In this document: piece by piece, positions 1 through 64,000 of the stretch
Layout: every line of letters begins with the position of its first letter
How positions within the stretch are numbered: the stretch's first letter is position 1
From: a virus
IMG/VR virus record: IMGVR_UViG_3300001533_002564
Location: 1-64,000 of that record
DNA length: 64,000 nt
Strand: one strand, 5' to 3'
The notes under the pieces: model-generated
Databases searched by the model: none
What the model was told of the DNA's origin: nothing
The model's input: the letters and a program-made list of their open reading frames with translations, nothing else
Position numbers and translations under genes: made by a program

Positions 1-71
1 CAAATCGCTGCAACGAAATAACTGTTTATAGCATTGTGCGAGAAACTTGTTGGATTGCAGTCCAACTCGTT

Positions 72-146
72 TGCGGAAGATGAAGGATTTGAACCCCCGA
101 CCTAATGGTTAACAGCCACTTGCTCTACCAACTGAGCTATCGGTGC
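72..146 (-). pseudogene. Chimeric/degenerate tRNA-Asn(GTT)
   Basis: Normal D arm, anticodon loop CTGTTAA and T arm. The 5' acceptor strand GCACCGA does not pair with the 3' strand ATCTTCC-G, which resembles a tRNA-Ser 3' end. Confidence 0.65.
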
Positions 147-156
147 ATAAAAAAAT

Positions 157-312
157 GGATTCTGGTGTAAGCCTTTTACTTACGACCCCCGAAAATATTT
201 CAAAATTCATAAATGTCTCTGAGAATGAGATGTGAGGTAGTGCGATTTTATCCGTCACTACTATGCCATTCCAACTGAACATTAGGGCAGTGCATTATCC
301 AAACCAGAACCC
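157..312 (-). ncRNA. Putative structured ncRNA (rod-like, possibly 6S-like)
   Basis: Terminal stem GGTTCTGGT...ACCAGAATCC followed by a T-run, nested internal stems (GCCCT/GGGGT, GTAGTG/CACTAC), no ORF. Confidence 0.35.
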
Positions 313-388
313 CATTCTAATATAGATTACTAGTATAAATATATTAGAATGATATGTAAATGAATCACTAGTACTTATTCATTTACTT

Positions 389-473
389 TGCGGAGAATAA
401 AGGAATCGAACCCTCGCCCCGAAGGACGGCACGGATTTCAAGTCCGCTTATCCACCATTGGATGCTACTCTCC
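389..473 (-). tRNA. tRNA-Ser(TGA)
   Basis: GGAGAGT/ATTCTCC-G acceptor, GCGGA-CTTGAAA-TCCGT anticodon arm, long variable arm, TTCGATT T loop. Confidence 0.9.
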
Positions 474-561
474 AGTGTCACTATGGAGAGGGTTTCACTC
501 CCAATTTCATATGTAGTGACATGTATATCATATGAACCCGAACCATTATTTATCGGCATTG

Positions 562-641
562 TGGTTGGGATGATGGGAATTGAACCCACATGTAACCAAT
601 TACTCTTTCTACACGTTATCAGCGTGAGGAGATACATCCCA
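562..641 (-). tRNA. Non-canonical tRNA-Ile(GAT)-like gene (no standard D arm)
   Basis: TGGGATG/CATCCCA-A-CCA acceptor, CACG-CTGATAA-CGTG anticodon hairpin, T arm; a GTAA-TTGG-TTAC hairpin lies 3' of the anticodon arm. Confidence 0.6.
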
Positions 642-1205
642 ATGTTCTTCATAATGTAATTCTCTATGACAATTTGAACATAATAAATCACATTTATCTA
701 ATTCAATCATAATCTTTAACCAACTCAAATTTTGATATTTTGAAACACTAAATTCTTTTTCATTTGGGTCTCGATGGTGAAAATCTAATGCTGCGATACA
801 TTTATTGTAACCACATTTCATACATTTACCTCCTAAATATTCAACACTCATTTCTTTTAATTTTTGTCGTCGGGATTTTACTCTTTCATAATTTCTTTTT
901 CGCCTTTCAATTTCATTTAACACAATTCTTTTATTTTCAGTATTTGCAATCACTGTTGTTCTTGACACATTAAATTTTTCTGCTGTTTCGAGAATAGTAT
1001 GTTTCTTATAATATTCATTTAATTCAATAATCTCTTTTTCATTTAATATTTTTCTACCATCAATTGGTTCATTTAATCCAGCACTAATGCAATGATATGA
1101 AACAGTAGGTTTTGATATACTTAATTGTTTACTTATTTCATTATAACTTTTCCCTAAAAGTCTTAATCTTATTACTTTATCTTTTGTTTTCATACTTTCG
1201 ACCAT
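609..1205 (-). CDS. HNH homing endonuclease with N-terminal HTH
   Basis: CMKCGY...LDFHHRDP...LLCSNCHRELH; stop overlaps the tRNA-Ile-like gene. Confidence 0.85.
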   Translation of the reverse strand: MVESMKTKDKVIRLRLLGKSYNEISKQLSISKPTVSYHCISAGLNEPIDGRKILNEKEIIELNEYYKKHTILETAEKFNVSRTTVIANTENKRIVLNEIERRKRNYERVKSRRQKLKEMSVEYLGGKCMKCGYNKCIAALDFHHRDPNEKEFSVSKYQNLSWLKIMIELDKCDLLCSNCHRELHYEEHWDVSPHADNV

Positions 1206-1296
1206 ATTATTATCTTATTATTTATAATAAATATTCGAAAGTTAGAAAATATTATTAATATTTGTCGCAAAAATAGTAAATATTTGAGACAAATTG

Positions 1297-1371
1297 AGCA
1301 CGTAGAGGGATTCGAACCCCCGATTGTACGCTTTTGCAGAGCGTTGCCTTTGACCACTCGACCATACGTGC
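1297..1371 (-). tRNA. tRNA-Cys(GCA)
   Basis: Canonical cloverleaf, ACGCT-CTGCAAA-AGCGT. Confidence 0.93.
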
Positions 1372-1448
1372 ATATTTGTAAAACTTTAGTCAATCCATAG
1401 ATTGTGCAGTAATCACCACGTGCAGGTAGTTTTACCTGATTACCTAAA

Positions 1449-1469
1449 CCAACATGTCAAAGAACTATA
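1449..1469 (-). promoter_or_regulatory. boxA-like antitermination element
   Basis: TATAGTTCTTTGACATGTTGG, identical 21-mer at 26817-26837; resembles rRNA-operon boxA. Confidence 0.65.
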
Positions 1470-1481
1470 ATAATTATTCAT

Positions 1482-1514
1482 AAAAAAACCCGAAACTTTT
1501 TAGGTTTCGGGTTT
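1482..1514 (-). terminator. Attenuator terminator 1
   Basis: AAACCCGAAAC / GTTTCGGGTTT stem plus U-tract. Confidence 0.85.
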
Positions 1515-1537
1515 GTGTTTTTATTGTGGTATTTTAT

Positions 1538-1666
1538 TTATATTCTAATATCCATTAAACCTTCACCCGAATCCATATTTCTGCCAAAATTTGAACAGAA
1601 TATACCATTCCCGTTACGACTAATAGTCGTTGTCGAAATAATAATATTTGTAATTCGTGTTTTCAT
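1538..1666 (-). CDS. Leader peptide 1, MKTRITNIIISTTTISRNGNGIFCSNFGRNMDSGEGLMDIRI (42 aa)
   Basis: Hand-translated; lies between promoter and terminator; contains TTCGGGT (1565-1571), complementary to the terminator 5' arm. Confidence 0.75.
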   Translation of the reverse strand: MKTRITNIIISTTTISRNGNGIFCSNFGRNMDSGEGLMDIRI

Positions 1667-1710
1667 TTTTATATGTTTATTAATTTAATTGTAAATATCT
1701 TTTATCTAAA

Positions 1711-1737
1711 TACGAGACAAAGATATAAAATGTTACA
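1711..1737 (-). promoter_or_regulatory. Composite promoter: TGTAAC-N17-CGTA with nested Bacteroidota -7 TATCTTTG
   Basis: Near-identical copy at 27079-27105. Confidence 0.65.
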
Positions 1738-1755
1738 ATATAAACAAATTATTTT

Positions 1756-2037
1756 TTATTTTTTTACTAATAAAATATCTTGTTTTTTTATAATCTCTAG
1801 ATTTTCAGGAGTATATGATATTAAATTAAATTTTAATTTTGTTGTATCTGATTGATGTTTTATTTCAAAATTACCATTAAAATCAGAATAAATGGTATCG
1901 CAATCGGAAATTATTCTTACACCAGCTAATTCTTCTCTGGTGTTTTTATCTAATATTTTACCACTAATTATATTTTTATTTGAAATTGTTGGATTTATAA
2001 ATATTAATAATAAATAAACTAATAAAATTTTTAACAT
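1756..2037 (-). CDS. Secreted carboxypeptidase-regulatory-like domain protein
   Basis: Signal peptide plus ISGKILDKNTREELAGVRI...SDFNGNFEI...ISY, typical of Bacteroidota CarboxypepD_reg domains. Confidence 0.7.
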   Translation of the reverse strand: MLKILLVYLLLIFINPTISNKNIISGKILDKNTREELAGVRIISDCDTIYSDFNGNFEIKHQSDTTKLKFNLISYTPENLEIIKKQDILLVKK

Positions 2038-2181
2038 AATCTTTTTTACATAATTACTGTTAAATGATGATATGTATATTATGTAAATATTATATATATG
2101 TTATTATTTTATGTTGTTTGTATTTACCATTTAAATGAATTATATATTCAACATTTTCCTTAAGATACGTTTATTATTTAA

Positions 2182-2745
2182 GTTGTAATTACCTTTCAAA
2201 TGAAGACCATACACAACAAATATGATAATGCCGAGGATATTGGCAGGGTTGTAATTACCTTTCAAATGAAGACCATACACAACTCCTTGTATAAAATTTA
2301 TACTCATATCATCGTTGTAATTACCTTTCAAATGAAGACCATACACAACTGCATACCATATTTATCTGATATACCTGTAGTTGTAATTACCTTTCAAATG
2401 AAGACCATACACAACTTTAATAAAGAATATAGTTTCATTTGGACTGTTGTAATTACCTTTCAAATGAAAACCATACACAACGTTGAGAGATGATATTATT
2501 TCAATTATCAAGTTGTAATTACCTTTCAAATGAAGACCATACACAACTTAGTAAGAAAGGTTTTAGCATTAATATCGGTTGTAATTACCTTTCAAATGAA
2601 GACCATACACAACAAGGTTTGTGAATAGTGGTTATTTCATCTAGTTGTAATTACCTTTCAAATGAAGACCATACACAACAAACTAATGCCAAATATATTA
2701 CTTGACCTTGTTGTAATTACCTTTCAAATGAAGACCATACACAAC
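2182..2745 (-). CRISPR. CRISPR array, 9 x 36-bp repeats and 8 x 30-bp spacers
   Basis: Repeat (minus) GTTGTGTATGGTCTTCATTTGAAAGGTAATTACAAC, starting on + at 2182, 2248, 2314, 2380, 2446 (1 SNP), 2512, 2578, 2644, 2710. Orientation inferred from boxA and the adjacent gene. Confidence 0.97.
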
Positions 2746-2940
2746 CTATATCGTATAATAATCTATTAATCATGTATTTCCTTTTATTTTTATTAAAAAA
2801 ATTTGAAAGATTCAATCCTATTATCGATGTTTCAGTTCAGATTTTAAAACCTAATTGGAATTAAGTCTGCTTCAGCATCTAAGAATTTTATTTTTTTAAA
2901 TCTCGGATGTTACATCACCCACATGATTTTATTTTAAATA

Positions 2941-2953
2941 TTTTCAAAGAACT
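2941..2953 (-). promoter_or_regulatory. boxA-like element upstream of the CRISPR array
   Basis: AGTTCTTTGAAAA, same core as the tRNA-operon copies. Confidence 0.5.
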
Positions 2954-3013
2954 TTTTATTTTAAATAATATTTTCAAATATAAACTAAATAATTTTAATT
3001 ATCAAATAAATTA

Positions 3014-4324
3014 TCATTTATTTTCAAAATATTTTTCTTTAATATTAATTGCTGCATTTAAATCAGCGTTCATTGTATGACCACATATAACACAAATAAA
3101 TTTTGATTGTGTTTGTCTATTTAATTTATTAGTATGACCACATTTTGAACATTTTTGTGATGTATGTTTAGGGTTAACAGTTACAACATTTTTACCGACA
3201 TATTCTGCTTTATATTGCATTTTAGTCCTCAATGAATATAAACCAACATCACTAAGAACCCGATTTAAATTACTTTTATTATTTGATTTACCTTTTCCAC
3301 TTCTTTTCATCATACCTTTTAAATTCAAATCTTCAAGAATATAAGTATCTACATCTTCTAATTCAATTAATGATTTTGAGATACAATGCTGTATATAATC
3401 ACGTTTTTCAGTTATTTTAAAATAAAGATTATTTATTTTTTTCTTAATTCTTTTATATGATGTAGTTTCCCAGAAATTAATGTCGGTTTTATTTTTTTTA
3501 TGATAATCTCTTTTTCTATTTAATATTTTTGATAATCGGTGTAATTCAGATTTATATTGTTTTAATAATGATATGGAATTTTTATAAATATCAATATTAA
3601 AATGTAATTCATCTGATGTTGTAATTGGTCTATGAACACCGAAATCAATACCAACACTAGTTTTTTTATCTATTGGTTTTTTTGTTTCAATAATTAATTT
3701 ATTTGGGTCATTTACATCACATTGTAATGATATAAAATATTTATCATTTTTTCTAGAAATCGTATATGAATTAATTTTAATAAATTTATTATTATCCCAA
3801 TTTTCAGAAAAAAAATGATTATGACATGATATTTTAATTTTTTTTATTTTAGGTATATCAATTAATCCAAATTTATTATTCAATAATTTTAAATTAAATG
3901 TTTTAGGTTTATTTTCATTATATTGTATTTGTCCTGTAAATGAATGTTTTGATTTTTGATTTTTAAATTTAGGAAATCCACTTCCCATTTTTTTTATATT
4001 AGCAAACGCTTTTTCAATAGCTTTTAAACTATATGTTTTACTTGTTGAGTCAATATTTTTTAAAAACCAAAATTCATCTGTATTTCCCATTTGAGTTAAA
4101 ATTTTACTCATTTCATATCTATTAAAATACAGGTTATTATCTTTCATATATTTATTACGTTCTTTTTTATCAACAATACCTATTTCAGTCATTTTATCTG
4201 AAATATCAATTTGTTGTCTTAAGCAATAATTATAAATAAATCTTGAAGTTCTAAATGAATCATCAAATGATTTAATTTGTTCGGGTGTTGGGTATATTCT
4301 AAACTTAAATGCTTTAGATATCAT
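3014..4324 (-). CDS. tnpB: TnpB/Cas12f-like RNA-guided nuclease (436 aa)
   Basis: AFKFRIYPT N-terminus, RuvC-I VGIDFG, RuvC-II LEDL, zinc ribbon CSKC/CVIC, RuvC-III NADLNAA; no tnpA nearby. Confidence 0.9.
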   Translation of the reverse strand: MISKAFKFRIYPTPEQIKSFDDSFRTSRFIYNYCLRQQIDISDKMTEIGIVDKKERNKYMKDNNLYFNRYEMSKILTQMGNTDEFWFLKNIDSTSKTYSLKAIEKAFANIKKMGSGFPKFKNQKSKHSFTGQIQYNENKPKTFNLKLLNNKFGLIDIPKIKKIKISCHNHFFSENWDNNKFIKINSYTISRKNDKYFISLQCDVNDPNKLIIETKKPIDKKTSVGIDFGVHRPITTSDELHFNIDIYKNSISLLKQYKSELHRLSKILNRKRDYHKKNKTDINFWETTSYKRIKKKINNLYFKITEKRDYIQHCISKSLIELEDVDTYILEDLNLKGMMKRSGKGKSNNKSNLNRVLSDVGLYSLRTKMQYKAEYVGKNVVTVNPKHTSQKCSKCGHTNKLNRQTQSKFICVICGHTMNADLNAAINIKEKYFENK

Positions 4325-4344
4325 ATGATTTTTTATTGAAGTAA

Positions 4345-4376
4345 AATAAAACGCATCGATTTCGATGCGTTTTATT
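4345..4376. terminator. Perfect hairpin (terminator or IS200/605-type end)
   Basis: AATAAAACGCATCGA-TT-TCGATGCGTTTTATT. Confidence 0.55.
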
Positions 4377-4381
4377 ATTAT

Positions 4382-6652
4382 TTAGATTTTTTCTTCTTTT
4401 TCGGCTAAATTAAAAGTAAAGTCTAAGTCTTTACCATCGAAATTTACAGATAAAGTATTTTCATCAAAACTCTTGAATTCAGTAAACCATTTTTTACTAA
4501 GAATCAACGAGAATTTAATTTCAGCAATTTCTTGCAATACTTTTCTCCTTTGTTTATTAAGGATTTTTGATTTAGTTTCAAGATATGTTTTTAAAACATT
4601 CTTTTGTTGTTCTTCGCTAAGTGATTTATACATATCAGAATCTAATTGAGAAAGATATTTCTTAATTGCATCTGCCATAACAAATTCATTAAGTTTTAAT
4701 GCAGCACCAGACTCAATTTTCTTAACAACGTCTTCAACTTTTGGAAGACTGGATAATCCTTTAATTTTTGTTTCAAGAACAACTGACATATAAAAATCTG
4801 TTGCTTCTGCGCTTGTAACTTTAGGTGAGAATCCATTGTAATCGGTAATTCCAATCTCTTTAAGCCAATCTGCTGCATCTTGTCCAACCAATTTAACAAA
4901 CGAATCACTTGTTTTTGGAAATAATGATTTCTTGTAGTAATCATAAACTTTCTTAGTACCTTGTAACTTCTTGAGTTCCCATTGTTGTTTAGCAAGTTGC
5001 ATTGCAGAAATACTTTTTACCATACTTTTATTAATAATTGGAATTGAAGTCAAGTCAATAACAATTTTTGTATCTTCACTTGGTGGTACTGGTACTGAAC
5101 TTCTCCATAAATCATATTTAATACCATTATTAAATAAATGTGCAACTAATTCATCGGAATAACTTACTGGAAGTTTTTCAATGTTTACAATACCATCTTT
5201 TATAATTGTAAAAGTATTATATTTAAAAGATGCAACATTATCAATACCGAATTTATTTTCTGGTAGAATCGCCTGACCTTCAATATAAATTCTTACACTA
5301 AGATTTGCTCTACTTTCATTCCATACTAAATCAGTTAATGGATAACCTCTATTGGGGTTGGTATTAATAAATTCAACATCGACTTTCTTTTCAGCAAGTT
5401 CGGCAGTTATTTTACTTAATTCTTCAACATTTTTTGCTTCACTAAGTCTTTTTTTATCGGCTTCAGTAATTGTTGACCCAACAATAACTTTTTTTCTACC
5501 TATTCTATTGTAATTAAATTCTTCATGATTTGGATAGAATAAACAGTTTTCAATATTACCTAAATCTTCAATAAGATTCATTAGACAATAAGCATCATCA
5601 GGCACTGGTTGAATGGTTGTTTGACCTTCAGGAAATCTTTTTGCTGTGTCTTCAACACATTCTTTAATTGCTGTTTTAAATGCATTTAGTTTTTGTTTAC
5701 CAAAAGCATTAACAAGCATTTTGTAATGATATTGATCACCTAATGCATAAAATATTTTTTCGGCATCTTCATTTAATAATTTATCTGAAAGAACGTAGAT
5801 TGCTGCATAAAGAGCACGTATAACACTATTAGTAAATTCAATAGTAATGCCAATTGCATTAAATGAAAAGAAATGTATTTCTTTAACATCAGAACCAACC
5901 ATTATTTTACCATCAGTAATATTATACAATAATACTGAACCATCACTCACACTAAATGCGAAATCATATAAATAACTATCGTTAATTTCAACAACATTTT
6001 TCTTTCCACCACGAGCACTATTTGATATTTTGGCATCGAACATTGGTTCGAAATCATCGAAACCATTACAACTAATTTTTTCACCACCAATAATACTTGC
6101 CATTTCAGTTAATCTACGTGAGTCAGCATAATAACCATATTCAACAAATGTTGAAGATGATATGTCATTCTCCATTCCTTTAAGTGTTGTAATGACTTCA
6201 TTCCAAGGACAGTCATTATTATAACCATCGGTAAGGAAAATCATTGAAAATACTGAGTCTGGTCTGTTATTTTGGATTCTTTTAATTAATCCATCGACTA
6301 ATTGGAGTGGTTTTAAGAATGCAGTTAATCCAACAGGACGAAGCCATTTATCAATAGCATCATTTAAATCGCTAAGTGTTTTTAAGGATTTAACTTCAAC
6401 TTCTTCTTTAAGAATTCCAGCATCTCTACTACCAGAAAACCATACTATAGAAATAGTATCACCTTCCATCATTAAGTTGGAAAGTTTGTTTTTTAATTGT
6501 GTTCGGATTAAAGGAAGTTCATAATACATTGAACCAGATACGTCAACTACGAAGATGTGATTTGTTTTTTTTGTAACCTCTACTGTTACATCGCTATTTA
6601 CTTCTTGAGTAGTGAGAAAATAGTTTTCACTAAATTTTACATTTGTTTTCAT
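4382..6652 (-). CDS. vWA (MIDAS) domain protein
   Basis: FVVDVSGSM ... IFLTDG. Confidence 0.8.
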   Translation of the reverse strand: MKTNVKFSENYFLTTQEVNSDVTVEVTKKTNHIFVVDVSGSMYYELPLIRTQLKNKLSNLMMEGDTISIVWFSGSRDAGILKEEVEVKSLKTLSDLNDAIDKWLRPVGLTAFLKPLQLVDGLIKRIQNNRPDSVFSMIFLTDGYNNDCPWNEVITTLKGMENDISSSTFVEYGYYADSRRLTEMASIIGGEKISCNGFDDFEPMFDAKISNSARGGKKNVVEINDSYLYDFAFSVSDGSVLLYNITDGKIMVGSDVKEIHFFSFNAIGITIEFTNSVIRALYAAIYVLSDKLLNEDAEKIFYALGDQYHYKMLVNAFGKQKLNAFKTAIKECVEDTAKRFPEGQTTIQPVPDDAYCLMNLIEDLGNIENCLFYPNHEEFNYNRIGRKKVIVGSTITEADKKRLSEAKNVEELSKITAELAEKKVDVEFINTNPNRGYPLTDLVWNESRANLSVRIYIEGQAILPENKFGIDNVASFKYNTFTIIKDGIVNIEKLPVSYSDELVAHLFNNGIKYDLWRSSVPVPPSEDTKIVIDLTSIPIINKSMVKSISAMQLAKQQWELKKLQGTKKVYDYYKKSLFPKTSDSFVKLVGQDAADWLKEIGITDYNGFSPKVTSAEATDFYMSVVLETKIKGLSSLPKVEDVVKKIESGAALKLNEFVMADAIKKYLSQLDSDMYKSLSEEQQKNVLKTYLETKSKILNKQRRKVLQEIAEIKFSLILSKKWFTEFKSFDENTLSVNFDGKDLDFTFNLAEKEEKI

Positions 6653-6729
6653 ACAATAATTTATTATTTACAGTTATTTATTTTTCAATTACTAATTAAA
6701 TTATACGAATATAATTTTAATTTGTTACA

Positions 6730-6918
6730 TTATTTCAGTTTTTTTACAATACGTTCATGGTTTTTCAACCAATTTTCAATATATGTTCTGTCATTACTTA
6801 CAAACCCATCATAACAATCAGCTTGGAAATCTCTCATAAGCAGTTCTAAATCACTAAGGGTTAAATAATATCCATCAACATATTCTTCATTAATAAGTTT
6901 ACTTTCCAAGACTATCAT
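6730..6918 (-). CDS. Hypothetical protein
   Basis: ORF preceded by AGTATTTA motif. Confidence 0.5.
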   Translation of the reverse strand: MIVLESKLINEEYVDGYYLTLSDLELLMRDFQADCYDGFVSNDRTYIENWLKNHERIVKKLK

Positions 6919-7031
6919 AATAAATGAAATTAGAAAGCAAATCTATGTATTTTATTTTTAATATCAAAGAACTTTTTATTAAATACTTTAAATAAAAAAA
7001 TGGTCTCGTGTTTAGAGACCATTTAATTATA

Positions 7032-10000
7032 TTATCCACATTTACTATTTCCACATCCCATACAAATAAGACATCCTTCTTTGTATTGTAGGTCATTACT
7101 GCCACATACAGGACAAGTGCCTTTACCTTTTTCACCGTCTTTAATATATCTTTTAATGACACGAGTAACACCATTTTTCCAAGTATTAATATAATCTTCT
7201 TTAAAATTTAATGAATCAATTAATTCAAAAACATATACTAATGGCATTTTATGTCTTAATACCCCAGAAATAAATTTAGCATAATTCCAGAATTCGGGAT
7301 TAAATGCGTGGTTTAGTCCAGTAAAAATATGTTTATCTCCTTGTGAATCAATATATTCAATATCATATCGTTTTCTTTTTACTTTAACTATTTTACCATC
7401 AATAAGTTCATCTATTTCAATAATATTTTTTACAACTTCACATTCAGTAATTAATGGAGGTAGTGAACTTAAACCATTTTCAAGACGACCAGTAAAAATT
7501 TCGTATGGATGACCATCTTTTAATCCAACAACAGCAATCCATTTTTCAAGTTTATTTTGAAAACGATGTATTTCTGCTTTTAATCTTTTTCCTCTTTTGG
7601 GTGCATGAACTTCTTCAATTGCCACTTCTTTTTTCTCATTATTAGATATTAGAACACCACTTCTACTACCTTCACGATAAACAGTCATTCCTTTACAACC
7701 AGCACTCCATCCAGTTTCATATACTTGACGAACTAAATCTTCAGTTGCTTCTTCGGGTAAATTAACTGTCACACTAATACTATGGTCAACATGTTTTTGT
7801 ATTCTACCTTGCATTTCAACTTTCTTAACCCAATCAACATCATTTGAAGTAGCTTTATAATAAGGTGATTTTTTTACTATTTCATCAACTTGTTCTTCTG
7901 TCATTGTTTTAACAATATCAACATCATAATCATTTGCTTTTAACCATGTTTTAAAGTTGTTATGGAAGACAAGATATTCTTTCCATGCAATTCCTTCTTC
8001 ATCAACAAAATCTATTTGAATATCTTTTTCTTGTGGATTAATTTTTCTTCTTCTTTTATAAACAGGTAAGAAAACAGGTTCAATTCCTGATGTTGTCTGT
8101 GTCATTAAACTTGCAGTACCTGTAGGTGCTATTGTTAATAATGCAATATTTCTACGACCATATTTAACCATGTCTGCATATAGTTCAGGATTTGCTTCTT
8201 TTATACGTAAAATAAATGGATTATTCTTTTCTCTTTTAGCGTCATAAATTGGAAATGCTCCACGTTCTTTTGCTAATATAACCGATGATTTATATGCATT
8301 TAATTTTAAATTTTCATGTACTTTTTCACTAAAATCATTTACACTATCAGTCCCATATGTAAGACTTAATGCTGCAAGCATGTCACCTTCAGCAGTAACA
8401 CCTAAACCAGTTCTTCTGCCTTCAATTGCTTTTTCTCTGATTTTAGTCCATAAATTAATTTCATATAATTTAATGAATTCATCTTCAGGGTCTAATTTAA
8501 TTTTAGCTAGAATATTATCAATTTTTTCTAATTCTAAATCAATAATATCATCCATATAACGCATAGCAATAATTACATCATTTTTAAATAAATCCCAATC
8601 AAAATAAGAATCAGAAGTAAATGGATTAACAACATATCCGTACAAATTAAGTGCAAGTAATCTACAACTATCATATGGACATAAAGGTATTTCACCACAA
8701 TTGTGCACACTAATTCCATTGCAATCAAATTCATGTGCAATATCAACATTACAATCATAAACATCTTCAACACCTACTAATTTTATTGATTTAATTGAAT
8801 CAGTGAAATATTCTTTATATAAACCACGCTTTAAATTATTTAATACATTATCTAATTTTGTTTGTTTATTAACGTCCTTAAAACCAATACGTTTATTAAA
8901 AACCAATAAATTTTCTTTAGATATTACTAACTCATGTTGTGCTTTTACATTATATTCTTTTTTACCACCATTACCATCAGGTAACATTTTTTTACTGTCT
9001 AATCTCCTATTTTTAAATATTGATGAGACGATACCTAACCTTAGTAACATTCTTTGAATAACTTCCAGATTATTAAGATTAGATGAAGATAGTCTAACAT
9101 TAATACCCTTTTTACTATTATTTAATACTGTACCATCAGCATCTAATATTCCTGAAATAAAACCACGATAAAAATCAGAACTTTGTGATTCAATTGCATA
9201 ACCTAAATTCTTACCGTCAAACAATCCTAAATCATTTGCTATTCTACCTAATGGATTTGATTTAACAGTAATTATTTCATTATTATCGTCACCACTACCA
9301 AGACTATCGTTATAATTCAATGATGTTTTAATTAAATCAACAGCAATTTTTTTCATTGTTGCTCGATTTTCACCCCAATATCTTAAATATGCAGTTTCAT
9401 TTACTAGAGAACCATCACCAACTAATGAACCAATTAACCAACCAATTTTATCATCGTAATTACTATCCCATGAAGATTTTAAATTTTGGTTTTTATTATA
9501 ATTTAAATTAAGTACGTCACCTTCAATCAAATCACCTAACTCAACCCATTCATATGATTTTTTTCCTCGATTTTGTTTAATAACCCTTTTAAACTTATGA
9601 TTATCAGTAGCTTTTATCTTTAAACCACGATTAGTTTCAACTTCATAAACCTTTTTATCTCCAGTATAGAAAAAACCGCCTTTTGATAAATATTGCTCGT
9701 TATCAACCAGTGCAGTAAAATCTTTACCAATTAATTCATTAACTTGTTTCGGTCCTTCATTTGTCATCACCCAAGAATCACTTGTAACACAAGGATTAGT
9801 ACTTGTTGTTTTAAATCCTAAGTCAGCATAACAATCAGGAATACTTTCAGAGATTACTTTATCCCAGAAAAGAATACCGGGTTCGCCTGATTTCCATGCA
9901 TTATGTATTATTTTTTTCCAAAGTTTTGTTGGGTCAATTTCTTTTATGATTTTAGGATTATCGCTATCAATTGGATATTTTTGTTCAAAAGCATACTCAT

Positions 10001-10688
10001 ATTTTGCAGCTTTCATAAATTCATCAGTTAATCTTACTGAAACGTTAGCACCAGTAACTTTACCTTCACTCATTTTTGCATCAATAAAATCTTCAGCATC
10101 AGGATGATTAATTGAAACACTTAACATTAATGCGCCTCTTCGACCATCTTGTGCTACTTCTTTTGTACTATTTGAATATCTTTCCATAAAAGGAACAATT
10201 CCAGTACTTGTTATCGCACTATTTTTTACTGGACTTCCTTTAGGACGAATAAATGACAGGTCTTGTCCTACTCCACCTCGTCTTTTTTGAAGTTGAACCA
10301 TATCTTGATCGAGTTTCATAATTCCACCATAACTATCACTGTCTTTATTATTTCCAATTACAAAACAATTAGATAGTGATATTATTTGAAAATTATTACC
10401 AATACCAGACATCGAACCACCTTGTGGAACAATTCTTTTAAAATTTTTAATTGTTTTATAAATTTCTTTTGCAGATAATGCATTAGGATATTTAGCTTCG
10501 ATTCTCGCAAATTCTTTTGCTAATCTCCTATGCATATTATCTGGGGATAATTCATAATAATTATTATCGTCTTTTAAACAATATTTTTTTATCCAGACAT
10601 CTGTAGCTAATTGGTCGTTATTAAAATAAGTTAATGTTGCTTCTTCAACTTGTTCTTTTGTATAAGTTTTTTTGGTTTTTTCTATCAT
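7032..10688 (-). CDS. nrdJ: Class II (B12-dependent) ribonucleotide reductase with intein
   Basis: SLSNCFV, RRGA, TNPC/GEIPL, APTGT, KGMTVYR, C-terminal zinc ribbon. Confidence 0.93.
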   Translation of the reverse strand: MIEKTKKTYTKEQVEEATLTYFNNDQLATDVWIKKYCLKDDNNYYELSPDNMHRRLAKEFARIEAKYPNALSAKEIYKTIKNFKRIVPQGGSMSGIGNNFQIISLSNCFVIGNNKDSDSYGGIMKLDQDMVQLQKRRGGVGQDLSFIRPKGSPVKNSAITSTGIVPFMERYSNSTKEVAQDGRRGALMLSVSINHPDAEDFIDAKMSEGKVTGANVSVRLTDEFMKAAKYEYAFEQKYPIDSDNPKIIKEIDPTKLWKKIIHNAWKSGEPGILFWDKVISESIPDCYADLGFKTTSTNPCVTSDSWVMTNEGPKQVNELIGKDFTALVDNEQYLSKGGFFYTGDKKVYEVETNRGLKIKATDNHKFKRVIKQNRGKKSYEWVELGDLIEGDVLNLNYNKNQNLKSSWDSNYDDKIGWLIGSLVGDGSLVNETAYLRYWGENRATMKKIAVDLIKTSLNYNDSLGSGDDNNEIITVKSNPLGRIANDLGLFDGKNLGYAIESQSSDFYRGFISGILDADGTVLNNSKKGINVRLSSSNLNNLEVIQRMLLRLGIVSSIFKNRRLDSKKMLPDGNGGKKEYNVKAQHELVISKENLLVFNKRIGFKDVNKQTKLDNVLNNLKRGLYKEYFTDSIKSIKLVGVEDVYDCNVDIAHEFDCNGISVHNCGEIPLCPYDSCRLLALNLYGYVVNPFTSDSYFDWDLFKNDVIIAMRYMDDIIDLELEKIDNILAKIKLDPEDEFIKLYEINLWTKIREKAIEGRRTGLGVTAEGDMLAALSLTYGTDSVNDFSEKVHENLKLNAYKSSVILAKERGAFPIYDAKREKNNPFILRIKEANPELYADMVKYGRRNIALLTIAPTGTASLMTQTTSGIEPVFLPVYKRRRKINPQEKDIQIDFVDEEGIAWKEYLVFHNNFKTWLKANDYDVDIVKTMTEEQVDEIVKKSPYYKATSNDVDWVKKVEMQGRIQKHVDHSISVTVNLPEEATEDLVRQVYETGWSAGCKGMTVYREGSRSGVLISNNEKKEVAIEEVHAPKRGKRLKAEIHRFQNKLEKWIAVVGLKDGHPYEIFTGRLENGLSSLPPLITECEVVKNIIEIDELIDGKIVKVKRKRYDIEYIDSQGDKHIFTGLNHAFNPEFWNYAKFISGVLRHKMPLVYVFELIDSLNFKEDYINTWKNGVTRVIKRYIKDGEKGKGTCPVCGSNDLQYKEGCLICMGCGNSKCG
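8700..9791 (-). mobile_element. LAGLIDADG intein in NrdJ (364 aa) at the active-site NPC
   Basis: TNP|CVTSDSW...ATDNH...GSLVGDG...GILDADG...SVHN|CGEIPL. Confidence 0.93.
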
Positions 10689-10922
10689 AATGTGTTATAA
10701 TTTTTTATAATTTTTGAGTGACAAATATATACATTAGTTTGAATAAATACAAGGGTTTCTTAAAAATATAAAAAAAATTATTAGTTATTTTTTATATTTT
10801 TTTTATTTGAGAATTTAACAATTTTATTGTCAGTATATTAAAGAAAAAGGAGTGCTAAAAGCACTCCCAAAAAAAACGGAAATTGATACAAAACAGAAAA
10901 AAACTATTATTAATTTCTTTTA

Positions 10923-11630
10923 TTAATCATCATTTTTATCATCAATTAATGATTTTGATATCGTTTTAAAATCATCATGACTTGAACTCATACTTCTATA
11001 ACTTACAGCAGCGTCATTTAATGTATTTGACATATTAAATACACCATCACTTGATGCTGTATAAGTATATGTATTACCAATACTTACACCAAAACTACTT
11101 CCAACAGAAAAAGCATCTTGATTTGCAGCAAGATAGATGAAATTCCAATCATCATTTTCACAATCTTTAATAAGTTTTTTTACATCATCTAAATCATATT
11201 CTTTACTTGTATTATTAAGTCCATCAGTTATAATACATACAAGTACTTTTGCTGATGCTTCAACTCCGAGTTTACGATGATTTGCTTTAACTTCATTAAT
11301 TGTTTTACCAATTGCATCATAAAGTGAAGTACTTCCTCTCGGATACCACTCTTTTTCAGTAATTTCTTTTACTTTTTTAATATCGACATCATCATAAAGT
11401 AATTCATATTTATCGTCAAAAAGTACAACAGTTAATGTTGCTTCGTCAGGTAATTCTTTTTGTTGCTTTATAAAGGTATTGAATCCACCAATACTATCGT
11501 CCATTATACTTGACATAGACCCACTACGGTCTAATATACAAATGATTTGTGTTTTTTCATTTGTATTAATGTTTTCTTCAACTACGGTTTTAGTGACAGT
11601 TGTAGTTACTTTCTTTTTATTTTTAGCCAT
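10923..11630 (-). CDS. vWA domain protein
   Basis: ILDRSGSM, TSLYDAIG, IITDG. Confidence 0.85.
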   Translation of the reverse strand: MAKNKKKVTTTVTKTVVEENINTNEKTQIICILDRSGSMSSIMDDSIGGFNTFIKQQKELPDEATLTVVLFDDKYELLYDDVDIKKVKEITEKEWYPRGSTSLYDAIGKTINEVKANHRKLGVEASAKVLVCIITDGLNNTSKEYDLDDVKKLIKDCENDDWNFIYLAANQDAFSVGSSFGVSIGNTYTYTASSDGVFNMSNTLNDAAVSYRSMSSSHDDFKTISKSLIDDKNDD

Positions 11631-11845
11631 TTTTATACATAAGCATTTATTTTAAAGTTATTTTCATCAAAGATAATTCAATTTCAATTAAAATGCAAGA
11701 TTATTTTTATTTAGATTAAATAAAAATTATAATTAATTGAAAATAAAAAAGTTATGTTTTATTGTATAAATCTTAAGTTTAACTTGATTTAAATACAATA
11801 AAGACATAAAATCTGAAAATAGTTTAATATTTAAAAATAAAATTT

Positions 11846-12535
11846 TTATTTAATCCATTTTCTAATAGCATTATCACTAACACCATATTTACGACCTGTT
11901 TCTGAATATCCTAATACATTAATTTCATTTAATAATTGTTCTTGTGGTGGTCTTTGAACTTTTCTTTGTTCCATATTATGACATTTCATACATAATTTAG
12001 AATTTCTTTTTATTTTTACACCACATATAGAACAATAATTCTTTGGTGTATATTTTTTAAATTTGAATGGTCTTTTGAATTTCTTTGCGTTTCGACCACA
12101 GTGTGTCGAAAGTGTTGCATTACAATTTGGACATAAAATTCTCAAATTTATTAAACGATGATCATTATTTATACCATTAATATGGTCAAGAATTAAACTC
12201 ATTTTTTCACCATACCACATTTCATCTTGTCCACATTTTTCACATATACGTTCTTTTAATCCTTCATCAAACAAACGTTTTTTTAATGAAGTTCGACTAT
12301 ATGTTGAACCAGAAACTAAAATTTCTTCAATAGGTATTTTTAATTGATTTAAATTTTGTGTTTGATTTTTTCTATTAAAATGCGAAATATCAATATTATA
12401 TATTCTTAAGTATCGATTTAATGTGTCATAATTTCCAGTAAATGATTTCAGTCCTAAACATATTAATGTTTCTGATTTATTTGTAGATTTATTAACGCAG
12501 TTTATTAAATTTTCTTCATCCCATCGATTTTTCAT
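11846..12535 (-). CDS. HNH homing endonuclease
   Basis: CEKCG...LDHINGINND...LRILCPNCNA plus C-terminal HTH GRKYGVSDNAIRKW. Confidence 0.88.
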   Translation of the reverse strand: MKNRWDEENLINCVNKSTNKSETLICLGLKSFTGNYDTLNRYLRIYNIDISHFNRKNQTQNLNQLKIPIEEILVSGSTYSRTSLKKRLFDEGLKERICEKCGQDEMWYGEKMSLILDHINGINNDHRLINLRILCPNCNATLSTHCGRNAKKFKRPFKFKKYTPKNYCSICGVKIKRNSKLCMKCHNMEQRKVQRPPQEQLLNEINVLGYSETGRKYGVSDNAIRKWIK

Positions 12536-12599
12536 AATTTTAAATTTAATATAAATACTCGAACTATGAAAATATTTATATTAAATTTAAAATTTGTTG

Positions 12600-12687
12600 T
12601 CGGAGCAAGGGGTTCGAACCCCCAATGTTTACCCTATGGGAACTGATTTATGGTCAGTCACAACATCACCATCATTGCCGTCTTCCC
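12600..12687 (-). pseudogene. Degenerate/chimeric tRNA-Tyr-like gene
   Basis: Tyr-type body with variable arm; anticodon loop CCATAAA instead of CTGTAAA; acceptor strands mismatched. Confidence 0.55.
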
Positions 12688-12701
12688 ATTATATTTATTA
12701 G

Positions 12702-12796
12702 TGAGATAAAGAGGATTTGAACCTTGTCTTAGTTAGACTTCATCTAACCCTATGTGCACAAATAGGACGGTTTCACCACAACCGAAAAGTTATCTC
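12702..12796 (-). ncRNA. tRNA-like element with 8-nt anticodon loop
   Basis: GAGATAA/TTATCTC acceptor, CGGTT/AACCG, CCTAT-TTGTGCAC-ATAGG, GTTAGA/TCTAAC arm, TTCAAAT loop. Confidence 0.5.
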
Positions 12797-12801
12797 ATTA
12801 G

Positions 12802-12880
12802 TGGGGATGGTAGGACTCGAACCTACATGCCGAAGCGGGACTTTTACAGAGTCTTGGGTATTCCAGCACCCAACATCCCC
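12802..12880 (-). tRNA. tRNA-Tyr(GTA)
   Basis: GGGGATG/CATCCCC-A acceptor, CTGTAAA loop, variable arm. Confidence 0.88.
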
Positions 12881-12951
12881 CAATTGAATTTTTTTACATG
12901 AATACCTTTCCTCAGTTCATCGAAAAATTCTAAAACGTTCTACCCTGTTTG

Positions 12952-13024
12952 TGCGCCCGAAGGGACTTGAACCCTTAACTCCCGATTTAAAGGACCGGTA
13001 CTCTACCAATTGAGTTACGAACGC
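12952..13024 (-). tRNA. tRNA-Lys(TTT), C33 variant
   Basis: Cloverleaf, loop CCTTTAA. Confidence 0.82.
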
Positions 13025-13029
13025 AATTG

Positions 13030-13102
13030 TGACCCCTGTGAGGCTCGAACTCACGACCCATGCCTTAAAAGGGCATTGCTCTACCAACTGAGCTAAGAGG
13101 TC
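13030..13102 (-). tRNA. tRNA-Lys(TTT)
   Basis: Canonical, ATGCC-CTTTTAA-GGCAT. Confidence 0.93.
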
Positions 13103-13121
13103 AATTTCACATTGGATGTTA

Positions 13122-13206
13122 TTCATTATACGGGACTCGAACCCGTGCGCAAGGATTAAGGATAGCATGTGCGTTTCCTTTGCTCTACCAACTGAGCTAC
13201 TAATGC
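13122..13206 (-). pseudogene. tRNA-like gene with expanded anticodon loop (possibly Lys-CTT-derived)
   Basis: Canonical D and T arms; AAGGA-(20 nt ending CCTTAA)-TCCTT. Confidence 0.5.
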
Positions 13207-13409
13207 AACCAATGTGTCTACTCACATAATTACTAATATTGATTACTTATTTAATTTACTAATATATTTCTAATTATCTTGCCTGTCAGCACCTTCCACT
13301 GCTCAAGTTTTTTTATCTCACGATTGCGATTGTTACATACCATCTTTTCACACATTTTACTTTAAGATTTTCATCTTCTCTTTCATATCACTTTCAATTT
13401 TATATTAAT

Positions 13410-13443
13410 AAAAAAACCCGACTCTTTCGAATCGGGTTTTTTT
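13410..13443 (-). terminator. Attenuator terminator 2
   Basis: AAACCCGATTC-GAAA-GAGTCGGGTTT plus U-tract. Confidence 0.85.
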
Positions 13444-13461
13444 ATTATAAAGTCATTACTT

Positions 13462-13554
13462 TTATATCATAACTTTAGACATAATTATCCCGATTCGTAT
13501 AAGATACTTCTTATAAGATTTTTTACAGTAATAATATTTTCTAAAAGTTGTCAT
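13462..13554 (-). CDS. Leader peptide 2, MTTFRKYYYCKKSYKKYLIRIGIIMSKVMI (30 aa)
   Basis: K/Y run; CGAATCGGG (13489-13497) complementary to the terminator 5' arm. Confidence 0.8.
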   Translation of the reverse strand: MTTFRKYYYCKKSYKKYLIRIGIIMSKVMI

Positions 13555-13597
13555 TTCTAATTATTTTAAATTTGATTTTACAAAACTATAACATAAA

Positions 13598-13623
13598 TAC
13601 GTAAAAAACAAGAAAATGTTACA
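13598..13623 (-). promoter_or_regulatory. TGTAAC-N16-CGTA promoter motif
   Basis: One of six copies in the window. Confidence 0.6.
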
Positions 13624-13686
13624 AAAATTTAAAATTATTTTTTATTTAATACATAAACTTACTATTCTTTAGATATTTTTTCATAA

Positions 13687-14769
13687 TTACACATCATCAT
13701 AACCATTACTAAATGGTTTACTATATTTTGGTCTAATCATTTTCCAAATAATATCTGCATATGGTCTTTTATCATATAATTTAAATAAAATTGCACGATA
13801 ATTTGATTGTTTTGCTTGTTCAGCAAACTCAGTACGGTTACTTATGTCATTAATATGATAAATTCTTACAAATTCCAATAATGATTGTCTTTCAGTTTCA
13901 TTATATTGATTTTGTAGTTTATTTATTGTTCTTTTTAACCAATCATAAAATTCATCAGGAACTCTATCAAATAACCCATCAAAATCATAATTATTTTTCA
14001 AATGTTCCCAAACAATTACATTAGAAACATTTGTTAATATACCATGCAATCTAACATATTCATTAAACTTAACTTTAACTCTAAATCCATTAAAAAATCT
14101 AATTACAAAACCTTCTTTATTTTCTTCTTCAAGTGCTTTAAGTTCAGTTAAATTTTCAATATTCTTAATTTTATGTCTTTTTACAATGGTAAATAATTTT
14201 GAATATTGTGCAACCATATCGTCATAATATTGTTCAAAACCTGTTTCCGTATTAATTACTGATAATAAAATTAAGTCATACATATCACCATAATCAACAA
14301 CAATCCTGTTTTCAGGATAAATTATTTCAAATAAATAAGTATTATTTTCGTCAAATTTATCATAAGTATTTACATTAAGCATCTTTTTTGCTTCGATTGC
14401 TTGTTCTGAAATAAATGAACCTCTTGATGCAATAATCCAAACCATACGTGGTTTATAGTAGAATAATATAATTAAAGAACCATCCATTTTTTCAAAAATA
14501 TCATAATCTTGTGATAAATCAATTTCTGTTGAATCATGTTCTTCAATATTCTTGAATTTCTGGAATGGACGAGCTAATATATTACCATCAATATCAACAA
14601 CCATTCCACGACAAGACATAGTATATTCATCCCAAAACTTCTTTGATTGTGCTTTAGGACTATAATTAAGTATCCACATATCGTATTCTAGATGTTTATT
14701 TGCTATAATTAAATTATTATCAATATAATGATTTAATTTTTCCCAATTTAATTTTTTTAACATTTTCAT
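13687..14769 (-). CDS. T4 Rnl1-like RNA ligase
   Basis: CRGMV, PFQKFKN, EKMDGS (motif I), ASRGSF, EGFVI, VKVK. Confidence 0.88.
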   Translation of the reverse strand: MKMLKKLNWEKLNHYIDNNLIIANKHLEYDMWILNYSPKAQSKKFWDEYTMSCRGMVVDIDGNILARPFQKFKNIEEHDSTEIDLSQDYDIFEKMDGSLIILFYYKPRMVWIIASRGSFISEQAIEAKKMLNVNTYDKFDENNTYLFEIIYPENRIVVDYGDMYDLILLSVINTETGFEQYYDDMVAQYSKLFTIVKRHKIKNIENLTELKALEEENKEGFVIRFFNGFRVKVKFNEYVRLHGILTNVSNVIVWEHLKNNYDFDGLFDRVPDEFYDWLKRTINKLQNQYNETERQSLLEFVRIYHINDISNRTEFAEQAKQSNYRAILFKLYDKRPYADIIWKMIRPKYSKPFSNGYDDV

Positions 14770-15763
14770 TTTACAAATAAATATATTGGTTCATACTTAA
14801 ATTTATTATCTTTTTTTCTTAAATTAACATTCGAAAGTGCTAATTTATATGCTGTTCTATACTTAAAACCGACCTTTTCAGCCGTTTTAATTAATTCTTG
14901 TCTTTTATGTCTGCAATATTAATAAGCATCACAGCACCCGATTTTAACCCATAATAACAATTTTTAAAAGTTTCTGTAAGATAACCTTCAATCCATTCTT
15001 CTTTAGTTGGATATTTTATATAACTTTGAGTTTTTTCATCACTATATTTTTCTAAATCAAAATATGGTGGTGAAGTAAAACATAAATTCAAACTATTTTT
15101 ATTTGGTTTATAATCTTCACTCCCCATATTATAAATCCATGTATCAATATTTTCACCATAATCTTCAACAATTTCCATTAATCCTTCGAATGTTTCTGTT
15201 GATGGTTCTGTTGCTATATATCTTTTAACACCACTTGCAATAGCACCAAACAATCTTCCACCCCAACCACCAGACATATCCCAAACAACTCCATCTTTTG
15301 CAAATACATCATAAATTGTTGCTGCTGCTGTTGGTCTGAAATTAGAAACTGCTTGAACACCTGAATATATTTTCAACATTTTTCTTATACCAGAGTCTGA
15401 CATATATGTTCCCATTTTCAATCTTTTTTGAATGACTTTCATAAATATTTCATCATCCATAAATGCTTCATATGGACTTATTTTATTTCCACATTTTACT
15501 TCAAAAGAATATGGAAAATATGACCAAGCAAGTCCTAATCCATGCATTGTTTGTTTAAAAACACCGTCTTGAAATAAATTACTTCTATCGTAATTCATTA
15601 ATTTTCTAAATTCTTTCAGTCTACTTTCATCATCGAAATAATAATATGGAAATCCATGTTCTCTATAATAATGGAATATGTCTCTAGCAAAATAATTTAA
15701 TTCAGTCTCGGACATATTTCTCCAATGCTTTTCATTTACAAAAACCTGTTCTTTATTTATCAT
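14766..15763 (-). pseudogene. Amino-DNA methyltransferase with frameshifted C-terminus
   Basis: DMSGGWGG and FTSPPY motifs. The main frame stops at 14891; an alternative frame continues QELIKTAEKVGF...KYEPIYLFVK to a TGA overlapping the ligase ATG. Confidence 0.7.
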
Positions 15764-15767
15764 ATTA

Positions 15768-16061
15768 TTAATACTTTAATATTTTAATTCGTTTAGCTAA
15801 ATACCATAATCCACCTTGATTTTCAGGTCTTTTTAATTCACTAAAATCTTCAATTAATACTTTTTTCCAAACTCTCATTTCACCATTTTTTAATTTCATT
15901 TTTAAATGAGATGCTTCAGGTTTAGCTGTGCAATGCCACCCTTCTCTAATAGCAAAACCATTAGTTGGGTGATTTTCACTTTCCATCCATTTATTAATAA
16001 ATAATGATGTTATTTCACCTGACTTTAGTTGTCTAAATAATTTATACGCAATTTTTACCAT
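15768..16061 (-). CDS. Hypothetical phage protein
   Basis: ORF with upstream TATCTTTG motif. Confidence 0.6.
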   Translation of the reverse strand: MVKIAYKLFRQLKSGEITSLFINKWMESENHPTNGFAIREGWHCTAKPEASHLKMKLKNGEMRVWKKVLIEDFSELKRPENQGGLWYLAKRIKILKY

Positions 16062-16145
16062 AATGTTATATTAAAAATATTAATATAGACAAAGATATAA
16101 AAATATTTTAGAAAACATATAGTATTTATATAAAATTGTAATCCA

Positions 16146-16604
16146 ATGAAAATTAAAGATATTATTAATGAAGAACTAAAAGAAGTTTTAAAAGAAGGAT
16201 ATGTGATGGAACACGATAATTTTAATTTCCGTCAACAAGTAGAACCAACAAAAATAGGTTTTTATAATTATGAAAATTTTTCAAATGATTTCGATGTAGA
16301 TATTAGTGAAAATAATATTGTTGTTAATTGGCGCATTGGTTTTTGGTTAAATGATATGGGTGTTGAGAACTTCTTAGTTCAAGCAGACAGTGTTGAAGGT
16401 ACATATAAAGTTGTCTTAAGAGATAAACAAAGTGATGAAATTACTCAAGAAAATGATAAAAATATTGCTGAAATACCTTGGAAATTTCAAATCTATGATG
16501 CAGAATTAAAACTAAGAGATAGTTTATATGTTGAATCGCTTGATTTTGACTTCAGTACAAAAATATGTACGGTTACATTCTTTGATTCAGATAATCAAGT
16601 ATAA
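16146..16604 (+). CDS. Hypothetical late protein (IINEE N-terminus)
   Basis: AGTATTTATA upstream. Confidence 0.7.
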   Translation: MKIKDIINEELKEVLKEGYVMEHDNFNFRQQVEPTKIGFYNYENFSNDFDVDISENNIVVNWRIGFWLNDMGVENFLVQADSVEGTYKVVLRDKQSDEITQENDKNIAEIPWKFQIYDAELKLRDSLYVESLDFDFSTKICTVTFFDSDNQV

Positions 16605-16618
16605 CATGTTGGAAATTG

Positions 16619-16692
16619 TAGCGAGAGAGGGATTCGAACCCTCGGTCTTCAGGTTATGACTCTGATGCTTTAGCCAACTAAGCTACCTCGCC
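16619..16692 (-). tRNA. tRNA-Met(CAT) (or Ile2)
   Basis: Cloverleaf, loop GTCATAA. Confidence 0.85.
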
Positions 16693-16707
16693 ATTAAATA
16701 TTTATTT

Positions 16708-17181
16708 TTAATATTTCAACACACAATTTAATGGTTCAACTATTAAAAATGGTGTTTGAAGTTCATCATTGCTATAATCTAATTCGCCAAAATTAATTGT
16801 TGGTACATTTTTAACATAAACAACCCATTCATCTATTGCCACCCCTGTTGGGTCTAAAGAGTTTATTTTGATTTCAAATAATATTTTACTATCATTTTCA
16901 TTGGTTTTAAGAAATTCTACTATTTTAAATAAACTTTGTGATGCTGATGGTGCTGCTATTGTATCAATAAATTCAATTTTAATATTTTCCCATTTATTAT
17001 TAGTATAATTTGGTTTATTTATTTTTTGAATAGTCCATGATTTTAGATTGAATTGTTTTGGAAATTCCACTAAAAACAAATTATTTCTTTTTGGTTCATA
17101 TTGTGTTAAATTAGAATCTACCATAGTTTTTATATTTTTTTTATAAATAGTAGATTTCAAAAAATATATCGACACTACCAA
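16708..17181 (-). CDS. T4 gp19-like tail tube family protein (start probably 17124)
   Basis: YEPKRNNLFLVEFP...LDPTGVAIDEW...NFGELDYS. Confidence 0.7.
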   Translation of the reverse strand: MVVSIYFLKSTIYKKNIKTMVDSNLTQYEPKRNNLFLVEFPKQFNLKSWTIQKINKPNYTNNKWENIKIEFIDTIAAPSASQSLFKIVEFLKTNENDSKILFEIKINSLDPTGVAIDEWVVYVKNVPTINFGELDYSNDELQTPFLIVEPLNCVLKY

Positions 17182-17477
17182 GTAATATCGATATAAATTC
17201 TTTTAGAATGTCTAGTTAGTTTTTCTTTGCTAACTTTAACCCCATTTTTCATCCATTGTTTTCTATTTTTACTAACAAGTTTCCAATTAGGATGTCTTAT
17301 ATTTTCATTTTTATCATCAATAAATCCACCATACCATTTAGTAGTTTTATTTTCACCACGATGATATTTACAATAACTACAATGAATGCCATTTTTTTTG
17401 TGTTCTAAATACCTTTTATAAACACGATTAAATTCACCACGATTTGTTGTGGTGTCTAAGATTTTTTTTACTTTCAT
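17175..17477 (-). CDS. Hypothetical basic protein (CxxC)
   Basis: ORF track. Confidence 0.6.
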   Translation of the reverse strand: MKVKKILDTTTNRGEFNRVYKRYLEHKKNGIHCSYCKYHRGENKTTKWYGGFIDDKNENIRHPNWKLVSKNRKQWMKNGVKVSKEKLTRHSKRIYIDITW

Positions 17478-17663
17478 GTTCTTATAAACGCACCATTAGA
17501 GTTGCGTTACAAGACTTTAAATTTTTCTTTCATAATAATAAATAGTTATTAATTTAAGTATATATTTTTATTAACTAATCTGGAATTAATTTCCATCCCG
17601 ATATTAAACCAGATTATTACTGTTTTCATTGTTTTAGCATTTTTTATTTTATTAACAATAAAA

Positions 17664-18452
17664 TCAGCCATCTTTTGTAATAATTTTCTTTTCATATTCT
17701 ATTAATAAATAGTTATTTATTTGATATTTTGTACCAATATTATTTTTTAAATAATTAACAACATCTCTTTTACGTAGTTGAGTTTCGTTCATTTTACTTG
17801 TTTTAGTATATGATAATCCAAGATTATTACAACAAGTTTGAAATATCTTATGTATGTCTAATGATTTATTTGAAAATGAATATGAATCATATTCATAACC
17901 ATTAACTTTATTTATATAATAACAACCATCAGAATGAAATAATCCCATTAATAAATATTTATAAGAAATAATTTCAGTTTGCCATTTAGTTAATATAATT
18001 TTTCTTTGATATTTTCTACCAATTCCATGCTGAGGAAATAATTTTTCTAATTTATTTGAATGTACATATATTTCCAAATAAGTATTTCTATTAACAAAAC
18101 CAACAACATTACTTGGAAATAATTTTTCTAATTCCAATTTAATTAACATATTTAATTTTGAATATTTCGCATCATTAACAATTCGTAGTTTATGTGTTCT
18201 TTTCATCTTATTAATGTAACCATCACCTAAATACAATCCTAATATATATGAATAAGTTTCATTTAAATTATTATCTTCAATATATTTTTTAGGATTAAAA
18301 TTTGTTTTTTGAAATTTATTGAAATTTGGTTTATTTTTTATCCAATCATTAATGGTTGTTCTCGGAATATTTAATATTTTTGATATCTCACAATTATTTA
18401 ATCCAATATTTTTAAAATTAATTACTTTTTGATATTCTTTTTCTGTTCTCAT
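17664..18452 (-). CDS. Free-standing LAGLIDADG homing endonuclease with HTH
   Basis: YILGLYLGDG and LMGLFHSDG. Confidence 0.82.
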   Translation of the reverse strand: MRTEKEYQKVINFKNIGLNNCEISKILNIPRTTINDWIKNKPNFNKFQKTNFNPKKYIEDNNLNETYSYILGLYLGDGYINKMKRTHKLRIVNDAKYSKLNMLIKLELEKLFPSNVVGFVNRNTYLEIYVHSNKLEKLFPQHGIGRKYQRKIILTKWQTEIISYKYLLMGLFHSDGCYYINKVNGYEYDSYSFSNKSLDIHKIFQTCCNNLGLSYTKTSKMNETQLRKRDVVNYLKNNIGTKYQINNYLLIEYEKKIITKDG

Positions 18453-18494
18453 ATTAATAAATACTTTAAAATACCAAAAGCGTCATATTTTTTG

Positions 18495-18581
18495 TGATAT
18501 AAGTGGGAGTCGAACCCACAAGATTATTTCTAATCGATAGATTTTGAATCTATTGCGTCTACCAAGTTTCACCATTATATT
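18495..18581 (-). tRNA. tRNA-Leu(CAA)
   Basis: ATAGA-TTCAAAA-TCTAT, long variable arm. Confidence 0.82.
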
Positions 18582-18711
18582 ATTAAATTATACCAGTTCC
18601 ATCATCTGGGGTTAACGTTTCTTAACTGTTTTTTTGTAAACAAGTTTTCTTTTTTCTGTTCTTTTTACACGTTTACCACAACAATTCTCATTTAGTTTGG
18701 GTTTAACTGCT

Positions 18712-19077
18712 TTAATCGTTTTTTTCATAACTTTTAGACATATTATTTATTTTATATCTATTTTTTAATTCCTTAGTTACTATCATATTATTATCACAAA
18801 AAACTTGAGTATCTTCATATACAATAGTAAAAGGAGCTAATATTAACCCAACATATAGTTTATATGCCTTACAAATATCTCTATTCCAAAATTTCCACCA
18901 TTTACAGATTTTAGACATTTCTTTAGCTATTAATCCATTATATATTCTATTGTTATCTGTTTTACTCTCAAAAACTGCTTTAGATATTCTTTTACCAAAC
19001 ATTTCTTGCATTTCAGAAATACTATATTCAGTAATTCTTTTAGTTTTAGTTTTGAGATTAATTTCAGGTGTTTTCAT
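18712..19077 (-). CDS. Hypothetical protein
   Basis: ORF track. Confidence 0.55.
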   Translation of the reverse strand: MKTPEINLKTKTKRITEYSISEMQEMFGKRISKAVFESKTDNNRIYNGLIAKEMSKICKWWKFWNRDICKAYKLYVGLILAPFTIVYEDTQVFCDNNMIVTKELKNRYKINNMSKSYEKND

Positions 19078-19417
19078 TTTTATTTCGTTTTAATGCTTTT
19101 TCATATATTTTGTCAGCCATATCTCTCCACATCTTATTTTCTTCAGTAAAAGGATTACCTGAATTACCCAAAAATTCTAATGGTGTTAATTTTGAAAATT
19201 TCATTCTGTCTTCCATTACTGATTCTTGATTATTTGCTCTTAATGTAATTGAAAAACCTTTAGCTTTACCTTTTTCATGTGCTTCAGTAATTGCCATTAA
19301 ATCACGATGATAAAAATGTAATTTACTTCTTAATGCCAATAATGTATAATAACATTCTTCATGTGAAGGAATTTTACCTTCTGCTGCATCTGATATTATT
19401 TGATTAATTGTTCTCAT
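19064..19417 (-). CDS. Hypothetical protein
   Basis: ORF track. Confidence 0.6.
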   Translation of the reverse strand: MRTINQIISDAAEGKIPSHEECYYTLLALRSKLHFYHRDLMAITEAHEKGKAKGFSITLRANNQESVMEDRMKFSKLTPLEFLGNSGNPFTEENKMWRDMADKIYEKALKRNKNENT

Positions 19418-19430
19418 AATTTAATTTTTG

Positions 19431-19514
19431 TAGCACAAGCGGGAGTCGAACCCGCACGAGCAATTGCTCACAGCATTTTAAGTGCTGCATGTATACCAAT
19501 TTCATCATTGTGCC
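19431..19514 (-). tRNA. tRNA-Leu(TAA)
   Basis: CAGCA-CTTAAAA-TGCTG, variable arm. Confidence 0.92.
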
Positions 19515-19516
19515 AT

Positions 19517-19972
19517 TTAATTTCTACATTTACTTCTAAATGTTTTTGTTTGTGAATGACAATTAGGACATAATATTCTTAAATTTTCTAACAAATGATT
19601 AGTTCTATCACCGTCAATATGGTCTAATTCCATGTTTAATAATTCTCCTTTCCATTTATTTTTTTGTCCACATTTTTCACATTCGTTTTTTTTATAACCT
19701 TCAGCAAATAATCTATTTTTTAATTTGAATGTTTGATATTCAGGATGTTTTCCTTCAAAAATAATTTCTTCTAAAGGTATTAAACGACCAGATTTTTTAT
19801 TGATTCCTTTACCTGATTGATTAGGTTCATAACAACCTAATTCAATTGCTCTTTTTTTAAAACTATTGAAATGTAGTTTTAATGTTGCTGCTGCTTTCGC
19901 CATTGTTAATGATTCTTCACATGTTTTAATAAAGAACTCATCATCAATTCTATCTTTTATTTTATTTCCCAT
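19517..19972 (-). CDS. HNH homing endonuclease
   Basis: CEKCG...ELDHIDGDRTN...LCPNCHSQT. Confidence 0.88.
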   Translation of the reverse strand: MGNKIKDRIDDEFFIKTCEESLTMAKAAATLKLHFNSFKKRAIELGCYEPNQSGKGINKKSGRLIPLEEIIFEGKHPEYQTFKLKNRLFAEGYKKNECEKCGQKNKWKGELLNMELDHIDGDRTNHLLENLRILCPNCHSQTKTFRSKCRN

Positions 19973-20027
19973 TTATTAGTATTTTAATATAAATACTAAA
20001 CACAATGGAAAAAGAATTTTTTAGTGT

Positions 20028-20348
20028 TTATTCTTCAGTGGTATCTAAAATTATTTTATTTTTAAATCCACCACGTTCTTTTTTCTTATTAATTTTAATT
20101 TTCTTTAATTCTTCAAGACTAATATTATGAAACATTCTTATTGCATCAATAACTTCCAATATATCAGCTAGTTTTTCGATACTAGGTTTAAGTATGAATT
20201 CTTCTAATTCTTCTTGTAATTTCAAATATAATTCACTTTCATATTCGTTATCATCGGCAATATGAAATTCATAATCAATACCTTTATTTTTTAAAATATC
20301 AGGAACATTATCCCTAACTAATTTATTATGTTTTTTATATTCTTTCAT
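20028..20348 (-). CDS. MazG/PRA-PH-like NTP pyrophosphohydrolase
   Basis: NKLVRDNVP...KLQEELEEF...LADILEVI...KKKERGGF. Confidence 0.8.
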   Translation of the reverse strand: MKEYKKHNKLVRDNVPDILKNKGIDYEFHIADDNEYESELYLKLQEELEEFILKPSIEKLADILEVIDAIRMFHNISLEELKKIKINKKKERGGFKNKIILDTTEE

Positions 20349-20773
20349 AACTCTAATAATAATCTCATATCATCTTTATTATATATTCTAATTAATGTTC
20401 CTTGACCATAAATAAATTGGAAATAATAACCTTTAAATTTCCAAATATCATTTGGGAAATCACATTTTAGTTTTTTTACATTAACTGGATGTGCAGCATC
20501 ATTCCTTGTCACATAGTTAATAATAAATATTAATTTATTATTTGGATATGGTTTACGTCCTTCATGATAACATTTCTCAATATATTCATCATTATATTCG
20601 TTAATTAAACGATACATCAATTTATCAAAATCATTTGTTTTTAACCATTCTTCAAAACGTTTATAACGTTGATTTATTATTTTTTGTTTTTTAGTTAAAT
20701 CTTCAAAATATTGTTGAACTGCTTCAGACTCAAAAAATTTATCAATTTTATCTTTTATATTATCTAATTTCAT
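20345..20773 (-). CDS. Hypothetical protein
   Basis: ORF track. Confidence 0.6.
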   Translation of the reverse strand: MKLDNIKDKIDKFFESEAVQQYFEDLTKKQKIINQRYKRFEEWLKTNDFDKLMYRLINEYNDEYIEKCYHEGRKPYPNNKLIFIINYVTRNDAAHPVNVKKLKCDFPNDIWKFKGYYFQFIYGQGTLIRIYNKDDMRLLLEL

Positions 20774-20788
20774 ATTTAATAATTTAAA

Positions 20789-20919
20789 AAAGGGACTTTC
20801 TTAAAGTAATCATTATCGGTCACGCTCCGAAACGGTCTAAGATAATTCTTTCATAACTTTCCCCATGAAATCCAGTTATGTATGTTTGCAAACTTTCTTT
20901 AAGTTTTATTCGTCCCTTT
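20789..20919 (-). ncRNA. Putative structured ncRNA directly 3' of tmRNA
   Basis: AAAGGGAC/GTCCCTTT closing stem; CTTAAAG/CTTTAAG, CATAACT/AGTTATG and ATTATC/GATAAT inner stems. Confidence 0.4.
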
Positions 20920-20921
20920 AG

Positions 20922-21285
20922 TGGAGTTGACGGGATTTGAACCCGTGTCCGCATGGTTGATTAATTAATTTTCTACAAGTTTAGGATAAAATTTTCTAAT
21001 TTTCCAAAAATAGTATGATTTAATTCTTAGTTTTTATTCTGGATTCATTACTTTTCTCATACAAACTCATTTCACCAGAAAGTTTTTGTTGATTTTTTTA
21101 CGACTTCCTATGCTGCAAATGCAAGTTCAACATTCTTTGCAAATACACTTTCTCCTCTCGTAAGAGAAGTCGGAATAGACATTATGTCTTCTGCGTTTAT
21201 TGTTTTGTACTTTTTTTAAGTAAATATTACAACTACTACTTGCTTATTAATCTCTCTACACCATCGTCAAAACCAAGACAACCCC
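20922..21285 (-). ncRNA. ssrA: tmRNA
   Basis: GGGGTTG/CAACTCC-A acceptor with G3.U70, GGTTTTGAC, T arm, tag ORF 21194-21108 AEDIMSIPTSLTRGESVFAKNVELAFAA*. Confidence 0.92.
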
Positions 21286-21288
21286 ATA

Positions 21289-21549
21289 TTATAATAAAAC
21301 ATTCCATTTTTCTTTAAATAATTCTTCGTAATCAATTCCATCACAAACATTTAATCCCATAACATTACCACCAGTCATAATACCAAGTAAAATATATTTT
21401 GGGTTTTCTATTCCTTCAAATAATATTGGTTCAAATGCTCTTATAGCAACTTCTTCACCTTGTAAACATTTTAACAATACATTACCATCTTCTCTATATT
21501 TAAGAAATATTGCTGGAATAATAATTATTTCATTTATTTTTTCACTCAT
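21289..21549 (-). CDS. Hypothetical protein
   Basis: ORF track. Confidence 0.55.
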   Translation of the reverse strand: MSEKINEIIIIPAIFLKYREDGNVLLKCLQGEEVAIRAFEPILFEGIENPKYILLGIMTGGNVMGLNVCDGIDYEELFKEKWNVLL

Positions 21550-21571
21550 ATTTAATTGTTAAACCATATAG

Positions 21572-22288
21572 TTATTTTTTTGTTGGTTTTTTTCTAAAAC
21601 TCCATTTATCAAAACCATGTTGTGGAATTTTATATTTATCATCGACTTCAATTATTTCTTTTTCACCAGCACCTAATACACCACTAATATACATTTGAAT
21701 TTCTTGAAAAGCAGTAAAACTATCAACTACTTTATAGAATTTATAATCTTTTAAATTAGGATTAATAATTAATGTACCTGTATTAGATGGTCTACCAGAA
21801 ATATGTTCATCATAAATAAATATTGGACTATTTAATTCTCTAAAAATATTAATTGGATTATAATTCAACACATAATCAACATCTTCTTGTATTGTATTTT
21901 TCCACCAATTACTTTTAAGATATTTTTTAGCATTATCATAACCATAAATAATATCTGTCTTAGTTACATCAACAATATTATCATAAATATCAACTTCTTT
22001 TGCATCATATTTAAATTTCCAACCTAAATAAAGTTTTCCACAAAAACCTACAATAAAAAAATCAACTTTTTTATATTTCTTTGAATCAGTACCCATTTGA
22101 CCTATATTCAAAAAATGATTAGTGCGTCTATAATTCCAACTTAAATTATTATCTAATTGAAATTCATTAGGCATATTTTTTACATCATCAATTTCAATAG
22201 TGTTTCTTTCATATACAATAGTTTTGTCAATACCCATTGTACCAACAACTCCATCGTAATAATCCTTATGTTTCGATATTATATGCAT
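21572..22288 (-). CDS. Hypothetical phage protein
   Basis: ORF preceded by TGTAAC-N16-CGTA (22324-22349). Confidence 0.7.
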   Translation of the reverse strand: MHIISKHKDYYDGVVGTMGIDKTIVYERNTIEIDDVKNMPNEFQLDNNLSWNYRRTNHFLNIGQMGTDSKKYKKVDFFIVGFCGKLYLGWKFKYDAKEVDIYDNIVDVTKTDIIYGYDNAKKYLKSNWWKNTIQEDVDYVLNYNPINIFRELNSPIFIYDEHISGRPSNTGTLIINPNLKDYKFYKVVDSFTAFQEIQMYISGVLGAGEKEIIEVDDKYKIPQHGFDKWSFRKKPTKK

Positions 22289-22391
22289 AATATAAAAATA
22301 TTGATTGCTAAATTAAATAAATATACGAAGAAATGCAAGGATTGTTACAAAAAAGAATTATAATAGTAAAAACTAAATTATAAAATTTTAG

Positions 22392-22463
22392 CACACCGAG
22401 GGCGATTCGAACACCCGACATTTGGTTTTGGAGACCAACGTTCTACCACTGAACTACCGATGT
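22392..22463 (-). tRNA. tRNA-Trp(CCA)
   Basis: TTGGT-CTCCAAA-ACCAA. Confidence 0.9.
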
Positions 22464-23218
22464 ATTTTAATTATATTTTCAATAATATTTAGATATTTTA
22501 ATGATGACTTTTCTTTAAAATATTTCTGTTGTGATGTATCAATAATACATAGTTCAATTCCTTGTTCTAAACATACTTGAAATTTACGATTATCGTTGTT
22601 TTGTATTTGCGAAAGTTTATCTTGACCATGTATTGGTTCATAATGATATATCCCGTTTAATTCAAATCCAAGTTTTAAACTTGGAATATAAATATCAAAC
22701 TCAGAATTTATTGCATCTTTACGATTAAAATGAAAATCTATATTAGGATATAATTTTGTTAATTTAAATTCTAACCATACTTCTAATTTAGATTTTCTTG
22801 TACCATACTTTTTATGTATATTATTATATGTTGCAGCACAAGATTTAGAACAAAAATGATTACCTGATTTAGACTTATTTATTTGAGATATTGTTTTACT
22901 GAATTCATTACCACAATTAGTGCAATTAACTATTTTCGATTTATTTTTTGATAATTGAATACATTTTTTTGAACAAAAATCACCAATATTTCTATCATAA
23001 TTATTAAATGTTCTTTTTATTACTCTTTTTAATTTATAGAAAGTATCACCACATTCTTTACATTTACATGGTAATTTATCATTTTCTCTGGCTAAAGAAA
23101 ATTCTAATTCTGTATATAATGGAATTATATCAATAAATACTCGAAAATAAAATTTCGAATCATAACACATGTGCAACATTCTCCAGACACTGACTGGAAA
23201 ATTAAAATATATTAACAC
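22454..23218 (-). CDS. Zinc-finger plus PD-(D/E)xK (Vsr-like) putative homing endonuclease; start uncertain
   Basis: Repeated CxxC...FCSKxC motifs, EFDIYIP...FELNGIYHY. Confidence 0.7.
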   Translation of the reverse strand: MLIYFNFPVSVWRMLHMCYDSKFYFRVFIDIIPLYTELEFSLARENDKLPCKCKECGDTFYKLKRVIKRTFNNYDRNIGDFCSKKCIQLSKNKSKIVNCTNCGNEFSKTISQINKSKSGNHFCSKSCAATYNNIHKKYGTRKSKLEVWLEFKLTKLYPNIDFHFNRKDAINSEFDIYIPSLKLGFELNGIYHYEPIHGQDKLSQIQNNDNRKFQVCLEQGIELCIIDTSQQKYFKEKSSLKYLNIIENIIKIHR

Positions 23219-23672
23219 CTAATGTGATTGTTATTGCAATAAAAACAGCTAATTCTGCCCACCACATAAAATGTTTTTTATCTACTAGATAAAGTATTGG
23301 TAGTGATGCTGCAACACCTGCTGTCATATACCACATATCGTATTGAAATATCATTGCTAATCCACCTAATATCATACCACCAATTGCTGCTACTAAATGA
23401 ATTGTTTTTGTAGGATTTTTATGCATAGCAGCATTTGCTCCAACCCAAACAATACCACCACCAGCAAAAAACATTAAAATACTATTCCCAATAAATATTA
23501 CTGGAAATGCAAATAACCAAGTAAATAATACAAATAAAAAGTTTCGTTTCTTTGGTAATACGTAATAACTTTTAGAAATACTTTTTTGAATACCGTATTT
23601 TATCCAGATATAAGATACATATGATATGAAATCTAATATCATTAATGTAAATAAAATTTTTATTAATGTCAT
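23202..23672 (-). CDS. Multi-pass membrane protein
   Basis: Several hydrophobic segments; start at MTLIKILF after GTATTTAT motif (the longer ORF call overlaps tRNA-Ala). Confidence 0.7.
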   Translation of the reverse strand: MTLIKILFTLMILDFISYVSYIWIKYGIQKSISKSYYVLPKKRNFLFVLFTWLFAFPVIFIGNSILMFFAGGGIVWVGANAAMHKNPTKTIHLVAAIGGMILGGLAMIFQYDMWYMTAGVAASLPILYLVDKKHFMWWAELAVFIAITITLGVNIF

Positions 23673-23741
23673 AATTTTTTTAATATAAATACAATATTGT
23701 TTTAAATGTGGAGTGTTTGGGTTTTGAACCCGATGTTGTTG

Positions 23742-23815
23742 TGGAGTCGAGGGAGTACGATTCCCCATTTATGCGGTGCAAGCGCATCGTGTTAGCCAGT
23801 TATCACTACGACCCC
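23742..23815 (-). tRNA. tRNA-Ala(TGC)
   Basis: GGGGTCG/CGACTCC-A (G3.U70), CTTGCAC loop. Confidence 0.88.
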
Positions 23816-23846
23816 AAATTTAAATATTAATATCAAACAATTTTTG

Positions 23847-23928
23847 TCCCTTTAGAGAGAATCGAACTCTCACACCTTTCGGCACATGTTTCTAAGACAT
23901 GCGTGTCTACCAATTCCACCATAAAGGG
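23847..23928 (-). tRNA. tRNA-Leu(TAG)
   Basis: CATGT-CTTAGAA-ACATG, variable arm. Confidence 0.92.
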
Positions 23929-24038
23929 GTTATTTATCGGTTGTAGATACGATAAAGATGATTTATCAATATATTTACGCATAAATAAATTTATTTGTTA
24001 TTTTACCTACATTGACAACTCTTCATCATATACAACTT

Positions 24039-24115
24039 TGGTACTCCCTGCTGGAATCAAACCAGCGACTTTCTGCATGTAAGGCAGACACTCTATCAAT
24101 CTGAATTAAAGGAGC
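24039..24115 (-). tRNA. tRNA-Val(TAC)
   Basis: TCTGC-CTTACAT-GCAGA, encoded CCA. Confidence 0.85.
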
Positions 24116-24206
24116 ATGAAGTGCTACGCCACCTTGCACCATCCCGTTTAAGAATCACCAGAAACGAGCAGGAATCGAACCAGTTAAGAACTATTGCAAT
24201 AAGTTG

Positions 24207-24293
24207 TACCCACAGATGGATTCGAACCACCGTTATACTACTCGCCTCTTCCTTGTAAGGGAAGTGCTCTTAACCTGACTGAGCTATGTGGGC
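24207..24293 (-). tRNA. tRNA-Val(TAC) with enlarged variable region
   Basis: CTTCC-CTTACAA-GGAAG. Confidence 0.8.
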
Positions 24294-24447
24294 ATTTAAT
24301 TATTTTTGATTTACCACCTTTTCTCACCTTTCTTATTTCATTAACAATAATTTCTAGGTCATAATTTTTCTTTTTAAAAAAAGAAGGTGGTGTATCAATA
24401 AATTCACGTATAATATTTATAATATTCATTATTTTCTATTTTTAAAT

Positions 24448-24561
24448 TTATATAAAGACATCATTATTGTTTTTGGATGGCGAAAGATAATTCCAACCAG
24501 TTTGTTTAATTAATTCAAAACCTAAAAGTCCATCACCTAATATTAATATTTTTTCTTTCAT
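24448..24561 (-). pseudogene. N-terminal remnant of a Rossmann-fold (RmlD-like) enzyme
   Basis: MKEKILILGDGLLGFELIKQTGWNYLS, then stop after 37 aa. Confidence 0.45.
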
Positions 24562-24591
24562 AATGTCTTTTTTTGACAAATATACTGAAAA

Positions 24592-25242
24592 TTATTTCAT
24601 ATTTCTACCTTTAATCCAGCCAAAATTAACATAATCATTTAATAAATCTTTTTTTATTTTTTTATTCACACCGTTTTTATTTACCCAACATCTACCATAC
24701 TGAGAATTATTTTCACCAAGACCCTTTCCTTTGCTAGATTCACTCATTTTTTGTTTAGTCTCAATTGAATGTCGTTTATTTTTAAAATTATTATATTTAA
24801 TTTTACCCTCTTGATGTCTTTTTTTCATTTTTATTGAAGATTGTGCTGAATGAATTTTAAAATATTCAGGGTCATTTTTTAATTTTTTTGCTGTTGCTTT
24901 TCCACCAGCACTAGTAATTTTAAATATTTTTTCTTTAGATAACCCAACTAAACCACCATCACCACCTGTTTTTAAATTCATACACATTGGGTCTTTTAAC
25001 ATTTCTTCATTTACCAAATTTTTTTCACGTTCTTTTAGTAAATTTCTATTTTCATAAAAATCAATTATTTCAATTTTATGATTTTCTTTACCATATTTAT
25101 TAATTGAATACCAAAGTCTTTTACCACTACCAATATAACCGTCATTTAAATTATTAGTACTATGCATTCCATAATAAAATTTTTCTGTAATAATACAAGT
25201 TGTTTTATAAATAAAATGATATTTTTTTTCTTTTCGTACCAT
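24592..25242 (-). CDS. GIY-YIG (Seg-like) homing endonuclease
   Basis: HFIYKTT...FYYGMHST...GYIGSG, NUMOD3-like HSIETKQKMS. Confidence 0.85.
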   Translation of the reverse strand: MVRKEKKYHFIYKTTCIITEKFYYGMHSTNNLNDGYIGSGKRLWYSINKYGKENHKIEIIDFYENRNLLKEREKNLVNEEMLKDPMCMNLKTGGDGGLVGLSKEKIFKITSAGGKATAKKLKNDPEYFKIHSAQSSIKMKKRHQEGKIKYNNFKNKRHSIETKQKMSESSKGKGLGENNSQYGRCWVNKNGVNKKIKKDLLNDYVNFGWIKGRNMK

Positions 25243-25288
25243 CTTAATATTTTATTATAAATACTAAGACGGTACAAAAAGTTCAAGG

Positions 25289-25361
25289 TAGCGTACAGGG
25301 GAATCGAACCCCTGTTTCTAGGATGAAAACCTAGCGTCCTAGTCCACTAGACGAGTGCGCC
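25289..25361 (-). tRNA. tRNA-Glu(TTC)
   Basis: CTAGG-TTTTCAT-CCTAG. Confidence 0.92.
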
Positions 25362-25371
25362 ATATGAATAA

Positions 25372-25584
25372 TTAAAATTCACCTTTAATTATTCTTACGA
25401 TATCTTTACTACTGACCACGTTACATTTTGTAGTAATTTCATCAATTCTTTTTTTAGGAATATCATAATGATTTTTATAAAACCAGTATTTCCTAATTTT
25501 CAATTTTTTTGCCATAAGATGCAAATTCTCAATGGAATATGGCATACAAACGACATGTCTACTTTTGTCACAGTAAAATTCCAT
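25372..25584 (-). CDS. DUF4031-like protein
   Basis: LHLMAKKLKIRKYWF...HYDI. Confidence 0.55.
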   Translation of the reverse strand: MEFYCDKSRHVVCMPYSIENLHLMAKKLKIRKYWFYKNHYDIPKKRIDEITTKCNVVSSKDIVRIIKGEF

Positions 25585-25610
25585 CTCAAATAGTTTTTAA
25601 TTAATATTAG

Positions 25611-25685
25611 TAGTGCCAACGGGACTCGAACCCGCATTTGCCAGTTTGAAGGACTGATTTCCTATTCCATTTAGAAGATAGCACC
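25611..25685 (-). tRNA. tRNA-Glu(TTC), C33 variant
   Basis: TCAGT-CCTTCAA-ACTGG. Confidence 0.82.
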
Positions 25686-25723
25686 ATTTTGAATTTTCCA
25701 GACAGTGTATGGAAAATTGAAAA

Positions 25724-25860
25724 TACTTTACATACTTTTTGGCAAGTGATGATTTTTTCATGTCACAGGCTTCTGCTTATTTAAGGCAGATATGCTTATT
25801 GCACCAACTTGCAGTATTCTCATAAATTATATCCACCTGATATAATCCGACAGTAAAGTA
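25724..25860 (-). ncRNA. Putative multi-branched structured ncRNA
   Basis: TACTTTAC/GTAAAGTA closing stem; ATTATATC/GATATAAT, GCAAGT/ACTTGC and TCTGC/GCAGA inner stems. Confidence 0.4.
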
Positions 25861-25865
25861 CTTAG

Positions 25866-25938
25866 CACCCCCGACAGGACTTGAACCTGCAACCTTGGCG
25901 CAGACAACGCCTTATTCTGCCAATTGAACTACGAGGGT
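25866..25938 (-). tRNA. tRNA-Asp(GTC)
   Basis: GGCG-TTGTCTG-CGCC, G73. Confidence 0.8.
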
Positions 25939-25940
25939 AT

Positions 25941-26609
25941 TTATTGTTTTTCATAATATTTTTTCCACTTCCTAATCGCATTATCACTAACACCATATTT
26001 ACGACCAGTACCAGAATAACCTAATTCATTAATCTCAATTAATAATTGTTCATATGAAGGTCGTTTAACTTTACGTTGTTTAACTGAACGTTTTTTTAAT
26101 GAGATTTCTTTTTCTTTATTATTTAATTCATTATAATATTTTTTTCTCTTAGAATTAGATTTAAACTTAATATTTTTACCTCCATGAGTAGGAAGTGTTG
26201 CATTACAATTTGGACATAATATTCTAAGATTAATTAATCTATTATCATCATGATTTCCATTGATATGGTCAAGAATTAGACTTATTTTTTCACCATACCA
26301 CCATTCATCTTGTCCACATTTTTCACATTTACGTTCTTTTAATCCCTCATCATATAATCTTTTTTTCAGATTTTTAGTGTTATATGTTGAGCCAGTAACC
26401 AAAATTTCATTTAATAATAATTTACCATTATAATTGTTTTTTGGTTTAAAATCAAAATGTGATATATCTATATCATATTCATTAATTCTTTTTTTTATTG
26501 TTTGTCTATTACCACAATAATTATTATCATATATTTTTTTTGATACATCACTAAATGATTTCGATTCACTTACAATTTGTTTAAATTTTTTTATGTCCAT
26601 AACTGTCAT
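25941..26609 (-). CDS. HNH homing endonuclease
   Basis: Paralog of 11846-12535. Confidence 0.88.
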   Translation of the reverse strand: MTVMDIKKFKQIVSESKSFSDVSKKIYDNNYCGNRQTIKKRINEYDIDISHFDFKPKNNYNGKLLLNEILVTGSTYNTKNLKKRLYDEGLKERKCEKCGQDEWWYGEKISLILDHINGNHDDNRLINLRILCPNCNATLPTHGGKNIKFKSNSKRKKYYNELNNKEKEISLKKRSVKQRKVKRPSYEQLLIEINELGYSGTGRKYGVSDNAIRKWKKYYEKQ

Positions 26610-26670
26610 TTAATATAAATACTGTCAGTTCGACAAATATAATAATAAATGACAATTAAAACAACTCAGC

Positions 26671-26740
26671 CGACCACGTGGGATTCGAACCCCGCCCCCT
26701 CATAGACAGTGAGGAATACTTGCCATTATACTACGCAGTC
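26671..26740 (-). tRNA. tRNA-Asp(GTC)
   Basis: CCTCA-CTGTCTA-TGAGG, G73. Confidence 0.85.
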
Positions 26741-26816
26741 GATATTTGGAATGGATTATATGATTTTTTCAATACTATATAATCCATTCCTATGAATTTA
26801 ATAATTTTTACTTTTT

Positions 26817-26837
26817 CCAACATGTCAAAGAACTATA
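26817..26837 (-). promoter_or_regulatory. boxA-like antitermination element
   Basis: Identical to 1449-1469. Confidence 0.65.
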
Positions 26838-26849
26838 CACACTAAAATC

Positions 26850-26882
26850 AAAAAACCCGACTCTTTTTAGTTAGTCGGGCTT
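26850..26882 (-). terminator. Attenuator terminator 3
   Basis: AAGCCCGACT / AGTCGGGTTT plus U-tract. Confidence 0.85.
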
Positions 26883-26913
26883 CTTTTTAAGAAAGGAGTG
26901 TGTAATATTATTA

Positions 26914-27000
26914 TTACCCGACTGAACATAATCTATCCTCATCTGCTGCCCATAAGACTGCATCCAGAACTACCATTAATATGTCGAGTAAATTTTTCAT
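26914..27000 (-). CDS. Leader peptide 3, MKNLLDILMVVLDAVLWAADEDRLCSVG (28 aa)
   Basis: L/D/M/V/A/W/E run; AGTCGGGT (26916-26923) complementary to the terminator 5' arm. Confidence 0.8.
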   Translation of the reverse strand: MKNLLDILMVVLDAVLWAADEDRLCSVG

Positions 27001-27078
27001 TTGTCTTGTTATTTTTTTATTAATACTATTTTTTCATCAATTTGTTTTTAAATAAACTTATTGTCTTGAGTTCATAAA

Positions 27079-27105
27079 TACGTAGCAAAGATATAAAATG
27101 TTACA
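27079..27105 (-). promoter_or_regulatory. Composite promoter: TGTAAC-N17-CGTA with nested TATCTTTG
   Basis: Near-identical to 1711-1737. Confidence 0.65.
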
Positions 27106-27198
27106 ATAATACCAAACTTTTTTTGATTTATTTTTTAATTATTTTCTATCGACAGCCAAAAGTACTTGATAATAAGGAGATTTGGCTAATAATAGATA

Positions 27199-27561
27199 TT
27201 AATATTCATCAGATAATGAGAAAAATCTTTGAAGTTCTAACATCTTTTGTTTATCTTCATTATAAACCTTATTATAAATTGTATCTAATATTATTTTTAA
27301 ATCTTCTCTAGTAAATGTTTCGTTATTTACTAAAGAAGCAAGATTATTCCATTCATTATAATTACCATTTTCATCTAAATCATCATCACGATATTCATCA
27401 GGATCTGGTTCATTATTTTCATCATCTTCATATGGTTCATTATATGGTGCAGTTGGGTCATATTCTGCTCCAGCAGGATAATTTTCATTTAAAGGCATAC
27501 CACCTACTTTATTCATCATTTCAAAAAGCATATCTTTGCTACTATCTTTTTGTTTTTTCAT
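27199..27561 (-). CDS. Acidic late protein
   Basis: AGTATTTAT upstream; SKDMLFEMM resembles SKERLFEVM of 35971. Confidence 0.7.
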   Translation of the reverse strand: MKKQKDSSKDMLFEMMNKVGGMPLNENYPAGAEYDPTAPYNEPYEDDENNEPDPDEYRDDDLDENGNYNEWNNLASLVNNETFTREDLKIILDTIYNKVYNEDKQKMLELQRFFSLSDEY

Positions 27562-27757
27562 AATATTCTAAATTTATAATAAATACTTTATAACTATAAA
27601 AAAGGTGATAATAGTAGCGAACTTCTTATCACCTTTATATGGTCGAAACCATAACAGTCCTAAAACCGTATATCGTTAAATTATCTTTTAACATAAATAC
27701 TTATTCAAAATATAATATTCTGGCACGTTTATTGTTTTTTAATTAAAAATTATTCAC

Positions 27758-28498
27758 ATGAAAAAATTATTACTTACATTATTATTATTTTTATTTACAA
27801 TTCCATTATTTTCACAAACAGCATACATTAATGATAACAACAGAGAACGTTTAATTAAACAATTTTTTTCTGTCGATACAATTCAGAAAGATACAACATA
27901 TACTATTCAATATACTTTATATGTAAATAGATTAGTTCATTATGTATATCCATTTGGTTATAGGTCATTCTATAATAGACATTATCCTTATTATAATAAT
28001 TATTGGTCATATGATTATACTTGGTGGTATAATAACGATTGGTATAATCCTTACTGGTTTTACTATGATAGTTGGTATTATAATAATTATAGATGTTATT
28101 ATAGATATTATTGGAACTATCACAAACCATATTATAAACCAATTAGACAAAGAACTGTTGTAACTAGAAATGCTAAATCTGTTAAGCATGATATTAAATC
28201 AACAAGAGTAAGCACTCAAAATCATACTAGACCTGCTACTAATAGAACAGAAAGATATAATAGACCAAGGAGTCATTATAATAGTGAATCAAGATATGTT
28301 CGACAAGCAAAAACTTATGAAAATACTAGACCAAATAATAATAGAAGAAGTTCATATACAAGAACAAATCCAAGAACACGTAGTTATAACACACCAACAA
28401 GGTCGAAGTCAACTACTGTAAGAAGTTCTAATTCAAGTGGAACAAGAAGTTCTGGTAGTAGAAGTTCTTCAGGAAGTAGAAGTGGTGGTAGAAGATAA
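27758..28498 (+). CDS. Secreted Y/W-rich protein with R/S-rich tail
   Basis: Signal peptide; low-complexity architecture common in Bacteroidota. Confidence 0.7.
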   Translation: MKKLLLTLLLFLFTIPLFSQTAYINDNNRERLIKQFFSVDTIQKDTTYTIQYTLYVNRLVHYVYPFGYRSFYNRHYPYYNNYWSYDYTWWYNNDWYNPYWFYYDSWYYNNYRCYYRYYWNYHKPYYKPIRQRTVVTRNAKSVKHDIKSTRVSTQNHTRPATNRTERYNRPRSHYNSESRYVRQAKTYENTRPNNNRRSSYTRTNPRTRSYNTPTRSKSTTVRSSNSSGTRSSGSRSSSGSRSGGRR

Positions 28499-28499
28499 T

Positions 28500-28922
28500 T
28501 TATTTTTTAAAATGTGGATTTAATTTAATTGGACTATATTCAATTTCATATATTTTAAAATAGGTTTCAAACAATGACTTAATATTTATACTTCCATATG
28601 AATTCATTGAATGTATAATGATTTCATGTGGAAGTTCTAATTTATTATCCATACAATAATTAATAAGCCATTTAGCACAATGATATCCAGTTTTTTCACT
28701 GTCTTCTTTACTATAATCGAAATTTTGTTGTTTATAATGTTCATAAGCAAGGTCATGGTCAAAAGCAATTACTTCTGGAATACCTTTCTTTTCAATAAGT
28801 GATATAAATTCATAGTAATTCCTAACAATAACTCAATCAGGTTCGTTAAATACTGGAAGTCCCATATAACTAAATGTTTCTTTCGGTATTCTCACATCAT
28901 CCAAAAATAATTTATAATCCAT
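28500..28922 (-). pseudogene. Cyclic-phosphate-processing receiver-domain protein with in-frame TGA at codon 30
   Basis: YKLFLDDVRIP...PD*VIVRNYYEF...AFDHDL...EKTGYHCAKWL...IHSMNSYG; missing from the ORF track. Confidence 0.75.
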
Positions 28923-29061
28923 TAATTTCTTTTCTTATTACTTTTTTATCTACATTTCTACGTATTTTAGCTGTCAATTTTTTTCCCCATTTTCTTACAT
29001 GACCTGCCCATTCTTTATTTAAGAATGAATTTTCTTTATGTCCAACTCTCAATTTACTCAT
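28912..29061 (-). CDS. Small basic protein (49 aa)
   Basis: MSKLRVGHKENSFLNKEWAGHVRKWGKK...; overlaps both neighbours in operon fashion. Confidence 0.5.
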   Translation of the reverse strand: MSKLRVGHKENSFLNKEWAGHVRKWGKKLTAKIRRNVDKKVIRKEINGL

Positions 29062-29282
29062 AAATCATTTTTTCTTAAATTTTGTATTCCAACTAAATCT
29101 TTTAGATTAATATTAAATCTCGGTATCATTCCACCTTCAACCTTTTTCATTACAATGAATGAAACATTATATTGTAAGTCTTTAGGGTCATACATAGTTG
29201 GTGTTATTATTGCTTCGTATTCAGAACCTAATTCTTCTTCAACGAATTCTTTTATTTTTTTTATCAATTTTTCTGCTTCCAT
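29058..29282 (-). CDS. Hypothetical protein
   Basis: ORF track. Confidence 0.55.
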   Translation of the reverse strand: MEAEKLIKKIKEFVEEELGSEYEAIITPTMYDPKDLQYNVSFIVMKKVEGGMIPRFNINLKDLVGIQNLRKNDL

Positions 29283-29344
29283 AATACAAAGATAATAATT
29301 TTACAATAATTAGCAAGAAATGTTATAAAATAGTATTTATTATC

Positions 29345-30028
29345 ATGAAAATAGTTGATATTATAAATGAAGAGATTAGTAGTTATTTGAATGAACAAAA
29401 TATATGGTATCATGGAACACCAGATAGTAAAGAATTAAAACAAAGTGGTGGATTTACACAGAGAACTAGTACAACTGATTATATTTCAGACCCTAAAAGA
29501 TGGCGAGAATTGCAGAATGAAATGCAAATAGCAAGAAATACTGGAAAAGAAGACCTGTACTTCGAATTATTAGACCAAGCAGGCGCATTAAGAAAACACA
29601 TGAAATATAAAAAACCAATATATTTTACTGATAAATCTAATGTTGCTAGTACATATACTGATGATAAAAGAGCATTTGATTATCAAAGTGCTGAACCAGC
29701 ATTATTAAAAGCAGAAATTAATGATAGTGGAAATGTTCTTAAAGTAAATGCACAAGGAGAAAATTTTCGTGGAATTAAAATAAATATTGTTAGAGATGCA
29801 TTAATAAAGGCAGGTATTAGTGAAAATGAAATTGAAAAATATTTCGATATGTTTCCAACTGATATAAGAAATGGTAAAATGTCAGCAGAAACTCTGGCAA
29901 TTATTGCACAATTATTAGGTTTTGATATTGTTGATGTACAGGGTGTTTTAGATAGTTATAATGTTGGTAATACTAAATCTACAATAAGAATGGTTTTCGA
30001 CCCACAGAGAATTAATATTATTAATTAA
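29345..30028 (+). CDS. Putative ADP-ribosyltransferase-fold late protein
   Basis: IINEE N-terminus; WYHGT...IYFTD...ASTY. Confidence 0.5.
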   Translation: MKIVDIINEEISSYLNEQNIWYHGTPDSKELKQSGGFTQRTSTTDYISDPKRWRELQNEMQIARNTGKEDLYFELLDQAGALRKHMKYKKPIYFTDKSNVASTYTDDKRAFDYQSAEPALLKAEINDSGNVLKVNAQGENFRGIKINIVRDALIKAGISENEIEKYFDMFPTDIRNGKMSAETLAIIAQLLGFDIVDVQGVLDSYNVGNTKSTIRMVFDPQRINIIN

Positions 30029-30031
30029 TTG

Positions 30032-30104
30032 CTGTCCTTGCAGGACTCGAACCTGCACTCTTCACAGCCAAAATGTGACGTGTTGCCAATTACACTAAAG
30101 GACA
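30032..30104 (-). tRNA. tRNA-Gln(TTG)
   Basis: TCACA-TTTTGGC-TGTGA, U1-A72, G73. Confidence 0.92.
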
Positions 30105-30163
30105 ATTTTTATGCACTCCAGAACTCATAAACATACTTTATGAGTCCCAGAACTCATATTTTG

Positions 30164-30247
30164 CTGACCCCGTGGGACTCGAACCCACAAACCTTTACGG
30201 CATCTGCTTCAAAGACAGACGTGTTTAGCCAATTCCACCAAAGGTCA
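30164..30247 (-). tRNA. tRNA with TTG (Gln) anticodon on a Leu-type class II body
   Basis: TCTGT-CTTTGAA-GCAGA, variable arm TGCCGTAAAGGT, U1-A72, G73. Confidence 0.8.
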
Positions 30248-30979
30248 ATTTCTATTTTGTTCGTATTTTTTTTGCCATTTTTTTATTGTAACATCACTAA
30301 CACCATATTTTCTACCCGTTGCAGAATAACCCAAATTATTAATATCACACATTAATTTTTCATAATCTGGTCGTTTTACTTTTCTTTGTTTTAAACTAAT
30401 TTCATTTTGACAATTTTCACAAAAAACTTTATTATTAACAGAAATACCACATTTTATACAATAATTAAGTTTTCTTTTTTTATTGTTTTTCTTTTTTTTA
30501 CCAGCATAATTTTCAGTTTGCGAATGACAATTTGGACATAATAATCTTAAATTAGTTATTCTATTATCATTATTCTTACCATTAATGTGATCTAATTGTA
30601 ATACCAATGGTTTATCTAACCAAGAATTAATTTGACAAATAGCGCATTCATTTTTTAATAATCCTAAATTCAATAATTTTTTCTTTAAATTTACTGAAGA
30701 AGTATATGTTGAATTTTTAACTAAAATATTTTCAATTGGTATTGGTTTAAATTTATTCCCTTGTGAAATATTTTCTTGTCTTCTTTTTTTCACATTATTA
30801 TTGAATTTTTCATGACTAATATTTTCAATTTTTGTTCTATATCGAAGCATTTTTATTAATGATTTCGAAACATTTAAATTTATTTTTTTGAAAAATTCAT
30901 CATATGATGATGAAGTATCTAAATTTTCTTGTATCAACTCTTTACTAAATTGCCATATAATATGTTTTCTCATACCCAC
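30245..30979 (-). CDS. HNH homing endonuclease
   Basis: LQLDHINGKNNDN...LCPNCHSQT plus HTH. Confidence 0.88.
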   Translation of the reverse strand: MGMRKHIIWQFSKELIQENLDTSSSYDEFFKKINLNVSKSLIKMLRYRTKIENISHEKFNNNVKKRRQENISQGNKFKPIPIENILVKNSTYTSSVNLKKKLLNLGLLKNECAICQINSWLDKPLVLQLDHINGKNNDNRITNLRLLCPNCHSQTENYAGKKKKNNKKRKLNYCIKCGISVNNKVFCENCQNEISLKQRKVKRPDYEKLMCDINNLGYSATGRKYGVSDVTIKKWQKKYEQNRN

Positions 30980-31015
30980 AAATTTAATATAAATACTGTG
31001 GGTTTGAGAAAAATG

Positions 31016-31088
31016 TCGAGAATGTCAGATTCGAACTGCAACTTATCATCCCAAATGATATATGATACCTGATTTCACCACATTCTCG
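31016..31088 (-). tRNA. tRNA-Pro(TGG)
   Basis: TATCA-TTTGGGA-TGATA. Confidence 0.8.
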
Positions 31089-31118
31089 TAATAATATTTC
31101 AAAGAACTTAAGTTTTTA

Positions 31119-31192
31119 GGGTGTAAGGACGGTACTGACCCGTCTTCTCCAAATTCACAGTTTGGCGCCATCACCTTAATGCTTCAAACACC
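31119..31192 (-). tRNA. tRNA-His(GTG)
   Basis: CCAAA-CTGTGAA-TTTGG, G-1/C73; two acceptor mismatches. Confidence 0.75.
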
Positions 31193-31208
31193 ATATAATA
31201 TTTTATTG

Positions 31209-31283
31209 TCTGAGTGGCAAGATTCGAACTTGCGAACACGTGCTTCCAAGGCACGCCCATATAGCCGTCTGTGGAACACCCAG
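31209..31283 (-). tRNA. tRNA-Pro(TGG)
   Basis: CGTGC-CTTGGAA-GCACG. Confidence 0.88.
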
Positions 31284-31317
31284 ATAAAATTTATAACTGT
31301 ACTATATCCCGATTGTC

Positions 31318-31446
31318 TTACTTCTTGCCTTTTAAAGCAGCCAGTCTACCCTGCATTCTACGTGCCTTTTCTGGATTGTCTTTAAATTGCAGAAGCTGTC
31401 TTTCCAATCTCTTTCTTCTGTTTTCAACACTTTTTTCCTTTGCCAT
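31318..31446 (-). CDS. Small basic protein (42 aa) at the head of the Pro/His/Gln operon
   Basis: MAKEKSVENRRKRLERQLLQFKDNPEKARRMQGRLAALKGKK. Confidence 0.55.
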   Translation of the reverse strand: MAKEKSVENRRKRLERQLLQFKDNPEKARRMQGRLAALKGKK

Positions 31447-31477
31447 GTCTTATACGATTTTATTTAAAAAAGGTTAT

Positions 31478-31508
31478 AAAAAAACCCCACTCTTTTCAGA
31501 ATGGGGTT
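31478..31508 (-). terminator. Attenuator terminator 4
   Basis: AACCCCATTC-TGAAAA-GAGTGGGGTT plus U-tract. Confidence 0.85.
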
Positions 31509-31539
31509 CGTGTTTAACCCAAAACTTCTTCTCGAAAAA

Positions 31540-31614
31540 TTAAGTGTAGCTTCCCCATTCACCATCCTGTGGATGTTGTTGCGGTTGGGGTTGTATGTTC
31601 ACTAAATTTTTCAT
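31540..31614 (-). CDS. Leader peptide 4, MKNLVNIQPQPQQHPQDGEWGSYT (24 aa)
   Basis: QPQPQQHPQ run; GAATGGGG (31553-31560) complementary to the terminator 5' arm. Confidence 0.82.
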   Translation of the reverse strand: MKNLVNIQPQPQQHPQDGEWGSYT

Positions 31615-31930
31615 CTTAAAAATATATTCAGTGCAAATATAGCACTTAAAATCATAAATACAAAGAAATCTGATAAAAAATCGATTTTTTATTAAAAAAA
31701 GATTGCACCACGAAATAAATGTGGTGCAATCAGAAAATTAGTCAAGTCTCAAATTTTACATAACCACTATCTGGCAATAAAATTAAAAAACCATTCCTGA
31801 TTTACTCAGACCTAACTTAATTTATAATTAAGCAATGACTTTCAAGAATAAATACTCATAAATCTATTTTTCAATATAAAAAAATAAAAAATTTTATAAT
31901 ATTTCTAACTATTTATTAATAAAATATGTC

Positions 31931-32512
31931 ATGATTAAAAGTAATGTAATTGAAATCATTAATGAAGAAATATCAGATTTTGATTTTCTTGGAAATGATG
32001 AGTTTCTTAAAGAACAAGAAGTTGTTGATTTATTAAAAAATGAAGAACTACAAAAACAGTTTATTTGTGATTCACTTTTAAATAAAGATGATAAAGTGAA
32101 AATAGTTAAAATTGCTGATTCAAGTATTACTGGAGATTGGAATGAGCTTAATACTGAAGAAACTAACCGATTAAGATTGGAATATTCAATTGATATGGCA
32201 TATGTTTATGATTCATCAAAAGAACCATTATTATTTAATTTATATTTTAATTCAGATGATATTGATATTAGTGTTGATGGATTGCAAGATGATGGTGATG
32301 CTTGGTATAATGGTTTTGATTGGAGTGATGTTAATGTTTCTTTATTTACTATGGACGGTGATGAAATTAAATTTACTGCTTTTGAAAATGCACCAGAAAA
32401 AATTCAAAGATTATTTATTCGACAATATATTCAAGATTTCATAGAAAATGAATCATTAAATATAAAAACACCAGAAATAAAAGATACGATAAAAGATACA
32501 TCATATTGTTAA
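31931..32512 (+). CDS. Hypothetical late protein (IINEE)
   Basis: ORF track. Confidence 0.7.
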   Translation: MIKSNVIEIINEEISDFDFLGNDEFLKEQEVVDLLKNEELQKQFICDSLLNKDDKVKIVKIADSSITGDWNELNTEETNRLRLEYSIDMAYVYDSSKEPLLFNLYFNSDDIDISVDGLQDDGDAWYNGFDWSDVNVSLFTMDGDEIKFTAFENAPEKIQRLFIRQYIQDFIENESLNIKTPEIKDTIKDTSYC

Positions 32513-32513
32513 A

Positions 32514-32975
32514 ATGAATGCTGAAAAAAAAATAATATTAGAAAAAATTGATTCACTTATAAGTAAAAGTAAAATTAAATTACTTAAAGAATTGCCATCA
32601 ATTCACGAAATTACTGATGGATTTATTGTTCGTTTTTTTACTGAATGGGATAATTGTGAAGATAATGTTGATATTAAATATAAAAAAATCATTAATAAAA
32701 ATAATCCTAATGAATCTAATGTGTTTTTCTTTATTCCACAAAATTCTTATTTTCAATTAAAACAACGTTTTTATGTTGGTTCTTTAATGTGTTTAAATGG
32801 GAAATTAGAAATTGATTTTGATGGTATGACATATATTCTTAATAATTATTCTAAGTTAGAAATTAATTCTGATGAACTTGAAGGAAAAGCATTAGAGAAC
32901 ACATATGTTGTTACGACAAGTAATAGATTAGATTGGTCTAATCATATCCATAAATATGCTAAAACCAATTATTAA
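32514..32975 (+). CDS. Hypothetical protein
   Basis: ORF track. Confidence 0.65.
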   Translation: MNAEKKIILEKIDSLISKSKIKLLKELPSIHEITDGFIVRFFTEWDNCEDNVDIKYKKIINKNNPNESNVFFFIPQNSYFQLKQRFYVGSLMCLNGKLEIDFDGMTYILNNYSKLEINSDELEGKALENTYVVTTSNRLDWSNHIHKYAKTNY

Positions 32976-33179
32976 TTACCATTTTTTTATTCTACAATGT
33001 GATTTAAGACTTCTTACTTTAGCTGGCATATAACAACCACATAGAACACAAAAATTCCTATTATTTAATTTATTACATTTAACACAGATTTCAATACGTT
33101 TTTTTGCTTCTTCTTCTATTTGAGAATTTTGAAATGTTAAATTTTTCCATCCATTATAAATTTCAGATAATTTACTCAT
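32976..33179 (-). CDS. Small Cys-rich zinc-binding protein
   Basis: RIEICVKC...CVLCGCYMPAK...CRIKKW. Confidence 0.65.
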   Translation of the reverse strand: MSKLSEIYNGWKNLTFQNSQIEEEAKKRIEICVKCNKLNNRNFCVLCGCYMPAKVRSLKSHCRIKKW

Positions 33180-33828
33180 TATCTTTATAATAATTTAAAA
33201 TTTCTTCATTTATTATTTTTAATATAGTTTCATCCATTCCTGAAATCCTATTTAATGATGCTTCACCACCTTCAATAAATAATTCAGATAAATCAGACCT
33301 TTGGTGTGATATATCTAATGCTTTATTTATTAAAACTAATATTTCATTAGGGTCGTTAGTATTAATTAAATCTTCAACAATTTTTCTCAGTGATTCTAAA
33401 CCATAATCACTAATTAAATCATGTCCGTTTGAAAATCTAGGTAAAATATTATCTAATATTTCATCATATCCCATTTTTTCAATATATTTCATTGCTTCAC
33501 CCCAATCATTTACTCTTTTTCCTGTTTCATCAGTATTAAGTACCATATCATTAAAAGCATCAACATCAAAATAACTAGTATGACCAAAAAACATTGTAAT
33601 AACATCTAAATATAAAAAATTTTGAATAATTATATTTTTCCAATCATAAATATATTTTGTAGGATAATGTGTTATTTTACCAAATTTCATGAAATCATTA
33701 AGTGCTTTTTGATACATATTTGGATTTATCTTTCGTAAAATATGTTTTTTTGAAGACTTATTGACCATATCCATCAATATTTCTCTGAATAAATTTTCAT
33801 ATTCTTCGTAATAATTATCAATCTCCAT
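33172..33828 (-). CDS. Hypothetical protein
   Basis: ORF track. Confidence 0.65.
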   Translation of the reverse strand: MEIDNYYEEYENLFREILMDMVNKSSKKHILRKINPNMYQKALNDFMKFGKITHYPTKYIYDWKNIIIQNFLYLDVITMFFGHTSYFDVDAFNDMVLNTDETGKRVNDWGEAMKYIEKMGYDEILDNILPRFSNGHDLISDYGLESLRKIVEDLINTNDPNEILVLINKALDISHQRSDLSELFIEGGEASLNRISGMDETILKIINEEILNYYKDNE

Positions 33829-33830
33829 AA

Positions 33831-35867
33831 CTATCTATATATTATTCTACCACCTTTATTTATCTTTAAATTATCAGTTAAGTCATTATTTGATTCAATC
33901 ATTGCATTATGTAATATTTCTGATGATGTTAAAGCATTATTATATATTCTTAATTTTTGAATTCCACCAATAAAACTATAATCAAAATTTTCTTCAATAG
34001 TTAAATTATTTTTTCTTTCATCTTTCACTAATATATCAGCAGCAGTATATTTAAAATCATTTACGAAGATAGTACCACCACTAATAAGTTCTTTAGTTGA
34101 TTCAATTAATAATCCAAGATAAACTGAATTTTGACCAGTATTATCCGAAGTTCTGAAAGTACTTTGTAAATCAAGCCAAGTTTCTTGACCAGTAACAGCA
34201 TAACCAATTTCACCAGTATCTAGACGACTATAACCAACTAAATTAATATTTTCTTTGGTTACTGGAAATCCAGTTTCACCATAATATACAATTTTATCAA
34301 CAGACCATTGATATTCTAATCTATCTGGAAATGGATGTAAATCCAGCGCATTATCTTGTAATAAAATAGTATTACTTAAAGGATATATATATTCAATATC
34401 ATTAACAATATTAACATCAACATCATCACTATACATTAAAATACTAATTTTATTTTTTGCATCACTATTAAAAATATTTTTAACAAACACAGATAAATCA
34501 ACAACATAATCTCTATTGGATAATACTGATATTGGTTGATTGAATTTAATAAAATAAGTATTACCTGTTCCACCAGTATATTCGATTTCCATTACAGTAA
34601 GAGGAAGTTCGATATCGGGTTCACAGGTATTTACATAAGTAAATGTTGTGCTGTTAGCACTTAATGATAATCCCGCTAAATATGTATCACCAGTTGGTGG
34701 TGTATAACAATCAGTAGGTATTGGGTCGGGTTCAACAATAAATTTATTATTAACATATGTACTATCTTGATTATTATAAATCATATATGTTTGATAATCA
34801 TAATGCCATGATTCTCCTAATCCAAAACTACCACCACCCCAGCTAATTGAATACGGAACACCTATCTGTTTTTCTTTTTCATTAATAAAACCTTTAAAAT
34901 AAAATTCAGAAAATTCTTTAATTATCCAAAATCTACGACCATTAACATAAAAGATTAGCTTACCTAATCTACGTTCAGCACATTCTAGTTCATCTGAACT
35001 AATAATATTATCTGGAACGAAAACTATATCAATTATTGTTCGACCACTTTTTGAATCAATTGTTGATGGTGATGTATTTGATATTATAATACCATCATCA
35101 TTAATATATTTATATCCTAATCTTTTATCTGGTGTTAATTCAAATGCAATAATATTATTTTTTATGTTATCAATAGGTTGGACTTCACGATATTTTGTAC
35201 GATACATATTTTCAGGTTCTCTAAAATTATCTTTTAATACTTTATATGATTCTAAAGCATCAAGAAAATTATTTAAACTAGTTGTTACACCACTAACTGT
35301 ACTTCCCGTAATAGTTTCGCCACTAAAATATGGATTATATTTATTTTCAGAACGAGCACCCATCATATAAAAAATACCTTGCGATTCTGTATTCAAAAAT
35401 AATATTGTTTCAATAGTAATTCCATTATCATATCGAGCAGGTAGTAATTCATAATTATAATCTTCTAATTTAAAAAAACCTTGTAAATAACCACCATCTA
35501 ACTCAAAATAATTTCCAGAAGTTCCAGATGTTATTCCTGTTATTGGTAGAAATTCCGTTGTTACAGTAACACCACTAGTTTCTTCTGTAGTTGGATTATT
35601 AACGATATTATAACCAACTCTATGCATTGAAAATAAATTATTGTTTGGTGTTAATGTAATACCATCCCACATTATATTTGTTCTACCGTTATCAAAACCA
35701 GTTAAACCAAAATCAATTAAGTTTAGATTATCTGAAATAGCATTAGACCATTTAGTTAAACTAAATGATGTTAAACCAGTATTTAAATCCCATGAATTAG
35801 GATTTGTGAGGTCAATATGTATTGCCAAATTACTGGTAATTATGTTGTTTTTACATTCTAAATTCAT
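33831..35867 (-). CDS. Virion structural protein with LamG/ConA-like motifs
   Basis: T/G-rich; C-terminal FIGGIQKLRIYNNALTSSEI. Confidence 0.6.
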   Translation of the reverse strand: MNLECKNNIITSNLAIHIDLTNPNSWDLNTGLTSFSLTKWSNAISDNLNLIDFGLTGFDNGRTNIMWDGITLTPNNNLFSMHRVGYNIVNNPTTEETSGVTVTTEFLPITGITSGTSGNYFELDGGYLQGFFKLEDYNYELLPARYDNGITIETILFLNTESQGIFYMMGARSENKYNPYFSGETITGSTVSGVTTSLNNFLDALESYKVLKDNFREPENMYRTKYREVQPIDNIKNNIIAFELTPDKRLGYKYINDDGIIISNTSPSTIDSKSGRTIIDIVFVPDNIISSDELECAERRLGKLIFYVNGRRFWIIKEFSEFYFKGFINEKEKQIGVPYSISWGGGSFGLGESWHYDYQTYMIYNNQDSTYVNNKFIVEPDPIPTDCYTPPTGDTYLAGLSLSANSTTFTYVNTCEPDIELPLTVMEIEYTGGTGNTYFIKFNQPISVLSNRDYVVDLSVFVKNIFNSDAKNKISILMYSDDVDVNIVNDIEYIYPLSNTILLQDNALDLHPFPDRLEYQWSVDKIVYYGETGFPVTKENINLVGYSRLDTGEIGYAVTGQETWLDLQSTFRTSDNTGQNSVYLGLLIESTKELISGGTIFVNDFKYTAADILVKDERKNNLTIEENFDYSFIGGIQKLRIYNNALTSSEILHNAMIESNNDLTDNLKINKGGRIIYR

Positions 35868-35970
35868 TTTATATAGGAATTTATAATAAATACTGAACCC
35901 AATTGAATATAATTGAGTATTTATAAAAAATGATTAATTAAATTAAGTATTTATATTAAAAATCAAGAAT

Positions 35971-36453
35971 ATGAAAAAAAATAGTAAGGAAAGATTGTTC
36001 GAAGTTATGGGTAGACTCGATAAAACATTTAAACCAACATTAAACGAAAATTTTGAAGAATTAGAAACTACTGATGATATCGAAATACCTGCTGAAACTG
36101 GTGAAGAAACTTCTGATGTTCCAGAAATAGAAGAAAAATCTCCAGAAGAAAAACTTCAAGAAATAACTGCAAAGGTTGATGAAATTTATGCATTAGTTCA
36201 TGGTGATACAGAAGAAATTTCTTCAGAAGAAATTTCTTCTGAGGAAATTGATGAACCAGAAATAAATGATAATGAAGTTGAAATTCAAGAAAATAATTTA
36301 AATGAACATCATTTAGATGACAGAAAATCTCAAGAAAATTTTATCTGTAAAAATGACAAAACTTGTAAGAAAGAAGATTTAAAAGACCTTTCAGATGATG
36401 AAGTTAAGAAAAAATACAATGCTCTTGAAAAGAAAATGGGAATTGTAGATTAA
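35971..36453 (+). CDS. Acidic late protein
   Basis: AGTATTTATA upstream. Confidence 0.7.
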   Translation: MKKNSKERLFEVMGRLDKTFKPTLNENFEELETTDDIEIPAETGEETSDVPEIEEKSPEEKLQEITAKVDEIYALVHGDTEEISSEEISSEEIDEPEINDNEVEIQENNLNEHHLDDRKSQENFICKNDKTCKKEDLKDLSDDEVKKKYNALEKKMGIVD

Positions 36454-36466
36454 TTATTTTATTATT

Positions 36467-37279
36467 ATGAGTGAAAATAAAAAAAATCCACGTTTTTGGG
36501 CTGCGAAGTATTGGAGAGGACATAATATTTCAGAAACACTGAAAGAAGTTGTTGAACCCGATAATGTTGATGTATCAACCATTCAAATGCATGATACATT
36601 AAATCCACTTATATGGGAATCTGATGAGAAAATTAAAAATGATGTTAGAAAAACATTATTAATGAATGCCAAGAGATTCATTGAATTTAGTAATGTTGAA
36701 AATCTTAAATTTGATGATATTATTTTAACAGGTAGTATGGCTAATTATAATTATAATGAAAATTCTGATTTGGATGTTCATATTGTAATGGATTTTACTC
36801 AAATTTCAGAAAATAAAGAATTTGTTGGCGATTTTTTAAAATTAAAAAAACAATTATGGTCTAATCAATTACCAATTAAAGTTAAAGGTCATGATGTTGA
36901 AATGTATTTTCAAGATAGTGCTGAGCCACATCATTCATCGGGTACTTATTCTTTAATAAAAAATGATTGGATTAGAAAACCTACAAAAAAAATTGTTAAT
37001 ATCGATAGTGCAAATGTTCAATTGAAAGCTGCTGATATAATGAATAATATTGATGATTTAGAAGATAATATGGATGAAGAAAACTTCATAAAAAAATATG
37101 AATCATTAAAAAATAAAATAAAAAGATATAGACAATCTGGACTTAATAAAAGTGGTGAATTTTCAACAGAAAATCTTGTATTTAAAATTTTAAGAAATAG
37201 TGAATACCTTGAAAAATTAATTAATATGAAAAAAGATTATCTTACTAAAACATTAAGTCTTGATGAAATAATTAAATAA
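36467..37279 (+). CDS. Pol-beta superfamily nucleotidyltransferase
   Basis: LTGSMANYNYNENSDLDVHIV. Confidence 0.78.
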   Translation: MSENKKNPRFWAAKYWRGHNISETLKEVVEPDNVDVSTIQMHDTLNPLIWESDEKIKNDVRKTLLMNAKRFIEFSNVENLKFDDIILTGSMANYNYNENSDLDVHIVMDFTQISENKEFVGDFLKLKKQLWSNQLPIKVKGHDVEMYFQDSAEPHHSSGTYSLIKNDWIRKPTKKIVNIDSANVQLKAADIMNNIDDLEDNMDEENFIKKYESLKNKIKRYRQSGLNKSGEFSTENLVFKILRNSEYLEKLINMKKDYLTKTLSLDEIIK

Positions 37280-37282
37280 TCT

Positions 37283-37531
37283 ATGAAACGATTTATTATT
37301 ACAAATGCACAACTAAATGAATATGTTGAAAGTAAAAGAGCAGAAAAAATTTTCTATGATATTGTAAAAAGTTTACATAATAATACAAAATTTTTAAATG
37401 AAAATGTTTCAAATAAAAAAGCAAATCAATCAATAATAAATAATTATAAACGTAAGAATCTCATAACTCCAAGAGTTTTTGAGATGCTTATTAAGAATAA
37501 AATTATTAATGAAAATAATGAAATAATATAA
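37283..37531 (+). CDS. Hypothetical protein
   Basis: ORF track. Confidence 0.6.
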   Translation: MKRFIITNAQLNEYVESKRAEKIFYDIVKSLHNNTKFLNENVSNKKANQSIINNYKRKNLITPRVFEMLIKNKIINENNEII

Positions 37532-37609
37532 GATACTTATATTTTTATACTTAATTAAGTATTTATAAAAAAATATAAGACAAATAATTCATATAAAAAA
37601 TTTATTCAA

Positions 37610-40225
37610 ATGAAAAAACATACATCAGAAGAAGCATATTACGAAAGAATGCGAAATTTAAGTAATATAAATGAAACTTCGATAAAAGAATCTAAAAATC
37701 GTACATTAGGTACTTTAATTGATTACAAAAGAGCACCAGATGGTGTTGCATATGGTATTGTTAAAGAACAACATAAATATTATATTAAAAAAGGTGGTCT
37801 TAATGAAAACTTAAGTATTGCAGATTTTGCTTATATTGGTGGACTACAAAATCTTACTGAATTTCAATATGGTAAATTAGCAGAAGCTGAAAAGCAAAGA
37901 AATATGTTGTTTAATACAATTAATGAAAGTATTTCAACTAAAGTAAGTAAAAACGGTAGTAGAGCAGAAGCAAAAAAAATGTTGACAGAAGATAAAGCTA
38001 GTCAAGAAATTGAAATGGCTACTCAAAAAGTTGATGATTTGGACGCTGCTACTGATGCTGCTCAAGTTCCTGCTGAACCAGAAATACCTCCTGCAGGTAA
38101 AGAAGGTGGTGAAGAAATGGATGCTGGAATTGATGCAATGCCAAATGCTGATGGTGGTGATATGCCTCCTGTTGATACATCTGCTGATGGTGGTGAAGAA
38201 GTTGATGTAGATGTTGATGGTGAAGAAGATAATGGTGAAGGTGAAGAAACTGATAATGGTGAGGGTGAAGAAGGTGAAGCTACAAGGGAAATTGAAAAAA
38301 ATCTTGGTAAATTAACTAACACTTTAAGAAAAACTGAATTAACTGATTCTCAAATTATTTCATATGTTAAAACATTTCTATCTGCATTTAAGGAAAAATT
38401 TCCAGATATCGATATTGAAGATAGAAAAGAAATGGCAGAAAAAATTACAAAAGTAGTTCCACCTGAAGATATTGAAGATTTAGGTCAAAATGTTGAAGAT
38501 ACTGATGGTAGTAAAACAGAACCTGAATTAGCTGAAGAAGAATGTTCAGAATGTGGAGGTTTTGCACAATATGCTGAGTCACGTGGATATGATGCCGATT
38601 CAATTAAAGAATGTGGTGAAGAAGAAATGACTAATTTAATTAGCGGTTATGCTAATGCAAATAGTGAAGGTCAAAATGATGGTGATTTTAAAGTAATTGC
38701 TTTATTTATAACACCTGAAATTATTGAAAAATTAAAAGGTGATTATGGTCATGAAGAATTTGCAAATCAAGTTGAACCGTTTTCAACTGAAATGAATGAA
38801 ACAACAACTGAAGACCGTGATGCTCAAATTAATGAATTATTTGGTGGTCTTAAAAATTTAGCTAAAGATGCTGGTCAAGGTATTAAACGTGGTGCTCAAG
38901 CAGTAGGACAAAAAGTAGGTGATGCTGCAACAGCAGTTAAACAAAGTTATCATACAGGTGAATTACCAAAAGAAGTAAAAAAACTTGAAGGTTTTGCAGC
39001 AAATCTTGGTAAACAAATTGATGCTTTAAATAAAAGAATGAAAAAGGCTGGTAAAGAACCAATTAATGTTCAAAGTATTTTAACAACAATAAAAAATCAA
39101 GTTGCTTCTGGTGGTAGTGCTGATTTAAGTAGATATACCAATGAAGAAGGACTTCCTATTGACCATACTGAAATTCAACCAAATATGGAACTTGAAGAAG
39201 AAAATAGTGAGATGAGTTCAGATAAAATTAATTCAGAAGAAGAATTTAGAGAATATGCTACTACTGTATTAAAAAAAGCACATGGTGATGATTATGATAC
39301 AGATAAAGCAGATTATATGATTAAGGGTTTAGTTAATATGACAAAAGCTAGTGATGAAGAAAATTGGGGAGATGCTATTGGTATCTTACAACAATCACTT
39401 GATGAATCATCACTTGATGAAGATGTTAATATTAAAATTATTGAAAAAGCAGGGAAAAAACTTAGTCCAGATAATACACCTGAAGTAGAAATGAAAGAAA
39501 GTGTTGAAGAGAAAGAAGATGATTTAGATATTGATAATCTTGATATCAGTACTGAAGAAACTCCTGCCAAAGAAACAGAAGATAATTTTTTAGATGTAAG
39601 TAAACATAAAGAACCTGAAATGGATATACATTCTGGATTTGATTCAATGGGTGGTGGTGTTGTAAAACCTGATGGTTCAGAAACAACAACAGTTGAAGTG
39701 ACTAAAGATAGTGTAAATGTTAGCTTAAATGAAAATAAAAAAGATGTTAGTAAAACTGAAAAAAAACTTAGAAAATATATTCGAAATAGACTTGAAGAAC
39801 ATGCTGGTATAAAAAAACCTAGTTTAAATGAGAGTGCAAAATCTAAGGCAATTCAAAAACTTGATAGAGTTATTGATAAACAATTCAAATTATATGAATC
39901 TGAAATTGTTAAAAAAAAAGATAATATAAATGAAATATTTGGTTTTAGTGTTAAAGAAAAATTTCAAAAACTAGACCCAAATGACGCAGAAAGTGTTGAG
40001 AAATTATTTAATTCTACATATAGTAGTGTATTAGGTAGTATGGGTGCAGTAAGAAATGTTGCAAAAAATACACCAACTAATGTTAAATATGATTTAATAA
40101 AAAAATATGTTGAAAATGATGGTGGTACAATAAGATTAAATAATGGACAACTTGCTTATCAACCACAATCACTAAAAGATAAATCAACAACATTTGCTGG
40201 TGGTGGTAGAAGTAGATTAGGATAA
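37610..40225 (+). CDS. Large acidic head-associated protein
   Basis: D/E-rich, late motif upstream, near head genes. Confidence 0.6.
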   Translation: MKKHTSEEAYYERMRNLSNINETSIKESKNRTLGTLIDYKRAPDGVAYGIVKEQHKYYIKKGGLNENLSIADFAYIGGLQNLTEFQYGKLAEAEKQRNMLFNTINESISTKVSKNGSRAEAKKMLTEDKASQEIEMATQKVDDLDAATDAAQVPAEPEIPPAGKEGGEEMDAGIDAMPNADGGDMPPVDTSADGGEEVDVDVDGEEDNGEGEETDNGEGEEGEATREIEKNLGKLTNTLRKTELTDSQIISYVKTFLSAFKEKFPDIDIEDRKEMAEKITKVVPPEDIEDLGQNVEDTDGSKTEPELAEEECSECGGFAQYAESRGYDADSIKECGEEEMTNLISGYANANSEGQNDGDFKVIALFITPEIIEKLKGDYGHEEFANQVEPFSTEMNETTTEDRDAQINELFGGLKNLAKDAGQGIKRGAQAVGQKVGDAATAVKQSYHTGELPKEVKKLEGFAANLGKQIDALNKRMKKAGKEPINVQSILTTIKNQVASGGSADLSRYTNEEGLPIDHTEIQPNMELEEENSEMSSDKINSEEEFREYATTVLKKAHGDDYDTDKADYMIKGLVNMTKASDEENWGDAIGILQQSLDESSLDEDVNIKIIEKAGKKLSPDNTPEVEMKESVEEKEDDLDIDNLDISTEETPAKETEDNFLDVSKHKEPEMDIHSGFDSMGGGVVKPDGSETTTVEVTKDSVNVSLNENKKDVSKTEKKLRKYIRNRLEEHAGIKKPSLNESAKSKAIQKLDRVIDKQFKLYESEIVKKKDNINEIFGFSVKEKFQKLDPNDAESVEKLFNSTYSSVLGSMGAVRNVAKNTPTNVKYDLIKKYVENDGGTIRLNNGQLAYQPQSLKDKSTTFAGGGRSRLG

Positions 40226-40245
40226 TAAAAATAATATTAAAATAT

Positions 40246-40278
40246 AAAAAAACCGAAAATTAATTTTCGGTTTTTTTT
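40246..40278 (+). terminator. Intrinsic terminator
   Basis: AAAAAACCGAAAAT/ATTTTCGGTTTTTTT. Confidence 0.75.
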
Positions 40279-40324
40279 GTAACATATAGTTTAATTAGTC
40301 GTATAATAATAAAAATGATTAATT

Positions 40325-40738
40325 ATGATACATAGAACATTTGAAGGTTTTAAGTTAACAAGAATTTATCTTGGTGGTTCTAAGAAAAAAGAAAAAGATA
40401 TATTTTCAACTGTCCAAGATGTTGAAAATGATTATCTTGCTTGTGATTGGTTAGAATTTAGAAGAATTATTGTAAAATATTGGGACGATATATTACATGT
40501 AATACATTCATGGGAAATTATATTAAAATTAATTACATTATTTTTATTGATATCATCAATATTATTATTTAAATATCAACATACTTCCTTGATATTGTTT
40601 AGTATTTCAATAATCTTTTTTTCTATTTATTCTTATATAAAACAAAGAAGAATTCATATATTAAAAATGTATGGTTTTACATTATCAATAACTAATGATA
40701 AAATAAAAGAATTATTTGGTTTTGATTCATTAGTTTAA
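40325..40738 (+). CDS. Membrane protein
   Basis: Two TM segments; TGTAAC-N16-CGTA upstream (40278-40303). Confidence 0.6.
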   Translation: MIHRTFEGFKLTRIYLGGSKKKEKDIFSTVQDVENDYLACDWLEFRRIIVKYWDDILHVIHSWEIILKLITLFLLISSILLFKYQHTSLILFSISIIFFSIYSYIKQRRIHILKMYGFTLSITNDKIKELFGFDSLV

Positions 40739-40760
40739 GTATTTATATTAAAATCATATT

Positions 40761-41246
40761 ATGGATTACGATGAAAAAAATTTAAAGCTAATTTATGTAT
40801 TAAAAATTGGTTATAATGCAAAAGATGAAGGATTATATGAATTTATTTTTTCATTAGACCCAGAAAATATTGAAGTTGAAGATTGGTGCTGGGATTTAAG
40901 TCCTGCGTGTGACAATGTGTTACCACCAACTGAAAATTATATTAATGGTATTTTTAATTTAAAAACAAGTTCATTTGATTTATTCTGTTTGCATGAAGCT
41001 GTTGATAGAGAATATATGCATGGTTATCATACAATTCATGCATTAGCTTATGAAATTGAGAAAGAAGATGATAGTCCAGCACCTTTTAGTGATTATGAAA
41101 GTATGTTCGAAAACAATAATGATGATATTCCATTATTAGTTTTTCATTATGGTATGACGCTTGAGAAAGTTAAGAATCTATTAATTTCAAGAAAGATGAT
41201 TTTAAAAAACAATAGTTTTGTTGAAACTTCATCAATTGAATTATAA
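40761..41246 (+). CDS. Hypothetical protein
   Basis: ORF track, late motif upstream. Confidence 0.65.
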   Translation: MDYDEKNLKLIYVLKIGYNAKDEGLYEFIFSLDPENIEVEDWCWDLSPACDNVLPPTENYINGIFNLKTSSFDLFCLHEAVDREYMHGYHTIHALAYEIEKEDDSPAPFSDYESMFENNNDDIPLLVFHYGMTLEKVKNLLISRKMILKNNSFVETSSIEL

Positions 41247-41388
41247 TTACTAATCTTATTATATAAAAAATTTAAATATTCAATAATTAAGTTCATCTTG
41301 CCGTTCAGAAGAAGGAAATCGAAACACGATATATTAAAATATATGTCGTGTTTTGCTATTTATAGTATTTATTTATAAATATTTATAA

Positions 41389-43809
41389 ATGACTGACGAA
41401 CTTGATATTAATTTAGATTCTTCTGAAAAAAATGATGTTAGTTTAAATCTTAATTTAAATGAACAATCTAAAAGTGATGATTCTAATTTTCCAGAACACA
41501 TTCCTTTAATACCTATTGATACACAAAGACAACAAGAAAAGGATGATGCAAGAAAATTAGCTAAAAAATTAAAAAAACAAGGAAAGATTCAACCAATTAT
41601 CATCACAAAAACTCGTGGTGTTAAAAAGGTTAGTGAATTAAATTTTACTGAACAAGAAGATGAAATTCTTCGTTGTGCAATGAATCCAATTTATTTCATT
41701 GAAACATATTTAACAATTTTTGACCAAACACAAGGTGTTTCTGGTACAATTGTACCATTTAAATTATTTGACTTTCAAAAAGATTTAATTAAATCATATC
41801 AAAACCATCGATTTGTTGTTGCTAATAAATATCGTCAGGCTGGTGTTAGTACAACAACATGTGCATATATTGCTTGGTATATAATGTTTAATCGAAATAG
41901 ACAAGTTGCAATTGTTGCTGATAAATTAGAAACAGCCACTGGTGAATTAATGAGTGATGTTGTTGATTTTATTGATAGTTGTCCTGCGTGGCTTAGACCT
42001 AAAACTGGTAGAAATACTGAAAAGAATTTAAAAGATACTCAAAAACTTAAAATATATGATAATGATTCAAAATTAGGTGCATTCGCATCTAAAAGTTTAC
42101 GTGGTTATACACCAACATTATTATTTTGGGATGAAACTGCATGGGCAGAAAAAGGAAATGAATTTTGGACAGCAGCTTTACCATCATTAGTTACTGGTGG
42201 TCGTGCAATAATGGTTAGTACGCCTTCAGGACTTGATGCTGTTTTCTACAAAACATTTGATGGTGCAAGAAAAAATGAAAATAATTTCCATGCAGTTGAA
42301 CTTTGGTGGTATAATGACCCAAGATATAATAAAGACTTGGTTTGGTTAAAAAATAAAGGTAAGAAAAATGAAATTACATTAGAAGATAATGGTAGGTCTC
42401 ATGAACAAAGAAAACAATTAGTTGAAGATGGTTGGGAAGCAAGTAACGCTTGGTTTGATATACAAGTGCGTAATGCTAATGGTGATATGCGTAAAGTTGC
42501 ACAAGAGTTATTGTGTGTTTATGGTAATGCATCATTAACTATTAGAAATAAAAAAACTGGTGAAATTGGAAAAATTAGTATTGAAAATTTATATAAAAAA
42601 TTAAAAGAGCAAAACAATTCTTCTGAGTATTTATATAAAAGTAAATTTATGAATAAAATAAAATTATTAAATAAGATATTATCGATTAATATTGAAAAAT
42701 ATAGAATAAAAGGTGGGTTATCAATGTTTAATAAAGATTTTCCAAATTTAATTAATGTAGTTAATGAATATACTAAAGACATGCAAATATGTTCCATGAA
42801 TAAAACATTATATGCAAAATTATTATTTTTAAAAAAATATTATTGTAATATTAACAATATCACAATAAATGATAAAATAATGGTTTTTGATAGAACCATA
42901 GGAGATTTTATTGAAAAATCAGATAACTCAGCAAAAAAATATTGGGATAATATAAATCAAACTATAAAAAACACCAATAAATTTTATACTAAAGAAGAAA
43001 CAATTGAACTCTTAAAAAATGATTATAAAAATTATTTAGGAAAATCAGGTAATAGAAAATTAATTTCCAAAGATATTAATTTATATTGTAGTGTTTATCA
43101 TCACACCAAACACATGGATAATTTAAATAAAAATTTAAATAAATTTTCATATAGATTATTAATTTTAATTAATAATGTTAATATTTATTGTGAAAAACAC
43201 AATAAATTAAAACATTGGAAGTTCAATGCAGATAATGAATTGGTTATCGGGTGTGCACAATGTGAGCCTAAATATCCATCAAAAAATTGGTTTAAATTAA
43301 AATTTGGTGATGATTGGAGAAAGCATTATGAATTTAGAAAAAATAAGGTTAAATTAAATAAAACAAATAGTTTAGAATGGCATATTAATAAATATGGTGA
43401 TGTAGGCATTGAAAAATATGAAAAATATGTTTTAAAAAAAATGAAGACATTAACTAAATTAAAAGCAAATCGATATAGTAAAATTTCTCAAGAATTATTT
43501 TGGGAGTTATATGATTCAATTCCAGATAAAGAAGACACATATTTCCATAATTTAAATCATGAATATGTTATCCGAATACCAAAGAAATATAATCACGAAA
43601 ATATAATAATGATGATAGATTTTAAACATAAAAATAAAATTATTGAATATAATGGAAATTATTGGCATAATAAAGAAAAGAATAATATTAGATATTCAAT
43701 TTTAAGAAAGATGGGTTATCAAATACTAATTATTACATCTGACGATTATAATCGAAATAAAAAACCTAAAGAAATTATCAATAAATGTCTTAAATTTTTA
43801 ACATGTTAA
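41389..43809 (+). CDS. terL: Terminase large subunit N-part (ATPase) plus N-intein plus in-frame Vsr-like endonuclease
   Basis: KYRQAGVST, FWDETA, VSTPSG, QELL|CVYG; later IDFK...IIEYNGNYWH. Confidence 0.88.
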   Translation: MTDELDINLDSSEKNDVSLNLNLNEQSKSDDSNFPEHIPLIPIDTQRQQEKDDARKLAKKLKKQGKIQPIIITKTRGVKKVSELNFTEQEDEILRCAMNPIYFIETYLTIFDQTQGVSGTIVPFKLFDFQKDLIKSYQNHRFVVANKYRQAGVSTTTCAYIAWYIMFNRNRQVAIVADKLETATGELMSDVVDFIDSCPAWLRPKTGRNTEKNLKDTQKLKIYDNDSKLGAFASKSLRGYTPTLLFWDETAWAEKGNEFWTAALPSLVTGGRAIMVSTPSGLDAVFYKTFDGARKNENNFHAVELWWYNDPRYNKDLVWLKNKGKKNEITLEDNGRSHEQRKQLVEDGWEASNAWFDIQVRNANGDMRKVAQELLCVYGNASLTIRNKKTGEIGKISIENLYKKLKEQNNSSEYLYKSKFMNKIKLLNKILSINIEKYRIKGGLSMFNKDFPNLINVVNEYTKDMQICSMNKTLYAKLLFLKKYYCNINNITINDKIMVFDRTIGDFIEKSDNSAKKYWDNINQTIKNTNKFYTKEETIELLKNDYKNYLGKSGNRKLISKDINLYCSVYHHTKHMDNLNKNLNKFSYRLLILINNVNIYCEKHNKLKHWKFNADNELVIGCAQCEPKYPSKNWFKLKFGDDWRKHYEFRKNKVKLNKTNSLEWHINKYGDVGIEKYEKYVLKKMKTLTKLKANRYSKISQELFWELYDSIPDKEDTYFHNLNHEYVIRIPKKYNHENIIMMIDFKHKNKIIEYNGNYWHNKEKNNIRYSILRKMGYQILIITSDDYNRNKKPKEIINKCLKFLTC

Positions 43810-44126
43810 TAAATACCGATTTTGAAATATTAAATTCGTCAGGTGAGTTCGTTGATTTTGCAGGTATTAGTAAAACAAAAAAAGATATCGCATATAAGAT
43901 TACTCTTGAAAATGATGATACAATTATTGTTAGTGAAGACCATGTATTTATTGCAGGTAATGTTAATGTTTTTGTTAAATCTATTGTACCTTACGTATCA
44001 TATTTAACTACAACTGATGGTGATTTTTTTGTTAAATCAATTGAGATTGTTGATGGGTGTGATTTTTATGATGTGATTGATACTGAAAATGCTGAATATT
44101 TTGCAAATAATATATTAAATCATAAT
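42514..44126 (+). mobile_element. Atypically split intein with intervening endonuclease
   Basis: IntN of about 31 aa from 42514; IntC of 108 aa at 43803-44126. Confidence 0.85.
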
Positions 44127-45104
44127 TGTTCTTTCCTTGGTTCAGGTGATAACTTTATTGCTAAAGAATATCTTAAAAGAATTCAAGATAATGAAATTTT
44201 ACCACCAATACGTCAAGAATATGTTGATAATAATATGTGGATTTGGGAAGAACCTGTTGTTGGAGAGAATTATATAATGGCAATGGATGCTTCACCGGGT
44301 CATGGAGAAGATTTTTCAACATTAAATATGTTAAAAACTGTTGAAATTATTGAAGAAAAAGTTATTAATAAAAATGGTAAAATAAAAAAAGTAAAAATTA
44401 AACGACATAAAGTAGAACAGGTCGCTGAATATTATGGTAAAATAAGTCCACAATTACTTGCAGAAATTGCATATCAATATGGTAAAAGATATAATAATGC
44501 ATATGCTGTTATTGATATTACTGGTGGTCATGGTGTCCATACTGTTGAAAAGTTGCTTGAAATTGGTTATGATAATGTGCATCATGCTGAAATAACACAT
44601 AAACCTACTAGAGATAGATTACAAGGTTATATCAAAAAAGGTCAAAAAACTATGTCTGATGGTGCTATATCGGCTGTTGATTTAATTCCCGGGTTTTACA
44701 TCGGTAATAATCGTCCATCAATTTTACTTGAGATGCAAAGAGCAATTCATTTAGAAGATGTTATTATTAGGTCAAGTAGATTATTATCTGAATTAAAAAC
44801 ATTTATTACTGTCCCCGGAAATCGTGTAGCTGATCATAAACGTACATTTCATGATGATAGTATAATGGGTTTGGCAATTGGTTTATTTGTATTAAATTTT
44901 GATATGGCTAAATTCAAACAAAATAGAGGTATTAATGAAAAAATGATTAAAGGCATTCTTACCTTAAATGATATTGATGAAATAGGGAAAAATATAAAAA
45001 ATTTAAAGAAACCAATGTTTGATAGAGATGAAGCAAATCCTCTAAATCCGTATGGTGCAAACTCATGGTTATTTAAAGAAATTAAAGAAACAAATAAAAG
45101 ATAA
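43803..45104 (+). CDS. terL: C-intein plus terminase large subunit C-part (nuclease)
   Basis: VSEDH...YDV...LNHN|CSFLGSG; MDASPGHGEDFS; HDDSIM. Confidence 0.88.
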   Translation: MLINTDFEILNSSGEFVDFAGISKTKKDIAYKITLENDDTIIVSEDHVFIAGNVNVFVKSIVPYVSYLTTTDGDFFVKSIEIVDGCDFYDVIDTENAEYFANNILNHNCSFLGSGDNFIAKEYLKRIQDNEILPPIRQEYVDNNMWIWEEPVVGENYIMAMDASPGHGEDFSTLNMLKTVEIIEEKVINKNGKIKKVKIKRHKVEQVAEYYGKISPQLLAEIAYQYGKRYNNAYAVIDITGGHGVHTVEKLLEIGYDNVHHAEITHKPTRDRLQGYIKKGQKTMSDGAISAVDLIPGFYIGNNRPSILLEMQRAIHLEDVIIRSSRLLSELKTFITVPGNRVADHKRTFHDDSIMGLAIGLFVLNFDMAKFKQNRGINEKMIKGILTLNDIDEIGKNIKNLKKPMFDRDEANPLNPYGANSWLFKEIKETNKR

Positions 45105-45175
45105 TTTGTATTTATATTTAACTGACTTTTCCAAAATATTAAAGTATTTATAAAAAACTATAAAAAATTATAAAA

Positions 45176-47161
45176 ATGGCTGCCGAAAAAGAAAATAAAG
45201 GAACAATATACCAACAATTAAATAAGATGTTAAATCTTGATGGTTTTGGTCATCAAGAAGCATCACCAATTGCACCTGTAGCAAGTCCTGATAAATCAAA
45301 GATTGTTATTAAAGGGAATAGTCCTGAAGAAATACATAGAAAAGGATTAGAATTAGAACAAAAACGTGAACTTCAAAGTAAATTTTTCCGTACAACAGAT
45401 AGGGGATTTCAAAAAGCACTTCAATATGAAGCAGCAAGACTTCCAGCATATATTGATTATGAAGGTATGGAGTATTATCCAATAATTAGTAGTGCATTGG
45501 ATTTATTTATGGAAGAAGCAACTAGTATTGGTTTGAACGGTAAAATGATGAATATTTATTGCAATAAAGAAAGAATAAAACTATTATTAGAAGAATTCTT
45601 TTATGATATTGTAAATGTTAATGTTAATTTACCTTTCTGGGTAAGAAATGTTTGTAAATATGGTGATAATTTTGTTTTATTATATGGTGAACGTAAAAAA
45701 GGTATTACTCACGTAAAACAGTTGGTTAATTACGAAATTGAACGATTTGAAAGAATTCAAGACGGTAAACCAATGGTTAAGTTTAAAGAAAGAATGACTG
45801 GTGACGAATTTAATGTATTTGAAATTGCTCATTTTAGACTATTAGGTGATGATAAATATTTACCCTATGGTTCATCATTATTGAATAAGGTGCGTAGAGT
45901 ATTTCGTCAATTAGTAATGGCTGAAGATGCTATGCTTACTTATCGTATTATTCGTGCAGGTGAGAAAAAAGTATTTAAAATTGATGTTGGAAATATTGAT
46001 GAAGACGATATTGAAGATTACATCTATAAAGTTGCAACAACTTTTAAGAAAAAAGCACAAGTACAGCCAAATGATGGTCAAATTGATTATCGTTTTAATA
46101 TATTAGGTAATGATGAAGATTACTTTTTGCCTGTAAGAAATGCCAATACCGAAACAGGTATTGAAACGCTTCCGGGTGCTTCGAATCTTGACCAAATACA
46201 CGATATTGAATATCTTAGAGATAATTTATTTATTGGTCTTGGTATCCCTAAACCATTTTTAAGTTTTCAAGATGCCACTGGTGGTGGAAAAAATATGGCA
46301 CAATACGATATTAGATTTGCAAAAAAAATTAATCGTATTCAACAAGCAATGATTCAGGAACTTAATAAAATGGCGATGGTTCATCTTTATTTATTAGGTT
46401 ATAGTGGTGAAGATTTAAGTAGTTTTTCAATAACATTAACAAATCCTAGTACACAACAAGAATTATTGAAATCAGAATTACTTCGTGATAAAGCACAAAC
46501 ATATACTGAATTAACTCGTGGTGAAGGAGGTATTGCAGCAATGTCACATACAACAGCAAAACGTATGATTTTCAATATGAGCGATAGAGAAATTGTTGAT
46601 GATTTGAAACAACAAAAAATGGAAAAAGTTGTTATGCAGGAATTACAAGATTCTCCAGTTACAATTAAGAAATCTGGTTTATTTACTGATATTGACAAGA
46701 GATTTGGTGAACCTATTGAAGATATGCCACTTACTGGTGATACTCAAGGTGGAATGCCACCAGAAGAAGGTGGTGAAGAAGGTGAAATGCCACCATTAGG
46801 TGGTGGTGCTCCTCCTGCTCCTGTAGGTGGTGAAGAAGGTGAAATGCCACCATTAGGTGGTGGTGCTCCTGTTGGTAGTGGTGCTCCACCTATGATGGAA
46901 AATATGAGCGAAGATGAATACATTAAACAAGTAGAGAAATTAGTTTATGGTAGTCCACAAGAACCTGAAAAAGATAAACAAGTTAAAGAAAAAGAAATAA
47001 TTCAAGAAAATAATAATATTAATGATAAATTAAATAAAGGTGCTGAAAATATGATTAATGAGATTGATATTTTATTAAAATCAACTGAAAGCATTAATAA
47101 AACAGAAAAAATAAACGAAACTCAAGATATTGATATTGAAAATATTGACTTAGAAGAATAA
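45176..47161 (+). CDS. Portal protein (T4 gp20-like)
   Basis: EDAMLTYRIIRA, FKIDVGN, EDYFLP, IETLPG. Confidence 0.92.
   Translation: MAAEKENKGTIYQQLNKMLNLDGFGHQEASPIAPVASPDKSKIVIKGNSPEEIHRKGLELEQKRELQSKFFRTTDRGFQKALQYEAARLPAYIDYEGMEYYPIISSALDLFMEEATSIGLNGKMMNIYCNKERIKLLLEEFFYDIVNVNVNLPFWVRNVCKYGDNFVLLYGERKKGITHVKQLVNYEIERFERIQDGKPMVKFKERMTGDEFNVFEIAHFRLLGDDKYLPYGSSLLNKVRRVFRQLVMAEDAMLTYRIIRAGEKKVFKIDVGNIDEDDIEDYIYKVATTFKKKAQVQPNDGQIDYRFNILGNDEDYFLPVRNANTETGIETLPGASNLDQIHDIEYLRDNLFIGLGIPKPFLSFQDATGGGKNMAQYDIRFAKKINRIQQAMIQELNKMAMVHLYLLGYSGEDLSSFSITLTNPSTQQELLKSELLRDKAQTYTELTRGEGGIAAMSHTTAKRMIFNMSDREIVDDLKQQKMEKVVMQELQDSPVTIKKSGLFTDIDKRFGEPIEDMPLTGDTQGGMPPEEGGEEGEMPPLGGGAPPAPVGGEEGEMPPLGGGAPVGSGAPPMMENMSEDEYIKQVEKLVYGSPQEPEKDKQVKEKEIIQENNNINDKLNKGAENMINEIDILLKSTESINKTEKINETQDIDIENIDLEE
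46769..46870 (+). repeat. 45-bp direct repeat x2 in the portal tail
   Basis: Encodes GGEEGEMPPLGGGAP twice. Confidence 0.8.
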
Positions 47162-47241
47162 TTCAAGTATTTATTAATAAATTACATGAAATAAATATTT
47201 GTAATTAATAATAGTATTTATATTAAATCAAATTATATAAT

Positions 47242-48021
47242 ATGAAAAACATCAACATAGGAATTGCTAATATAATAATTTCTAATAAATTAAATGAATC
47301 ATATCTAAATGATAAATTAATTGAAGAATCAAAAAAAATCGCATTTGATTTTTTTGATGTCATAAAAAAATCACCTGTTCTTCAATTAGAATTTAAAGTG
47401 TTTAATAATATTGAAAGTAAACACATAGATAATGATATTTTCGCTAAAGAATATATTGATAATAATATTAAATTATTTGAAGTTTATACTATTGATGAAA
47501 TTATTAAGGAACGTCAAAAATTAAATAAATTCATTAATGAAGATATTCTAAATGAAGATGATGAAAAGGTTCAATTATATAATGCAATTAATAATCTAAT
47601 TGATGAATCATTAAAAACTAATGATGATGTTGATGTTGATAAAATTCATGAATCATTTACATTCGTTTTTAATTATATTAAAACTCCAAAGAAAGCATTA
47701 CTTGAAAATGTTGATGTCGAAGAAATAAATGAAGATGTTATTGAAATTGCTGTTAGTAAATTTAACGAAAAATATGAAAGTCTTGATGAAGGTGATAAAG
47801 AATTATTAAAAACACTAATTAAAGCAAGTACTAAGGAAAAAAAATCATTACTTGAAACTTATAAGAAAGACACACTCAATATTTTAGAAGGAATTGATAA
47901 AGCTAATATTCAAGACAATATTCAGAAAGCAATTGAGAAAATAAAAGAAATGGTTTATAATCAAAAAAATGTTGATGATAATATTATTGGACTCCATGAT
48001 TTGAAGAAGGAATTATTATAA
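47242..48021 (+). CDS. Head-module hypothetical protein
   Basis: Position after portal. Confidence 0.65.
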   Translation: MKNINIGIANIIISNKLNESYLNDKLIEESKKIAFDFFDVIKKSPVLQLEFKVFNNIESKHIDNDIFAKEYIDNNIKLFEVYTIDEIIKERQKLNKFINEDILNEDDEKVQLYNAINNLIDESLKTNDDVDVDKIHESFTFVFNYIKTPKKALLENVDVEEINEDVIEIAVSKFNEKYESLDEGDKELLKTLIKASTKEKKSLLETYKKDTLNILEGIDKANIQDNIQKAIEKIKEMVYNQKNVDDNIIGLHDLKKELL

Positions 48022-48039
48022 ATTAATAAACGTTTTAAT

Positions 48040-48073
48040 AAAAAAGGTATGTATTATATTACATACCTTTTTT
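48040..48073. terminator. Bidirectional terminator
   Basis: AAAAAAGGTATGTA...TACATACCTTTTTT between convergent genes. Confidence 0.75.
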
Positions 48074-48075
48074 AT

Positions 48076-48915
48076 TTAACCAAGAGTACCAAAAAATTTA
48101 TCGAAATTTTTTGCTCCTTCTTCTGTTATATTAAGTTGTTTATAACCAAATCTATCATATAATAATTTAAATATTTTATATACATAGTTAATGCCTTCAA
48201 GCTCATAGTTTGGTTCATGTCTTTTTGCAGCATTTATCCAAATGGTATATGATGATGATGGTTCATTTAATAAATACGGTCCACGACTGTATCCAAATAA
48301 CGTACAACTTGCTAAATCATCACATTTTTTTGAAATCTCATCCATATATACACACTGTGCTTTAATCATAATTTCAGGATTATCGATAATGTTTTGAAAA
48401 ATTATTATTCTATTTTCTAATCCTTCAGAATTGTTTTGAATGAATGATTTTTTTGATGGAATTTCGTCTGGTTTATATGTGTAATCAATCATACCCTTTG
48501 TAATTGCTTTTATATCACTACCATTCATTCCTTTAAATTTGTTATCAATAATAACATCATAAATTGTTGGATATGTAAATTGACTAATTCCAGATGCGCT
48601 ACTAGGAAATGGAGCATAATTCCATACTTTATATCCTGATTCAATATATGCTTGTGCTGCTATAATATTTGCGTCAACATTATATAATGCAGCATACTTA
48701 TTATACCAATTAATTATTGCTTTAGCAAGTTCATCGTTGGTTTCAATACCACCATTAATATCTGGATTTGAAGTCCAATATCTATCTGGTGATATTGGTG
48801 TTGGAGTAAAAGGTAAAACATAATCATTTTTTCCTTTAAGATTTGAATTACCTTTCCCTTTACATTTTTCTTTAATATGTTCTTCACCTAATGTTGTTAA
48901 TCTTTTATATGGCAT
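48076..48915 (-). CDS. Lytic transglycosylase (SLT-like)
   Basis: IIAAQAYIESG, ASGISQF, GYSRG. Confidence 0.75.
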   Translation of the reverse strand: MPYKRLTTLGEEHIKEKCKGKGNSNLKGKNDYVLPFTPTPISPDRYWTSNPDINGGIETNDELAKAIINWYNKYAALYNVDANIIAAQAYIESGYKVWNYAPFPSSASGISQFTYPTIYDVIIDNKFKGMNGSDIKAITKGMIDYTYKPDEIPSKKSFIQNNSEGLENRIIIFQNIIDNPEIMIKAQCVYMDEISKKCDDLASCTLFGYSRGPYLLNEPSSSYTIWINAAKRHEPNYELEGINYVYKIFKLLYDRFGYKQLNITEEGAKNFDKFFGTLG

Positions 48916-48919
48916 ATTA

Positions 48920-51900
48920 TTAAATTTTTAATGTAATTTCATTTTTATCATCAAAATTATTTGGGTACATTGCCAAATAATGTGTCTGAACATTATTACT
49001 AACAGTAATTTGACTTTGTTCAAAAGCAAGAGTAGCTGCATCTGCTCCGCTTAATCCATTATATCTACTTAAAGCATTTGCTTCTAATACTCTTGGTATT
49101 GGATATTCTAATAATTTTGTACCACTAAAACTTGTTATCATTTTATTTGGAGTTATATCATGTTCAACATTTAAGATAATATATGCCCCATTAAATAATG
49201 GAATATTTTCTAATTGAAAATATTGTGTTGGTTGAATCATTACATTTCCTAATCCAGTAACTGTTGCTTTATATGACCTGTTCTCATATAAATTATAAAG
49301 ATTTTGTCCAATTGGAACTTTAGCATCTGGACTATTATCACTAGCCAATCTTGATAAAATTTGAATACTTTCATTAGTTTCTGGATATTCTTTACTATCA
49401 ATTTTTATATCAGTAAACATTGATTGGTTTTGTTCTCCAAATCTAACTCTAAATGCTCTTACTTGACTCCAAGGAAAATTATCATTTTTTTTAACTTGAT
49501 TAACATTTTCAGTATAACTTTCTTCATCAGTATTTCTTGAAAACCCACTAATATTTGGTTTACTAATATCGATAATCCCATCATTTTGAAAACCATTATT
49601 TGATATTGATGGATAACTTGATGACCCACCAACATACATACATACAAAATGTGTATTTTGAATATCATCATATCCACCATCATGTATTTTAAATGAATCA
49701 ACCCAACTATTTTTTGTTTCAAAATTTAAAAAATTTTGTAATGGAAAAAATTCAAAACCATTTAATGATAATAATTGTGATAACACTGAAAACAGACTAA
49801 TATTAGGGTCTTCTAACATTTCAGTTAAAATTTCACAATTAATGATTGTTTCACCAATTGGGTTCATTCCTCTATCAACAAATGCAAATGAATCAATTAA
49901 ATTTTTATTTTTATAATTAAATGGATATTTTTTATCACTATTTGATTGATTATACAACCATTTATCATTAATATTTTTAAATGAATAATATAATTGATTT
50001 ATAATGTGGTCATTTCCTTTTATTCTTTTTAATTCATCATTTTTATTATCAATCTCATCTTGAATTTCATTAAGATTTTTTTTTAAATTTAAAAAAAAGT
50101 TTTTAAAATATTTTTCATTATATTTTTCATAAACAGAATTTTCTTCATTTAATGATTTAATTGAAGAATAATTAGTTGGGTATGTTTCTACCATCTTAAA
50201 TGTTTGTTCTGAAAAATTAATTATATTTTTTCTTTCAATTAAATTACTTAAAATAGGATTAAAATATATTCCTTTATTACCAATATAATTATATTCATCA
50301 TATTTATTACCTATATTTGAGTCTAATAGATAAAGGTAAATCGAGATTTTACTATTATATTGAATTTCTTTCATTTTTGTTAAGCCTTCAATATCTTTAC
50401 TATCAATATATTTTCCTTTATTTGTAACATTAACAGCGTCATACATATCTTTAATACTTAACACAATACCATTATGAATATTATTTTTATATCTATTATA
50501 TATTAATTTAAATTGTTCTTTATCATAATCAGATAAATACTTATTAACGTCATGTAAATCAGCTAAAACATAGAATCCACGATTTTCAAATTTACTACCA
50601 GTTTTTGTTGTAAAATATTCAAAAATATCATCATCCCATCCATCTTCAATCGCAGTGAGAAGTGCACCAATATATGGTGAATAAAATGCTGGAACTTGAA
50701 ATACTGCTGCATTATTAAAAATTTGAGAATTTAATGAATTTTTATATACATTAAATGGACTAATTGTGTATCCAAAATTAGATAAAATTAATAATCGACT
50801 TAAATTTTGTGTTGTTGAACCAATAATTGTATCAATTATTTCATTATCTAATTTACCAAAAATAGTTGCCCATATTGTAATAATATTATTACCATAATCA
50901 AAAACATTATTTTCATCTAATTGTTTAAATGAAATATTACCAAGATCTCGTGCAATTGTTTGTCTTTCAGAATCAGTACCAGTTCCCGGGAAGTCGGTAT
51001 TTTTTGTTGAGAAATCAAATTTTGGGTCTGGATAAGCATATTTTTCTCTTTCACTATAATAACTTAAGTATTCACCCTCTGCTAAATACCTGCTATAAGT
51101 TTGTACACCACCAATAACGTTTTCATCTCTATCTTTACTCAAGAATGAGTCCGTAACAACATTAGTAACATCTAATATATATATTAAATTTTCTGTTGTA
51201 TATTTAAAATAATATTGAATATCATTTAATTTTAAATATTTAGTATACCAAGCATCAGTACCAAATGTATTTAACCAAGTATTGATTGATGTTTCAGAAG
51301 ATGTATCTCCTTGATAACTTATATTATTAACTTCCAAGTTTACACCCTTAAAATTGGGATTTTTTTTATCAACATAAACATCGCCATCACCAATTTGAAA
51401 ACTTTCTGGTTCATCTGAAAAATCATATATTGTACCATAATCAGTATTTATTTTACCCATTGCAGTATATAAATTATTAATTGATTTAGAATATTTATTA
51501 ACCATATCAGTAAAAAGACCAATGTTTTTTTCAGTAATAAATGACATTAAATTAATTGCTTCGGCTTCAGAATATAAATCAATATTTGCGCTAGCTAATG
51601 AAATATATTCATCATTTATTGGGTAAAATGATTCTGTAAGTGTTCCTTGACTTAAAACATAAAAACGTTCAACTAATTTTTTTAATACTTCATCATGAAT
51701 GTTATCTGTTATTTCTAAGTATGGACTTTTTGATGATGCACCACCAAGTGTTGAATCATATGGAGATATTGGTATCCAATTATTAACATTATCTTCATTT
51801 TTATCGTCTCTAGCAAAATATTGTTGAGTAAAAGTGATTTGGTCACTAAATGCATCAATAAATTTATCAACAAGATTAAGTTCAGGAAAAGGAACTTTTC

Positions 51901-53575
51901 TACTCAATTCTAGTGGTGCTACACGACTTTGTCTACCTGCTGTAGTGTTAACTATTAATGGAAATGGATAAATATGAGGATTATTTTCTTTATCTTCATT
52001 ATATGAACTATCAGCTAAAATTATTCTTTTATTTGAACTTATATTATGTGACTCATCAGCAGTAGTTACTGTTGAATTTAATGTAAAAAAGAATTTATCT
52101 ACATCATCTAATATTATTTTAAATATATTGTATATTGACGGGGTCATTCCCAATTTTTCTAGAGTTAATGCATTAATTTTTGTTGTTAACTCTATTGCAA
52201 TATTTCTATTTTTTATTTCTAATTTATCTTTTTGTTTATATAACTTAGTATAATATGTTGTAATATCAATACCATAATATTTTGTATTAGTTTTACTATT
52301 ATTATCTCTAAAATCTTTTATATTATAAAATGATTCTGGTTTACCAATATCACTATCACTAATATTATCTAATAATACATTTTGATTTAGTAAAATTTTT
52401 CTATATTCAAGCAATGGTGTTTCAAATAATGAATTGTCTTCAGTTGTAAATTCCCAAAAAGATTCTTTGGGTTTATTTTCACTAATTGTTTTATTTGTTC
52501 CAGCAACATAAAGAATAAATAATTTTGTTGATGATAATGTTTCAATACCATTTGATTCTTGATTTTTAATTCTATTATTAATTACTGATAAATCATTAAT
52601 TTCTGTTATATCATTATCACTTAGAATACTGTTTTGAGTGTTATCTTGATTTTTTACATGATTCGTATCAACCATAACTAAATATGATTCATTTTTATTT
52701 AATATTTCATTATTTTTAATATTTGAAGGATTTAACATTTCCATAACTGAATTAATTGATTTAATAATGTCAAGATTATTCTTTATATCATTATTTTCTT
52801 GTTCAGTTTTCAATAAATCAGAAGTCGCACTATAAAGACTTTTTAATTGTAATATTAATTGAAAAGTGTTCTTTGGTATTTCTTTTGGTTCAGGGTTCAT
52901 TGAGTTATTACCATCATCATTATTATCAATTAATGATGTATTAACAACATATCCAAATAAAATATCTGTTAATGGTGCAAATGTTAGTGCAACAAATTGT
53001 GCATCAATAACAAAATTACCATTAGCAGCATTAAATTCTGATGTATATTTAACTAAGTGTAAGTCATATGCTATTGGTTTTCCATAATATCCTTTAACTG
53101 TTAATTTAAATATTGGTGGTGGAAAATCAAATAGCATTTGATATGGTGAATCAGTTTGATTAAAAAATGCCAATCCTCTAATATCAATAAATTGAATATT
53201 GACTTGTGGAATAAACGATGAATTTATTGTAATTTTTATATTATTAATACCGAAACCTTCATAATGCTGTCCATCTGGATTACTTCCATCATAATAATTT
53301 GTAGTAAAATTTAAATGATTGGGGTCGTTCGTTTCATTATCTTGATTGTTACCAATAAAGTTAATTGGGGGTTTTGATTTAGTACTACTTACATTATTAT
53401 CAATGATAACAGTTCTTTCTTTACTTTTTGCAGTTAATTCAGCAAAAATATACATATTTTCATATTGAGGTATACCATTAACAATATTATTATTAATATT
53501 TATTGTATTTGGGTCAATTAATATTACGTTACCATTATCATCTACATTCTCTTCAGCCATTATTATATTTTTCAT
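48920..53575 (-). CDS. Large virion (baseplate hub/tail-like) protein
   Basis: 1551 aa; C-terminal GLGNVMIQPTQYF...FNGAYIILNVEHDI. Confidence 0.6.
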   Translation of the reverse strand: MKNIIMAEENVDDNGNVILIDPNTININNNIVNGIPQYENMYIFAELTAKSKERTVIIDNNVSSTKSKPPINFIGNNQDNETNDPNHLNFTTNYYDGSNPDGQHYEGFGINNIKITINSSFIPQVNIQFIDIRGLAFFNQTDSPYQMLFDFPPPIFKLTVKGYYGKPIAYDLHLVKYTSEFNAANGNFVIDAQFVALTFAPLTDILFGYVVNTSLIDNNDDGNNSMNPEPKEIPKNTFQLILQLKSLYSATSDLLKTEQENNDIKNNLDIIKSINSVMEMLNPSNIKNNEILNKNESYLVMVDTNHVKNQDNTQNSILSDNDITEINDLSVINNRIKNQESNGIETLSSTKLFILYVAGTNKTISENKPKESFWEFTTEDNSLFETPLLEYRKILLNQNVLLDNISDSDIGKPESFYNIKDFRDNNSKTNTKYYGIDITTYYTKLYKQKDKLEIKNRNIAIELTTKINALTLEKLGMTPSIYNIFKIILDDVDKFFFTLNSTVTTADESHNISSNKRIILADSSYNEDKENNPHIYPFPLIVNTTAGRQSRVAPLELSRKVPFPELNLVDKFIDAFSDQITFTQQYFARDDKNEDNVNNWIPISPYDSTLGGASSKSPYLEITDNIHDEVLKKLVERFYVLSQGTLTESFYPINDEYISLASANIDLYSEAEAINLMSFITEKNIGLFTDMVNKYSKSINNLYTAMGKINTDYGTIYDFSDEPESFQIGDGDVYVDKKNPNFKGVNLEVNNISYQGDTSSETSINTWLNTFGTDAWYTKYLKLNDIQYYFKYTTENLIYILDVTNVVTDSFLSKDRDENVIGGVQTYSRYLAEGEYLSYYSEREKYAYPDPKFDFSTKNTDFPGTGTDSERQTIARDLGNISFKQLDENNVFDYGNNIITIWATIFGKLDNEIIDTIIGSTTQNLSRLLILSNFGYTISPFNVYKNSLNSQIFNNAAVFQVPAFYSPYIGALLTAIEDGWDDDIFEYFTTKTGSKFENRGFYVLADLHDVNKYLSDYDKEQFKLIYNRYKNNIHNGIVLSIKDMYDAVNVTNKGKYIDSKDIEGLTKMKEIQYNSKISIYLYLLDSNIGNKYDEYNYIGNKGIYFNPILSNLIERKNIINFSEQTFKMVETYPTNYSSIKSLNEENSVYEKYNEKYFKNFFLNLKKNLNEIQDEIDNKNDELKRIKGNDHIINQLYYSFKNINDKWLYNQSNSDKKYPFNYKNKNLIDSFAFVDRGMNPIGETIINCEILTEMLEDPNISLFSVLSQLLSLNGFEFFPLQNFLNFETKNSWVDSFKIHDGGYDDIQNTHFVCMYVGGSSSYPSISNNGFQNDGIIDISKPNISGFSRNTDEESYTENVNQVKKNDNFPWSQVRAFRVRFGEQNQSMFTDIKIDSKEYPETNESIQILSRLASDNSPDAKVPIGQNLYNLYENRSYKATVTGLGNVMIQPTQYFQLENIPLFNGAYIILNVEHDITPNKMITSFSGTKLLEYPIPRVLEANALSRYNGLSGADAATLAFEQSQITVSNNVQTHYLAMYPNNFDDKNEITLKI

Positions 53576-53649
53576 ATAAATACCTTAGAATAAAAAATAT
53601 AATAATTACTACCAAATTGAATTATTTAAACTATTTATATTAAACGAAA

Positions 53650-54066
53650 ATGATGTTATTAAAAGCAACAGAGATATTAAATCAAAATATTCATTCAATT
53701 TGGGAAAATATATTCTTCTATTTATTTATTGTAATAATATTATTTTTTTTAATATCAATATTTTTCCATATAAAAATTTTTAGAAAGAAGAATAATGAAA
53801 TTAAATTATTACAACAACAAAATATAACACGAATAGATAATATTAGAAAAGAAAATTCAAGTGTTTTAGATAATCTTAGAGTTGAAATGTTAAAACATGA
53901 AAATGAGAGAATCCGTCAATGGATGGAAAGTGAAAAAGAAACCCTTCATGTTTTAAATGGTGTTTCAACATTATTAGAATTAAGTGATAAAGTTGATAAG
54001 GTTGAATTTAAAAATATTCGTGAAGCATTAAATGTAATTGAAAAATTAATAAAAGACCTTAAATAA
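53650..54066 (+). CDS. Single-TM coiled-coil protein (holin-like?)
   Basis: N-terminal TM. Confidence 0.5.
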   Translation: MMLLKATEILNQNIHSIWENIFFYLFIVIILFFLISIFFHIKIFRKKNNEIKLLQQQNITRIDNIRKENSSVLDNLRVEMLKHENERIRQWMESEKETLHVLNGVSTLLELSDKVDKVEFKNIREALNVIEKLIKDLK

Positions 54067-54260
54067 AATAGAATTCTGATGGGAAAAATTAATAAACTTA
54101 AGGAAATTAATAAGAAAATAAGTAGAATATTAAATGACTTAGAGACGGATATATTTATAAAAAATATTGATATTGAAAACAATAGAATCATTAAGAAATA
54201 TAATCAAACCCTTATTAACTCAAAATAAAATTATTAACTATTTATTAAAAACAAATTAAT

Positions 54261-54977
54261 ATGTTTAAAAAAAAATTAAGCAGAATATTAGAAGAAGGTG
54301 ATACTGGTTTCGGTATTTTAATTGAACATGATGCTGGATTTATTAATTCTGAAATTAACAAAAATATCCTTAATGAAAATTTTGAATTAAAACCTAATGA
54401 ACCCGTACTAGTTAATTGTATATTACAAAAATGGGGTGTAAAAAATAAAAATGGTAGGATTTATCCAAAGGAAGTATTATTACCACAAGTTAATATATAT
54501 CAAGAATTAGTTAATACAAATAGTGCTGTATCTGAAGCAGACCATCCTGATTCATCAATAATATCATTAAATAATATATCACATATGATAACTAAAATGT
54601 GGTGGGGTATTGGTGAACAAGAAAATGTATTATTTGGTCAATTAAAATTAATTGTATCACCGGGATACATTAATTTTGGTATTGTTTCAGTTATTGGTGA
54701 TAAAATTGTATTGTATTTACAAAATAAAATTAAATTAGGTATTTCAAGTCGTGGAGTAGGAACTTTAAAAGAAATTAATGGTGAAAATTTAGTTCAAGAT
54801 GATTTTGAATTAATTGGGTTTGATTTAGTGGCAACGCCAAGTACACCGGGAGCATTTCTTTTTCCTGAAAAAAATGGTGATATGAGTTTCGGAGAAAATT
54901 ATGTAAATAAAAACGGTATTTTATTAAAAGAAGATAACAATAAAATAATAACTGCAATAGATAAATTTTTATTATAA
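54261..54977 (+). CDS. Prohead protease (T4 gp21-like)
   Basis: NKNGRIYP, EADHP, LGISSRGVG, FDLVATPSTPGA. Confidence 0.92.
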   Translation: MFKKKLSRILEEGDTGFGILIEHDAGFINSEINKNILNENFELKPNEPVLVNCILQKWGVKNKNGRIYPKEVLLPQVNIYQELVNTNSAVSEADHPDSSIISLNNISHMITKMWWGIGEQENVLFGQLKLIVSPGYINFGIVSVIGDKIVLYLQNKIKLGISSRGVGTLKEINGENLVQDDFELIGFDLVATPSTPGAFLFPEKNGDMSFGENYVNKNGILLKEDNNKIITAIDKFLL

Positions 54978-55106
54978 AAGCGCATAATATAATGATAAAA
55001 AATTGTATATGCAAGAAAATTAGGTGTTTTTTATTAAAAATTACACTTTTTCATAATAAGAATGTATTTATATAAAAATTATAGTATTAGATATTACATA
55101 TAAATA

Positions 55107-56633
55107 ATGAAAAACGATAAAAAAAAATCGGTAATTAAAGAAGCACTTGTTGAATATACTGAGATTCAAGAAGCTGCTATTGCTAATGCTAAAAAAAATT
55201 TAGCTGAAAAATATCCTGAAAAGTTTAATGATTTATTAAAGGAAGAATTAAATAAAAATAAAAAGACAAAAGAGTCATATAAAAAAATAGACGAAAGTAA
55301 AGAATCTGAAAAAGATGATGTCGAAACTAATAAAGAAGATGATGTTATGAAAAAACAAACTAAAGAGACTAAAAAAGTTGTAAAAGAAGGTAAAGAAAAG
55401 AATCAACCATTTGATGAAAAAGCACCAGAAAACGGACCTGACGTTGTGAAAGAAGAACGTGAGAAAGATTTCATGGGAGATGTTGAAAAAGATACTCCTA
55501 ATAAAGCTGATGGTAAAACCGAAGACGGTGATACTTACAGTGAAAAAATTACTACAAAAAAAGAAACTCTTGCGAATAAGACTTCTGTAAAAGAAGAGTT
55601 TGATATGACAGACCTTGACCAACAAGCTGTTGGTTCTGCAATCGAAGAAGCAGAAGATGATGATGAAATTATCACAATGAATGAAATTGAAAATGAAATT
55701 CAAGGGATGGACTCTTTAGAAGAAGAACTTAGCGACATGAGTGGATTGCCTCGTCCAGAATTAGAACCACGTGGTTCTGCTCAAGGTCAAGAAGGTGATG
55801 CATTTACTAAATTAGTTAAGATGAGAGAACAACTTGACGAAATGATAAGTGGAATGAATGTTGCCGAACAAAAAAATAATGGTGGACAGGGTGCTAATAA
55901 AGTAAATGCTGGCGGACCGACTCAATCAATGATTGATGAAGAAGATATTACTGATGCTGATGTTGAAGCAGTTTTAGGTTCTGCTCCAGAAATGGATGAA
56001 CAAGAAATTGTTGATGAACAAGAAGTTGATGAAAATATGGAACATACTCAAACTCATCATAATGCAAGAAAAACAGGTTCTCATAACAATACCAATTATG
56101 GTAAAGAAAATAGATTGCGTGACGCAATGAAAGAAAATGAAAATAAAAAGATTAGTAGTTTAATTAGTGAAAACAAAGGTTTAACAAAGAAATTGAACGA
56201 AACTAAGAAATTCAAGCAGTCAGTGACTACATTAGTAGAACAATATAAGTCTGCACTTGAAAAATATCGTAATCAACTTAAAGAAATGGCTACATTTAAT
56301 ACCAATTTGGCACATGTAAATAACCTATTGGTTAATGAAAGTCTTGCTTTAACTCAACAAGATAAAATTAAGATTATCAACGAGTTTAAAAAAGTAGATA
56401 CAATTGCTGAATCACAGAAAAAGTATAAAACATTTTTATCAGAAATGAAAGAAAATAAACCTACTTTATCTGAAAGTATTGAAAAAAAGGTGAGTGCCTC
56501 TATCTCACCATCTTCAAAACAAAATATTGAGGAAGCAAAAGAAGTAACAGCATACGCAGATGATGAACACATCAATAAAATGAAAAGATTAATCGAGTAT
56601 GTTGAAAAAAGAGAGAATAAAAAAATAATTTAA
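55107..56633 (+). CDS. Prohead scaffold/core protein (gp22-like)
   Basis: Acidic coiled coil between protease and capsid. Confidence 0.75.
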   Translation: MKNDKKKSVIKEALVEYTEIQEAAIANAKKNLAEKYPEKFNDLLKEELNKNKKTKESYKKIDESKESEKDDVETNKEDDVMKKQTKETKKVVKEGKEKNQPFDEKAPENGPDVVKEEREKDFMGDVEKDTPNKADGKTEDGDTYSEKITTKKETLANKTSVKEEFDMTDLDQQAVGSAIEEAEDDDEIITMNEIENEIQGMDSLEEELSDMSGLPRPELEPRGSAQGQEGDAFTKLVKMREQLDEMISGMNVAEQKNNGGQGANKVNAGGPTQSMIDEEDITDADVEAVLGSAPEMDEQEIVDEQEVDENMEHTQTHHNARKTGSHNNTNYGKENRLRDAMKENENKKISSLISENKGLTKKLNETKKFKQSVTTLVEQYKSALEKYRNQLKEMATFNTNLAHVNNLLVNESLALTQQDKIKIINEFKKVDTIAESQKKYKTFLSEMKENKPTLSESIEKKVSASISPSSKQNIEEAKEVTAYADDEHINKMKRLIEYVEKRENKKII

Positions 56634-56655
56634 AAAACATAAAAAATATAAATAA

Positions 56656-58326
56656 ATGGGATTTTTAATGGAAAGTGCGGAAGTTGGTAATATTGGATTA
56701 AAACAACTCCGTGAACAAAGAGAAATAACATCTAATCGTTGGGAAAAGATTGGATTGTTAGAAGGATTAGAAGGAAATATAAAAGAAAACTGTGCTCAAT
56801 TATTTGAGAATCAGTTGTCACACATGATTAATGAATCATCAGATTCATCTAATAGTGGTCAATTTGAAACAGTTGCTTTTCCTGTAATTCGAAGAGTATT
56901 CGCTAAATTATTAGCAAATGATATCGTGTCAGTACAAGCACTTAACTTACCTATTGGTAAATTGTACTATATTAACCCTAAAACTAGTGTTAGATCAGAA
57001 CAAACTGCTGGCGTTCATACTTCACCTGATGGTGCTTATGGAAATGCTGCTGATAAAGCTGCTGATTCAAGAACTCAGTTCGAAACTCGTTCATTATATG
57101 ATGCATTCTATGCAAGTAAATATGATGAAGAAGGTACATCATTATTTGACCGTTCAAAAGGTGATATTACTGTTGTAACTGGTGCAACTACTGCTGAAAC
57201 ATTTACAATTGGTATTGATAAATATGTACAATTAACTGTTGGTGATATTTATAGTACTGCTGAAGGTAAATTGGTAGGACCTACTGGTGTTCCAATGGAC
57301 ACTGAATCATTCCTTGCTGGTTTAAGAGTTGTTGCTGACGTTGATTTAACTGCTCCAGCACCTTATACTGAAGAAGGTATTACTGCTGGTGATGCAATTC
57401 CTTTCAATGTAAAAGTACAGAAATACGGACAAGCTATTGTAAGTAAAGACGGTGAATTAATTTTACTTGTTGACCTTACTTATGCTGGTACTAATGGTTA
57501 TCAACCACTTAGTGGTGCAAGTACACTTAATTTCAGTGTAACTTACAGAACATATTCTGACCTTGAAGAAGACTCAAGAATGGCTGAAGTTTCCTTCCAA
57601 TTAGACCAAGTTCCTGTTTCTGTTGAAACACGTAAAATGCGTGCTATGTGGACACCTGAATTAGCCCAAGACGTTTCTGCATTCCATAATATCGATGCTG
57701 AAGCAGAATTAACTGCTTTATTATCTGAACAAATGGCTGCTGAAATAGACCGTGAAATTCTTCGTGACTTACGTAAAGGTGCTGCTTGGACTGCTCGTTG
57801 GGATTATAATGGACTACGTAAACAAGGTAGTACTAATCAATATTACGGTGTACAAAAAGACTGGAATCAAACATTGGTTACTAAAATCAATCAGATTTCT
57901 GCACAAATTCACAAAGCAACACTTCGTGGTGGTGCATCTTGGGTAGTTGTTTCTCCTGAAGTATCTGCTGTATTTGATGACCTTGAATATTTCCACGTAT
58001 CTAATGCTGCTCCAGAGCAGGATAAATACAACATGGGTATTGAGAAAATCGGTATTTTAAGTGGACGTTATTTAGTATATCGTGACCCATATTCTCCAGC
58101 TAACACTGTGCTTATTGGTCATAAAGGAACTAGTATTCTTGAGACCGGTTACATATATGCGCCATACGTTCCTATGCAGTTAACTCCTGTAATGTATAAT
58201 CCGTTTGATTTCACACCAATACGTGGTATCATGACTCGTTATGCTAAGAAAATGGTATTAAACCGTTACTATGGTAGAATCTATTGCGATGGTCTTCAGA
58301 CTTTCGGAATCGGTGACTTACAGTAA
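56656..58326 (+). CDS. Major capsid protein (T4 gp23-like)
   Basis: WTPELAQD, DAEAEL, EIDREI, YAPYVP, TPIRGIMTRY. Confidence 0.95.
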   Translation: MGFLMESAEVGNIGLKQLREQREITSNRWEKIGLLEGLEGNIKENCAQLFENQLSHMINESSDSSNSGQFETVAFPVIRRVFAKLLANDIVSVQALNLPIGKLYYINPKTSVRSEQTAGVHTSPDGAYGNAADKAADSRTQFETRSLYDAFYASKYDEEGTSLFDRSKGDITVVTGATTAETFTIGIDKYVQLTVGDIYSTAEGKLVGPTGVPMDTESFLAGLRVVADVDLTAPAPYTEEGITAGDAIPFNVKVQKYGQAIVSKDGELILLVDLTYAGTNGYQPLSGASTLNFSVTYRTYSDLEEDSRMAEVSFQLDQVPVSVETRKMRAMWTPELAQDVSAFHNIDAEAELTALLSEQMAAEIDREILRDLRKGAAWTARWDYNGLRKQGSTNQYYGVQKDWNQTLVTKINQISAQIHKATLRGGASWVVVSPEVSAVFDDLEYFHVSNAAPEQDKYNMGIEKIGILSGRYLVYRDPYSPANTVLIGHKGTSILETGYIYAPYVPMQLTPVMYNPFDFTPIRGIMTRYAKKMVLNRYYGRIYCDGLQTFGIGDLQ

Positions 58327-58348
58327 TCAATAAACTGAAATATTTTTA

Positions 58349-58379
58349 AAAAGAGTTGGAATGTTCCAACTCTTTTTTT
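58349..58379 (+). terminator. Intrinsic terminator after capsid gene
   Basis: AAAGAGTTGGAA-TG-TTCCAACTCTTTTTT. Confidence 0.8.
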
Positions 58380-58408
58380 ATTTTTGTATTGCATTAACAC
58401 ATATCTTT

Positions 58409-59866
58409 ATGGAAGCATATCAATTTAAAATAAGAAAACAAAAATCTCAATCAGAAAAAATTGATTTTGATTTAAATCAAATTACGCTTAAAAATTCTGA
58501 AATTAAATTAATTGATAAAGAAACAGCAAAAAAAATAATTATTGAATATGAATGGTTAGAATCAATGCCATTTATAGTTAAATATTGTTTTGGTATTTAT
58601 TTTAACGTTAATAATAAAAAACAAATTGGTGGTGTATTAGTTTTTAGTAATGATTATGCCGATAATACTGGTGTCTGGGATAAATATGGTTTTACTGATA
58701 AATTAATATTATTAAGTAGAGGAGTTTGTTTATGGTGGACACCAAAAAATACAGCATCATATTTTATATCAAAAGCTACTGATTGGTTAAAAAAGAATAC
58801 TAAATATAGAATAATAACAGCAACAGTAGACCCTGCTGCTGGTGAAGTTGGAACAATATATCAATCATTAAATTGGAAATATGTTGGTGTTATGAGTGGA
58901 AATTATTATCATAAAAAAGAATCTAAGAGATTTGGAGTCATAATTGATGGAAAATTGAGAGGTAGTAGGTGGTGTAGAAGTAATTTAGGTTGTATGAAGA
59001 AAGAAGTTATTTTATCGAAATACCCTGATGCTAAGTTTGTTCATCAATATAGAAAAAAACGATATTTTTATTTTATCGATACTAAAGCAAATAATAAAAA
59101 ACATCTAAATGCAATTAAACATCTTCTTTTACTCTATCCTAAAAGGAATCAAGATATAATTGGTATCATTTATTTAATTAGGAATAAAGTAAATGATAAA
59201 AAATATGTCGGTCAAACAATTCGTGCATTAAGTGATAGAATTAATGACTATAAAAGAGGTTTTGGTAATGATTATTTAAATAATTCATTTAATAAATATG
59301 GTTGGGATAATTTCGAATTTTCAGTTATTGATTCAGCACAAACTATTGAAGAACTAAATTCGAAAGAAATTAAATACATTTTAAAATATAATACAACTAA
59401 CAAAGAATTTGGATATAATATTGAAATAGGTGGTTGTAATTCAATTCCAAATATCGAAACTTTAGAAAAAATGTCCAAATCTCATTTAGGTATTAAACAA
59501 ACAGATGAATGGATTAATAAAAGAATAGCTAAAGCAGGAACTGATAATGCTAAAAAATATGGTAAAATAAAGACTGATGATGAAAAACAAGAACTTAGTC
59601 TAAAATCACCAAAATATTGGTTAGGTAAAAATCATGATATTGAGACAAGAGAAAAAATAAGTAAAACAAAAAAAGAAAGGGGTTTATCTGTTAAACAAAA
59701 AGAAGTGTTATGTAAGAAAGTATATAAAATAAATATTATTGATAATAATACAATTGATTATGATTCAACAAAACATGCTTCAATAATTGAAGGTGTAAAT
59801 CAATCAACAATATCAAGATGGTGTAAAAACAAAAAAACTATTAATGGATTTTTATGGAAATATTAA
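58409..59866 (+). CDS. Mom-like GNAT domain fused to GIY-YIG endonuclease
   Basis: LSRGVCL...KNTASYFIS...DPAAGEVGTIYQSLNWKYVG, then IIYLIRNKVNDKKYVGQT and NUMOD repeats. Confidence 0.72.
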   Translation: MEAYQFKIRKQKSQSEKIDFDLNQITLKNSEIKLIDKETAKKIIIEYEWLESMPFIVKYCFGIYFNVNNKKQIGGVLVFSNDYADNTGVWDKYGFTDKLILLSRGVCLWWTPKNTASYFISKATDWLKKNTKYRIITATVDPAAGEVGTIYQSLNWKYVGVMSGNYYHKKESKRFGVIIDGKLRGSRWCRSNLGCMKKEVILSKYPDAKFVHQYRKKRYFYFIDTKANNKKHLNAIKHLLLLYPKRNQDIIGIIYLIRNKVNDKKYVGQTIRALSDRINDYKRGFGNDYLNNSFNKYGWDNFEFSVIDSAQTIEELNSKEIKYILKYNTTNKEFGYNIEIGGCNSIPNIETLEKMSKSHLGIKQTDEWINKRIAKAGTDNAKKYGKIKTDDEKQELSLKSPKYWLGKNHDIETREKISKTKKERGLSVKQKEVLCKKVYKINIIDNNTIDYDSTKHASIIEGVNQSTISRWCKNKKTINGFLWKY

Positions 59867-59877
59867 TTTACTTATTT

Positions 59878-60159
59878 TTATTCTTCTAAAGCAATCCATT
59901 TTAATACACTAAATCCTTTATTTAAATTTTCAAATTCATCAACTCTTTTATTCAGAATAAAAAGAACTTGTTCCATATTTTCTTGAATATCTTCTAATGA
60001 AATATCTAATTTATCATGAATAATTTTACTAAAAATTTCCCAATTATTTTTAGCTTTATATTCACCATTAAAAATGATTTTTTCATCAATAGGATTAAAT
60101 ATTATTCGAATCCTTTTATTCTTGTTTTCTTCACCTTCTATTTTAACAATCCAATCCAT
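59878..60159 (-). CDS. Hypothetical protein
   Basis: ORF track. Confidence 0.6.
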   Translation of the reverse strand: MDWIVKIEGEENKNKRIRIIFNPIDEKIIFNGEYKAKNNWEIFSKIIHDKLDISLEDIQENMEQVLFILNKRVDEFENLNKGFSVLKWIALEE

Positions 60160-60961
60160 GATTAACTTTTTTTATCCATTTATAATTATTATATATCTGA
60201 CTTTTACTTATATTACATGCATATCTTAACGCATTATCAGAAGTTTTATTAATTCTTGCTGCTTCTTTGTATGAATCATAGGTTTCTACAATACGATTTG
60301 TTTTTATATCTATTTTATGAATCTTAATAGATTTTCTCTTATTAGACAAATGTTTTTCAGTTTCTTTAATTTTTCTTATTAAATTTTCAACATTAAATTC
60401 ATTTTCATACATCCATATATATTCACCAGATGAATATCTTTTTCCTCTTAAACAATTACTTATTGATGAAATTGAAATATTAGAATATATCGATGCCTTT
60501 TTTATGGAAGAAAAATGTTTAATAAATTGACCATCGATTGTAAACATAATAATTTCTTTTCTATTTACAGCATTTTTACCATAATTATAATGTTTTTCAC
60601 CACGACATGCATCACCAATTTTCTTTTTATGACTTTCAGTAAATTCTCTTTTTTTAATAAAATTAATTCCACTACCTCCCTTAGTCATATTTTTTAAATC
60701 ACTACCGTAGAATGATATCCAATATTTTTCTCTATTATTTAATAGTTCAATGTCAATTTCTTCAATTAATTCGATTATAGGTAATGAATTTTTATCTAAT
60801 AAACTATTAATCCATAAATATATATTTTGATTTTTAGTTTCTTCATACCTACAATTTCTAATGTGCTCATTAAGTCTCTTAATTAAACTAAATTTAGTTT
60901 GACCAACATATTTAATTTTATTAGTTATAGGGTCTTTTAATGAATATATTTTTCCTTTCAT
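60143..60961 (-). CDS. GIY-YIG homing endonuclease with NUMOD1-like repeats
   Basis: KIYSLKDP...KYVGQT...REKYWI...NMTKGG. Confidence 0.85.
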   Translation of the reverse strand: MKGKIYSLKDPITNKIKYVGQTKFSLIKRLNEHIRNCRYEETKNQNIYLWINSLLDKNSLPIIELIEEIDIELLNNREKYWISFYGSDLKNMTKGGSGINFIKKREFTESHKKKIGDACRGEKHYNYGKNAVNRKEIIMFTIDGQFIKHFSSIKKASIYSNISISSISNCLRGKRYSSGEYIWMYENEFNVENLIRKIKETEKHLSNKRKSIKIHKIDIKTNRIVETYDSYKEAARINKTSDNALRYACNISKSQIYNNYKWIKKVNHGLDC

Positions 60962-61025
60962 AACATCTTTTAATGTAAATACTAAGAAATTATAAAAAGT
61001 TTGCTCATGTAAAGTCTAAGTAAAA

Positions 61026-63536
61026 TTAATCTTCATCTGACCAATTATGGTCATAAATTAAGTCTAAACGACTTCTTGTTATTGCGACATATTCCAAGTT
61101 TTTTTCTTGAGCAAATTGCCAAGGTTTTGCTGTTTGCATTGGTAATAAATCTGGTCTGATAATAAAAACTCTATCTGTTTCTAATCCTTTAATTTTATGT
61201 ACTGTACTTAATACAATTCCCTGTATTTCATCAGTAAAAATTGTTTTTATTTTATATTTTAAATCCAATATGCTATCAGAAATTCTAGCAAGAAATAATA
61301 ATGTCATTACTTTATCTTCAAGTGCTGTATATCCACTATGGTCATTTGGGTTTAAAATGCCTTCTTTTTTTAAATCTTTTCTAAATGACTGAAGTTCTGT
61401 TTCCCAAAAACTTTTTAATTTTTCAATATTATTAATTTTACCAATTAATTCAATTAAATGAACTCCAATATCACTTCCCTTAATAATTGCTTTTTTACGT
61501 TGTGTAAGAAATTCAAAAAAGAGTTTTACTAGTGGCATTGTTGTTCTACAAAGTACAAAATCACCACTACGTGCTTCTTCTAAAACATTACCATCTCTAA
61601 CACTGCCTTCTGGAGCATCTGGAAGTGCTTTTATATTAGGAACAATCTCTTGCGCTTTTCTAATAACTGCTTGTGAACATCTAAATGATACTGAAAGTGG
61701 TAATATTTTAGTATTAGGAAATTTCTCAAACCACTGAAAACTTTTTTCATCAGCAGCATTAAAACCATAAATTCCTTGAAAGAAATCTCCGACACTAATT
61801 AATCTACCTTCAAGTTTTTTTGTTGTTCGATTACGTTTTAAAACCTTTTCAATTATTCTAATCTGACAACGATTTAAATCCTGTACTTCATCAACAAAAA
61901 CATAGTCTTGTGGAAAAAACCAAATACTATTATCAATTGCAGGTAGAAAAACCATATCTGTATAATCAAATGTTTTTCTATCTGTTGTCATAAAATCCAA
62001 TACTTTTAAGATACGTTTAATATCTTTTGGTTTATTAAGTGGAATATCATAGCGTTCTGATATATATGGAATAAATTCTGGTTTTATTGTTAAAGTCAAT
62101 CTACATAAATTACAGAGTTTCTTCATGTTATTGAGGTATATCGAAATTTCTTCTTCAGATTTTAATTCATCATCCAATCCCCATGATTTCGATTTTTTTA
62201 AAATAACCTTATCTGCCTTAAATTCATCAAATTGGATTTTATCACCATATTTTCTTTTAATTGCACCCATACCCAAACCATATGTAGTATAACATCTAAC
62301 GTGTTTAGGTAATTTTGTACCAAGTTCTTCTTTAATATGTTTATTAAACGCCAAAAACATTATTGATTTATCAACAGGTAATAATTTAACTGCTTCAACA
62401 ATTGTACTAGTATTGTGTGTTATTGTGAAATCACCTAATAAAAATCTTCCATTACCGTCTAATGTAAAACCATAATATTTTCCAATACCAATATTTTTAA
62501 CCTTAAATCCTGTTCTTAAAACAGATTTTATTTGTTTTCTTGCTTCACATTTCTTTCTAACTAATAAACAAGGTAGATTTTCAAATGAACCTGTTATTAT
62601 TATTCTCCAATAATTACCAATAAAGTTTAGTAATTTAATTCTCCCCTTTTTAGGTATGATATATGCACCAAAACCCAAACTTCTTGCAAGAAATAATAAA
62701 TCTTTTGCAAATTCAGTATGTTTTGTTGTAATCTCATAATATTTATTATTTGAATGTCCATCACTATCAATGATTCCAGCCAATAGTTTTAATCTATTCT
62801 CTTTTGAATTAATTAAATAATTTTTAGGTATTGAAAAACTACCATTAGTATTTAAGCATTTCTTAAACTCATCTCTTACTATATTATTTACTTTTCTCCC
62901 GTTAAAATTAGGTGTGGTTAATGAGACAGTTATTAATTTTTTTTGATATTCATTGAATTTTGGTGTAATATTTTTATATTTAATATTACCTAAATATTCT
63001 AAGATGGGTTTTTCATTAACATTTACTGAAATTGTCGGTGACCCATTTTTTTTTGTTCCATCACCTAACCATAAACCCATTAAATATGGGTCAATTTTTA
63101 TTGTCTGTGTCTTAAAATCAACCCCAACTCTTTGTAGTCTTGCATACTTGAAATTACCGTTTGGGTATTTAGGGTAATTTAATTCATTTAATGGAATATC
63201 CAATAATTTCTTTTTTTGTTCATGATGGTGAGTTAAAACATGAACATCATTACATACCCATTCATCCCCTTTTGTTGGTATCACCTTAAATAAATCACCA
63301 AAACCATTATTAGTTTTTAATACTTTTCTCGGTGTTGAATCATCACCAATTAATAAATCACCAATTTTAATATCTTGAACAAATTTAATTGTACCATCAT
63401 ACATTAATATTGGAGTATTAATTCCTAGACATTTTCCTGTACCTGCGTATGCCTTAATCAAAATATTTTCAGGTCTTTTTCTCGTGAACATGAATATTCT
63501 TTCCTGTTCTGGTGTTGCTATAATCATACTATCCAA
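61026..63536 (-). CDS. UvrD/Rep-like SF1 helicase with intein
   Basis: AYAGTGK|T, LAFN, VDEVQD, VGDFFQGIYGF, SFRC, STVHKIKGLE, YVAITR. Confidence 0.9.
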   Translation of the reverse strand: MDSMIIATPEQERIFMFTRKRPENILIKAYAGTGKCLGINTPILMYDGTIKFVQDIKIGDLLIGDDSTPRKVLKTNNGFGDLFKVIPTKGDEWVCNDVHVLTHHHEQKKKLLDIPLNELNYPKYPNGNFKYARLQRVGVDFKTQTIKIDPYLMGLWLGDGTKKNGSPTISVNVNEKPILEYLGNIKYKNITPKFNEYQKKLITVSLTTPNFNGRKVNNIVRDEFKKCLNTNGSFSIPKNYLINSKENRLKLLAGIIDSDGHSNNKYYEITTKHTEFAKDLLFLARSLGFGAYIIPKKGRIKLLNFIGNYWRIIITGSFENLPCLLVRKKCEARKQIKSVLRTGFKVKNIGIGKYYGFTLDGNGRFLLGDFTITHNTSTIVEAVKLLPVDKSIMFLAFNKHIKEELGTKLPKHVRCYTTYGLGMGAIKRKYGDKIQFDEFKADKVILKKSKSWGLDDELKSEEEISIYLNNMKKLCNLCRLTLTIKPEFIPYISERYDIPLNKPKDIKRILKVLDFMTTDRKTFDYTDMVFLPAIDNSIWFFPQDYVFVDEVQDLNRCQIRIIEKVLKRNRTTKKLEGRLISVGDFFQGIYGFNAADEKSFQWFEKFPNTKILPLSVSFRCSQAVIRKAQEIVPNIKALPDAPEGSVRDGNVLEEARSGDFVLCRTTMPLVKLFFEFLTQRKKAIIKGSDIGVHLIELIGKINNIEKLKSFWETELQSFRKDLKKEGILNPNDHSGYTALEDKVMTLLFLARISDSILDLKYKIKTIFTDEIQGIVLSTVHKIKGLETDRVFIIRPDLLPMQTAKPWQFAQEKNLEYVAITRSRLDLIYDHNWSDED
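62412..63431 (-). mobile_element. LAGLIDADG intein (340 aa) in helicase Walker A
   Basis: GK|CLGINTP...GLWLGDG...AGIIDSDG...ITHN|TST. Confidence 0.92.
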
Positions 63537-63780
63537 TTATTTCAATATTTGTTTCACGTATATCTAATTCATCATGTGTCATTTTGGGGTATTCAATACT
63601 TTTAGTTAAGAATCTTCTACTACTTAAATGCAATATATTATCTAATTCTATTAAAGATATTGTATTATTTAAATCACATTCATAAATATTTTTTGTAAAT
63701 AATTCTAAAATTAAAGAATATTCTTTTCGTGATAATCCCTGCACATCCAATTGGATATTAAATTTAATATTATTTATCAT
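63529..63780 (-). CDS. Hypothetical protein
   Basis: ORF track. Confidence 0.5.
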   Translation of the reverse strand: MINNIKFNIQLDVQGLSRKEYSLILELFTKNIYECDLNNTISLIELDNILHLSSRRFLTKSIEYPKMTHDELDIRETNIEIIG

Positions 63781-64000
63781 TTCTATCTAATTTTTCATTA
63801 ATTTCTTCAGTACTTAATTTAACCCAATGGTCATTAGTTATTCCATCAACTAATTCATATATTTCAATAATTGGTGAGAAATCATGTTGTCTATAAAAAT
63901 ATTTATTTTCACCACGTGGGTCACTATTAAGTTGAACACGTAATCCTTCTACCCTATCAAATAGTTTACCATTAAAAAAAATTTCTTTATTAGGTAATGC
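63770..64000 (-). CDS. Partial CDS (runs off window)
   Basis: Open frame ALPNKEIFFNGK...DRNDK*. Confidence 0.5.
   Translation of the reverse strand, partial: ALPNKEIFFNGKLFDRVEGLRVQLNSDPRGENKYFYRQHDFSPIIEIYELVDGITNDHWVKLSTEEINEKLDRNDK

Follow-up and report, generated by a model that had tools for sequence, protein, structure and literature searches.

Ribosome-stalling attenuation of the trp/his/thr type is known for amino-acid biosynthesis and synthetase operons. In the enterobacterial systems a short translated leader carries regulatory codons for a single amino acid (trpL, hisL, leuL, pheL) or for several (Thr/Ile in thrL; Ile/Val/Leu in ilvL). Region 1 lies within these codons, the helices 1:2, 2:3 and 3:4 are mutually exclusive, and an intrinsic terminator is placed ahead of the regulated genes. 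In the E. coli pheST operon, part of a cellular genome, the pheM leader applies leader-peptide attenuation to the translation apparatus, where it controls the synthetase of a single amino acid. T-box riboswitches likewise choose between terminator and antiterminator and so match the expression of genes for translation supply to the status of one specific tRNA; they bind uncharged tRNA directly and independently of translation. The trn operon of Anabaena sp. PCC 7120 is a long tRNA array on a cyanobacterial megaplasmid that is induced by translational stress and has the transcriptional repressor TrcR in control (PMC8421152, PMC10272220); neither of these two papers mentions a leader peptide or attenuation for it. 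In phage T4 a homing endonuclease, SegB, accompanies the tRNA cluster, and Rnl1 and Pnk form a tRNA repair pair (in part from PMC8421152). The phage described here resembles T4 in that homing endonuclease genes have invaded its tRNA array and a T4 Rnl1-type RNA ligase gene adjoins its Lys/Tyr block. We know of no attenuator in the T4 tRNA cluster. The original prediction for the present locus was aware of no such description for phage tRNA arrays, and our literature search likewise found no publication on leader-peptide attenuation controlling tRNA genes.

The window analysed is a stretch of 64,000 nucleotides (IMG/VR record IMGVR_UViG_3300001533_002564, positions 1 to 64,000) from an uncultured, giant freshwater phage of about 330-360 kb, whose host phylum is probably Bacteroidota. 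A cultured relative was looked for and none was found; none of the public RNA runs searched for the DNA of this phage contains any. Direct reading of the DNA bears out the layout first proposed: all four minus-strand tRNA blocks begin with a promoter, followed by a short ORF, a GC-rich hairpin with U-tract and then the tRNAs. The ORFs, four in number, start with ATG, have 24-42 codons and are rich in regulatory codons; the hairpins (stems of 7-9 bp, then U6-U7) separate them from the downstream genes and account for four of only seven strict terminators along 33 kb of this strand. We consider it likely that the leaders form four ribosome-mediated (leader-peptide) transcription attenuators, one per tRNA operon, acting as a product-feedback gauge of decoding rate. 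The phage would thus probably express a tRNA block only upon slow decoding of the codons in that block's leader.

The units share with the enterobacterial attenuators the short leader with regulatory codons, the mutually exclusive helices with region 1 inside those codons, the intrinsic terminator ahead of the genes and the thrL/ilvL-like sensing of several amino acids. They differ in lying in a phage genome, in their Bacteroidota-type signals and in that four units span 20 amino acids. They also differ in their targets: genes for tRNAs and a tmRNA, with endonuclease genes inserted among them, rather than genes that make or charge the sensed amino acid; the product that relieves stalling would therefore be tRNA itself. 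This apparent application of leader-peptide attenuation hardware to tRNA and tmRNA genes, not biosynthetic or charging genes, is what is new. The likeness to the Anabaena operon would be that of an accessory tRNA array, silent by default and on when translation is impaired (PMC8421152, PMC10272220), and the difference from a T-box is that the ribosome would be the sensor. No Rfam leader family (Thr_leader, His_leader, Trp_leader, Leu_leader and others) matched at gathering threshold in positions 1-34000 of the window; the best leader match, to Thr_leader, fell on the L3 unit of a relative and scored 27 bits, well short of the cut-off of 55.

All features located below are on the minus strand, and promoters were assigned by consensus match only. 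In unit L4 a promoter-like site of the Bacteroidota -33/-7 type, TTTG-N19-TATATTTG (31634-31664), precedes a leader ORF of 24 codons (31540-31614) in which codons 8-16 read QPQPQQHPQ, giving the set Q, P, H. Region 1, ACCCCAACC (31583-31591), sits within Q-P-Q codons and in the MFE fold pairs with region 2, the putative antiterminator segment GAATGGGG (31553-31560), itself the complement of the terminator arm CCCCATTC. The intrinsic terminator (31478-31506) comprises CCCCATTCT, a GAAA loop, AGAGTGGGG and then U7. The operon (30031-31283) encodes tRNA-Pro, His, Pro, Gln and Gln and contains a boxA-like GTTCTTTGAAA (31097-31107) and an HNH endonuclease gene (30245-30979).

Unit L3 has a promoter-like site, TTTG-N19-TATCTTTG then CGTATTTA (27075-27116), nearly identical to that of L1. 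Its leader ORF has 28 codons (26914-27000), and 18 of codons 4-22 specify L, D, M, V, A, W or E. Region 1, TTACTCGAC (26983-26991), corresponds to codons 4-6 and pairs in the MFE fold with region 2, AGTCGGGT (26916-26923), which overlaps the stop codon and complements the terminator arm, one terminal pair being G·U. The terminator (26850-26880) is directly followed by a boxA-like GTTCTTTGACA (26823-26833). The long operon (16618-26741) carries Asp x2, Glu x2, Val x2, Leu, Ala, Trp, tmRNA (20919-21285), Leu x2 and Met; homing-endonuclease genes are scattered among the tRNAs, and no strict terminators were found inside it.

In unit L2 the promoter motif common to L1 and L3 (13594-13624) precedes a 30-codon leader ORF (13462-13554) with K or Y at 10 of codons 6-17 (KYYYCKKSYKKY). 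Region 1 (13526-13536, MFE fold) lies in Tyr codons, and region 2, CGAATCGGG (13489-13497), is the complement of the arm CCCGATTCG of the intrinsic terminator (13410-13436). The start of the operon (12801-13206) holds an unassigned tRNA-like element, whose anticodon loop is 20 nt long, followed by Lys, Lys and Tyr. The RNA ligase gene lies just upstream of the L2 unit; no polynucleotide kinase was identified here.

Unit L1 comprises a promoter-like site (1707-1748), a leader ORF of 42 codons (1538-1666) whose codons 3-30 are restricted to T, R, I, N, S, G, F and C, region 1 (1652-1660, MFE fold), region 2 TTCGGGT (1565-1571), complementary to the terminator arm ACCCGAA, the intrinsic terminator (1482-1512) and a further boxA-like GTTCTTTGACA (1455-1465). 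The operon, up to the contig end, contains tRNA-Cys, Ile (GAU), Ser (UGA) and Asn (GUU) (82-1371). The leader composition had also predicted Thr, Arg, Gly and Phe tRNAs, and three relatives that cover the full region have exactly the Thr, Cys, Ile, Ser, Phe, Gly, Asn and Arg identities in this block plus extras (an amber-suppressor tRNA in two of the three, a stray tRNA-Gln in the third).

A distal ORF segment of 7-9 nt complementary to the terminator 5′ arm is thus present in all four leaders, as had been claimed. In the MFE fold of every unit, region 2 is in addition paired to the earliest regulatory codons. This 1:2 helix, overlooked earlier, completes the four regions of a trp-style attenuator and supports that assignment. 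From this anatomy we infer the following sequence of events. A host-type promoter would start transcription and the short leader ORF would be translated. Region 1 could pair with region 2, or region 2 with region 3, the terminator 5′ arm. During smooth decoding the ribosome would pass or cover region 2, or the 1:2 helix would re-form behind it; the 3:4 terminator would then form and keep the tRNA genes off. A shortage of the cognate charged tRNA would stall the ribosome between regions 1 and 2, leaving region 2 free to pair with region 3, and RNA polymerase would read into the tRNA genes and, in L3, also the tmRNA gene. The boxA-like sites may keep the polymerase processive over the long untranslated arrays. 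Each leader draws on the amino acids served by the block behind it, and the arrangement would amount to feedback by the product, refilling the tRNA pool block by block across all 20 amino acids. The original prediction held that exactly the scarce tRNAs are transcribed; the attenuator reading stands, but "exactly" claims too much, since control acts on whole blocks of 2-8 amino acids.

The correspondence between leader codons and downstream tRNAs was evaluated for the best window in each leader. Against their own blocks the four leaders gave -log10 p values of 10.0, 6.6, 7.4 and 10.1, against any other block ≤2.1, and the own-block values were matched by 0 of 1500 random peptides. The claim that the leaders together sample all 20 amino acids holds for the union of the runs (D, E, V, L, A, W, M in L3; K, Y in L2); a few off-set residues occur inside the runs of L3 (Ile) and L2 (Cys, Ser). 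The block order Pro-His-Gln / Asp to Met / Lys-Tyr / Thr to Arg is kept in the three full-region relatives. Co-variation of leader and tRNA content was among the checks first proposed, and one divergent genome displays it: a CGC codon occurs in its L4 leader, and the L4 block opens with tRNA-Arg(ACG); its L3 leader lacks V and M and the L3 block lacks Val and Met tRNAs. Other relatives depart from it. The L3 blocks of L033 and L055 are without Glu/Val/Ala or Val/Ala tRNAs and the leaders retain those codons; the L027 leader contains Arg codons and no Arg tRNA lies downstream. Leader and tRNA content therefore track each other imperfectly.

These retained codons are consistent with another use of the same attenuator hardware, in which the signal is general translation load or infection stage and not damage to or loss of specific tRNAs. 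The load might come from starvation for amino acids, from AT-rich phage mRNAs made in a surge or from shut-off of the host, and the codon sets would serve mainly to let any slowdown open all blocks. A stalled ribosome is blind to whether a tRNA is missing, uncharged or cleaved, as established for trp/his-type attenuators; control by blocks of 2-8 amino acids is coarse; and the phage tRNAs mostly have U34 anticodons, suited to phage coding at 25-30% GC. Such a sensor would, however, have no need of a strict split of 20 amino acids over four block-matched leaders, nor does it account for the joint change of leader and block content in the divergent genome. We regard it as unlikely.

Returning to the block-specific attenuators, the ORFs with their composition and layout and both alternative helices are preserved in about 67 distinct IMG/VR relatives (unique relatives: 27 for L4, 19 for L3, 11 for L2 and 12-13 for L1); these counts are not independent events because all relatives belong to one clade. 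The putative leader ORFs are conserved at the amino-acid level. Synonymous codon variants are enriched in L4 (20/43 against 0.19 expected) and L3 (17/37 against 0.23 expected) and weakly so in L2 (8/33) and L1 (19/56). In L023 a frameshift moves the stop codon into region 2; the RNA segment is conserved there and the peptide tail is not.

The 2:3 helix, 7-9 bp long in the window, measures 6-12 bp across the 67 unique sequences, each of which exceeds shuffled ORFs in complementarity (p ≤ 0.05 in 67/67). The 1:2 helix is kept in 65/67 relatives; L4 region 2 is paired upstream in 27/27 (mean z -2.5), and in L3, across 19 sequences, 97.7% of cells are paired and every one-sided change retains pairing. 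Compensatory change between antiterminator and terminator, which the original prediction had proposed to look for, was found in L1-L3: pairing with the own arm is better than with other arms in L1 (0/5000), L3 (p=0.0046) and L2 (p=0.028). The same comparison gave no signal in L4 (p=0.67) because the search pattern had fixed the L4 core. In the L3 extension pairs 11 cells are changed on both sides, a value reached by 5/500 shuffles. Wholesale compensatory switches are observed, for example in L104 (CGAGTCTTT with AAAGACTCG) and L009 (TAAGACTGG with CCGGTCTTA).

In ribosome-masked folds the 2:3 helix is permitted with the A-site on regulatory codons and forbidden with the ribosome near region 2. 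Once at the stop codon, the ribosome covers region 2 in L3 and L4; in L1 and L2 this segment lies clear of it, ending 24 nt ahead of that codon, and termination in these two units would thus require the 1:2 helix to re-form. For transcripts ending before region 4 the MFE fold in the absence of a ribosome is already 2:3 in L1-L3, so the off state would rest on folding kinetics.

The hairpins might instead be ordinary terminators or insulators of upstream transcription, with tRNAs made from their own promoters and the ORFs as untranslated by-products of RNA or promoter constraints. Consensus-only assignment of the promoters leaves some room for this, as do the gaps between U-tract and first tRNA, which exceed 60 nt in 20/66 relatives and are 110-316 nt in L1-L3 of the window (to the first tRNA recognised by ARAGORN). 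In 46/66 unique attenuators, however, the first tRNA starts ≤60 nt past the U-tract, in some only 4-10 nt, leaving no space for a promoter of its own, so that expression needs read-through. A promoter lies 150-250 nt upstream of each of the four terminators with the leader alone in between. Insulation also leaves unaccounted for an ORF composition that mirrors the tRNAs, the enriched synonymous variation and two conserved, covarying helices. We consider this explanation very unlikely.

Giant phages often carry their own transcription factors, and boxA-like motifs (GTTCWTTGAMA, which we take to be the consensus; 4 in the window against 0.48 expected) occur in three of the four units, L1, L3 and L4, yet it is hardly probable that read-through is set in trans, by an antiterminator protein of the phage, by Nus factors bound at boxA or by T-box-like tRNA binding, with the leader ORF irrelevant. 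BoxA sites downstream of the terminators are out of position to affect them, Rfam cis-regulator models, the T-box among them, have no match at gathering threshold in positions 1-34000, and the block-matched codon sets with region 1 inside the regulatory codons would be left unexplained.

For the biology of the phage, the four leader-peptide attenuators could amount to a complete 20-amino-acid sensor array for decoding rate, a host-independent and self-regulating translation supply selected mainly as counter-defence. We put this forward tentatively and regard it as possible but doubtful; a purpose directed against anticodon nucleases is speculation. The tmRNA gene in the L3 block and the T4 Rnl1-type RNA ligase gene just upstream of the Lys/Tyr unit provide context for it. 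Were it true, host tRNA-cleaving defences or phage-induced host shut-off would deplete particular tRNAs and the matching block would be turned on within seconds.

Four groups of minus-strand tRNA genes occupy positions 82-31283 of the window, which has 25-30% GC and is part of a 104-kb contig that is not closed; 24 tRNA genes, one tRNA-like element and one tmRNA gene were located (ARAGORN, Rfam). Each group lies behind its own leader unit (L1 to L4), whose coordinates were set by script after reading the sequence upstream. The L4 group runs from 31283 to 30031 (Pro, His, Pro, Gln, Gln; ARAGORN/Rfam), the L3 group from 26741 to 16618 (Asp x2, Glu x2, Val x2, Leu, Ala, Trp, tmRNA, Leu x2, Met), the L2 group from 13206 to 12801 (tRNA-like element, Lys x2, Tyr; ARAGORN/Rfam) and the L1 group from 1371 to the first bases of the contig (Cys, Ile, Ser, Asn). 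Every group opens with a Bacteroidota-type promoter-like site, TTTG-N19-TAnnTTTG in L1, L3 and L4; a longer promoter motif common to L1-L3 has no fourth place in the window. There follow an ATG leader ORF (42, 30, 28 and 24 codons in L1, L2, L3 and L4), a spacer of 25-33 nt and a GC-rich hairpin with a stem of 7-9 bp and a U6-U7 tract. The minus strand holds seven strict terminators in 33 kb, of which four are these hairpins. The layout of promoter, ORF, hairpin with U-tract and tRNAs put forward in the original prediction was read upstream of all four groups, and the distal ORF segments TTCGGGT, CGAATCGGG, AGTCGGGT and GAATGGGG lie where it had placed them and pair with the terminator arm. 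We consider the four units to be, probably, leader-peptide attenuators of their tRNA blocks, a reading well supported by the comparative evidence.

The codon runs of the leaders correspond to the tRNAs downstream. Codons 3-30 of L1 encode T, R, I, N, S, G, F and C only; K or Y is found at 10 positions within codons 6-17 of L2, and L, D, M, V, A, W or E at 18 positions within codons 4-22 of L3; codons 8-16 of L4 read QPQPQQHPQ. The union of the four sets comprises all 20 amino acids, as had been claimed. The best in-block window of each leader was scored against the phage's own amino-acid composition. The resulting -log10 p values for a leader's own block are 10.0, 6.6, 7.4 and 10.1, compared to at most 2.1 for any other block, and none of 1500 random peptides reached the observed values with the best of the four sets allowed. 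Because the L1 operon runs off the contig, its Thr, Arg, Gly and Phe tRNAs are predictions. RNA ligase relatives in IMG/VR (64-73% identity) lie on contigs of up to 349 kb, and the complete tRNA region was assembled for three relatives, two of them complete genomes by CheckV. Block order is identical in the three, and their L1 block contains Thr, Cys, Ile, Ser, Phe, Gly, Asn and Arg tRNAs, in agreement with the prediction. Additional genes in this block are an amber-suppressor tRNA in two of the three and a stray tRNA-Gln in the third. The anticodon-CTA tRNA (‘Pyl’ in ARAGORN) ends the L1 block at loci L016 and L017 of genomes G001 and G002; the corresponding part of this phage is off the contig. 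Its presence may point to read-through or recoding of TAG in the clade.

Leaders L1 and L3 are kept in all three full-region relatives; L2 was read in two of them, and so was L4. Leader and tRNA content do not always track each other. One divergent genome changed both: its L4 leader has a CGC codon and the first gene of the block is tRNA-Arg(ACG), and in its L3 unit V and M are absent from the leader, Val and Met tRNAs from the block. On the other side, two lineages no longer have Glu/Val/Ala or Val/Ala tRNAs in the L3 block, with the leader codons retained, and another L4 leader has Arg codons with no Arg tRNA. The proposed co-variation of codon sets with tRNA content is only partly borne out.

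Relatives were collected from IMG/VR by pattern scans and from ligase loci. The leader ORFs are conserved: 27 unique leader-terminator sequences were obtained for L4, 19 for L3, 11 for L2 and 12-13 for L1, all from one clade, so that the counts are not independent events. Composition is retained as residue order drifts. Among single-base codon variants the synonymous share is 20/43 in L4 (0.19 expected) and 17/37 in L3 (0.23 expected); L1 and L2 show less enrichment. A frameshift in the L4 ORF of one relative brings it to an end at a TGA within GAATGGGG; here the RNA segment is conserved and the peptide tail is not. The antiterminator helix (2:3), formed by the distal ORF (region 2) with the terminator 5′ arm (region 3), is present with 6-12 bp in every sequence and beats shuffled ORFs. 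Since the alignments of L1 and L4 are out of register at regions 2 and 3, covariation was assessed with duplex scores for single sequences and with an own-versus-other permutation rather than by column. Own arms pair better than relatives' arms in L1 (0/5000 permutations), L3 (p=0.0046) and L2 (p=0.028). The L1 sequences and ligase-derived L2 loci were not constrained by the search patterns, and in these unconstrained classes arm and partner change jointly (CCCGACAC/GTGTCGGG, AAAGACTCG/CGAGTCTTT, CCGGTCTTA/TAAGACTGG). In the L3 extension pairs 11 cells changed on both sides, a number reached by 5/500 shuffles. Compensatory change between antiterminator and terminator is found for L1-L3; L4 gave no signal in the own-versus-other permutation (p=0.67) because its core is fixed by the search pattern.

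A further helix had been overlooked in the original prediction. In full-length MFE folds of all four leaders region 2 also pairs with the first regulatory codons (region 1), for example TTACTCGAC (codons 4-6) with GTCGGGTAA in L3. Of 67 unique relatives 65 have this 1:2 helix, its mean energy z being -3.4 (L3), -2.5 (L4), -1.3 (L1) and -0.7 (L2). In L3, 97.7% of cells are paired and all one-sided changes retain pairing, among them a C-to-U substitution by which a Leu codon becomes Phe. Being present in all four units and conserved, 1:2 completes the trp-type set of alternative helices, 1:2, 2:3 and 3:4 (the terminator), regions 1 and 2 enclosing the regulatory codons. Transcripts ending before region 4, the terminator 3′ arm, were also folded with a ribosome footprint placed codon by codon. 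With the A-site on the regulatory codons 2:3 forms, and from about five codons ahead of region 2 onward it is blocked; in L3 and L4 it stays blocked as far as the stop codon. Region 2 of L1 and L2 ends 24 nt short of the stop, beyond the reach of a ribosome there, so termination after smooth translation would have to rely on 1:2 re-forming behind the ribosome. In ribosome-free folds of these truncated transcripts the equilibrium MFE already favours 2:3 for L1-L3. The off state would therefore depend on folding order, as in classical systems, and equilibrium folding cannot settle the kinetics. From these sequence features we infer leader translation, stalling, read-through and their purpose. 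Smooth translation would leave region 2 covered, or 1:2 re-formed, and lead to termination; a stall on the regulatory codons would favour 2:3 and read-through into the tRNA genes. We note that CTCCTTTCTT (26889-26898, minus), between the L3 stop codon and terminator, appears to match the anti-Shine-Dalgarno region in the 3′ tail of Bacteroidota 16S rRNA. It occurs in three synteny-found relatives and is missing in the divergent L3-type leaders L023 and L040.

In 46 of 66 unique relatives the first tRNA begins at most 60 nt after the U-tract, in some at 4-10 nt. Motifs resembling boxA, GTTCTTTGACA/AAA, stand after the terminators of L1 and L3 and inside the L4 operon; the window has four boxA-like matches against 0.48 expected. 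This proximity and these motifs suggest that tRNA expression must traverse the hairpin, and the motifs fit a polymerase made processive over long untranslated arrays. A boxA-like site, GTTCTTTGAAA (2942-2952, minus), comes after a TnpB/Cas12f-like gene of the IS605 family (3014-4324, minus) between units L2 and L1. The stretch from the L4 terminator to the first tRNA-Pro holds a very basic 42-codon ORF (31318-31446, minus) with no match in Pfam or PHROG; in most relatives this stretch is only 9-50 nt.

The arrays are far more compact in relatives than in the window, where homing-endonuclease genes (HNH, LAGLIDADG, NUMOD3) fill many inter-tRNA gaps, resembling segB in the T4 tRNA cluster. Between 16700 and 31000 (minus) they often stand between duplicates of one tRNA gene (Asp-ORF-Asp, Glu-ORF-Glu, Pro..Pro). 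The ribonucleotide reductase large subunit (7032-10688, minus) is split by an intein, which has a LAGLIDADG domain. The first gene past the L2 terminator is the tRNA-like element (13122-13206, minus; Rfam tRNA, 39 bits), with normal D and T arms and a 20-nt anticodon loop whose core GCACATGCTATC recurs at the equivalent place in relative L002. ARAGORN called it Cys(GCA) at relaxed thresholds only and with an implausible loop, and we give it no identity; possible readings are a tRNA with an intron, a pseudogene or a decoy. The tRNA-Ile(GAU) gene (565-641, minus; Rfam 33 bits) is unusual in its D arm and has an extended variable region, and a 198-codon ORF (609-1205, minus) overlaps its 5′ end. 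The tmRNA gene inside the L3 operon (20919-21285, minus; Rfam 98 bits) has an equivalent position in relatives and would be co-induced with the L3 tRNAs on ribosome stalling.

This tmRNA gene, and a T4 Rnl1-type RNA ligase gene upstream of the Lys/Tyr group, suggest by their context a possible link to host tRNA nucleases. A counter-defence purpose is a tentative suggestion, less likely than not. PHROGs and Pfam gave no polynucleotide kinase or other RNA-repair partner among the neighbouring ORFs.

The design is kept in dozens of uncultured freshwater phages. Sequencing runs with DNA of 25800-31700 are aquatic, freshwater-sediment and bioreactor metagenomes, all apparently DNA libraries and two of them possibly the source, with no RNA library among the matching runs. 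A 19.5 kb query gave no megablast match to GenBank phages, and the RNA ligase has at most 35% identity to any deposited phage, with no close cultured relative found. In bacterial genomes the L4 pattern occurs on two MAG contigs only, a 362,763-bp scaffold filed as Candidatus Paceibacterota (JBAZIW010000001.1) and a 5.9-kb contig under Anaerolinea (CAYPJS010000146.1). The scaffold is equal in length to a phage contig of the clade in IMG/VR. Both look like phage DNA, probably misbinned, and were discarded as evidence of host.

Attenuation by leader peptides is textbook knowledge for genes of amino-acid supply. Among known systems the window units come nearest to the multivalent attenuators thrL and ilvL and to the pheST leader. 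They have the leader ORF, terminator and alternative helices of this class, belong by sequence to no Rfam leader family and, unlike described attenuators as far as full-text searches show, would regulate tRNA genes. A full-text literature search found no leader-peptide attenuator on tRNA genes, in line with the novelty originally claimed. The nearest published inducible accessory tRNA array, the Anabaena trn operon, is controlled by the repressor TrcR, and neither paper mentions leader peptides or attenuation (PMC8421152, PMC10272220). A known attenuation device seemingly acts on the tRNAs themselves, giving a direct feedback loop on decoding speed. This would explain how giant phages with full tRNA sets time their expression, and would make available for Bacteroidota small, modular sensors that report tRNA supply in a codon-specific way. 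For the long debate on what phage tRNAs do, it would offer a testable readout, as the leaders name the codons that the phage ‘worries’ about.

What the first reader, a model, noticed from the sequence alone, without database searches (positions are those of the whole stretch)
1482..1737. Attenuator 1: ThrL-like leader predicts Thr/Arg/Gly/Phe tRNAs beyond the window edge
Codons 3-30 of MKTRITNIIISTTTISRNGNGIFCSNFGRN use only T,R,I,N,S,G,F,C, and the start resembles the E. coli ThrL style. Cys, Ile, Ser and Asn tRNA genes follow inside the window. I found no Thr, Arg, Gly or Phe tRNA anywhere in the window, so the model predicts them left of position 1. TTCGGGT (1565-1571) pairs with ACCCGAA of the terminator.
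Basis: partly seen in the sequence, partly recalled or inferred. Interest (0 to 1): 0.85.

Follow-up and report, generated by a model that had tools for sequence, protein, structure and literature searches.

The report
Leader-peptide switch gating phage tRNA genes
A 42-codon "test" gene, written almost entirely in the eight amino acids whose tRNA genes lie downstream and followed by a switchable transcription stop, probably lets this giant phage make that tRNA set only when ribosomes decode those codons slowly; I found no paper describing this trp-operon-style control for tRNA genes.

Summary
A 42-codon minus-strand ORF (1666-1538) is followed by a strong intrinsic terminator (1514-1486). A 7-nt ORF segment (1571-1565) is complementary to the terminator's 5' arm. 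tRNA-Cys, Ile-like, Ser and Asn-like genes follow.

The window starts at base 1 of a 104-kb fragment of a roughly 325-kb phage. The predicted Thr/Arg/Gly/Phe tRNAs therefore cannot be read here. In 15 related IMG/VR phage loci, however, the homologous block continues with Phe, Gly, Ile, Asn, Thr, three or four Arg, and Gly.

The leader is conserved in 21 non-redundant relatives:
- The frame is always open.
- 85% of its sensor codons fall in the eight-amino-acid set, against a 44% background.
- Its codons sample 9-18 of the 10-19 distinct anticodons of its block.
- The antiterminator segment co-varies with the terminator arm.

Three sister leaders (Lys/Tyr; Leu/Asp/Met/Val/Ala/Trp/Glu; Gln/Pro/His) head the other tRNA blocks. 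Together the four cover all 20 amino acids.

Best reading: a multivalent ribosome-dependent attenuator that gates a tRNA operon. There are no expression data, so the mechanism is inferred.

I found no published case. This scan has noted the same design in other phages.

The parts
1707..1748 (-). Promoter-like element: TTTG (1748-1745), a 19-nt spacer, TATCTTTG (1725-1718), then GTATTTA (1713-1707)
   Evidence: The motif TATCTTTG-N4-GTATTTA occurs twice without mismatch in 64 kb, here and before leader 3 at 27093-27075. Chance expectation is 0.24. It is conserved upstream of the leader in relatives. Its likeness to the Bacteroidota TTTG/TAnnTTTG promoter consensus is my recollection and was not tested.
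1538..1666 (-). Leader ORF, 42 codons plus TAA. Codons 3-30 (1660-1577) are the sensor stretch.
   Evidence: Homologues occur in 21 non-redundant loci, always with an open frame. The other two frames carry 1-11 stops each, and indels come in multiples of three.
1617..1629 (-). Conserved small hairpin A inside the ORF (CGAC...GTCG)
   Evidence: RNAalifold consensus, alignment columns 120-123 paired with 132-135. The pairs are nearly invariant, so there is no covariation. It also appears in the single-sequence fold.
1581..1598 (-). Conserved hairpin B inside the ORF (CTGTT...GGCAG), just upstream of region 2. It is a possible pause hairpin.
   Evidence: RNAalifold columns 154-158 paired with 173-177, and the folds. 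The role is inferred.
1565..1571 (-). Region 2, the antiterminator strand (TTCGGGT), ORF nt 96-102
   Evidence: It is the exact complement of the terminator's 5' arm. When the 3' arm is left out, the minimum-energy fold pairs it with region 3 at -14.1 kcal/mol. Its position is conserved at ORF nt 95-108 in all 21 relatives.
1482..1514 (-). Intrinsic terminator: 5' arm (region 3) 1514-1504, loop, 3' arm (region 4) 1496-1486, with the T-run reaching 1482
   Evidence: It is conserved with compensatory stem changes in relatives.
1449..1465 (-). boxA-like motif GTTCTTTGACATGTTGG between the terminator and the first tRNA
   Evidence: An identical copy follows the leader 3 terminator at 26833-26817. 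Chance expectation is 0.19. Variants follow the terminators in most relatives. The boxA reading is a resemblance recalled from rrn operons and was not tested.
1296..1371 (-). tRNA-Cys(GCA), the first gene of the block
   Evidence: ARAGORN; Rfam tRNA model, 57.9 bits.
609..1205 (-). 198-aa ORF with helix-turn-helix domains and an HNH-like Cys/His C-terminus, inserted in the tRNA block. Its 3' end overlaps the Ile-like tRNA.
   Evidence: DNA matches fall on annotated HNH endonucleases of other phages. The same insertion is found in relative L030 at 84.6% nt identity.
565..641 (-). tRNA-Ile(GAT)-like, with no D arm and an 18-nt insertion in the variable region
   Evidence: Rfam tRNA model, 32.8 bits, with alignment. 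ARAGORN does not call it.
391..473 (-). tRNA-Ser(TGA) with a long variable arm
   Evidence: Rfam, 31.2 bits as tRNA and 39.2 bits against the tRNA-Sec model. The anticodon was read from the alignment.
82..139 (-). tRNA-Asn(GTT)-like. Only model positions 8-63 match, and the acceptor strands do not pair.

Best explanation
This is a ribosome-dependent (leader-peptide) transcription attenuator at the head of a phage tRNA operon.

Proposed sequence of events:
1. Transcription starts at the conserved promoter-like element near 1748-1707 and enters a 42-codon ORF.
2. The first 30 or so codons of the ORF are drawn from the eight amino acids, and from nearly all the isoacceptor codon classes, that the downstream tRNA block serves: Cys, Ile, Ser, Asn, Phe, Gly, Thr and Arg.
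3. If these codons are decoded quickly, the ribosome runs over or past region 2 (1571-1565) to the stop codon. The terminator (1514-1486) then forms and RNA polymerase stops before the tRNAs.
4. If any sampled tRNA is scarce or uncharged, the ribosome stalls upstream. Region 2 stays free and pairs with the terminator's 5' arm as soon as that arm is made. Polymerase then reads through a boxA-like site into the tRNA block.

The unit is one of four sister attenuators on this phage. Together their sensor codons and tRNA blocks cover all 20 amino acids.

Shown: the anatomy, its conservation, the codon-to-tRNA match and the compensatory pairing. Inferred: translation of the ORF, the promoter, the direction of the switch and the physiological trigger.
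For: (1) The anatomy is at the stated coordinates.

(2) The antiterminator fold and the terminator are about equally stable, -14.1 against -14.5 kcal/mol. The antiterminator forms when only the 5' arm is present.

(3) Specificity: only the four tRNA-block heads, out of 20 terminator-like hairpins in 104 kb, carry an upstream complement of 7 nt or more.

(4) The leader has homologues in 21 non-redundant IMG/VR loci of 320-365-kb phages.
- The frame is open in 21 of 21.
- The other two frames carry stops in every sequence.
- Indels come in threes.
- Codon position 2 is nearly as variable as position 3. Residues in the N-terminal half vary mostly within the eight-amino-acid set rather than being conserved one by one.

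(5) 582 of 687 sensor codons (85%) encode the eight amino acids, against 44% in the contig's long ORFs.

(6) The tRNA block behind this leader family holds Cys, Ser, Gly, Thr, Phe, Asn, Ile and Arg. The only extras are a CAT-anticodon tRNA, placed where other loci have Ile(TAT), and one stray Pro.

(7) I shuffled the assignment of the 20 amino acids to the four blocks. The observed match is 74 of 120 leader residues. The shuffle mean is 32 with sd 7, and 0 of 200,000 shuffles reach 74. For leader 1 alone, 15 of 125,970 eight-amino-acid sets do as well.

(8) At codon level, leaders sample 9-18 of the 10-19 distinct anticodons of their own block. ORF windows of equal length sample 5-9.5 on average. 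P is 0.024 or lower in each of 13 loci, but the loci are related, so these are not independent tests.

(9) Region 2 co-varies with region 3.
- L026 has CGAG opposite CTCG.
- L020 has 11-12 contiguous pairs.
- L004 has an 8-bp extension.
- A C:G pair tracks the GAACCCG-type arm in six of seven loci.
- The mean duplex energy within a locus is -16.4 kcal/mol, against -12.9 between loci.

(10) In relatives the first tRNA usually begins 14-44 nt after the T-run. That leaves no room for a separate promoter.

(11) Three sister units with the same layout head the Lys/Tyr, Asp...Met and Pro/His/Gln blocks, and each is conserved in relatives.
Against: - There are no expression, ribosome-profiling or termination data. 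No RNA run holds the sequence.
- The host is unknown.
- The 7-bp pairing in this phage is short. Its own-locus duplex (-14.3 kcal/mol) is hardly better than the cross-locus mean (-13.7).
- Region 2 lies 25 nt upstream of the stop codon. A ribosome waiting at the stop would sit between regions 2 and 3 rather than on region 2, so the off state depends on steric or kinetic arguments.
- No conserved 1:2 anti-antiterminator was found.
- The strongly conserved core (SRNGNGIFC...GRN) coincides with two conserved hairpins. Part of the codon conservation may therefore reflect RNA structure.
- 15% of sensor codons lie outside the set.
- I saw no fine-scale co-evolution. ACT/ACC codons, for example, occur whether or not Thr(GGT) is present.
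- In this phage the gap to tRNA-Cys is 111 nt, so an internal promoter cannot be excluded here.
Confidence: 0.7

Rival explanations
1. The terminator is an ordinary, leaky or constitutive stop, and the small ORF has no regulatory role. The tRNAs would be made by unregulated read-through or from internal promoters. The amino-acid match would reflect AT-rich codon bias.
For: Runs of 23-25 residues from the same eight amino acids occur elsewhere on the contig. The gap from the terminator to tRNA-Cys is 111 nt in this phage. The sigma-70-style scan finds promoter-like hexamers at chance frequency throughout.
Against: The eight-amino-acid set matches the tRNA block found independently in relatives. 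All four leaders match their own blocks, and 0 of 200,000 shuffles reach that match. The upstream complement is confined to tRNA-block heads. Region 2 and region 3 show compensatory changes. In relatives the gap to the first tRNA is only 14-44 nt.
Confidence: 0.12
2. The leader is a non-coding structured RNA and the open frame is incidental. It might be a protein-binding or tRNA-binding riboregulator, or an sRNA released at the terminator.
For: The core is highly conserved at the nucleotide level and contains two conserved hairpins. The whole leader folds better than shuffled sequence, z = -3.2.
Against: The frame is open in 21 of 21 diverged copies, while both other frames always carry stops, and indels come in threes. 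The N-terminal half varies freely in sequence but stays within the amino-acid set. No Rfam family reaches its threshold. The BTnc005 and STnc240 matches cover only the terminator and score far below their cut-offs.
Confidence: 0.08
3. The ORF encodes a small peptide that acts in trans, for example a regulator or toxin-like peptide, and the terminator simply ends its mRNA.
For: A nine-residue core and a Gly-Arg-Asn motif are conserved. Some attenuator leader peptides are reported to act in trans (peTrpL; title and abstract of PMC7298713, listed, paper not read).
Against: Codon position 2 is as variable as position 3, which is unlike a peptide selected for its sequence. The conserved residues coincide with the RNA hairpin arms. 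This reading does not explain the four-way match between leaders and tRNA blocks, or the antiterminator.
Confidence: 0.05
4. The unit does sense translation, but with different logic. Efficient leader translation might be needed for read-through, for example by shielding the RNA from Rho or helping load the boxA complex. Stalling would then terminate transcription.
For: A boxA-like site follows the terminator. The downstream RNA is untranslated and would be sensitive to Rho. Stalls at the last three or four sensor codons would cover region 2 and favour the terminator.
Against: The position of region 2 and its compensatory pairing with the 5' arm are what a classical stall-gives-read-through design requires. 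Making fewer tRNAs when decoding is slow has no evident benefit.
Confidence: 0.05

Closest known systems
Multivalent leader-peptide attenuators of enterobacterial amino-acid operons (thrL sensing Thr and Ile; ilvL sensing Ile, Val and Leu)
   Same: A short translated leader is rich in the regulatory codons. An intrinsic terminator follows, and an upstream segment competes for its 5' arm. One leader senses more than one amino acid. The N-terminus and the Gly-Asn-Gly stretch even resemble thrL, though that comparison is from my memory.
   Different: The regulated genes are tRNAs, not biosynthetic enzymes. Eight amino acids and about 15 isoacceptor classes are sampled, mostly once to three times each, instead of long runs of one or two codons. 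The element is phage-borne. There is no Rfam Thr/His/Leu/Trp leader match. No conserved 1:2 hairpin was found.
pheM leader of the E. coli pheST operon (attenuation of an aminoacyl-tRNA synthetase gene)
   Same: Leader-peptide attenuation is applied to a component of the translation apparatus and responds to the supply of charged tRNA (from established knowledge, not tested here).
   Different: It controls a protein gene and senses one amino acid. Here the product is the sensed molecule itself, the tRNA. That would give a direct feedback loop.
T-box riboswitches
   Same: Transcription attenuation keyed to tRNA status, with competing terminator and antiterminator.
   Different: A T-box binds uncharged tRNA directly through a specifier codon and a T-box bulge, and needs no ORF. 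No T-box match was found. This unit has a conserved open reading frame.
Inducible long tRNA array (trn operon) of Anabaena sp. PCC 7120
   Same: A supernumerary tRNA gene array is kept silent and switched on when translation is impaired. An RNA ligase gene (rtcB) is co-regulated (PMC8421152). Here an Rnl1-type ligase gene sits beside the Lys/Tyr block.
   Different: Control in Anabaena works through direct repeats over the -10 box, bound by the repressor TrcR (PMC8421152, PMC10272220). Neither paper contains the words 'leader' or 'attenuat'. Here control would be in cis, codon-specific and separate for each block.
boxA/Nus antitermination of rRNA operons
   Same: The motif GTTCTTTGACA... after the terminator resembles rrn boxA (recalled consensus). 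It sits at the start of a long untranslated transcript.
   Different: The resemblance was not tested. No boxB or boxC were sought. The motif lies downstream of an attenuator rather than a promoter.

Membership tests
Ribosome-dependent (leader-peptide) transcription attenuators | A short ORF with a start codon in the transcribed leader, upstream of the regulated genes | tested here: met
   A 42-codon ATG ORF at 1666-1538, conserved and open in 21 of 21 relatives. The promoter is inferred only.
Ribosome-dependent (leader-peptide) transcription attenuators | Regulatory codons enriched for the amino acids tied to the regulated genes | tested here: met
   28 of 28 codons here and 85% across relatives, against a 44% background. 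The set equals the tRNA block of relatives.
Ribosome-dependent (leader-peptide) transcription attenuators | An intrinsic terminator between the leader ORF and the regulated genes | tested here: met
   Present in all relatives.
Ribosome-dependent (leader-peptide) transcription attenuators | An alternative antiterminator pairing that uses the terminator's 5' arm, placed where a stalled ribosome leaves it free | tested here: met
   7 bp here, 6-12 bp in relatives (5 in L023), with compensatory changes. Specific to the tRNA-block heads. It forms in the truncated fold.
Ribosome-dependent (leader-peptide) transcription attenuators | An anti-antiterminator or pause hairpin (1:2) that synchronises ribosome and polymerase | tested here: inconclusive
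   Two conserved hairpins lie inside the ORF, but they show no covariation. The pairing of region 2 with codons 3-5 seen does not appear in the consensus fold of the relatives; I did not test it separately.
Ribosome-dependent (leader-peptide) transcription attenuators | Read-through that responds to translation of the leader or to charged-tRNA supply | not testable with these tools
   No RNA run holds the sequence. No cultured host is known.
Rfam Thr_leader and the other enterobacterial leader families | A match to the covariance model | tested here: not met
   cmscan of 1-1800 at E <= 1 lists no leader family.
T-box leader | A match to the Rfam T-box model (specifier loop and T-box sequence) | tested here: not met
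   No T-box hit at gathering score in the window, or at E <= 1 in 1-1800.

The most novel reading that the evidence does not exclude
The four attenuators form one translation-surveillance circuit. Each leader samples the codons of its own tRNA block, and together they sample all 20 amino acids. A shortfall of any host tRNA would then switch on the matching phage tRNA block. Such a shortfall could come from codon-usage mismatch late in infection or from host anticodon-nuclease defences. The Asp-to-Met block also carries the tmRNA. An Rnl1-type RNA ligase gene lies directly upstream of the Lys/Tyr unit, outside the gated blocks; whether it is co-regulated is unknown. This would be a self-regulating counter-defence for tRNA supply, conserved across a clade of 320-365-kb freshwater and sediment phages.
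Probability: 0.3. Interest if true: 0.9.

Novelty: new variant of a known kind. Interest (0 to 1): 0.8.

Why it matters
Leader-peptide attenuation is a textbook mechanism. It is known for amino-acid biosynthesis operons and a few synthetase genes, and I found no account of it for tRNA genes. Six full-text searches found nothing. The nearest case in print, the Anabaena trn array, uses a repressor.

If the reading holds, three things follow:
- A virus measures decoding speed codon by codon and supplies exactly the tRNAs that are short. That would help explain how giant phages control their large tRNA sets.
- It would be a compact, portable sensor of tRNA availability.
- It gives a sequence signature (leader composition equals downstream tRNA set) that predicts operon content. 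Here it correctly predicted the Phe, Gly, Thr and Arg genes seen in relatives.

The design may also bear on the arms race with tRNA-cleaving defence systems.

Tried and rejected
- Searching IMG/VR with the TnpB-like protein, and with the exact terminator sequence, gave nothing.
- Two exact-word scans of JGI metagenome contigs with words from 231-260 and 22-53 found nothing. I therefore could not read the sequence left of position 1.
- Read laying shows contigs running past the end but does not give their letters.
- No RNA holder is listed for the stretch, so nothing can be said about expression.
- A blastn search of INPHARED phages found only distant hits to the HNH and RNR genes and no close relative.
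- The MAFFT alignment A2 shifts the 5' arm by one or two columns between sequences. I did not run the count of structure pairs on it. I used an alignment anchored on the CCCG/CGGG cores instead.
- I looked for fine-scale co-evolution between single leader codons and the presence of single tRNAs (ACT/ACC with Thr-GGT, AGG with Arg-CCT). No clear pattern emerged.
I re-ran it using coordinates.
- The weak Rfam hits on 1379-1585 (HDV-like ribozyme, STnc240, BTnc005, DUF2693 RNA) are all far below their gathering scores. I rejected them.
Full report
**Setting**

The window is bases 1-64000 of a single 104,188-base contig with 26% G+C and no terminal overlap. The record is a linear virus contig that CheckV rates 32% complete, which implies a genome of roughly 325 kb. 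All 25 tRNA-model matches and a tmRNA lie on the minus strand between 82 and 31283. None of them is for Thr, Arg, Gly or Phe. 'Left of position 1' is off the assembly.

**Checking the observation**

On the minus strand an ATG ORF runs from 1666 to 1538, 42 codons ending in TAA.

- About 24 nt after the stop lies a strong intrinsic terminator. The stem is at 1514-1486 with 11 pairs and a 7-nt loop, followed by a T-run. It folds at -14.5 kcal/mol, z = -4.1.
- TTCGGGT at 1571-1565 (ORF nt 96-102) is the exact complement of ACCCGAA in the terminator's 5' arm.
- If the RNA is cut before the 3' arm, the minimum-energy fold pairs these two segments at -14.1 kcal/mol. The two structures are therefore evenly matched, and the antiterminator can form first.
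- tRNA-Cys follows at 1371-1296. After it come an inserted HNH-type ORF (1205-609) and three weaker tRNA matches: Ile(GAT)-like, Ser(TGA) and Asn(GTT)-like.

**Chance controls**

- The 28-residue run is the longest of its kind in all six frames of the contig. Runs of 25 and 23 also exist, so composition alone would not carry the case in a 26% G+C genome.
- The pairing is specific. I listed every terminator-like hairpin on both strands of the 104-kb contig and found 20. Only four have an exact complement of 7 nt or more to their 5' arm within 15-75 nt upstream. These four are exactly the hairpins at the heads of the tRNA blocks, at 1514, 13439, 26882 and 31509. The other 16 have 5 nt or fewer.

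**Sister units**

I read all three. Each has a promoter-like motif, a 24-30-codon ORF, a terminator and an in-ORF complement to the 5' arm.

- One ORF is rich in Lys and Tyr and sits before the Lys/Lys/Tyr tRNAs.
- One is rich in Leu, Asp, Met, Val, Ala, Trp and Glu. It sits before the Asp, Glu, Val, Leu, Ala and Trp tRNAs, the tmRNA, and the Leu and Met tRNAs.
- One is rich in Gln, Pro and His and sits before the Pro, His-like, Pro, Gln and Gln tRNAs.

**Relatives**

Neighbouring proteins found 39 IMG/VR loci from phages with contigs up to 365 kb. The queries were an Rnl1-type RNA ligase (13687-14769) and a VWA protein (4382-6652). A DNA word from the leader core found three more contigs.

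Behind the homologous site the block reads, with variations: (Thr-GGT), Cys, Asn, Ile, Ser, Phe, Gly, Ile-TAT, Asn, Thr, Arg-TCT/CCT/TCG/ACG, Gly-GCC.

Across 21 non-redundant instances the block holds Cys in 19, Ser in 18, Gly in 17, Thr, Phe and Asn in 16 each, Ile in 15 and Arg in 12. Many loci are cut short by the contig or flank limit. The only extras are a CAT-anticodon tRNA in 5, placed where others have Ile-TAT and so probably tRNA-Ile2, and one Pro.

That is exactly the eight-amino-acid set of the leader. Phe, Gly, Thr and Arg all follow Cys in 15 non-redundant loci. The other three leader families head blocks of Lys/Tyr; Ala, Asp, Glu, Val, Leu, Trp, Met plus tmRNA; and Pro, Gln, His. 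The four sets cover all 20 amino acids without overlap.

In the source samples, exact-matching Logan contigs extend 431 and 677 letters past window position 1. The molecule therefore does continue there.

**Is the leader a conserved, translated element?**

tblastn finds it in 21 non-redundant loci, down to relatives whose VWA protein is only 64% identical; a similar unit heads the block in L031 (56%) but tblastn did not detect it.

- The frame from the conserved ATG is open in all 21.
- Each of the other two frames has 1-11 stops in every sequence.
- Alignment gaps inside the ORF are multiples of three.
- Entropy at codon positions 1, 2 and 3 is 0.75, 0.94 and 1.01. That is not the profile of a protein selected for its sequence. 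The N-terminal half changes freely, mostly among Thr, Ser, Ile and Asn, which share a first-position A.
- 582 of 687 sensor codons (85%) stay inside the eight-amino-acid set, against 44% in the contig's long ORFs.

Selection therefore seems to act on an open frame and on membership of a codon set, as a decoding sensor would require.

A central core (SRNGNGIFC, then Gly-Arg-Asn) is conserved even at the nucleotide level. It coincides with two small conserved hairpins found by RNAalifold. That part is doubly constrained, and the hairpins may serve as pause signals. That role is an inference.

**Match between leaders and tRNA blocks**

- I counted whole peptides minus the initiator Met, so no window was cherry-picked. 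74 of 120 residues of the four window leaders fall in their own block's set. Shuffling which amino acids belong to which block gives a mean of 32 with sd 7 and a maximum of 65. None of 200,000 shuffles reaches 74.
- For leader 1 alone, 34 of 41 residues are in its set. Only 15 of the 125,970 possible eight-amino-acid sets do as well.
- At codon level the leaders use many different synonymous codons. Here they use three Thr, three Arg, three Ser, three Gly, two Ile, two Asn and two Phe codons.
- In 13 relatives with ten or more distinct anticodons in the block, the leader's codons touch 9-18 of 10-19 anticodons. Examples are 18 of 19 in L022, 15 of 16 in L020 and 11 of 11 in L011 and L019.
- ORF windows of equal length from the same locus touch 5-9.5 on average. 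P is 0.024 or lower in each locus, but the loci are related, so these are not independent tests.

**The switch**

In all 21 loci a segment at ORF nt 95-108 is complementary to the terminator's 5' arm. I anchored the three strands on their CGGG and CCCG cores, which shows compensatory change.

- L026 has CGAG opposite CTCG, while its 3' arm keeps CGGG as a G:U pair.
- L020 has 11-12 contiguous pairs, more than its terminator.
- L004 extends the pairing with GTGT opposite ACAC.
- A C in region 2 tracks a G in the 5' arm in six of seven loci of that type.
- Own-locus duplexes average -16.4 kcal/mol and cross-locus duplexes -12.9. The own-locus value beats the cross mean in 19 of 21 loci.
- For this phage the difference is small, -14.3 against -13.7.

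**Do the tRNAs depend on this transcript?**

In relatives the first tRNA usually starts 14-44 nt after the T-run, which is too close for a separate promoter.

A motif, GTTCTTTGACATGTTGG, follows the terminators of leaders 1 and 3 identically, with a chance expectation of 0.19. Variants follow the terminators of relatives. It resembles rrn boxA from memory. That would suit a long untranslated operon, but I did not test it.

Upstream, TATCTTTG-N4-GTATTTA is shared by leaders 1 and 3 and by relatives. With TTTG 19 nt further up, it looks like a Bacteroidota-type promoter. That comparison is also from memory and untested.

**Mechanism proposed**

1. Polymerase starts near 1707 and a ribosome loads on the leader.
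2. If the sampled tRNAs are plentiful, the ribosome runs over region 2 towards the stop at 1540-1538 while polymerase makes regions 3 and 4. The terminator forms and the tRNA block stays off.
3. If any sampled tRNA is scarce or uncharged, the ribosome stalls within codons 3 to about 27. Region 2 is free and captures the 5' arm, and polymerase reads on.

Because the product is the sensed molecule, this would be direct negative feedback on tRNA supply. One switch serves eight amino acids and works as a logical OR.

Weak points:
- Region 2 lies 25 nt before the stop. A terminating ribosome sits between regions 2 and 3 rather than on region 2.
- Stalls at the last few sensor codons would cover region 2.
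- No conserved 1:2 structure was found.
- There are no expression data.

**Comparison with what is known**

The working principle is that of thrL and ilvL-type multivalent attenuators, and of pheM for a translation gene. Membership of the class is met on four sequence-level criteria, inconclusive on one and untestable on function. It is not a member of any Rfam leader family or of the T-box family.

Six full-text searches found no paper on leader-peptide control of tRNA genes. The closest published case is the stress-induced tRNA array of Anabaena. That array is controlled by promoter repeats and the repressor TrcR, and neither paper mentions a leader or attenuation.

This scan's own notes record the same design in several other phage genomes. 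It is therefore a recurring phage feature rather than a one-off. I did not re-test those notes.

**Verdict**

The prediction about the missing tRNAs is borne out in every informative relative but cannot be read for this contig. It is a new variant of a known regulatory kind. Function remains inferred, and I put the attenuator reading at about 0.7.

Noticed in passing
window 2182-2745 and 3014-4324 (-): A CRISPR array of nine 36-nt repeats with 30-nt spacers (period 66) lies next to a 436-aa protein with Cas12f1-like TNB, OrfB_IS605 and HTH_OrfB domains. This may be a compact phage-borne type V / TnpB-like system. It sits between the VWA gene and leader 1, a position that is empty in most relatives (in L015, for example, the leader follows the VWA gene directly).
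   Followed up: partly
window 565-1205 (-): An HNH-type ORF (609-1205) ends inside the Ile(GAT)-like tRNA (641-565). That tRNA has no D arm and carries an 18-nt insertion. Relative L030 carries the same insertion at 84.6% nt identity, and ARAGORN also calls no Ile tRNA there. The endonuclease insertion may have damaged or remodelled this tRNA gene.
   Followed up: partly
window 82-139 (-): The Asn(GTT)-like tRNA matches the model only at positions 8-63. Its 5' and 3' acceptor strands do not pair, unlike the Asn tRNAs of relatives. It is probably a pseudogene or a chimera. Relatives usually carry a second Asn gene further down the block.
   Followed up: partly
window 13687-14769 (-): A T4 Rnl1-type RNA ligase gene lies directly upstream of the Lys/Tyr leader (13554-13462). 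In T4, Rnl1 repairs tRNA-Lys cut by the PrrC anticodon nuclease (established knowledge). The pairing hints at a tRNA-damage context.
   Followed up: no
window 1449-1465 and 26817-26833 (-): An identical 17-nt boxA-like motif follows the terminators of leaders 1 and 3. Variants follow the terminators in most relatives.
   Followed up: partly
L027:13098-13178 and L027:13976-14101 (contig IMGVR_UViG_3300010353_001672): This relative has two copies of the leader about 880 nt apart. The upstream copy is cut short after 26 codons, and the full copy's terminator has a weakened T-run. This may be a duplication caused by an insertion.
   Followed up: no
L029, L031, L032, L039 (tRNA with anticodon CTA): Several relatives carry a tRNA with a CTA anticodon, which ARAGORN labels 'Pyl'. 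It could be an amber suppressor. None was found on this contig.
   Followed up: no
window 7032-10688 (-): The large-subunit ribonucleotide reductase gene is interrupted by an intein with a LAGLIDADG domain (Pfam hits).
   Followed up: no
window 24206-24293, 30163-30247, 13122-13206 (-): Several tRNA genes come in pairs in which one copy is unusually long: an 88-nt Val, an 85-nt Gln and an 85-nt unassigned tRNA-like gene before the two Lys genes. They may carry insertions or be diverging duplicates.
   Followed up: no

Follow-up and report, generated by a model that had tools for sequence, protein, structure and literature searches.

Intermediates between TnpB and Cas12 show the transposon origin of CRISPR effectors, and no smaller programmable nucleases are known. 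CRISPR arrays lying downstream of TnpB-like genes have been described, as have 40 V-U branches (Altae-Tran et al., PNAS 2023, PMC10691335). TranC, presented as a transposon-CRISPR intermediate (Jin et al., Cell 2025, doi 10.1016/j.cell.2025.09.004, as cited in PMC13565253), includes a phage-borne case, CauTranC9 (bioRxiv 10.64898/2026.03.27.714800). Cas12n (type V-N, formerly V-U4), found in Actinobacteria, is a monomeric, TnpB-like effector (540 aa in PDB 9J09) with a 170-nt tracrRNA plus crRNA and A-rich PAMs; it ends in a disordered C-terminal tail, the coding region of which overlaps the tracrRNA (PMC12216341). The published signature of type VI-B arrays is a 36-nt repeat with GUUG...CAAC ends and 30-nt spacers (bioRxiv 10.1101/092577).

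Here we describe a locus in a 64,000-nt stretch of viral DNA (IMG/VR record IMGVR_UViG_3300001533_002564, positions 1 to 64,000; hereafter the window), which comes from a 104-kb fragment, approximately 32% complete, of a huge phage. With a probability of roughly 75%, the locus is a phage-encoded, TnpB-derived type V-like CRISPR system of the TranC / type V-U class. It shares with that class a TnpB-like nuclease of TnpB size with intact RuvC, an array immediately downstream at the omega-RNA position, a predicted tracrRNA at the old position of the omega-RNA scaffold, the lack of cas1, cas2 and cas4, and a short array with a repeat in the 32-38-nt class; the likeness to the published TranC clades and the V-U6 to V-U45 branches is one of description, not of sequence comparison. 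In contrast to those systems, its repeat belongs to the class that is paired with Cas13b in Bacteroidota hosts, and its tracr-like RNA has a boxA-like motif at its head. Our literature search found neither feature described for TranC or V-U systems.

Anatomy of the locus

The module lies on the minus strand in the order TnpB-like gene, structured non-coding RNA and CRISPR array (Table 1). All elements listed in a preliminary description of this DNA were found where it had placed them, including the 436-aa gene with three RuvC acidic motifs, the non-coding stretch (given there as about 270 nt and measured here at 268 nt) and the nine near-perfect repeats on the same strand as the gene.

Table 1. 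Features in and around the TnpB-array module (positions in the window)
Feature	Positions	Strand	Remarks
VWA-domain gene	4382-6652	minus	upstream neighbour
Palindromic GC-containing hairpin	4345-4376		T/A runs on both sides; from terminator scan
TnpB-like gene	3014-4324	minus	intact 436-aa ORF
Two overlapping sigma-70-like promoter matches	2977-3027	minus	10/12 each; at ORF end, upstream of boxA-like motif
Non-coding gap, 268 nt	2746-3013	minus	between TnpB-like gene and array
boxA-like motif GTTCTTTGAAA	2942-2952	minus	5' end of conserved non-coding RNA
Hairpin P1, GGGUG-AUGUAA-CAUCC	2905-2920	minus	5 bp; covariation across loci
Long-range stems, 6 + 8 pairs	2814-2887	minus	close scaffold just upstream of anti-repeat
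Anti-repeat AUCUUUCAAAU	2801-2811	minus	pairs with repeat positions 17-27 (AUUUGAAAGGU)
U7 run	2795-2801	minus	directly after anti-repeat
AT-rich leader segment	2746-2794	minus	from tracr-like RNA to first repeat
CRISPR array	2182-2745	minus	nine 36-nt repeats separated by eight 30-nt spacers
Ninth spacer (29 nt) and degenerate terminal repeat	2117-2181	minus

The hairpin between the VWA-domain gene and the start of the TnpB-like gene was the single hit of a terminator scan in which 0.2 were expected, and from its sequence it is likely to be a terminator that insulates the module. A weak Rfam sRNA-like match overlaps the same region (4346-4395). The sigma-70-like matches at the end of the ORF may possibly, though weakly, indicate the start of a tracr/pre-crRNA transcript; promoter-like sites are no more frequent in this AT-rich DNA than chance predicts (26, with 26.6 expected).

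The TnpB-like protein

The protein contains the Pfam domains HTH_OrfB_IS605, OrfB_IS605 and Cas12f1-like_TNB, and its gene is present as a single copy in the record. The RuvC triad (D227, E331 and D421) and the four cysteines of the zinc finger (CCCC) are kept across 30 relatives. When a profile of the clade was compared with PDB sequences, the best match was 9yyg, followed by RdCas12n (9J09; E 5e-42 over residues 116-427) and, behind it, by ISDra2 TnpB (E 2e-39), which aligned over its full length. The AlphaFold model (pLDDT 89.7) ends in a confident helix at residues 420-435, and its top Foldseek structures were the TnpBs of ISFba1 and ISDra2 (TM 0.80-0.81, normalised to target). Cas12f structures align only to the C-terminal RuvC/TNB part of the protein. 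In the tree, the protein falls in a clade separate from the Cas12f-like phage proteins G002 and L034, with splits supported at 100% and 99% SH-aLRT. A more distant relative, L012, lies outside the clade in the best tree; its joint grouping with the clade is left unrejected by the AU test (p = 0.165).

The protein is thus nearest to true TnpBs (ISDra2 and ISFba1) and to Cas12n, and it is outside the Cas12f clade. The preliminary description had proposed, as one of two alternatives, a phage Cas12f-like system that had borrowed a host-type repeat, by which host Cas1-Cas2 might add spacers. Its core, a TnpB-like nuclease coupled to an array, is supported; membership of the Cas12f clade, that is type V-F, is contradicted by the tree and by the PDB profile comparison, with matches to Cas12f confined to the C-terminal part. 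The locus nevertheless resembles Cas12f systems (CnCas12f1 8HR5, AsCas12f 8J12 and OsCas12f 9NZQ) in having a miniature effector, a putative tracrRNA, a downstream array and no adaptation genes, and in the phage loci G002 and L034, which encode true Cas12f-like proteins, the repeats are of the same class (AAUUUGAAAGGUA...) and a U-run again comes after a similar anti-repeat.

With Cas12n the locus has in common the strong RdCas12n profile match and a long tracr-like RNA, but its ORF is smaller, ends right after the zinc-finger domain without a C-terminal tail, and is followed by an RNA that would begin after the stop codon. The TnpBs of IS200/IS605 and IS607 elements (ISDra2, 8H1J/8EXA; ISFba1, 8IAZ) are the best structural matches, with the same domain order and an RNA encoded at the 3' end of the gene. 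In contrast to these, the window has a multi-spacer array addressed through an anti-repeat instead of one flank-derived guide. Membership in the mobile IS200/IS605-IS607 (OMEGA) group was rejected, there being no Y1 transposase in the record, one gene copy, and an array in place of a single guide.

Conservation and movement of the module

The same gene-gap-array module was found in five loci: the window and the phage or metagenome loci L139, L060, L059 and L012, the proteins of which are 57%, 58%, 41% and 30% identical, respectively, to that of the window. In the window, L139, L060 and L059, the loci with available DNA from a tight clade of approximately 30 protein clusters (38-80% identity; each cluster on 1-4 contigs), the TnpB gene is followed by a gap of 220-270 nt and then by an array on the same strand. 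L012 has the same layout with a gap of 111 nt. A downstream array accompanies 14 of the 165 distinct TnpB proteins taken from the loci retrieved, the clade and the Cas12f-like group among them.

Apart from the module, L059 and L012 have no gene in common with the window. The module lies between RNR and VWA in the complete 322-kb relative G003, and in the window it comes after both, in the order RNR, VWA, module. These arrangements support the view that the module moves as a unit. A downstream array was present in 5 of 5 loci with available DNA, two of them with unrelated flanks. The module is conserved down to about 30-40% protein identity, and such systems have been published as TranC / V-U; the word "nascent", applied to the locus in the preliminary description, is therefore an overstatement.

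The gap RNA and its anti-repeat

The boxA-like motif, which had been placed at 2941-2953 and which we locate at 2952-2942, occurs twice in the 64 kb of the window, compared with 0.09 copies expected; the second copy of GTTCTTTGAAA lies between two tRNA-Pro genes. It takes the form GTTCTTTG in the window, L139, L060 and L059, and it is identical at 10 of 11 positions to a natural CRISPR-leader boxA, GTTCTTTAAAA, of L. pneumophila Lens (PMC7862264).

Downstream of this motif the RNA is structured. In hairpin P1, two pairs are altered on both sides across the loci (U-A/C-G and G-C/A-U). By RNAalifold and pair counts, 96% of the cells in a set of 19 pairs are paired, compared with 28-40% when the strands are slid; 10 of the 19 scaffold pairs show compensatory changes, and the observed score was matched by none of 500 shuffles, the 19-pair structure being derived from the alignment used to score it, which leans towards the model. 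A covariance model (R1) built without L012 recovered the L012 gap at E 0.021, and a search with R1 of approximately 1.15 Mb of TnpB loci gave nothing beyond the clade loci and L012. A single-sequence fold of the tracr region is no better than shuffles (z = -0.02). Rfam contains no known family matching the gap, and no RAGATH-18 or other omega-RNA family matches positions 1-10000. Searches with the conserved tracr motif matched the L139 contig alone and gave nothing in the prokaryote genomes.

The anti-repeat and the U-run after it, claimed in the preliminary description, are present, and the anti-repeat co-varies with the repeat in the five loci. At the homologous position in these loci, 87% of the cells of the anti-repeat:repeat helix are paired, compared with 31-47% for a slid partner; four pairs have changes on both sides, and none of 500 shuffles reaches the observed score. 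This co-variation rests on five loci, in an alignment (A5) anchored by hand at a homologous TGAAT motif, a choice that leans towards the model. Taken singly, the anti-repeat of the window is no better than chance, and in whole-gap RNAduplex energies the cognate pairs are no better than shuffles or non-cognate repeats, the DNA being AT-rich; positional co-variation was used as the test in place of these energies. A U-run comes after the anti-repeat in the window, L060 and L059; in L139 and L012 it is broken. In the window it presumably marks the 3' end of the tracrRNA, or else a pause site overridden by boxA.

Two further candidates were rejected. Matches of a second anti-repeat, upstream of the boxA-like motif, to the last 9 nt of the repeat were suggestive but not positionally homologous in the alignment, and a "fossil" cis repeat in the leader of the window (2746-2794) was not significant (p = 0.42); the leader of L139, unlike that of the window, does hold a repeat remnant. 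Judged from its sequence, the gap fits a structured RNA with a split guide, in which a tracrRNA and a crRNA would be joined through the repeat:anti-repeat duplex.

The array and its type VI-B-like repeat

The array has a period of 66 nt; eight of the nine repeats are identical, and the other has one mismatch. A decayed tenth repeat (2117-2152, 26/35 identical) lies at the distal end, so that the leader must be next to the TnpB gene and the sense strand must be the minus strand; such a distal decayed repeat is seen in the window, L139 and L060. The sense repeat begins with GUUGUG and ends with UUACAAC, and in repeat length, both ends and 30-nt spacers the array agrees with the type VI-B signature.

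The repeat is identical at 24-30 of 36 positions to those of arrays with a 66-nt period in genome contigs, nearly all from Bacteroidota. Of six large ORFs adjoining such arrays that were tested, four are Cas13b (NF038190, E 1e-127 to 1e-256). Against Cas13b-adjacent repeats, from Sphingobacterium hungaricum, Chryseobacterium sp., and Parabacteroides and Dysgonomonadaceae MAGs, the identity is 25-30/36, which bears out the type VI-B-like character given to the repeats in the preliminary description; it is 25/36 against an array of Segatella buccae ATCC 33574, the neighbouring ORFs of which lay outside the Cas13b test. The 5' half of the repeat, left out of that search, fits the host repeat profile as well (+10.3 bits; about 0.001 of shuffles). 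Exact and near-exact searches with the full repeat found no match in the viral or genome collections.

Across the clade, the repeat is conserved over the 12 nt at its 3' end and drifts in its 5' half, as is expected if a type V crRNA keeps only the spacer-proximal part. The VI-B-like 5' half is kept only in the window and L012; the repeats of L139, L060 and L059 have neither this half nor the GUUG end, and the module is retained.

Missing genes and spacer targets

As the preliminary description had it for tnpA and cas1, the 104-kb record contains no tnpA (Y1 transposase), Cas1 or Cas13b. Cas13b and Cas1 were also absent from three related phage records, which brings the records searched to four (G000-G003, two of them complete), and the positive control, G004, worked. 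Because these phages have no Cas1, any gain of spacers would need host enzymes.

Spacer targets, from which a PAM or TAM might be read, were sought in phage and host collections, and no protospacer was found. The whole array gave only chance-level matches against 50,697 phage records, the spacers gave only repeat-to-repeat matches against four related phage records, and no spacer matches the 104-kb record of the phage itself. No match in the viral collection was found for the 24 nt at the 5' end of spacers 1, 2 or 8. Against 401 Bacteroidota genomes there was one exact match of 23 nt, in G064, to CAAC plus the first 19 nt of spacer 4; we rejected it as a target, since it is likely to be a chance match and a PAM formed by the repeat end would make the array target itself. 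With no protospacer for any spacer, neither the PAM nor DNA as opposed to RNA targeting can be read from the array.

Proposed mechanism

In our model, a single minus-strand unit would encode the nuclease and, beginning near its stop codon, a structured RNA of about 160-210 nt that ends in the anti-repeat and the U-run. This RNA would be the tracrRNA, formerly an omega-RNA scaffold, and a pre-crRNA with nine spacers would come next. The anti-repeat would pair with each repeat in turn, and the duplex, together with the conserved repeat tail (GGUAAnnACAAC), would restore a guide resembling omega-RNA, in which the spacer forms the 3' end. Nuclease and guide would then cut complementary DNA beside a 5' TAM/PAM, the targets being probably competing phages or other mobile elements of the same host, a putative member of the Bacteroidota. 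The boxA-like motif may recruit host Nus factors, allowing transcription to read through the untranslated array.

Alternative explanations

Arrays without cas genes are known in phages, and the repeat resembles those of Cas13b. Both points suit the second alternative of the preliminary description, that the array only hijacks host Cas13b and the TnpB gene is an insertion-sequence remnant with its own omega-RNA ending before the array. We regard this as highly improbable and disfavour it as the main function. The linkage of TnpB, RNA and array is kept in five loci with unrelated flanks, the anti-repeat changes along with the repeat, and the VI-B features decay in the relatives while the spacer-adjacent 3' tail stays fixed; moreover, there is no tnpA and the TnpB gene is single copy. 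Type VI-B arrays share the 36-nt repeat, 30-nt spacers and terminal motifs of the window, but here the array goes together with a TnpB-like gene and with an anti-repeat that co-varies, and no Cas13b is encoded in the record or in two complete related phage genomes. The coupling of a TnpB-like effector to the array through a tracrRNA is supported instead by the linkage of gene, RNA and array in five loci, by the co-variation of the anti-repeat, and by the movement of the module as one piece. A double use of the array seems rather improbable too: the phage nuclease would read it through the tracrRNA, and it would also be compatible with host VI-B / II-C machinery, with host Cas13b loading the same crRNAs (in spacer-then-repeat register), host Cas1-Cas2 adding spacers, or both. 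The VI-B signature (bioRxiv 10.1101/092577), the 24-30/36 identity to Bacteroidota arrays with Cas13b as four of six tested neighbours, the good Cas13b-type match over the whole repeat (+10.3 bits for the 5' half) and the need for host enzymes in the absence of a phage Cas1 all speak for it. However, the module persists in L139, L060 and L059, where both the VI-B-like 5' half and the GUUG end are gone, so it does not require VI-B compatibility.

The system may also be guided by the array without providing DNA-cutting immunity, as a regulator of phage or host genes, a homing or maintenance device, or a decaying relic. Although no protospacers were found in the phage or host collections searched, and TnpB relatives have been domesticated as repressors (TldR, PMC10705468; Cas12m, PMC10442227), this is very doubtful: the RuvC triad and the zinc finger are preserved intact here and throughout 30 clade members, the identity of eight of nine repeats argues for a maintained array, and no spacer matches the phage's own 104-kb record. 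As to the origin of the array within a type V-like system, it is unlikely, in our estimation, that the TnpB lineage captured, or keeps exchanging with, a host-type VI-B / II-C array and evolved a fitting anti-repeat, as opposed to having made an array from its own omega-RNA.

Conclusion

This kind of system, a transposon-to-CRISPR intermediate, is already published, and the Cas13b-like repeat is the unusual point; the value of the locus is in corroboration and extra comparative detail, not in a first discovery. It adds a well-delimited phage clade of approximately 30 protein clusters, in which, as in the distant L012, the protein travels with a helper RNA and an array in each inspected locus (the window, L139, L060 and L059). 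The co-varying anti-repeat fixes the register of the tracr:crRNA duplex and so gives a basis for designing a single-guide RNA. The homology of the repeat to the class that the likely hosts use with Cas13b bears on the question of whether type V arrays arise by duplication of omega-RNA or by capture of existing arrays. If capture were true, the phage array would be compatible with the spacer-acquisition enzymes of the host and possibly with host Cas13b, and one array would serve both DNA-cutting type V-like and RNA-cutting type VI effectors. The locus would then be a natural case of the "insertion next to a pre-existing array" route, which was left open in PMC10691335.

The candidate effector protein

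The coordinates of the gene, array, gap and motifs in the preliminary description all hold.

Features of the locus and its surroundings in the window
Feature	Position	Strand	Remarks
Decayed tenth repeat	2117–2152	minus (sense)	26/35 identical
CRISPR array	2182–2745	minus (sense)	nine 36-nt repeats, 66-nt period; 8/9 identical
Two long-range stems	2814–2887	minus	RNAalifold, four sequences
5-bp hairpin	2905–2920	minus	RNAalifold, four sequences
boxA-like motif GTTCTTTGAAA	2952–2942	minus	in window, L139, L060 and L059 as GTTCTTTG
TnpB-like gene	3014–4324	minus	436 aa, three Pfam domains of TnpB
Ribonucleotide reductase large subunit	7032–10688	minus	1218 aa, intein with LAGLIDADG domain

The RuvC acidic triad was correctly described as intact: D227, E331 and D421, like a CCCC zinc finger, align with those of relatives, and across 30 clade members they vary little or not at all. 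This clade is sharply bounded in protein searches, with clusters P0002–P0031 at 38–80% identity to the window protein, followed by a fall to ~30%. Its profile matches ISDra2 TnpB over nearly the full length in a PDB profile search (E 2e-39) and also matches RdCas12n (E 5e-42); the match to Cas12f is confined to the C-terminal part. The closest folds to the AlphaFold model (pLDDT 89.7) are ISFba1 and ISDra2 TnpB (TM 0.80–0.81), with Cas12f next (~0.65). The clade comes out monophyletic in the tree (99% SH-aLRT) and is distinct from Cas12f-like phage proteins and ordinary TnpBs. The TnpB-like gene is single copy, and the record has no tnpA, the latter as previously stated.

Linkage of gene, gap and array

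A same-strand array lies 220–270 nt downstream of the gene in every clade locus whose DNA was obtained: the window, L139 (from the complete 322-kb phage G003), L060 and L059, the latter three encoding proteins 57, 58 and 41% identical to that of the window. Absence of arrays from close homologues, named beforehand as an argument against coupling, is thus not what was found. Searching the viral collection with the 3′ part of the repeat yielded two more phage contigs of the same layout. One, L012, encodes a 415-aa TnpB (30% identical to the window protein) and, across a 111-nt gap, has five repeats that match the window's at 31/36 positions; a decayed repeat and a terminator close the array. The L012 protein forms a long branch outside the clade, but joining the two is not rejected by an AU test (p = 0.165). 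The other, the complete circular 363-kb phage G002, encodes a 501-aa protein and has ~17 repeats after a gap of 250 nt; PDB matches (E 6e-36 to 8HR5) identify this protein as a Cas12f. Among 165 distinct TnpB proteins in the loci retrieved, just 14 are followed by an array; the clade and the Cas12f-like group both belong to these 14.

The window has no other gene in common with L059 or L012. In G003 the module has the reductase on one side and a VWA-domain gene on the other; in the window it comes after the VWA gene. Because of these unrelated flanks and this shifted position, gene, gap and array are seen to move as one unit.

Small same-strand arrays also lie 140–350 nt 3′ of TnpB-like genes unrelated to the window clade, in viral and metagenome contigs (L179, L185, L203 and L106, with 380-aa proteins; L212/L213; L099). 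Several origins of TnpB–array coupling are thus represented in these collections.

Array and leader RNA

The nine near-perfect repeats reported earlier were recovered. Decay at the TnpB-distal end makes the 268-nt gap (2746–3013) the leader and the minus strand the sense strand of the array, as it is of the gene. The 3′ repeat tail GGUAAnnACAAC, adjoining the spacer, is kept by the whole clade, as expected for a type V crRNA.

In a comparison of the window with L139, the gap sequence is more conserved than the protein. In the predicted structure 96% of cells are paired, compared with 28–40% for slid partners; changes on both sides are seen in 10 of the 19 pairs, and 0/500 shuffles attain the observed values. 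These statistics are drawn from four sequences only, and structure and pair counts come from the same alignment. A covariance model of the four, which left out L012, matches just those four and the L012 gap (E 0.021) in ~1.15 Mb of TnpB loci. By these computed measures the gap is a structured RNA.

The anti-repeat proposed at 2811–2801, an 11-nt match, is no better than chance taken alone, but the homologous segments of five loci, placed between a conserved TGAAT and a U-run, co-vary with positions 17–27 of the repeat at each locus, for example CUUUC:GAAAG in the window, CUUAC:GUAAG in L139, UCUAC:GUAGG in L060 and CACUC:GAAUG in L059. In this helix 87% of cells are paired, compared with 31–47% when slid; four pairs show double changes, and none of 500 shuffles scores as high. 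A co-varying anti-repeat of this kind is a tracrRNA signature.

The L139 leader (L139:4498–4541; IMGVR_UViG_3300005613_000002) contains a 5′-truncated, decayed repeat copy (positions 14–36, 18/23 identical, 0/500 shuffles), directly after the anti-repeat, its end separated from the first full repeat by exactly 30 nt. The copy may be the fossil remains of an omega-RNA that was still undivided and had its own guide; a first repeat that was merely truncated would also explain it.

The boxA-like motif is one base off the natural boxA of the Legionella pneumophila Lens CRISPR leader (PMC7862264), and could plausibly allow Nus-dependent read-through of the array. The sole other window copy of GTTCTTTGAAA (31097–31107, minus) lies between tRNA-Pro genes (31015–31088 and 31208–31283), which fits boxA use in phage non-coding RNA operons. 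In L029–L031 (IMGVR_UViG_3300025117_000031 and two others), where a Cas12f-like phage gene is accompanied by an array of GC-rich 28-nt repeats, AAGTTCTTTGAAAAAC occurs shortly after the gene's stop codon; therefore the motif is not restricted to AT-rich Bacteroidota-type loci.

Repeat class and spacers

The preliminary description had also considered a stand-alone array that hijacks host Cas13b beside an unrelated TnpB, and the type VI-B likeness of the repeat is confirmed. The pattern TTTGAAAGGTAANNACAAC matched 115 genome contigs, the multi-copy arrays of 66-nt period being nearly all from Bacteroidota; these host repeats are 24–30/36 identical to the window repeat, and Cas13b accounts for four of the six neighbouring large ORFs tested (E 1e-127 to 1e-256). 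The 5′ 17 nt of the window repeat, unconstrained by the search pattern, fits the host profile with a score of +10.3 bits (~0.001 of shuffles); the fit is weaker for L012 and absent for L139, L060 and L059. Neither Cas13b nor Cas1 is encoded in the four phage records searched. The resemblance is real for the window locus, yet dispensable for the module, because the L139, L060 and L059 repeats lack the fit and the whole clade keeps just the 3′ tail.

In a Bacteroidota MAG, a 1011-aa ORF (L256:2–3034; JBGZFC010000076.1) without NCBIfam match ends at a Cas13b-class array whose repeat is 27/36 identical to the window's; the ORF could encode either a divergent Cas13b or some other effector.

The proposed spacer search for a common flanking motif yielded no protospacer in phage records, related phages or Bacteroidota genomes. 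One Bacteroidota genome (L335:1584–1606; G064:C5:10083–10105) matches 23 nt exactly, namely the last four repeat bases CAAC plus the initial 19 nt of spacer 4, at a point where two minus-strand ORFs meet; this is probably due to chance, since a search of the 401 genomes should yield ~0.1 matches of this kind.

The phage record

The record (104 kb, ~32% complete by CheckV), whose first 64 kb make up the window, is a huge-phage fragment; the window encodes 20 tRNAs, a tmRNA and an intein-containing ribonucleotide reductase. The G003 reductase (L139:161–2713) apparently lacks the intein, because it has 850 aa and aligns with the window gene in two blocks (67–72% identical). Three extra tRNA-like elements near the left end (minus; 392–473, 565–641 and 82–139), detected with Rfam and uncalled by ARAGORN, are possibly phage tRNAs of a degenerate or unusual kind; one scores best as tRNA-Sec, below threshold.

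Relation to known systems

The feature is real, and a TnpB-like nuclease coupled to an array is supported by conserved linkage, structured RNA and co-variation; the suggested Cas12f likeness does not extend to membership of the Cas12f clade, given the match confined to the C-terminal part and the separate grouping in the tree. The closest characterised effector is Cas12n (PMC12216341). Arrays downstream of TnpB-like genes have been described, with 40 V-U branches lacking adaptation genes and the array origin left open (PMC10691335). TranC is defined by an omega-RNA split into tracrRNA and crRNA (Jin et al. 2025, as cited in PMC13565253), and phage-borne examples exist (bioRxiv 10.64898/2026.03.27.714800). 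The system belongs to this already published kind (TranC/V-U), to which the window locus adds a member. The interesting point that remains is the repeat class common to the module and type VI-B.
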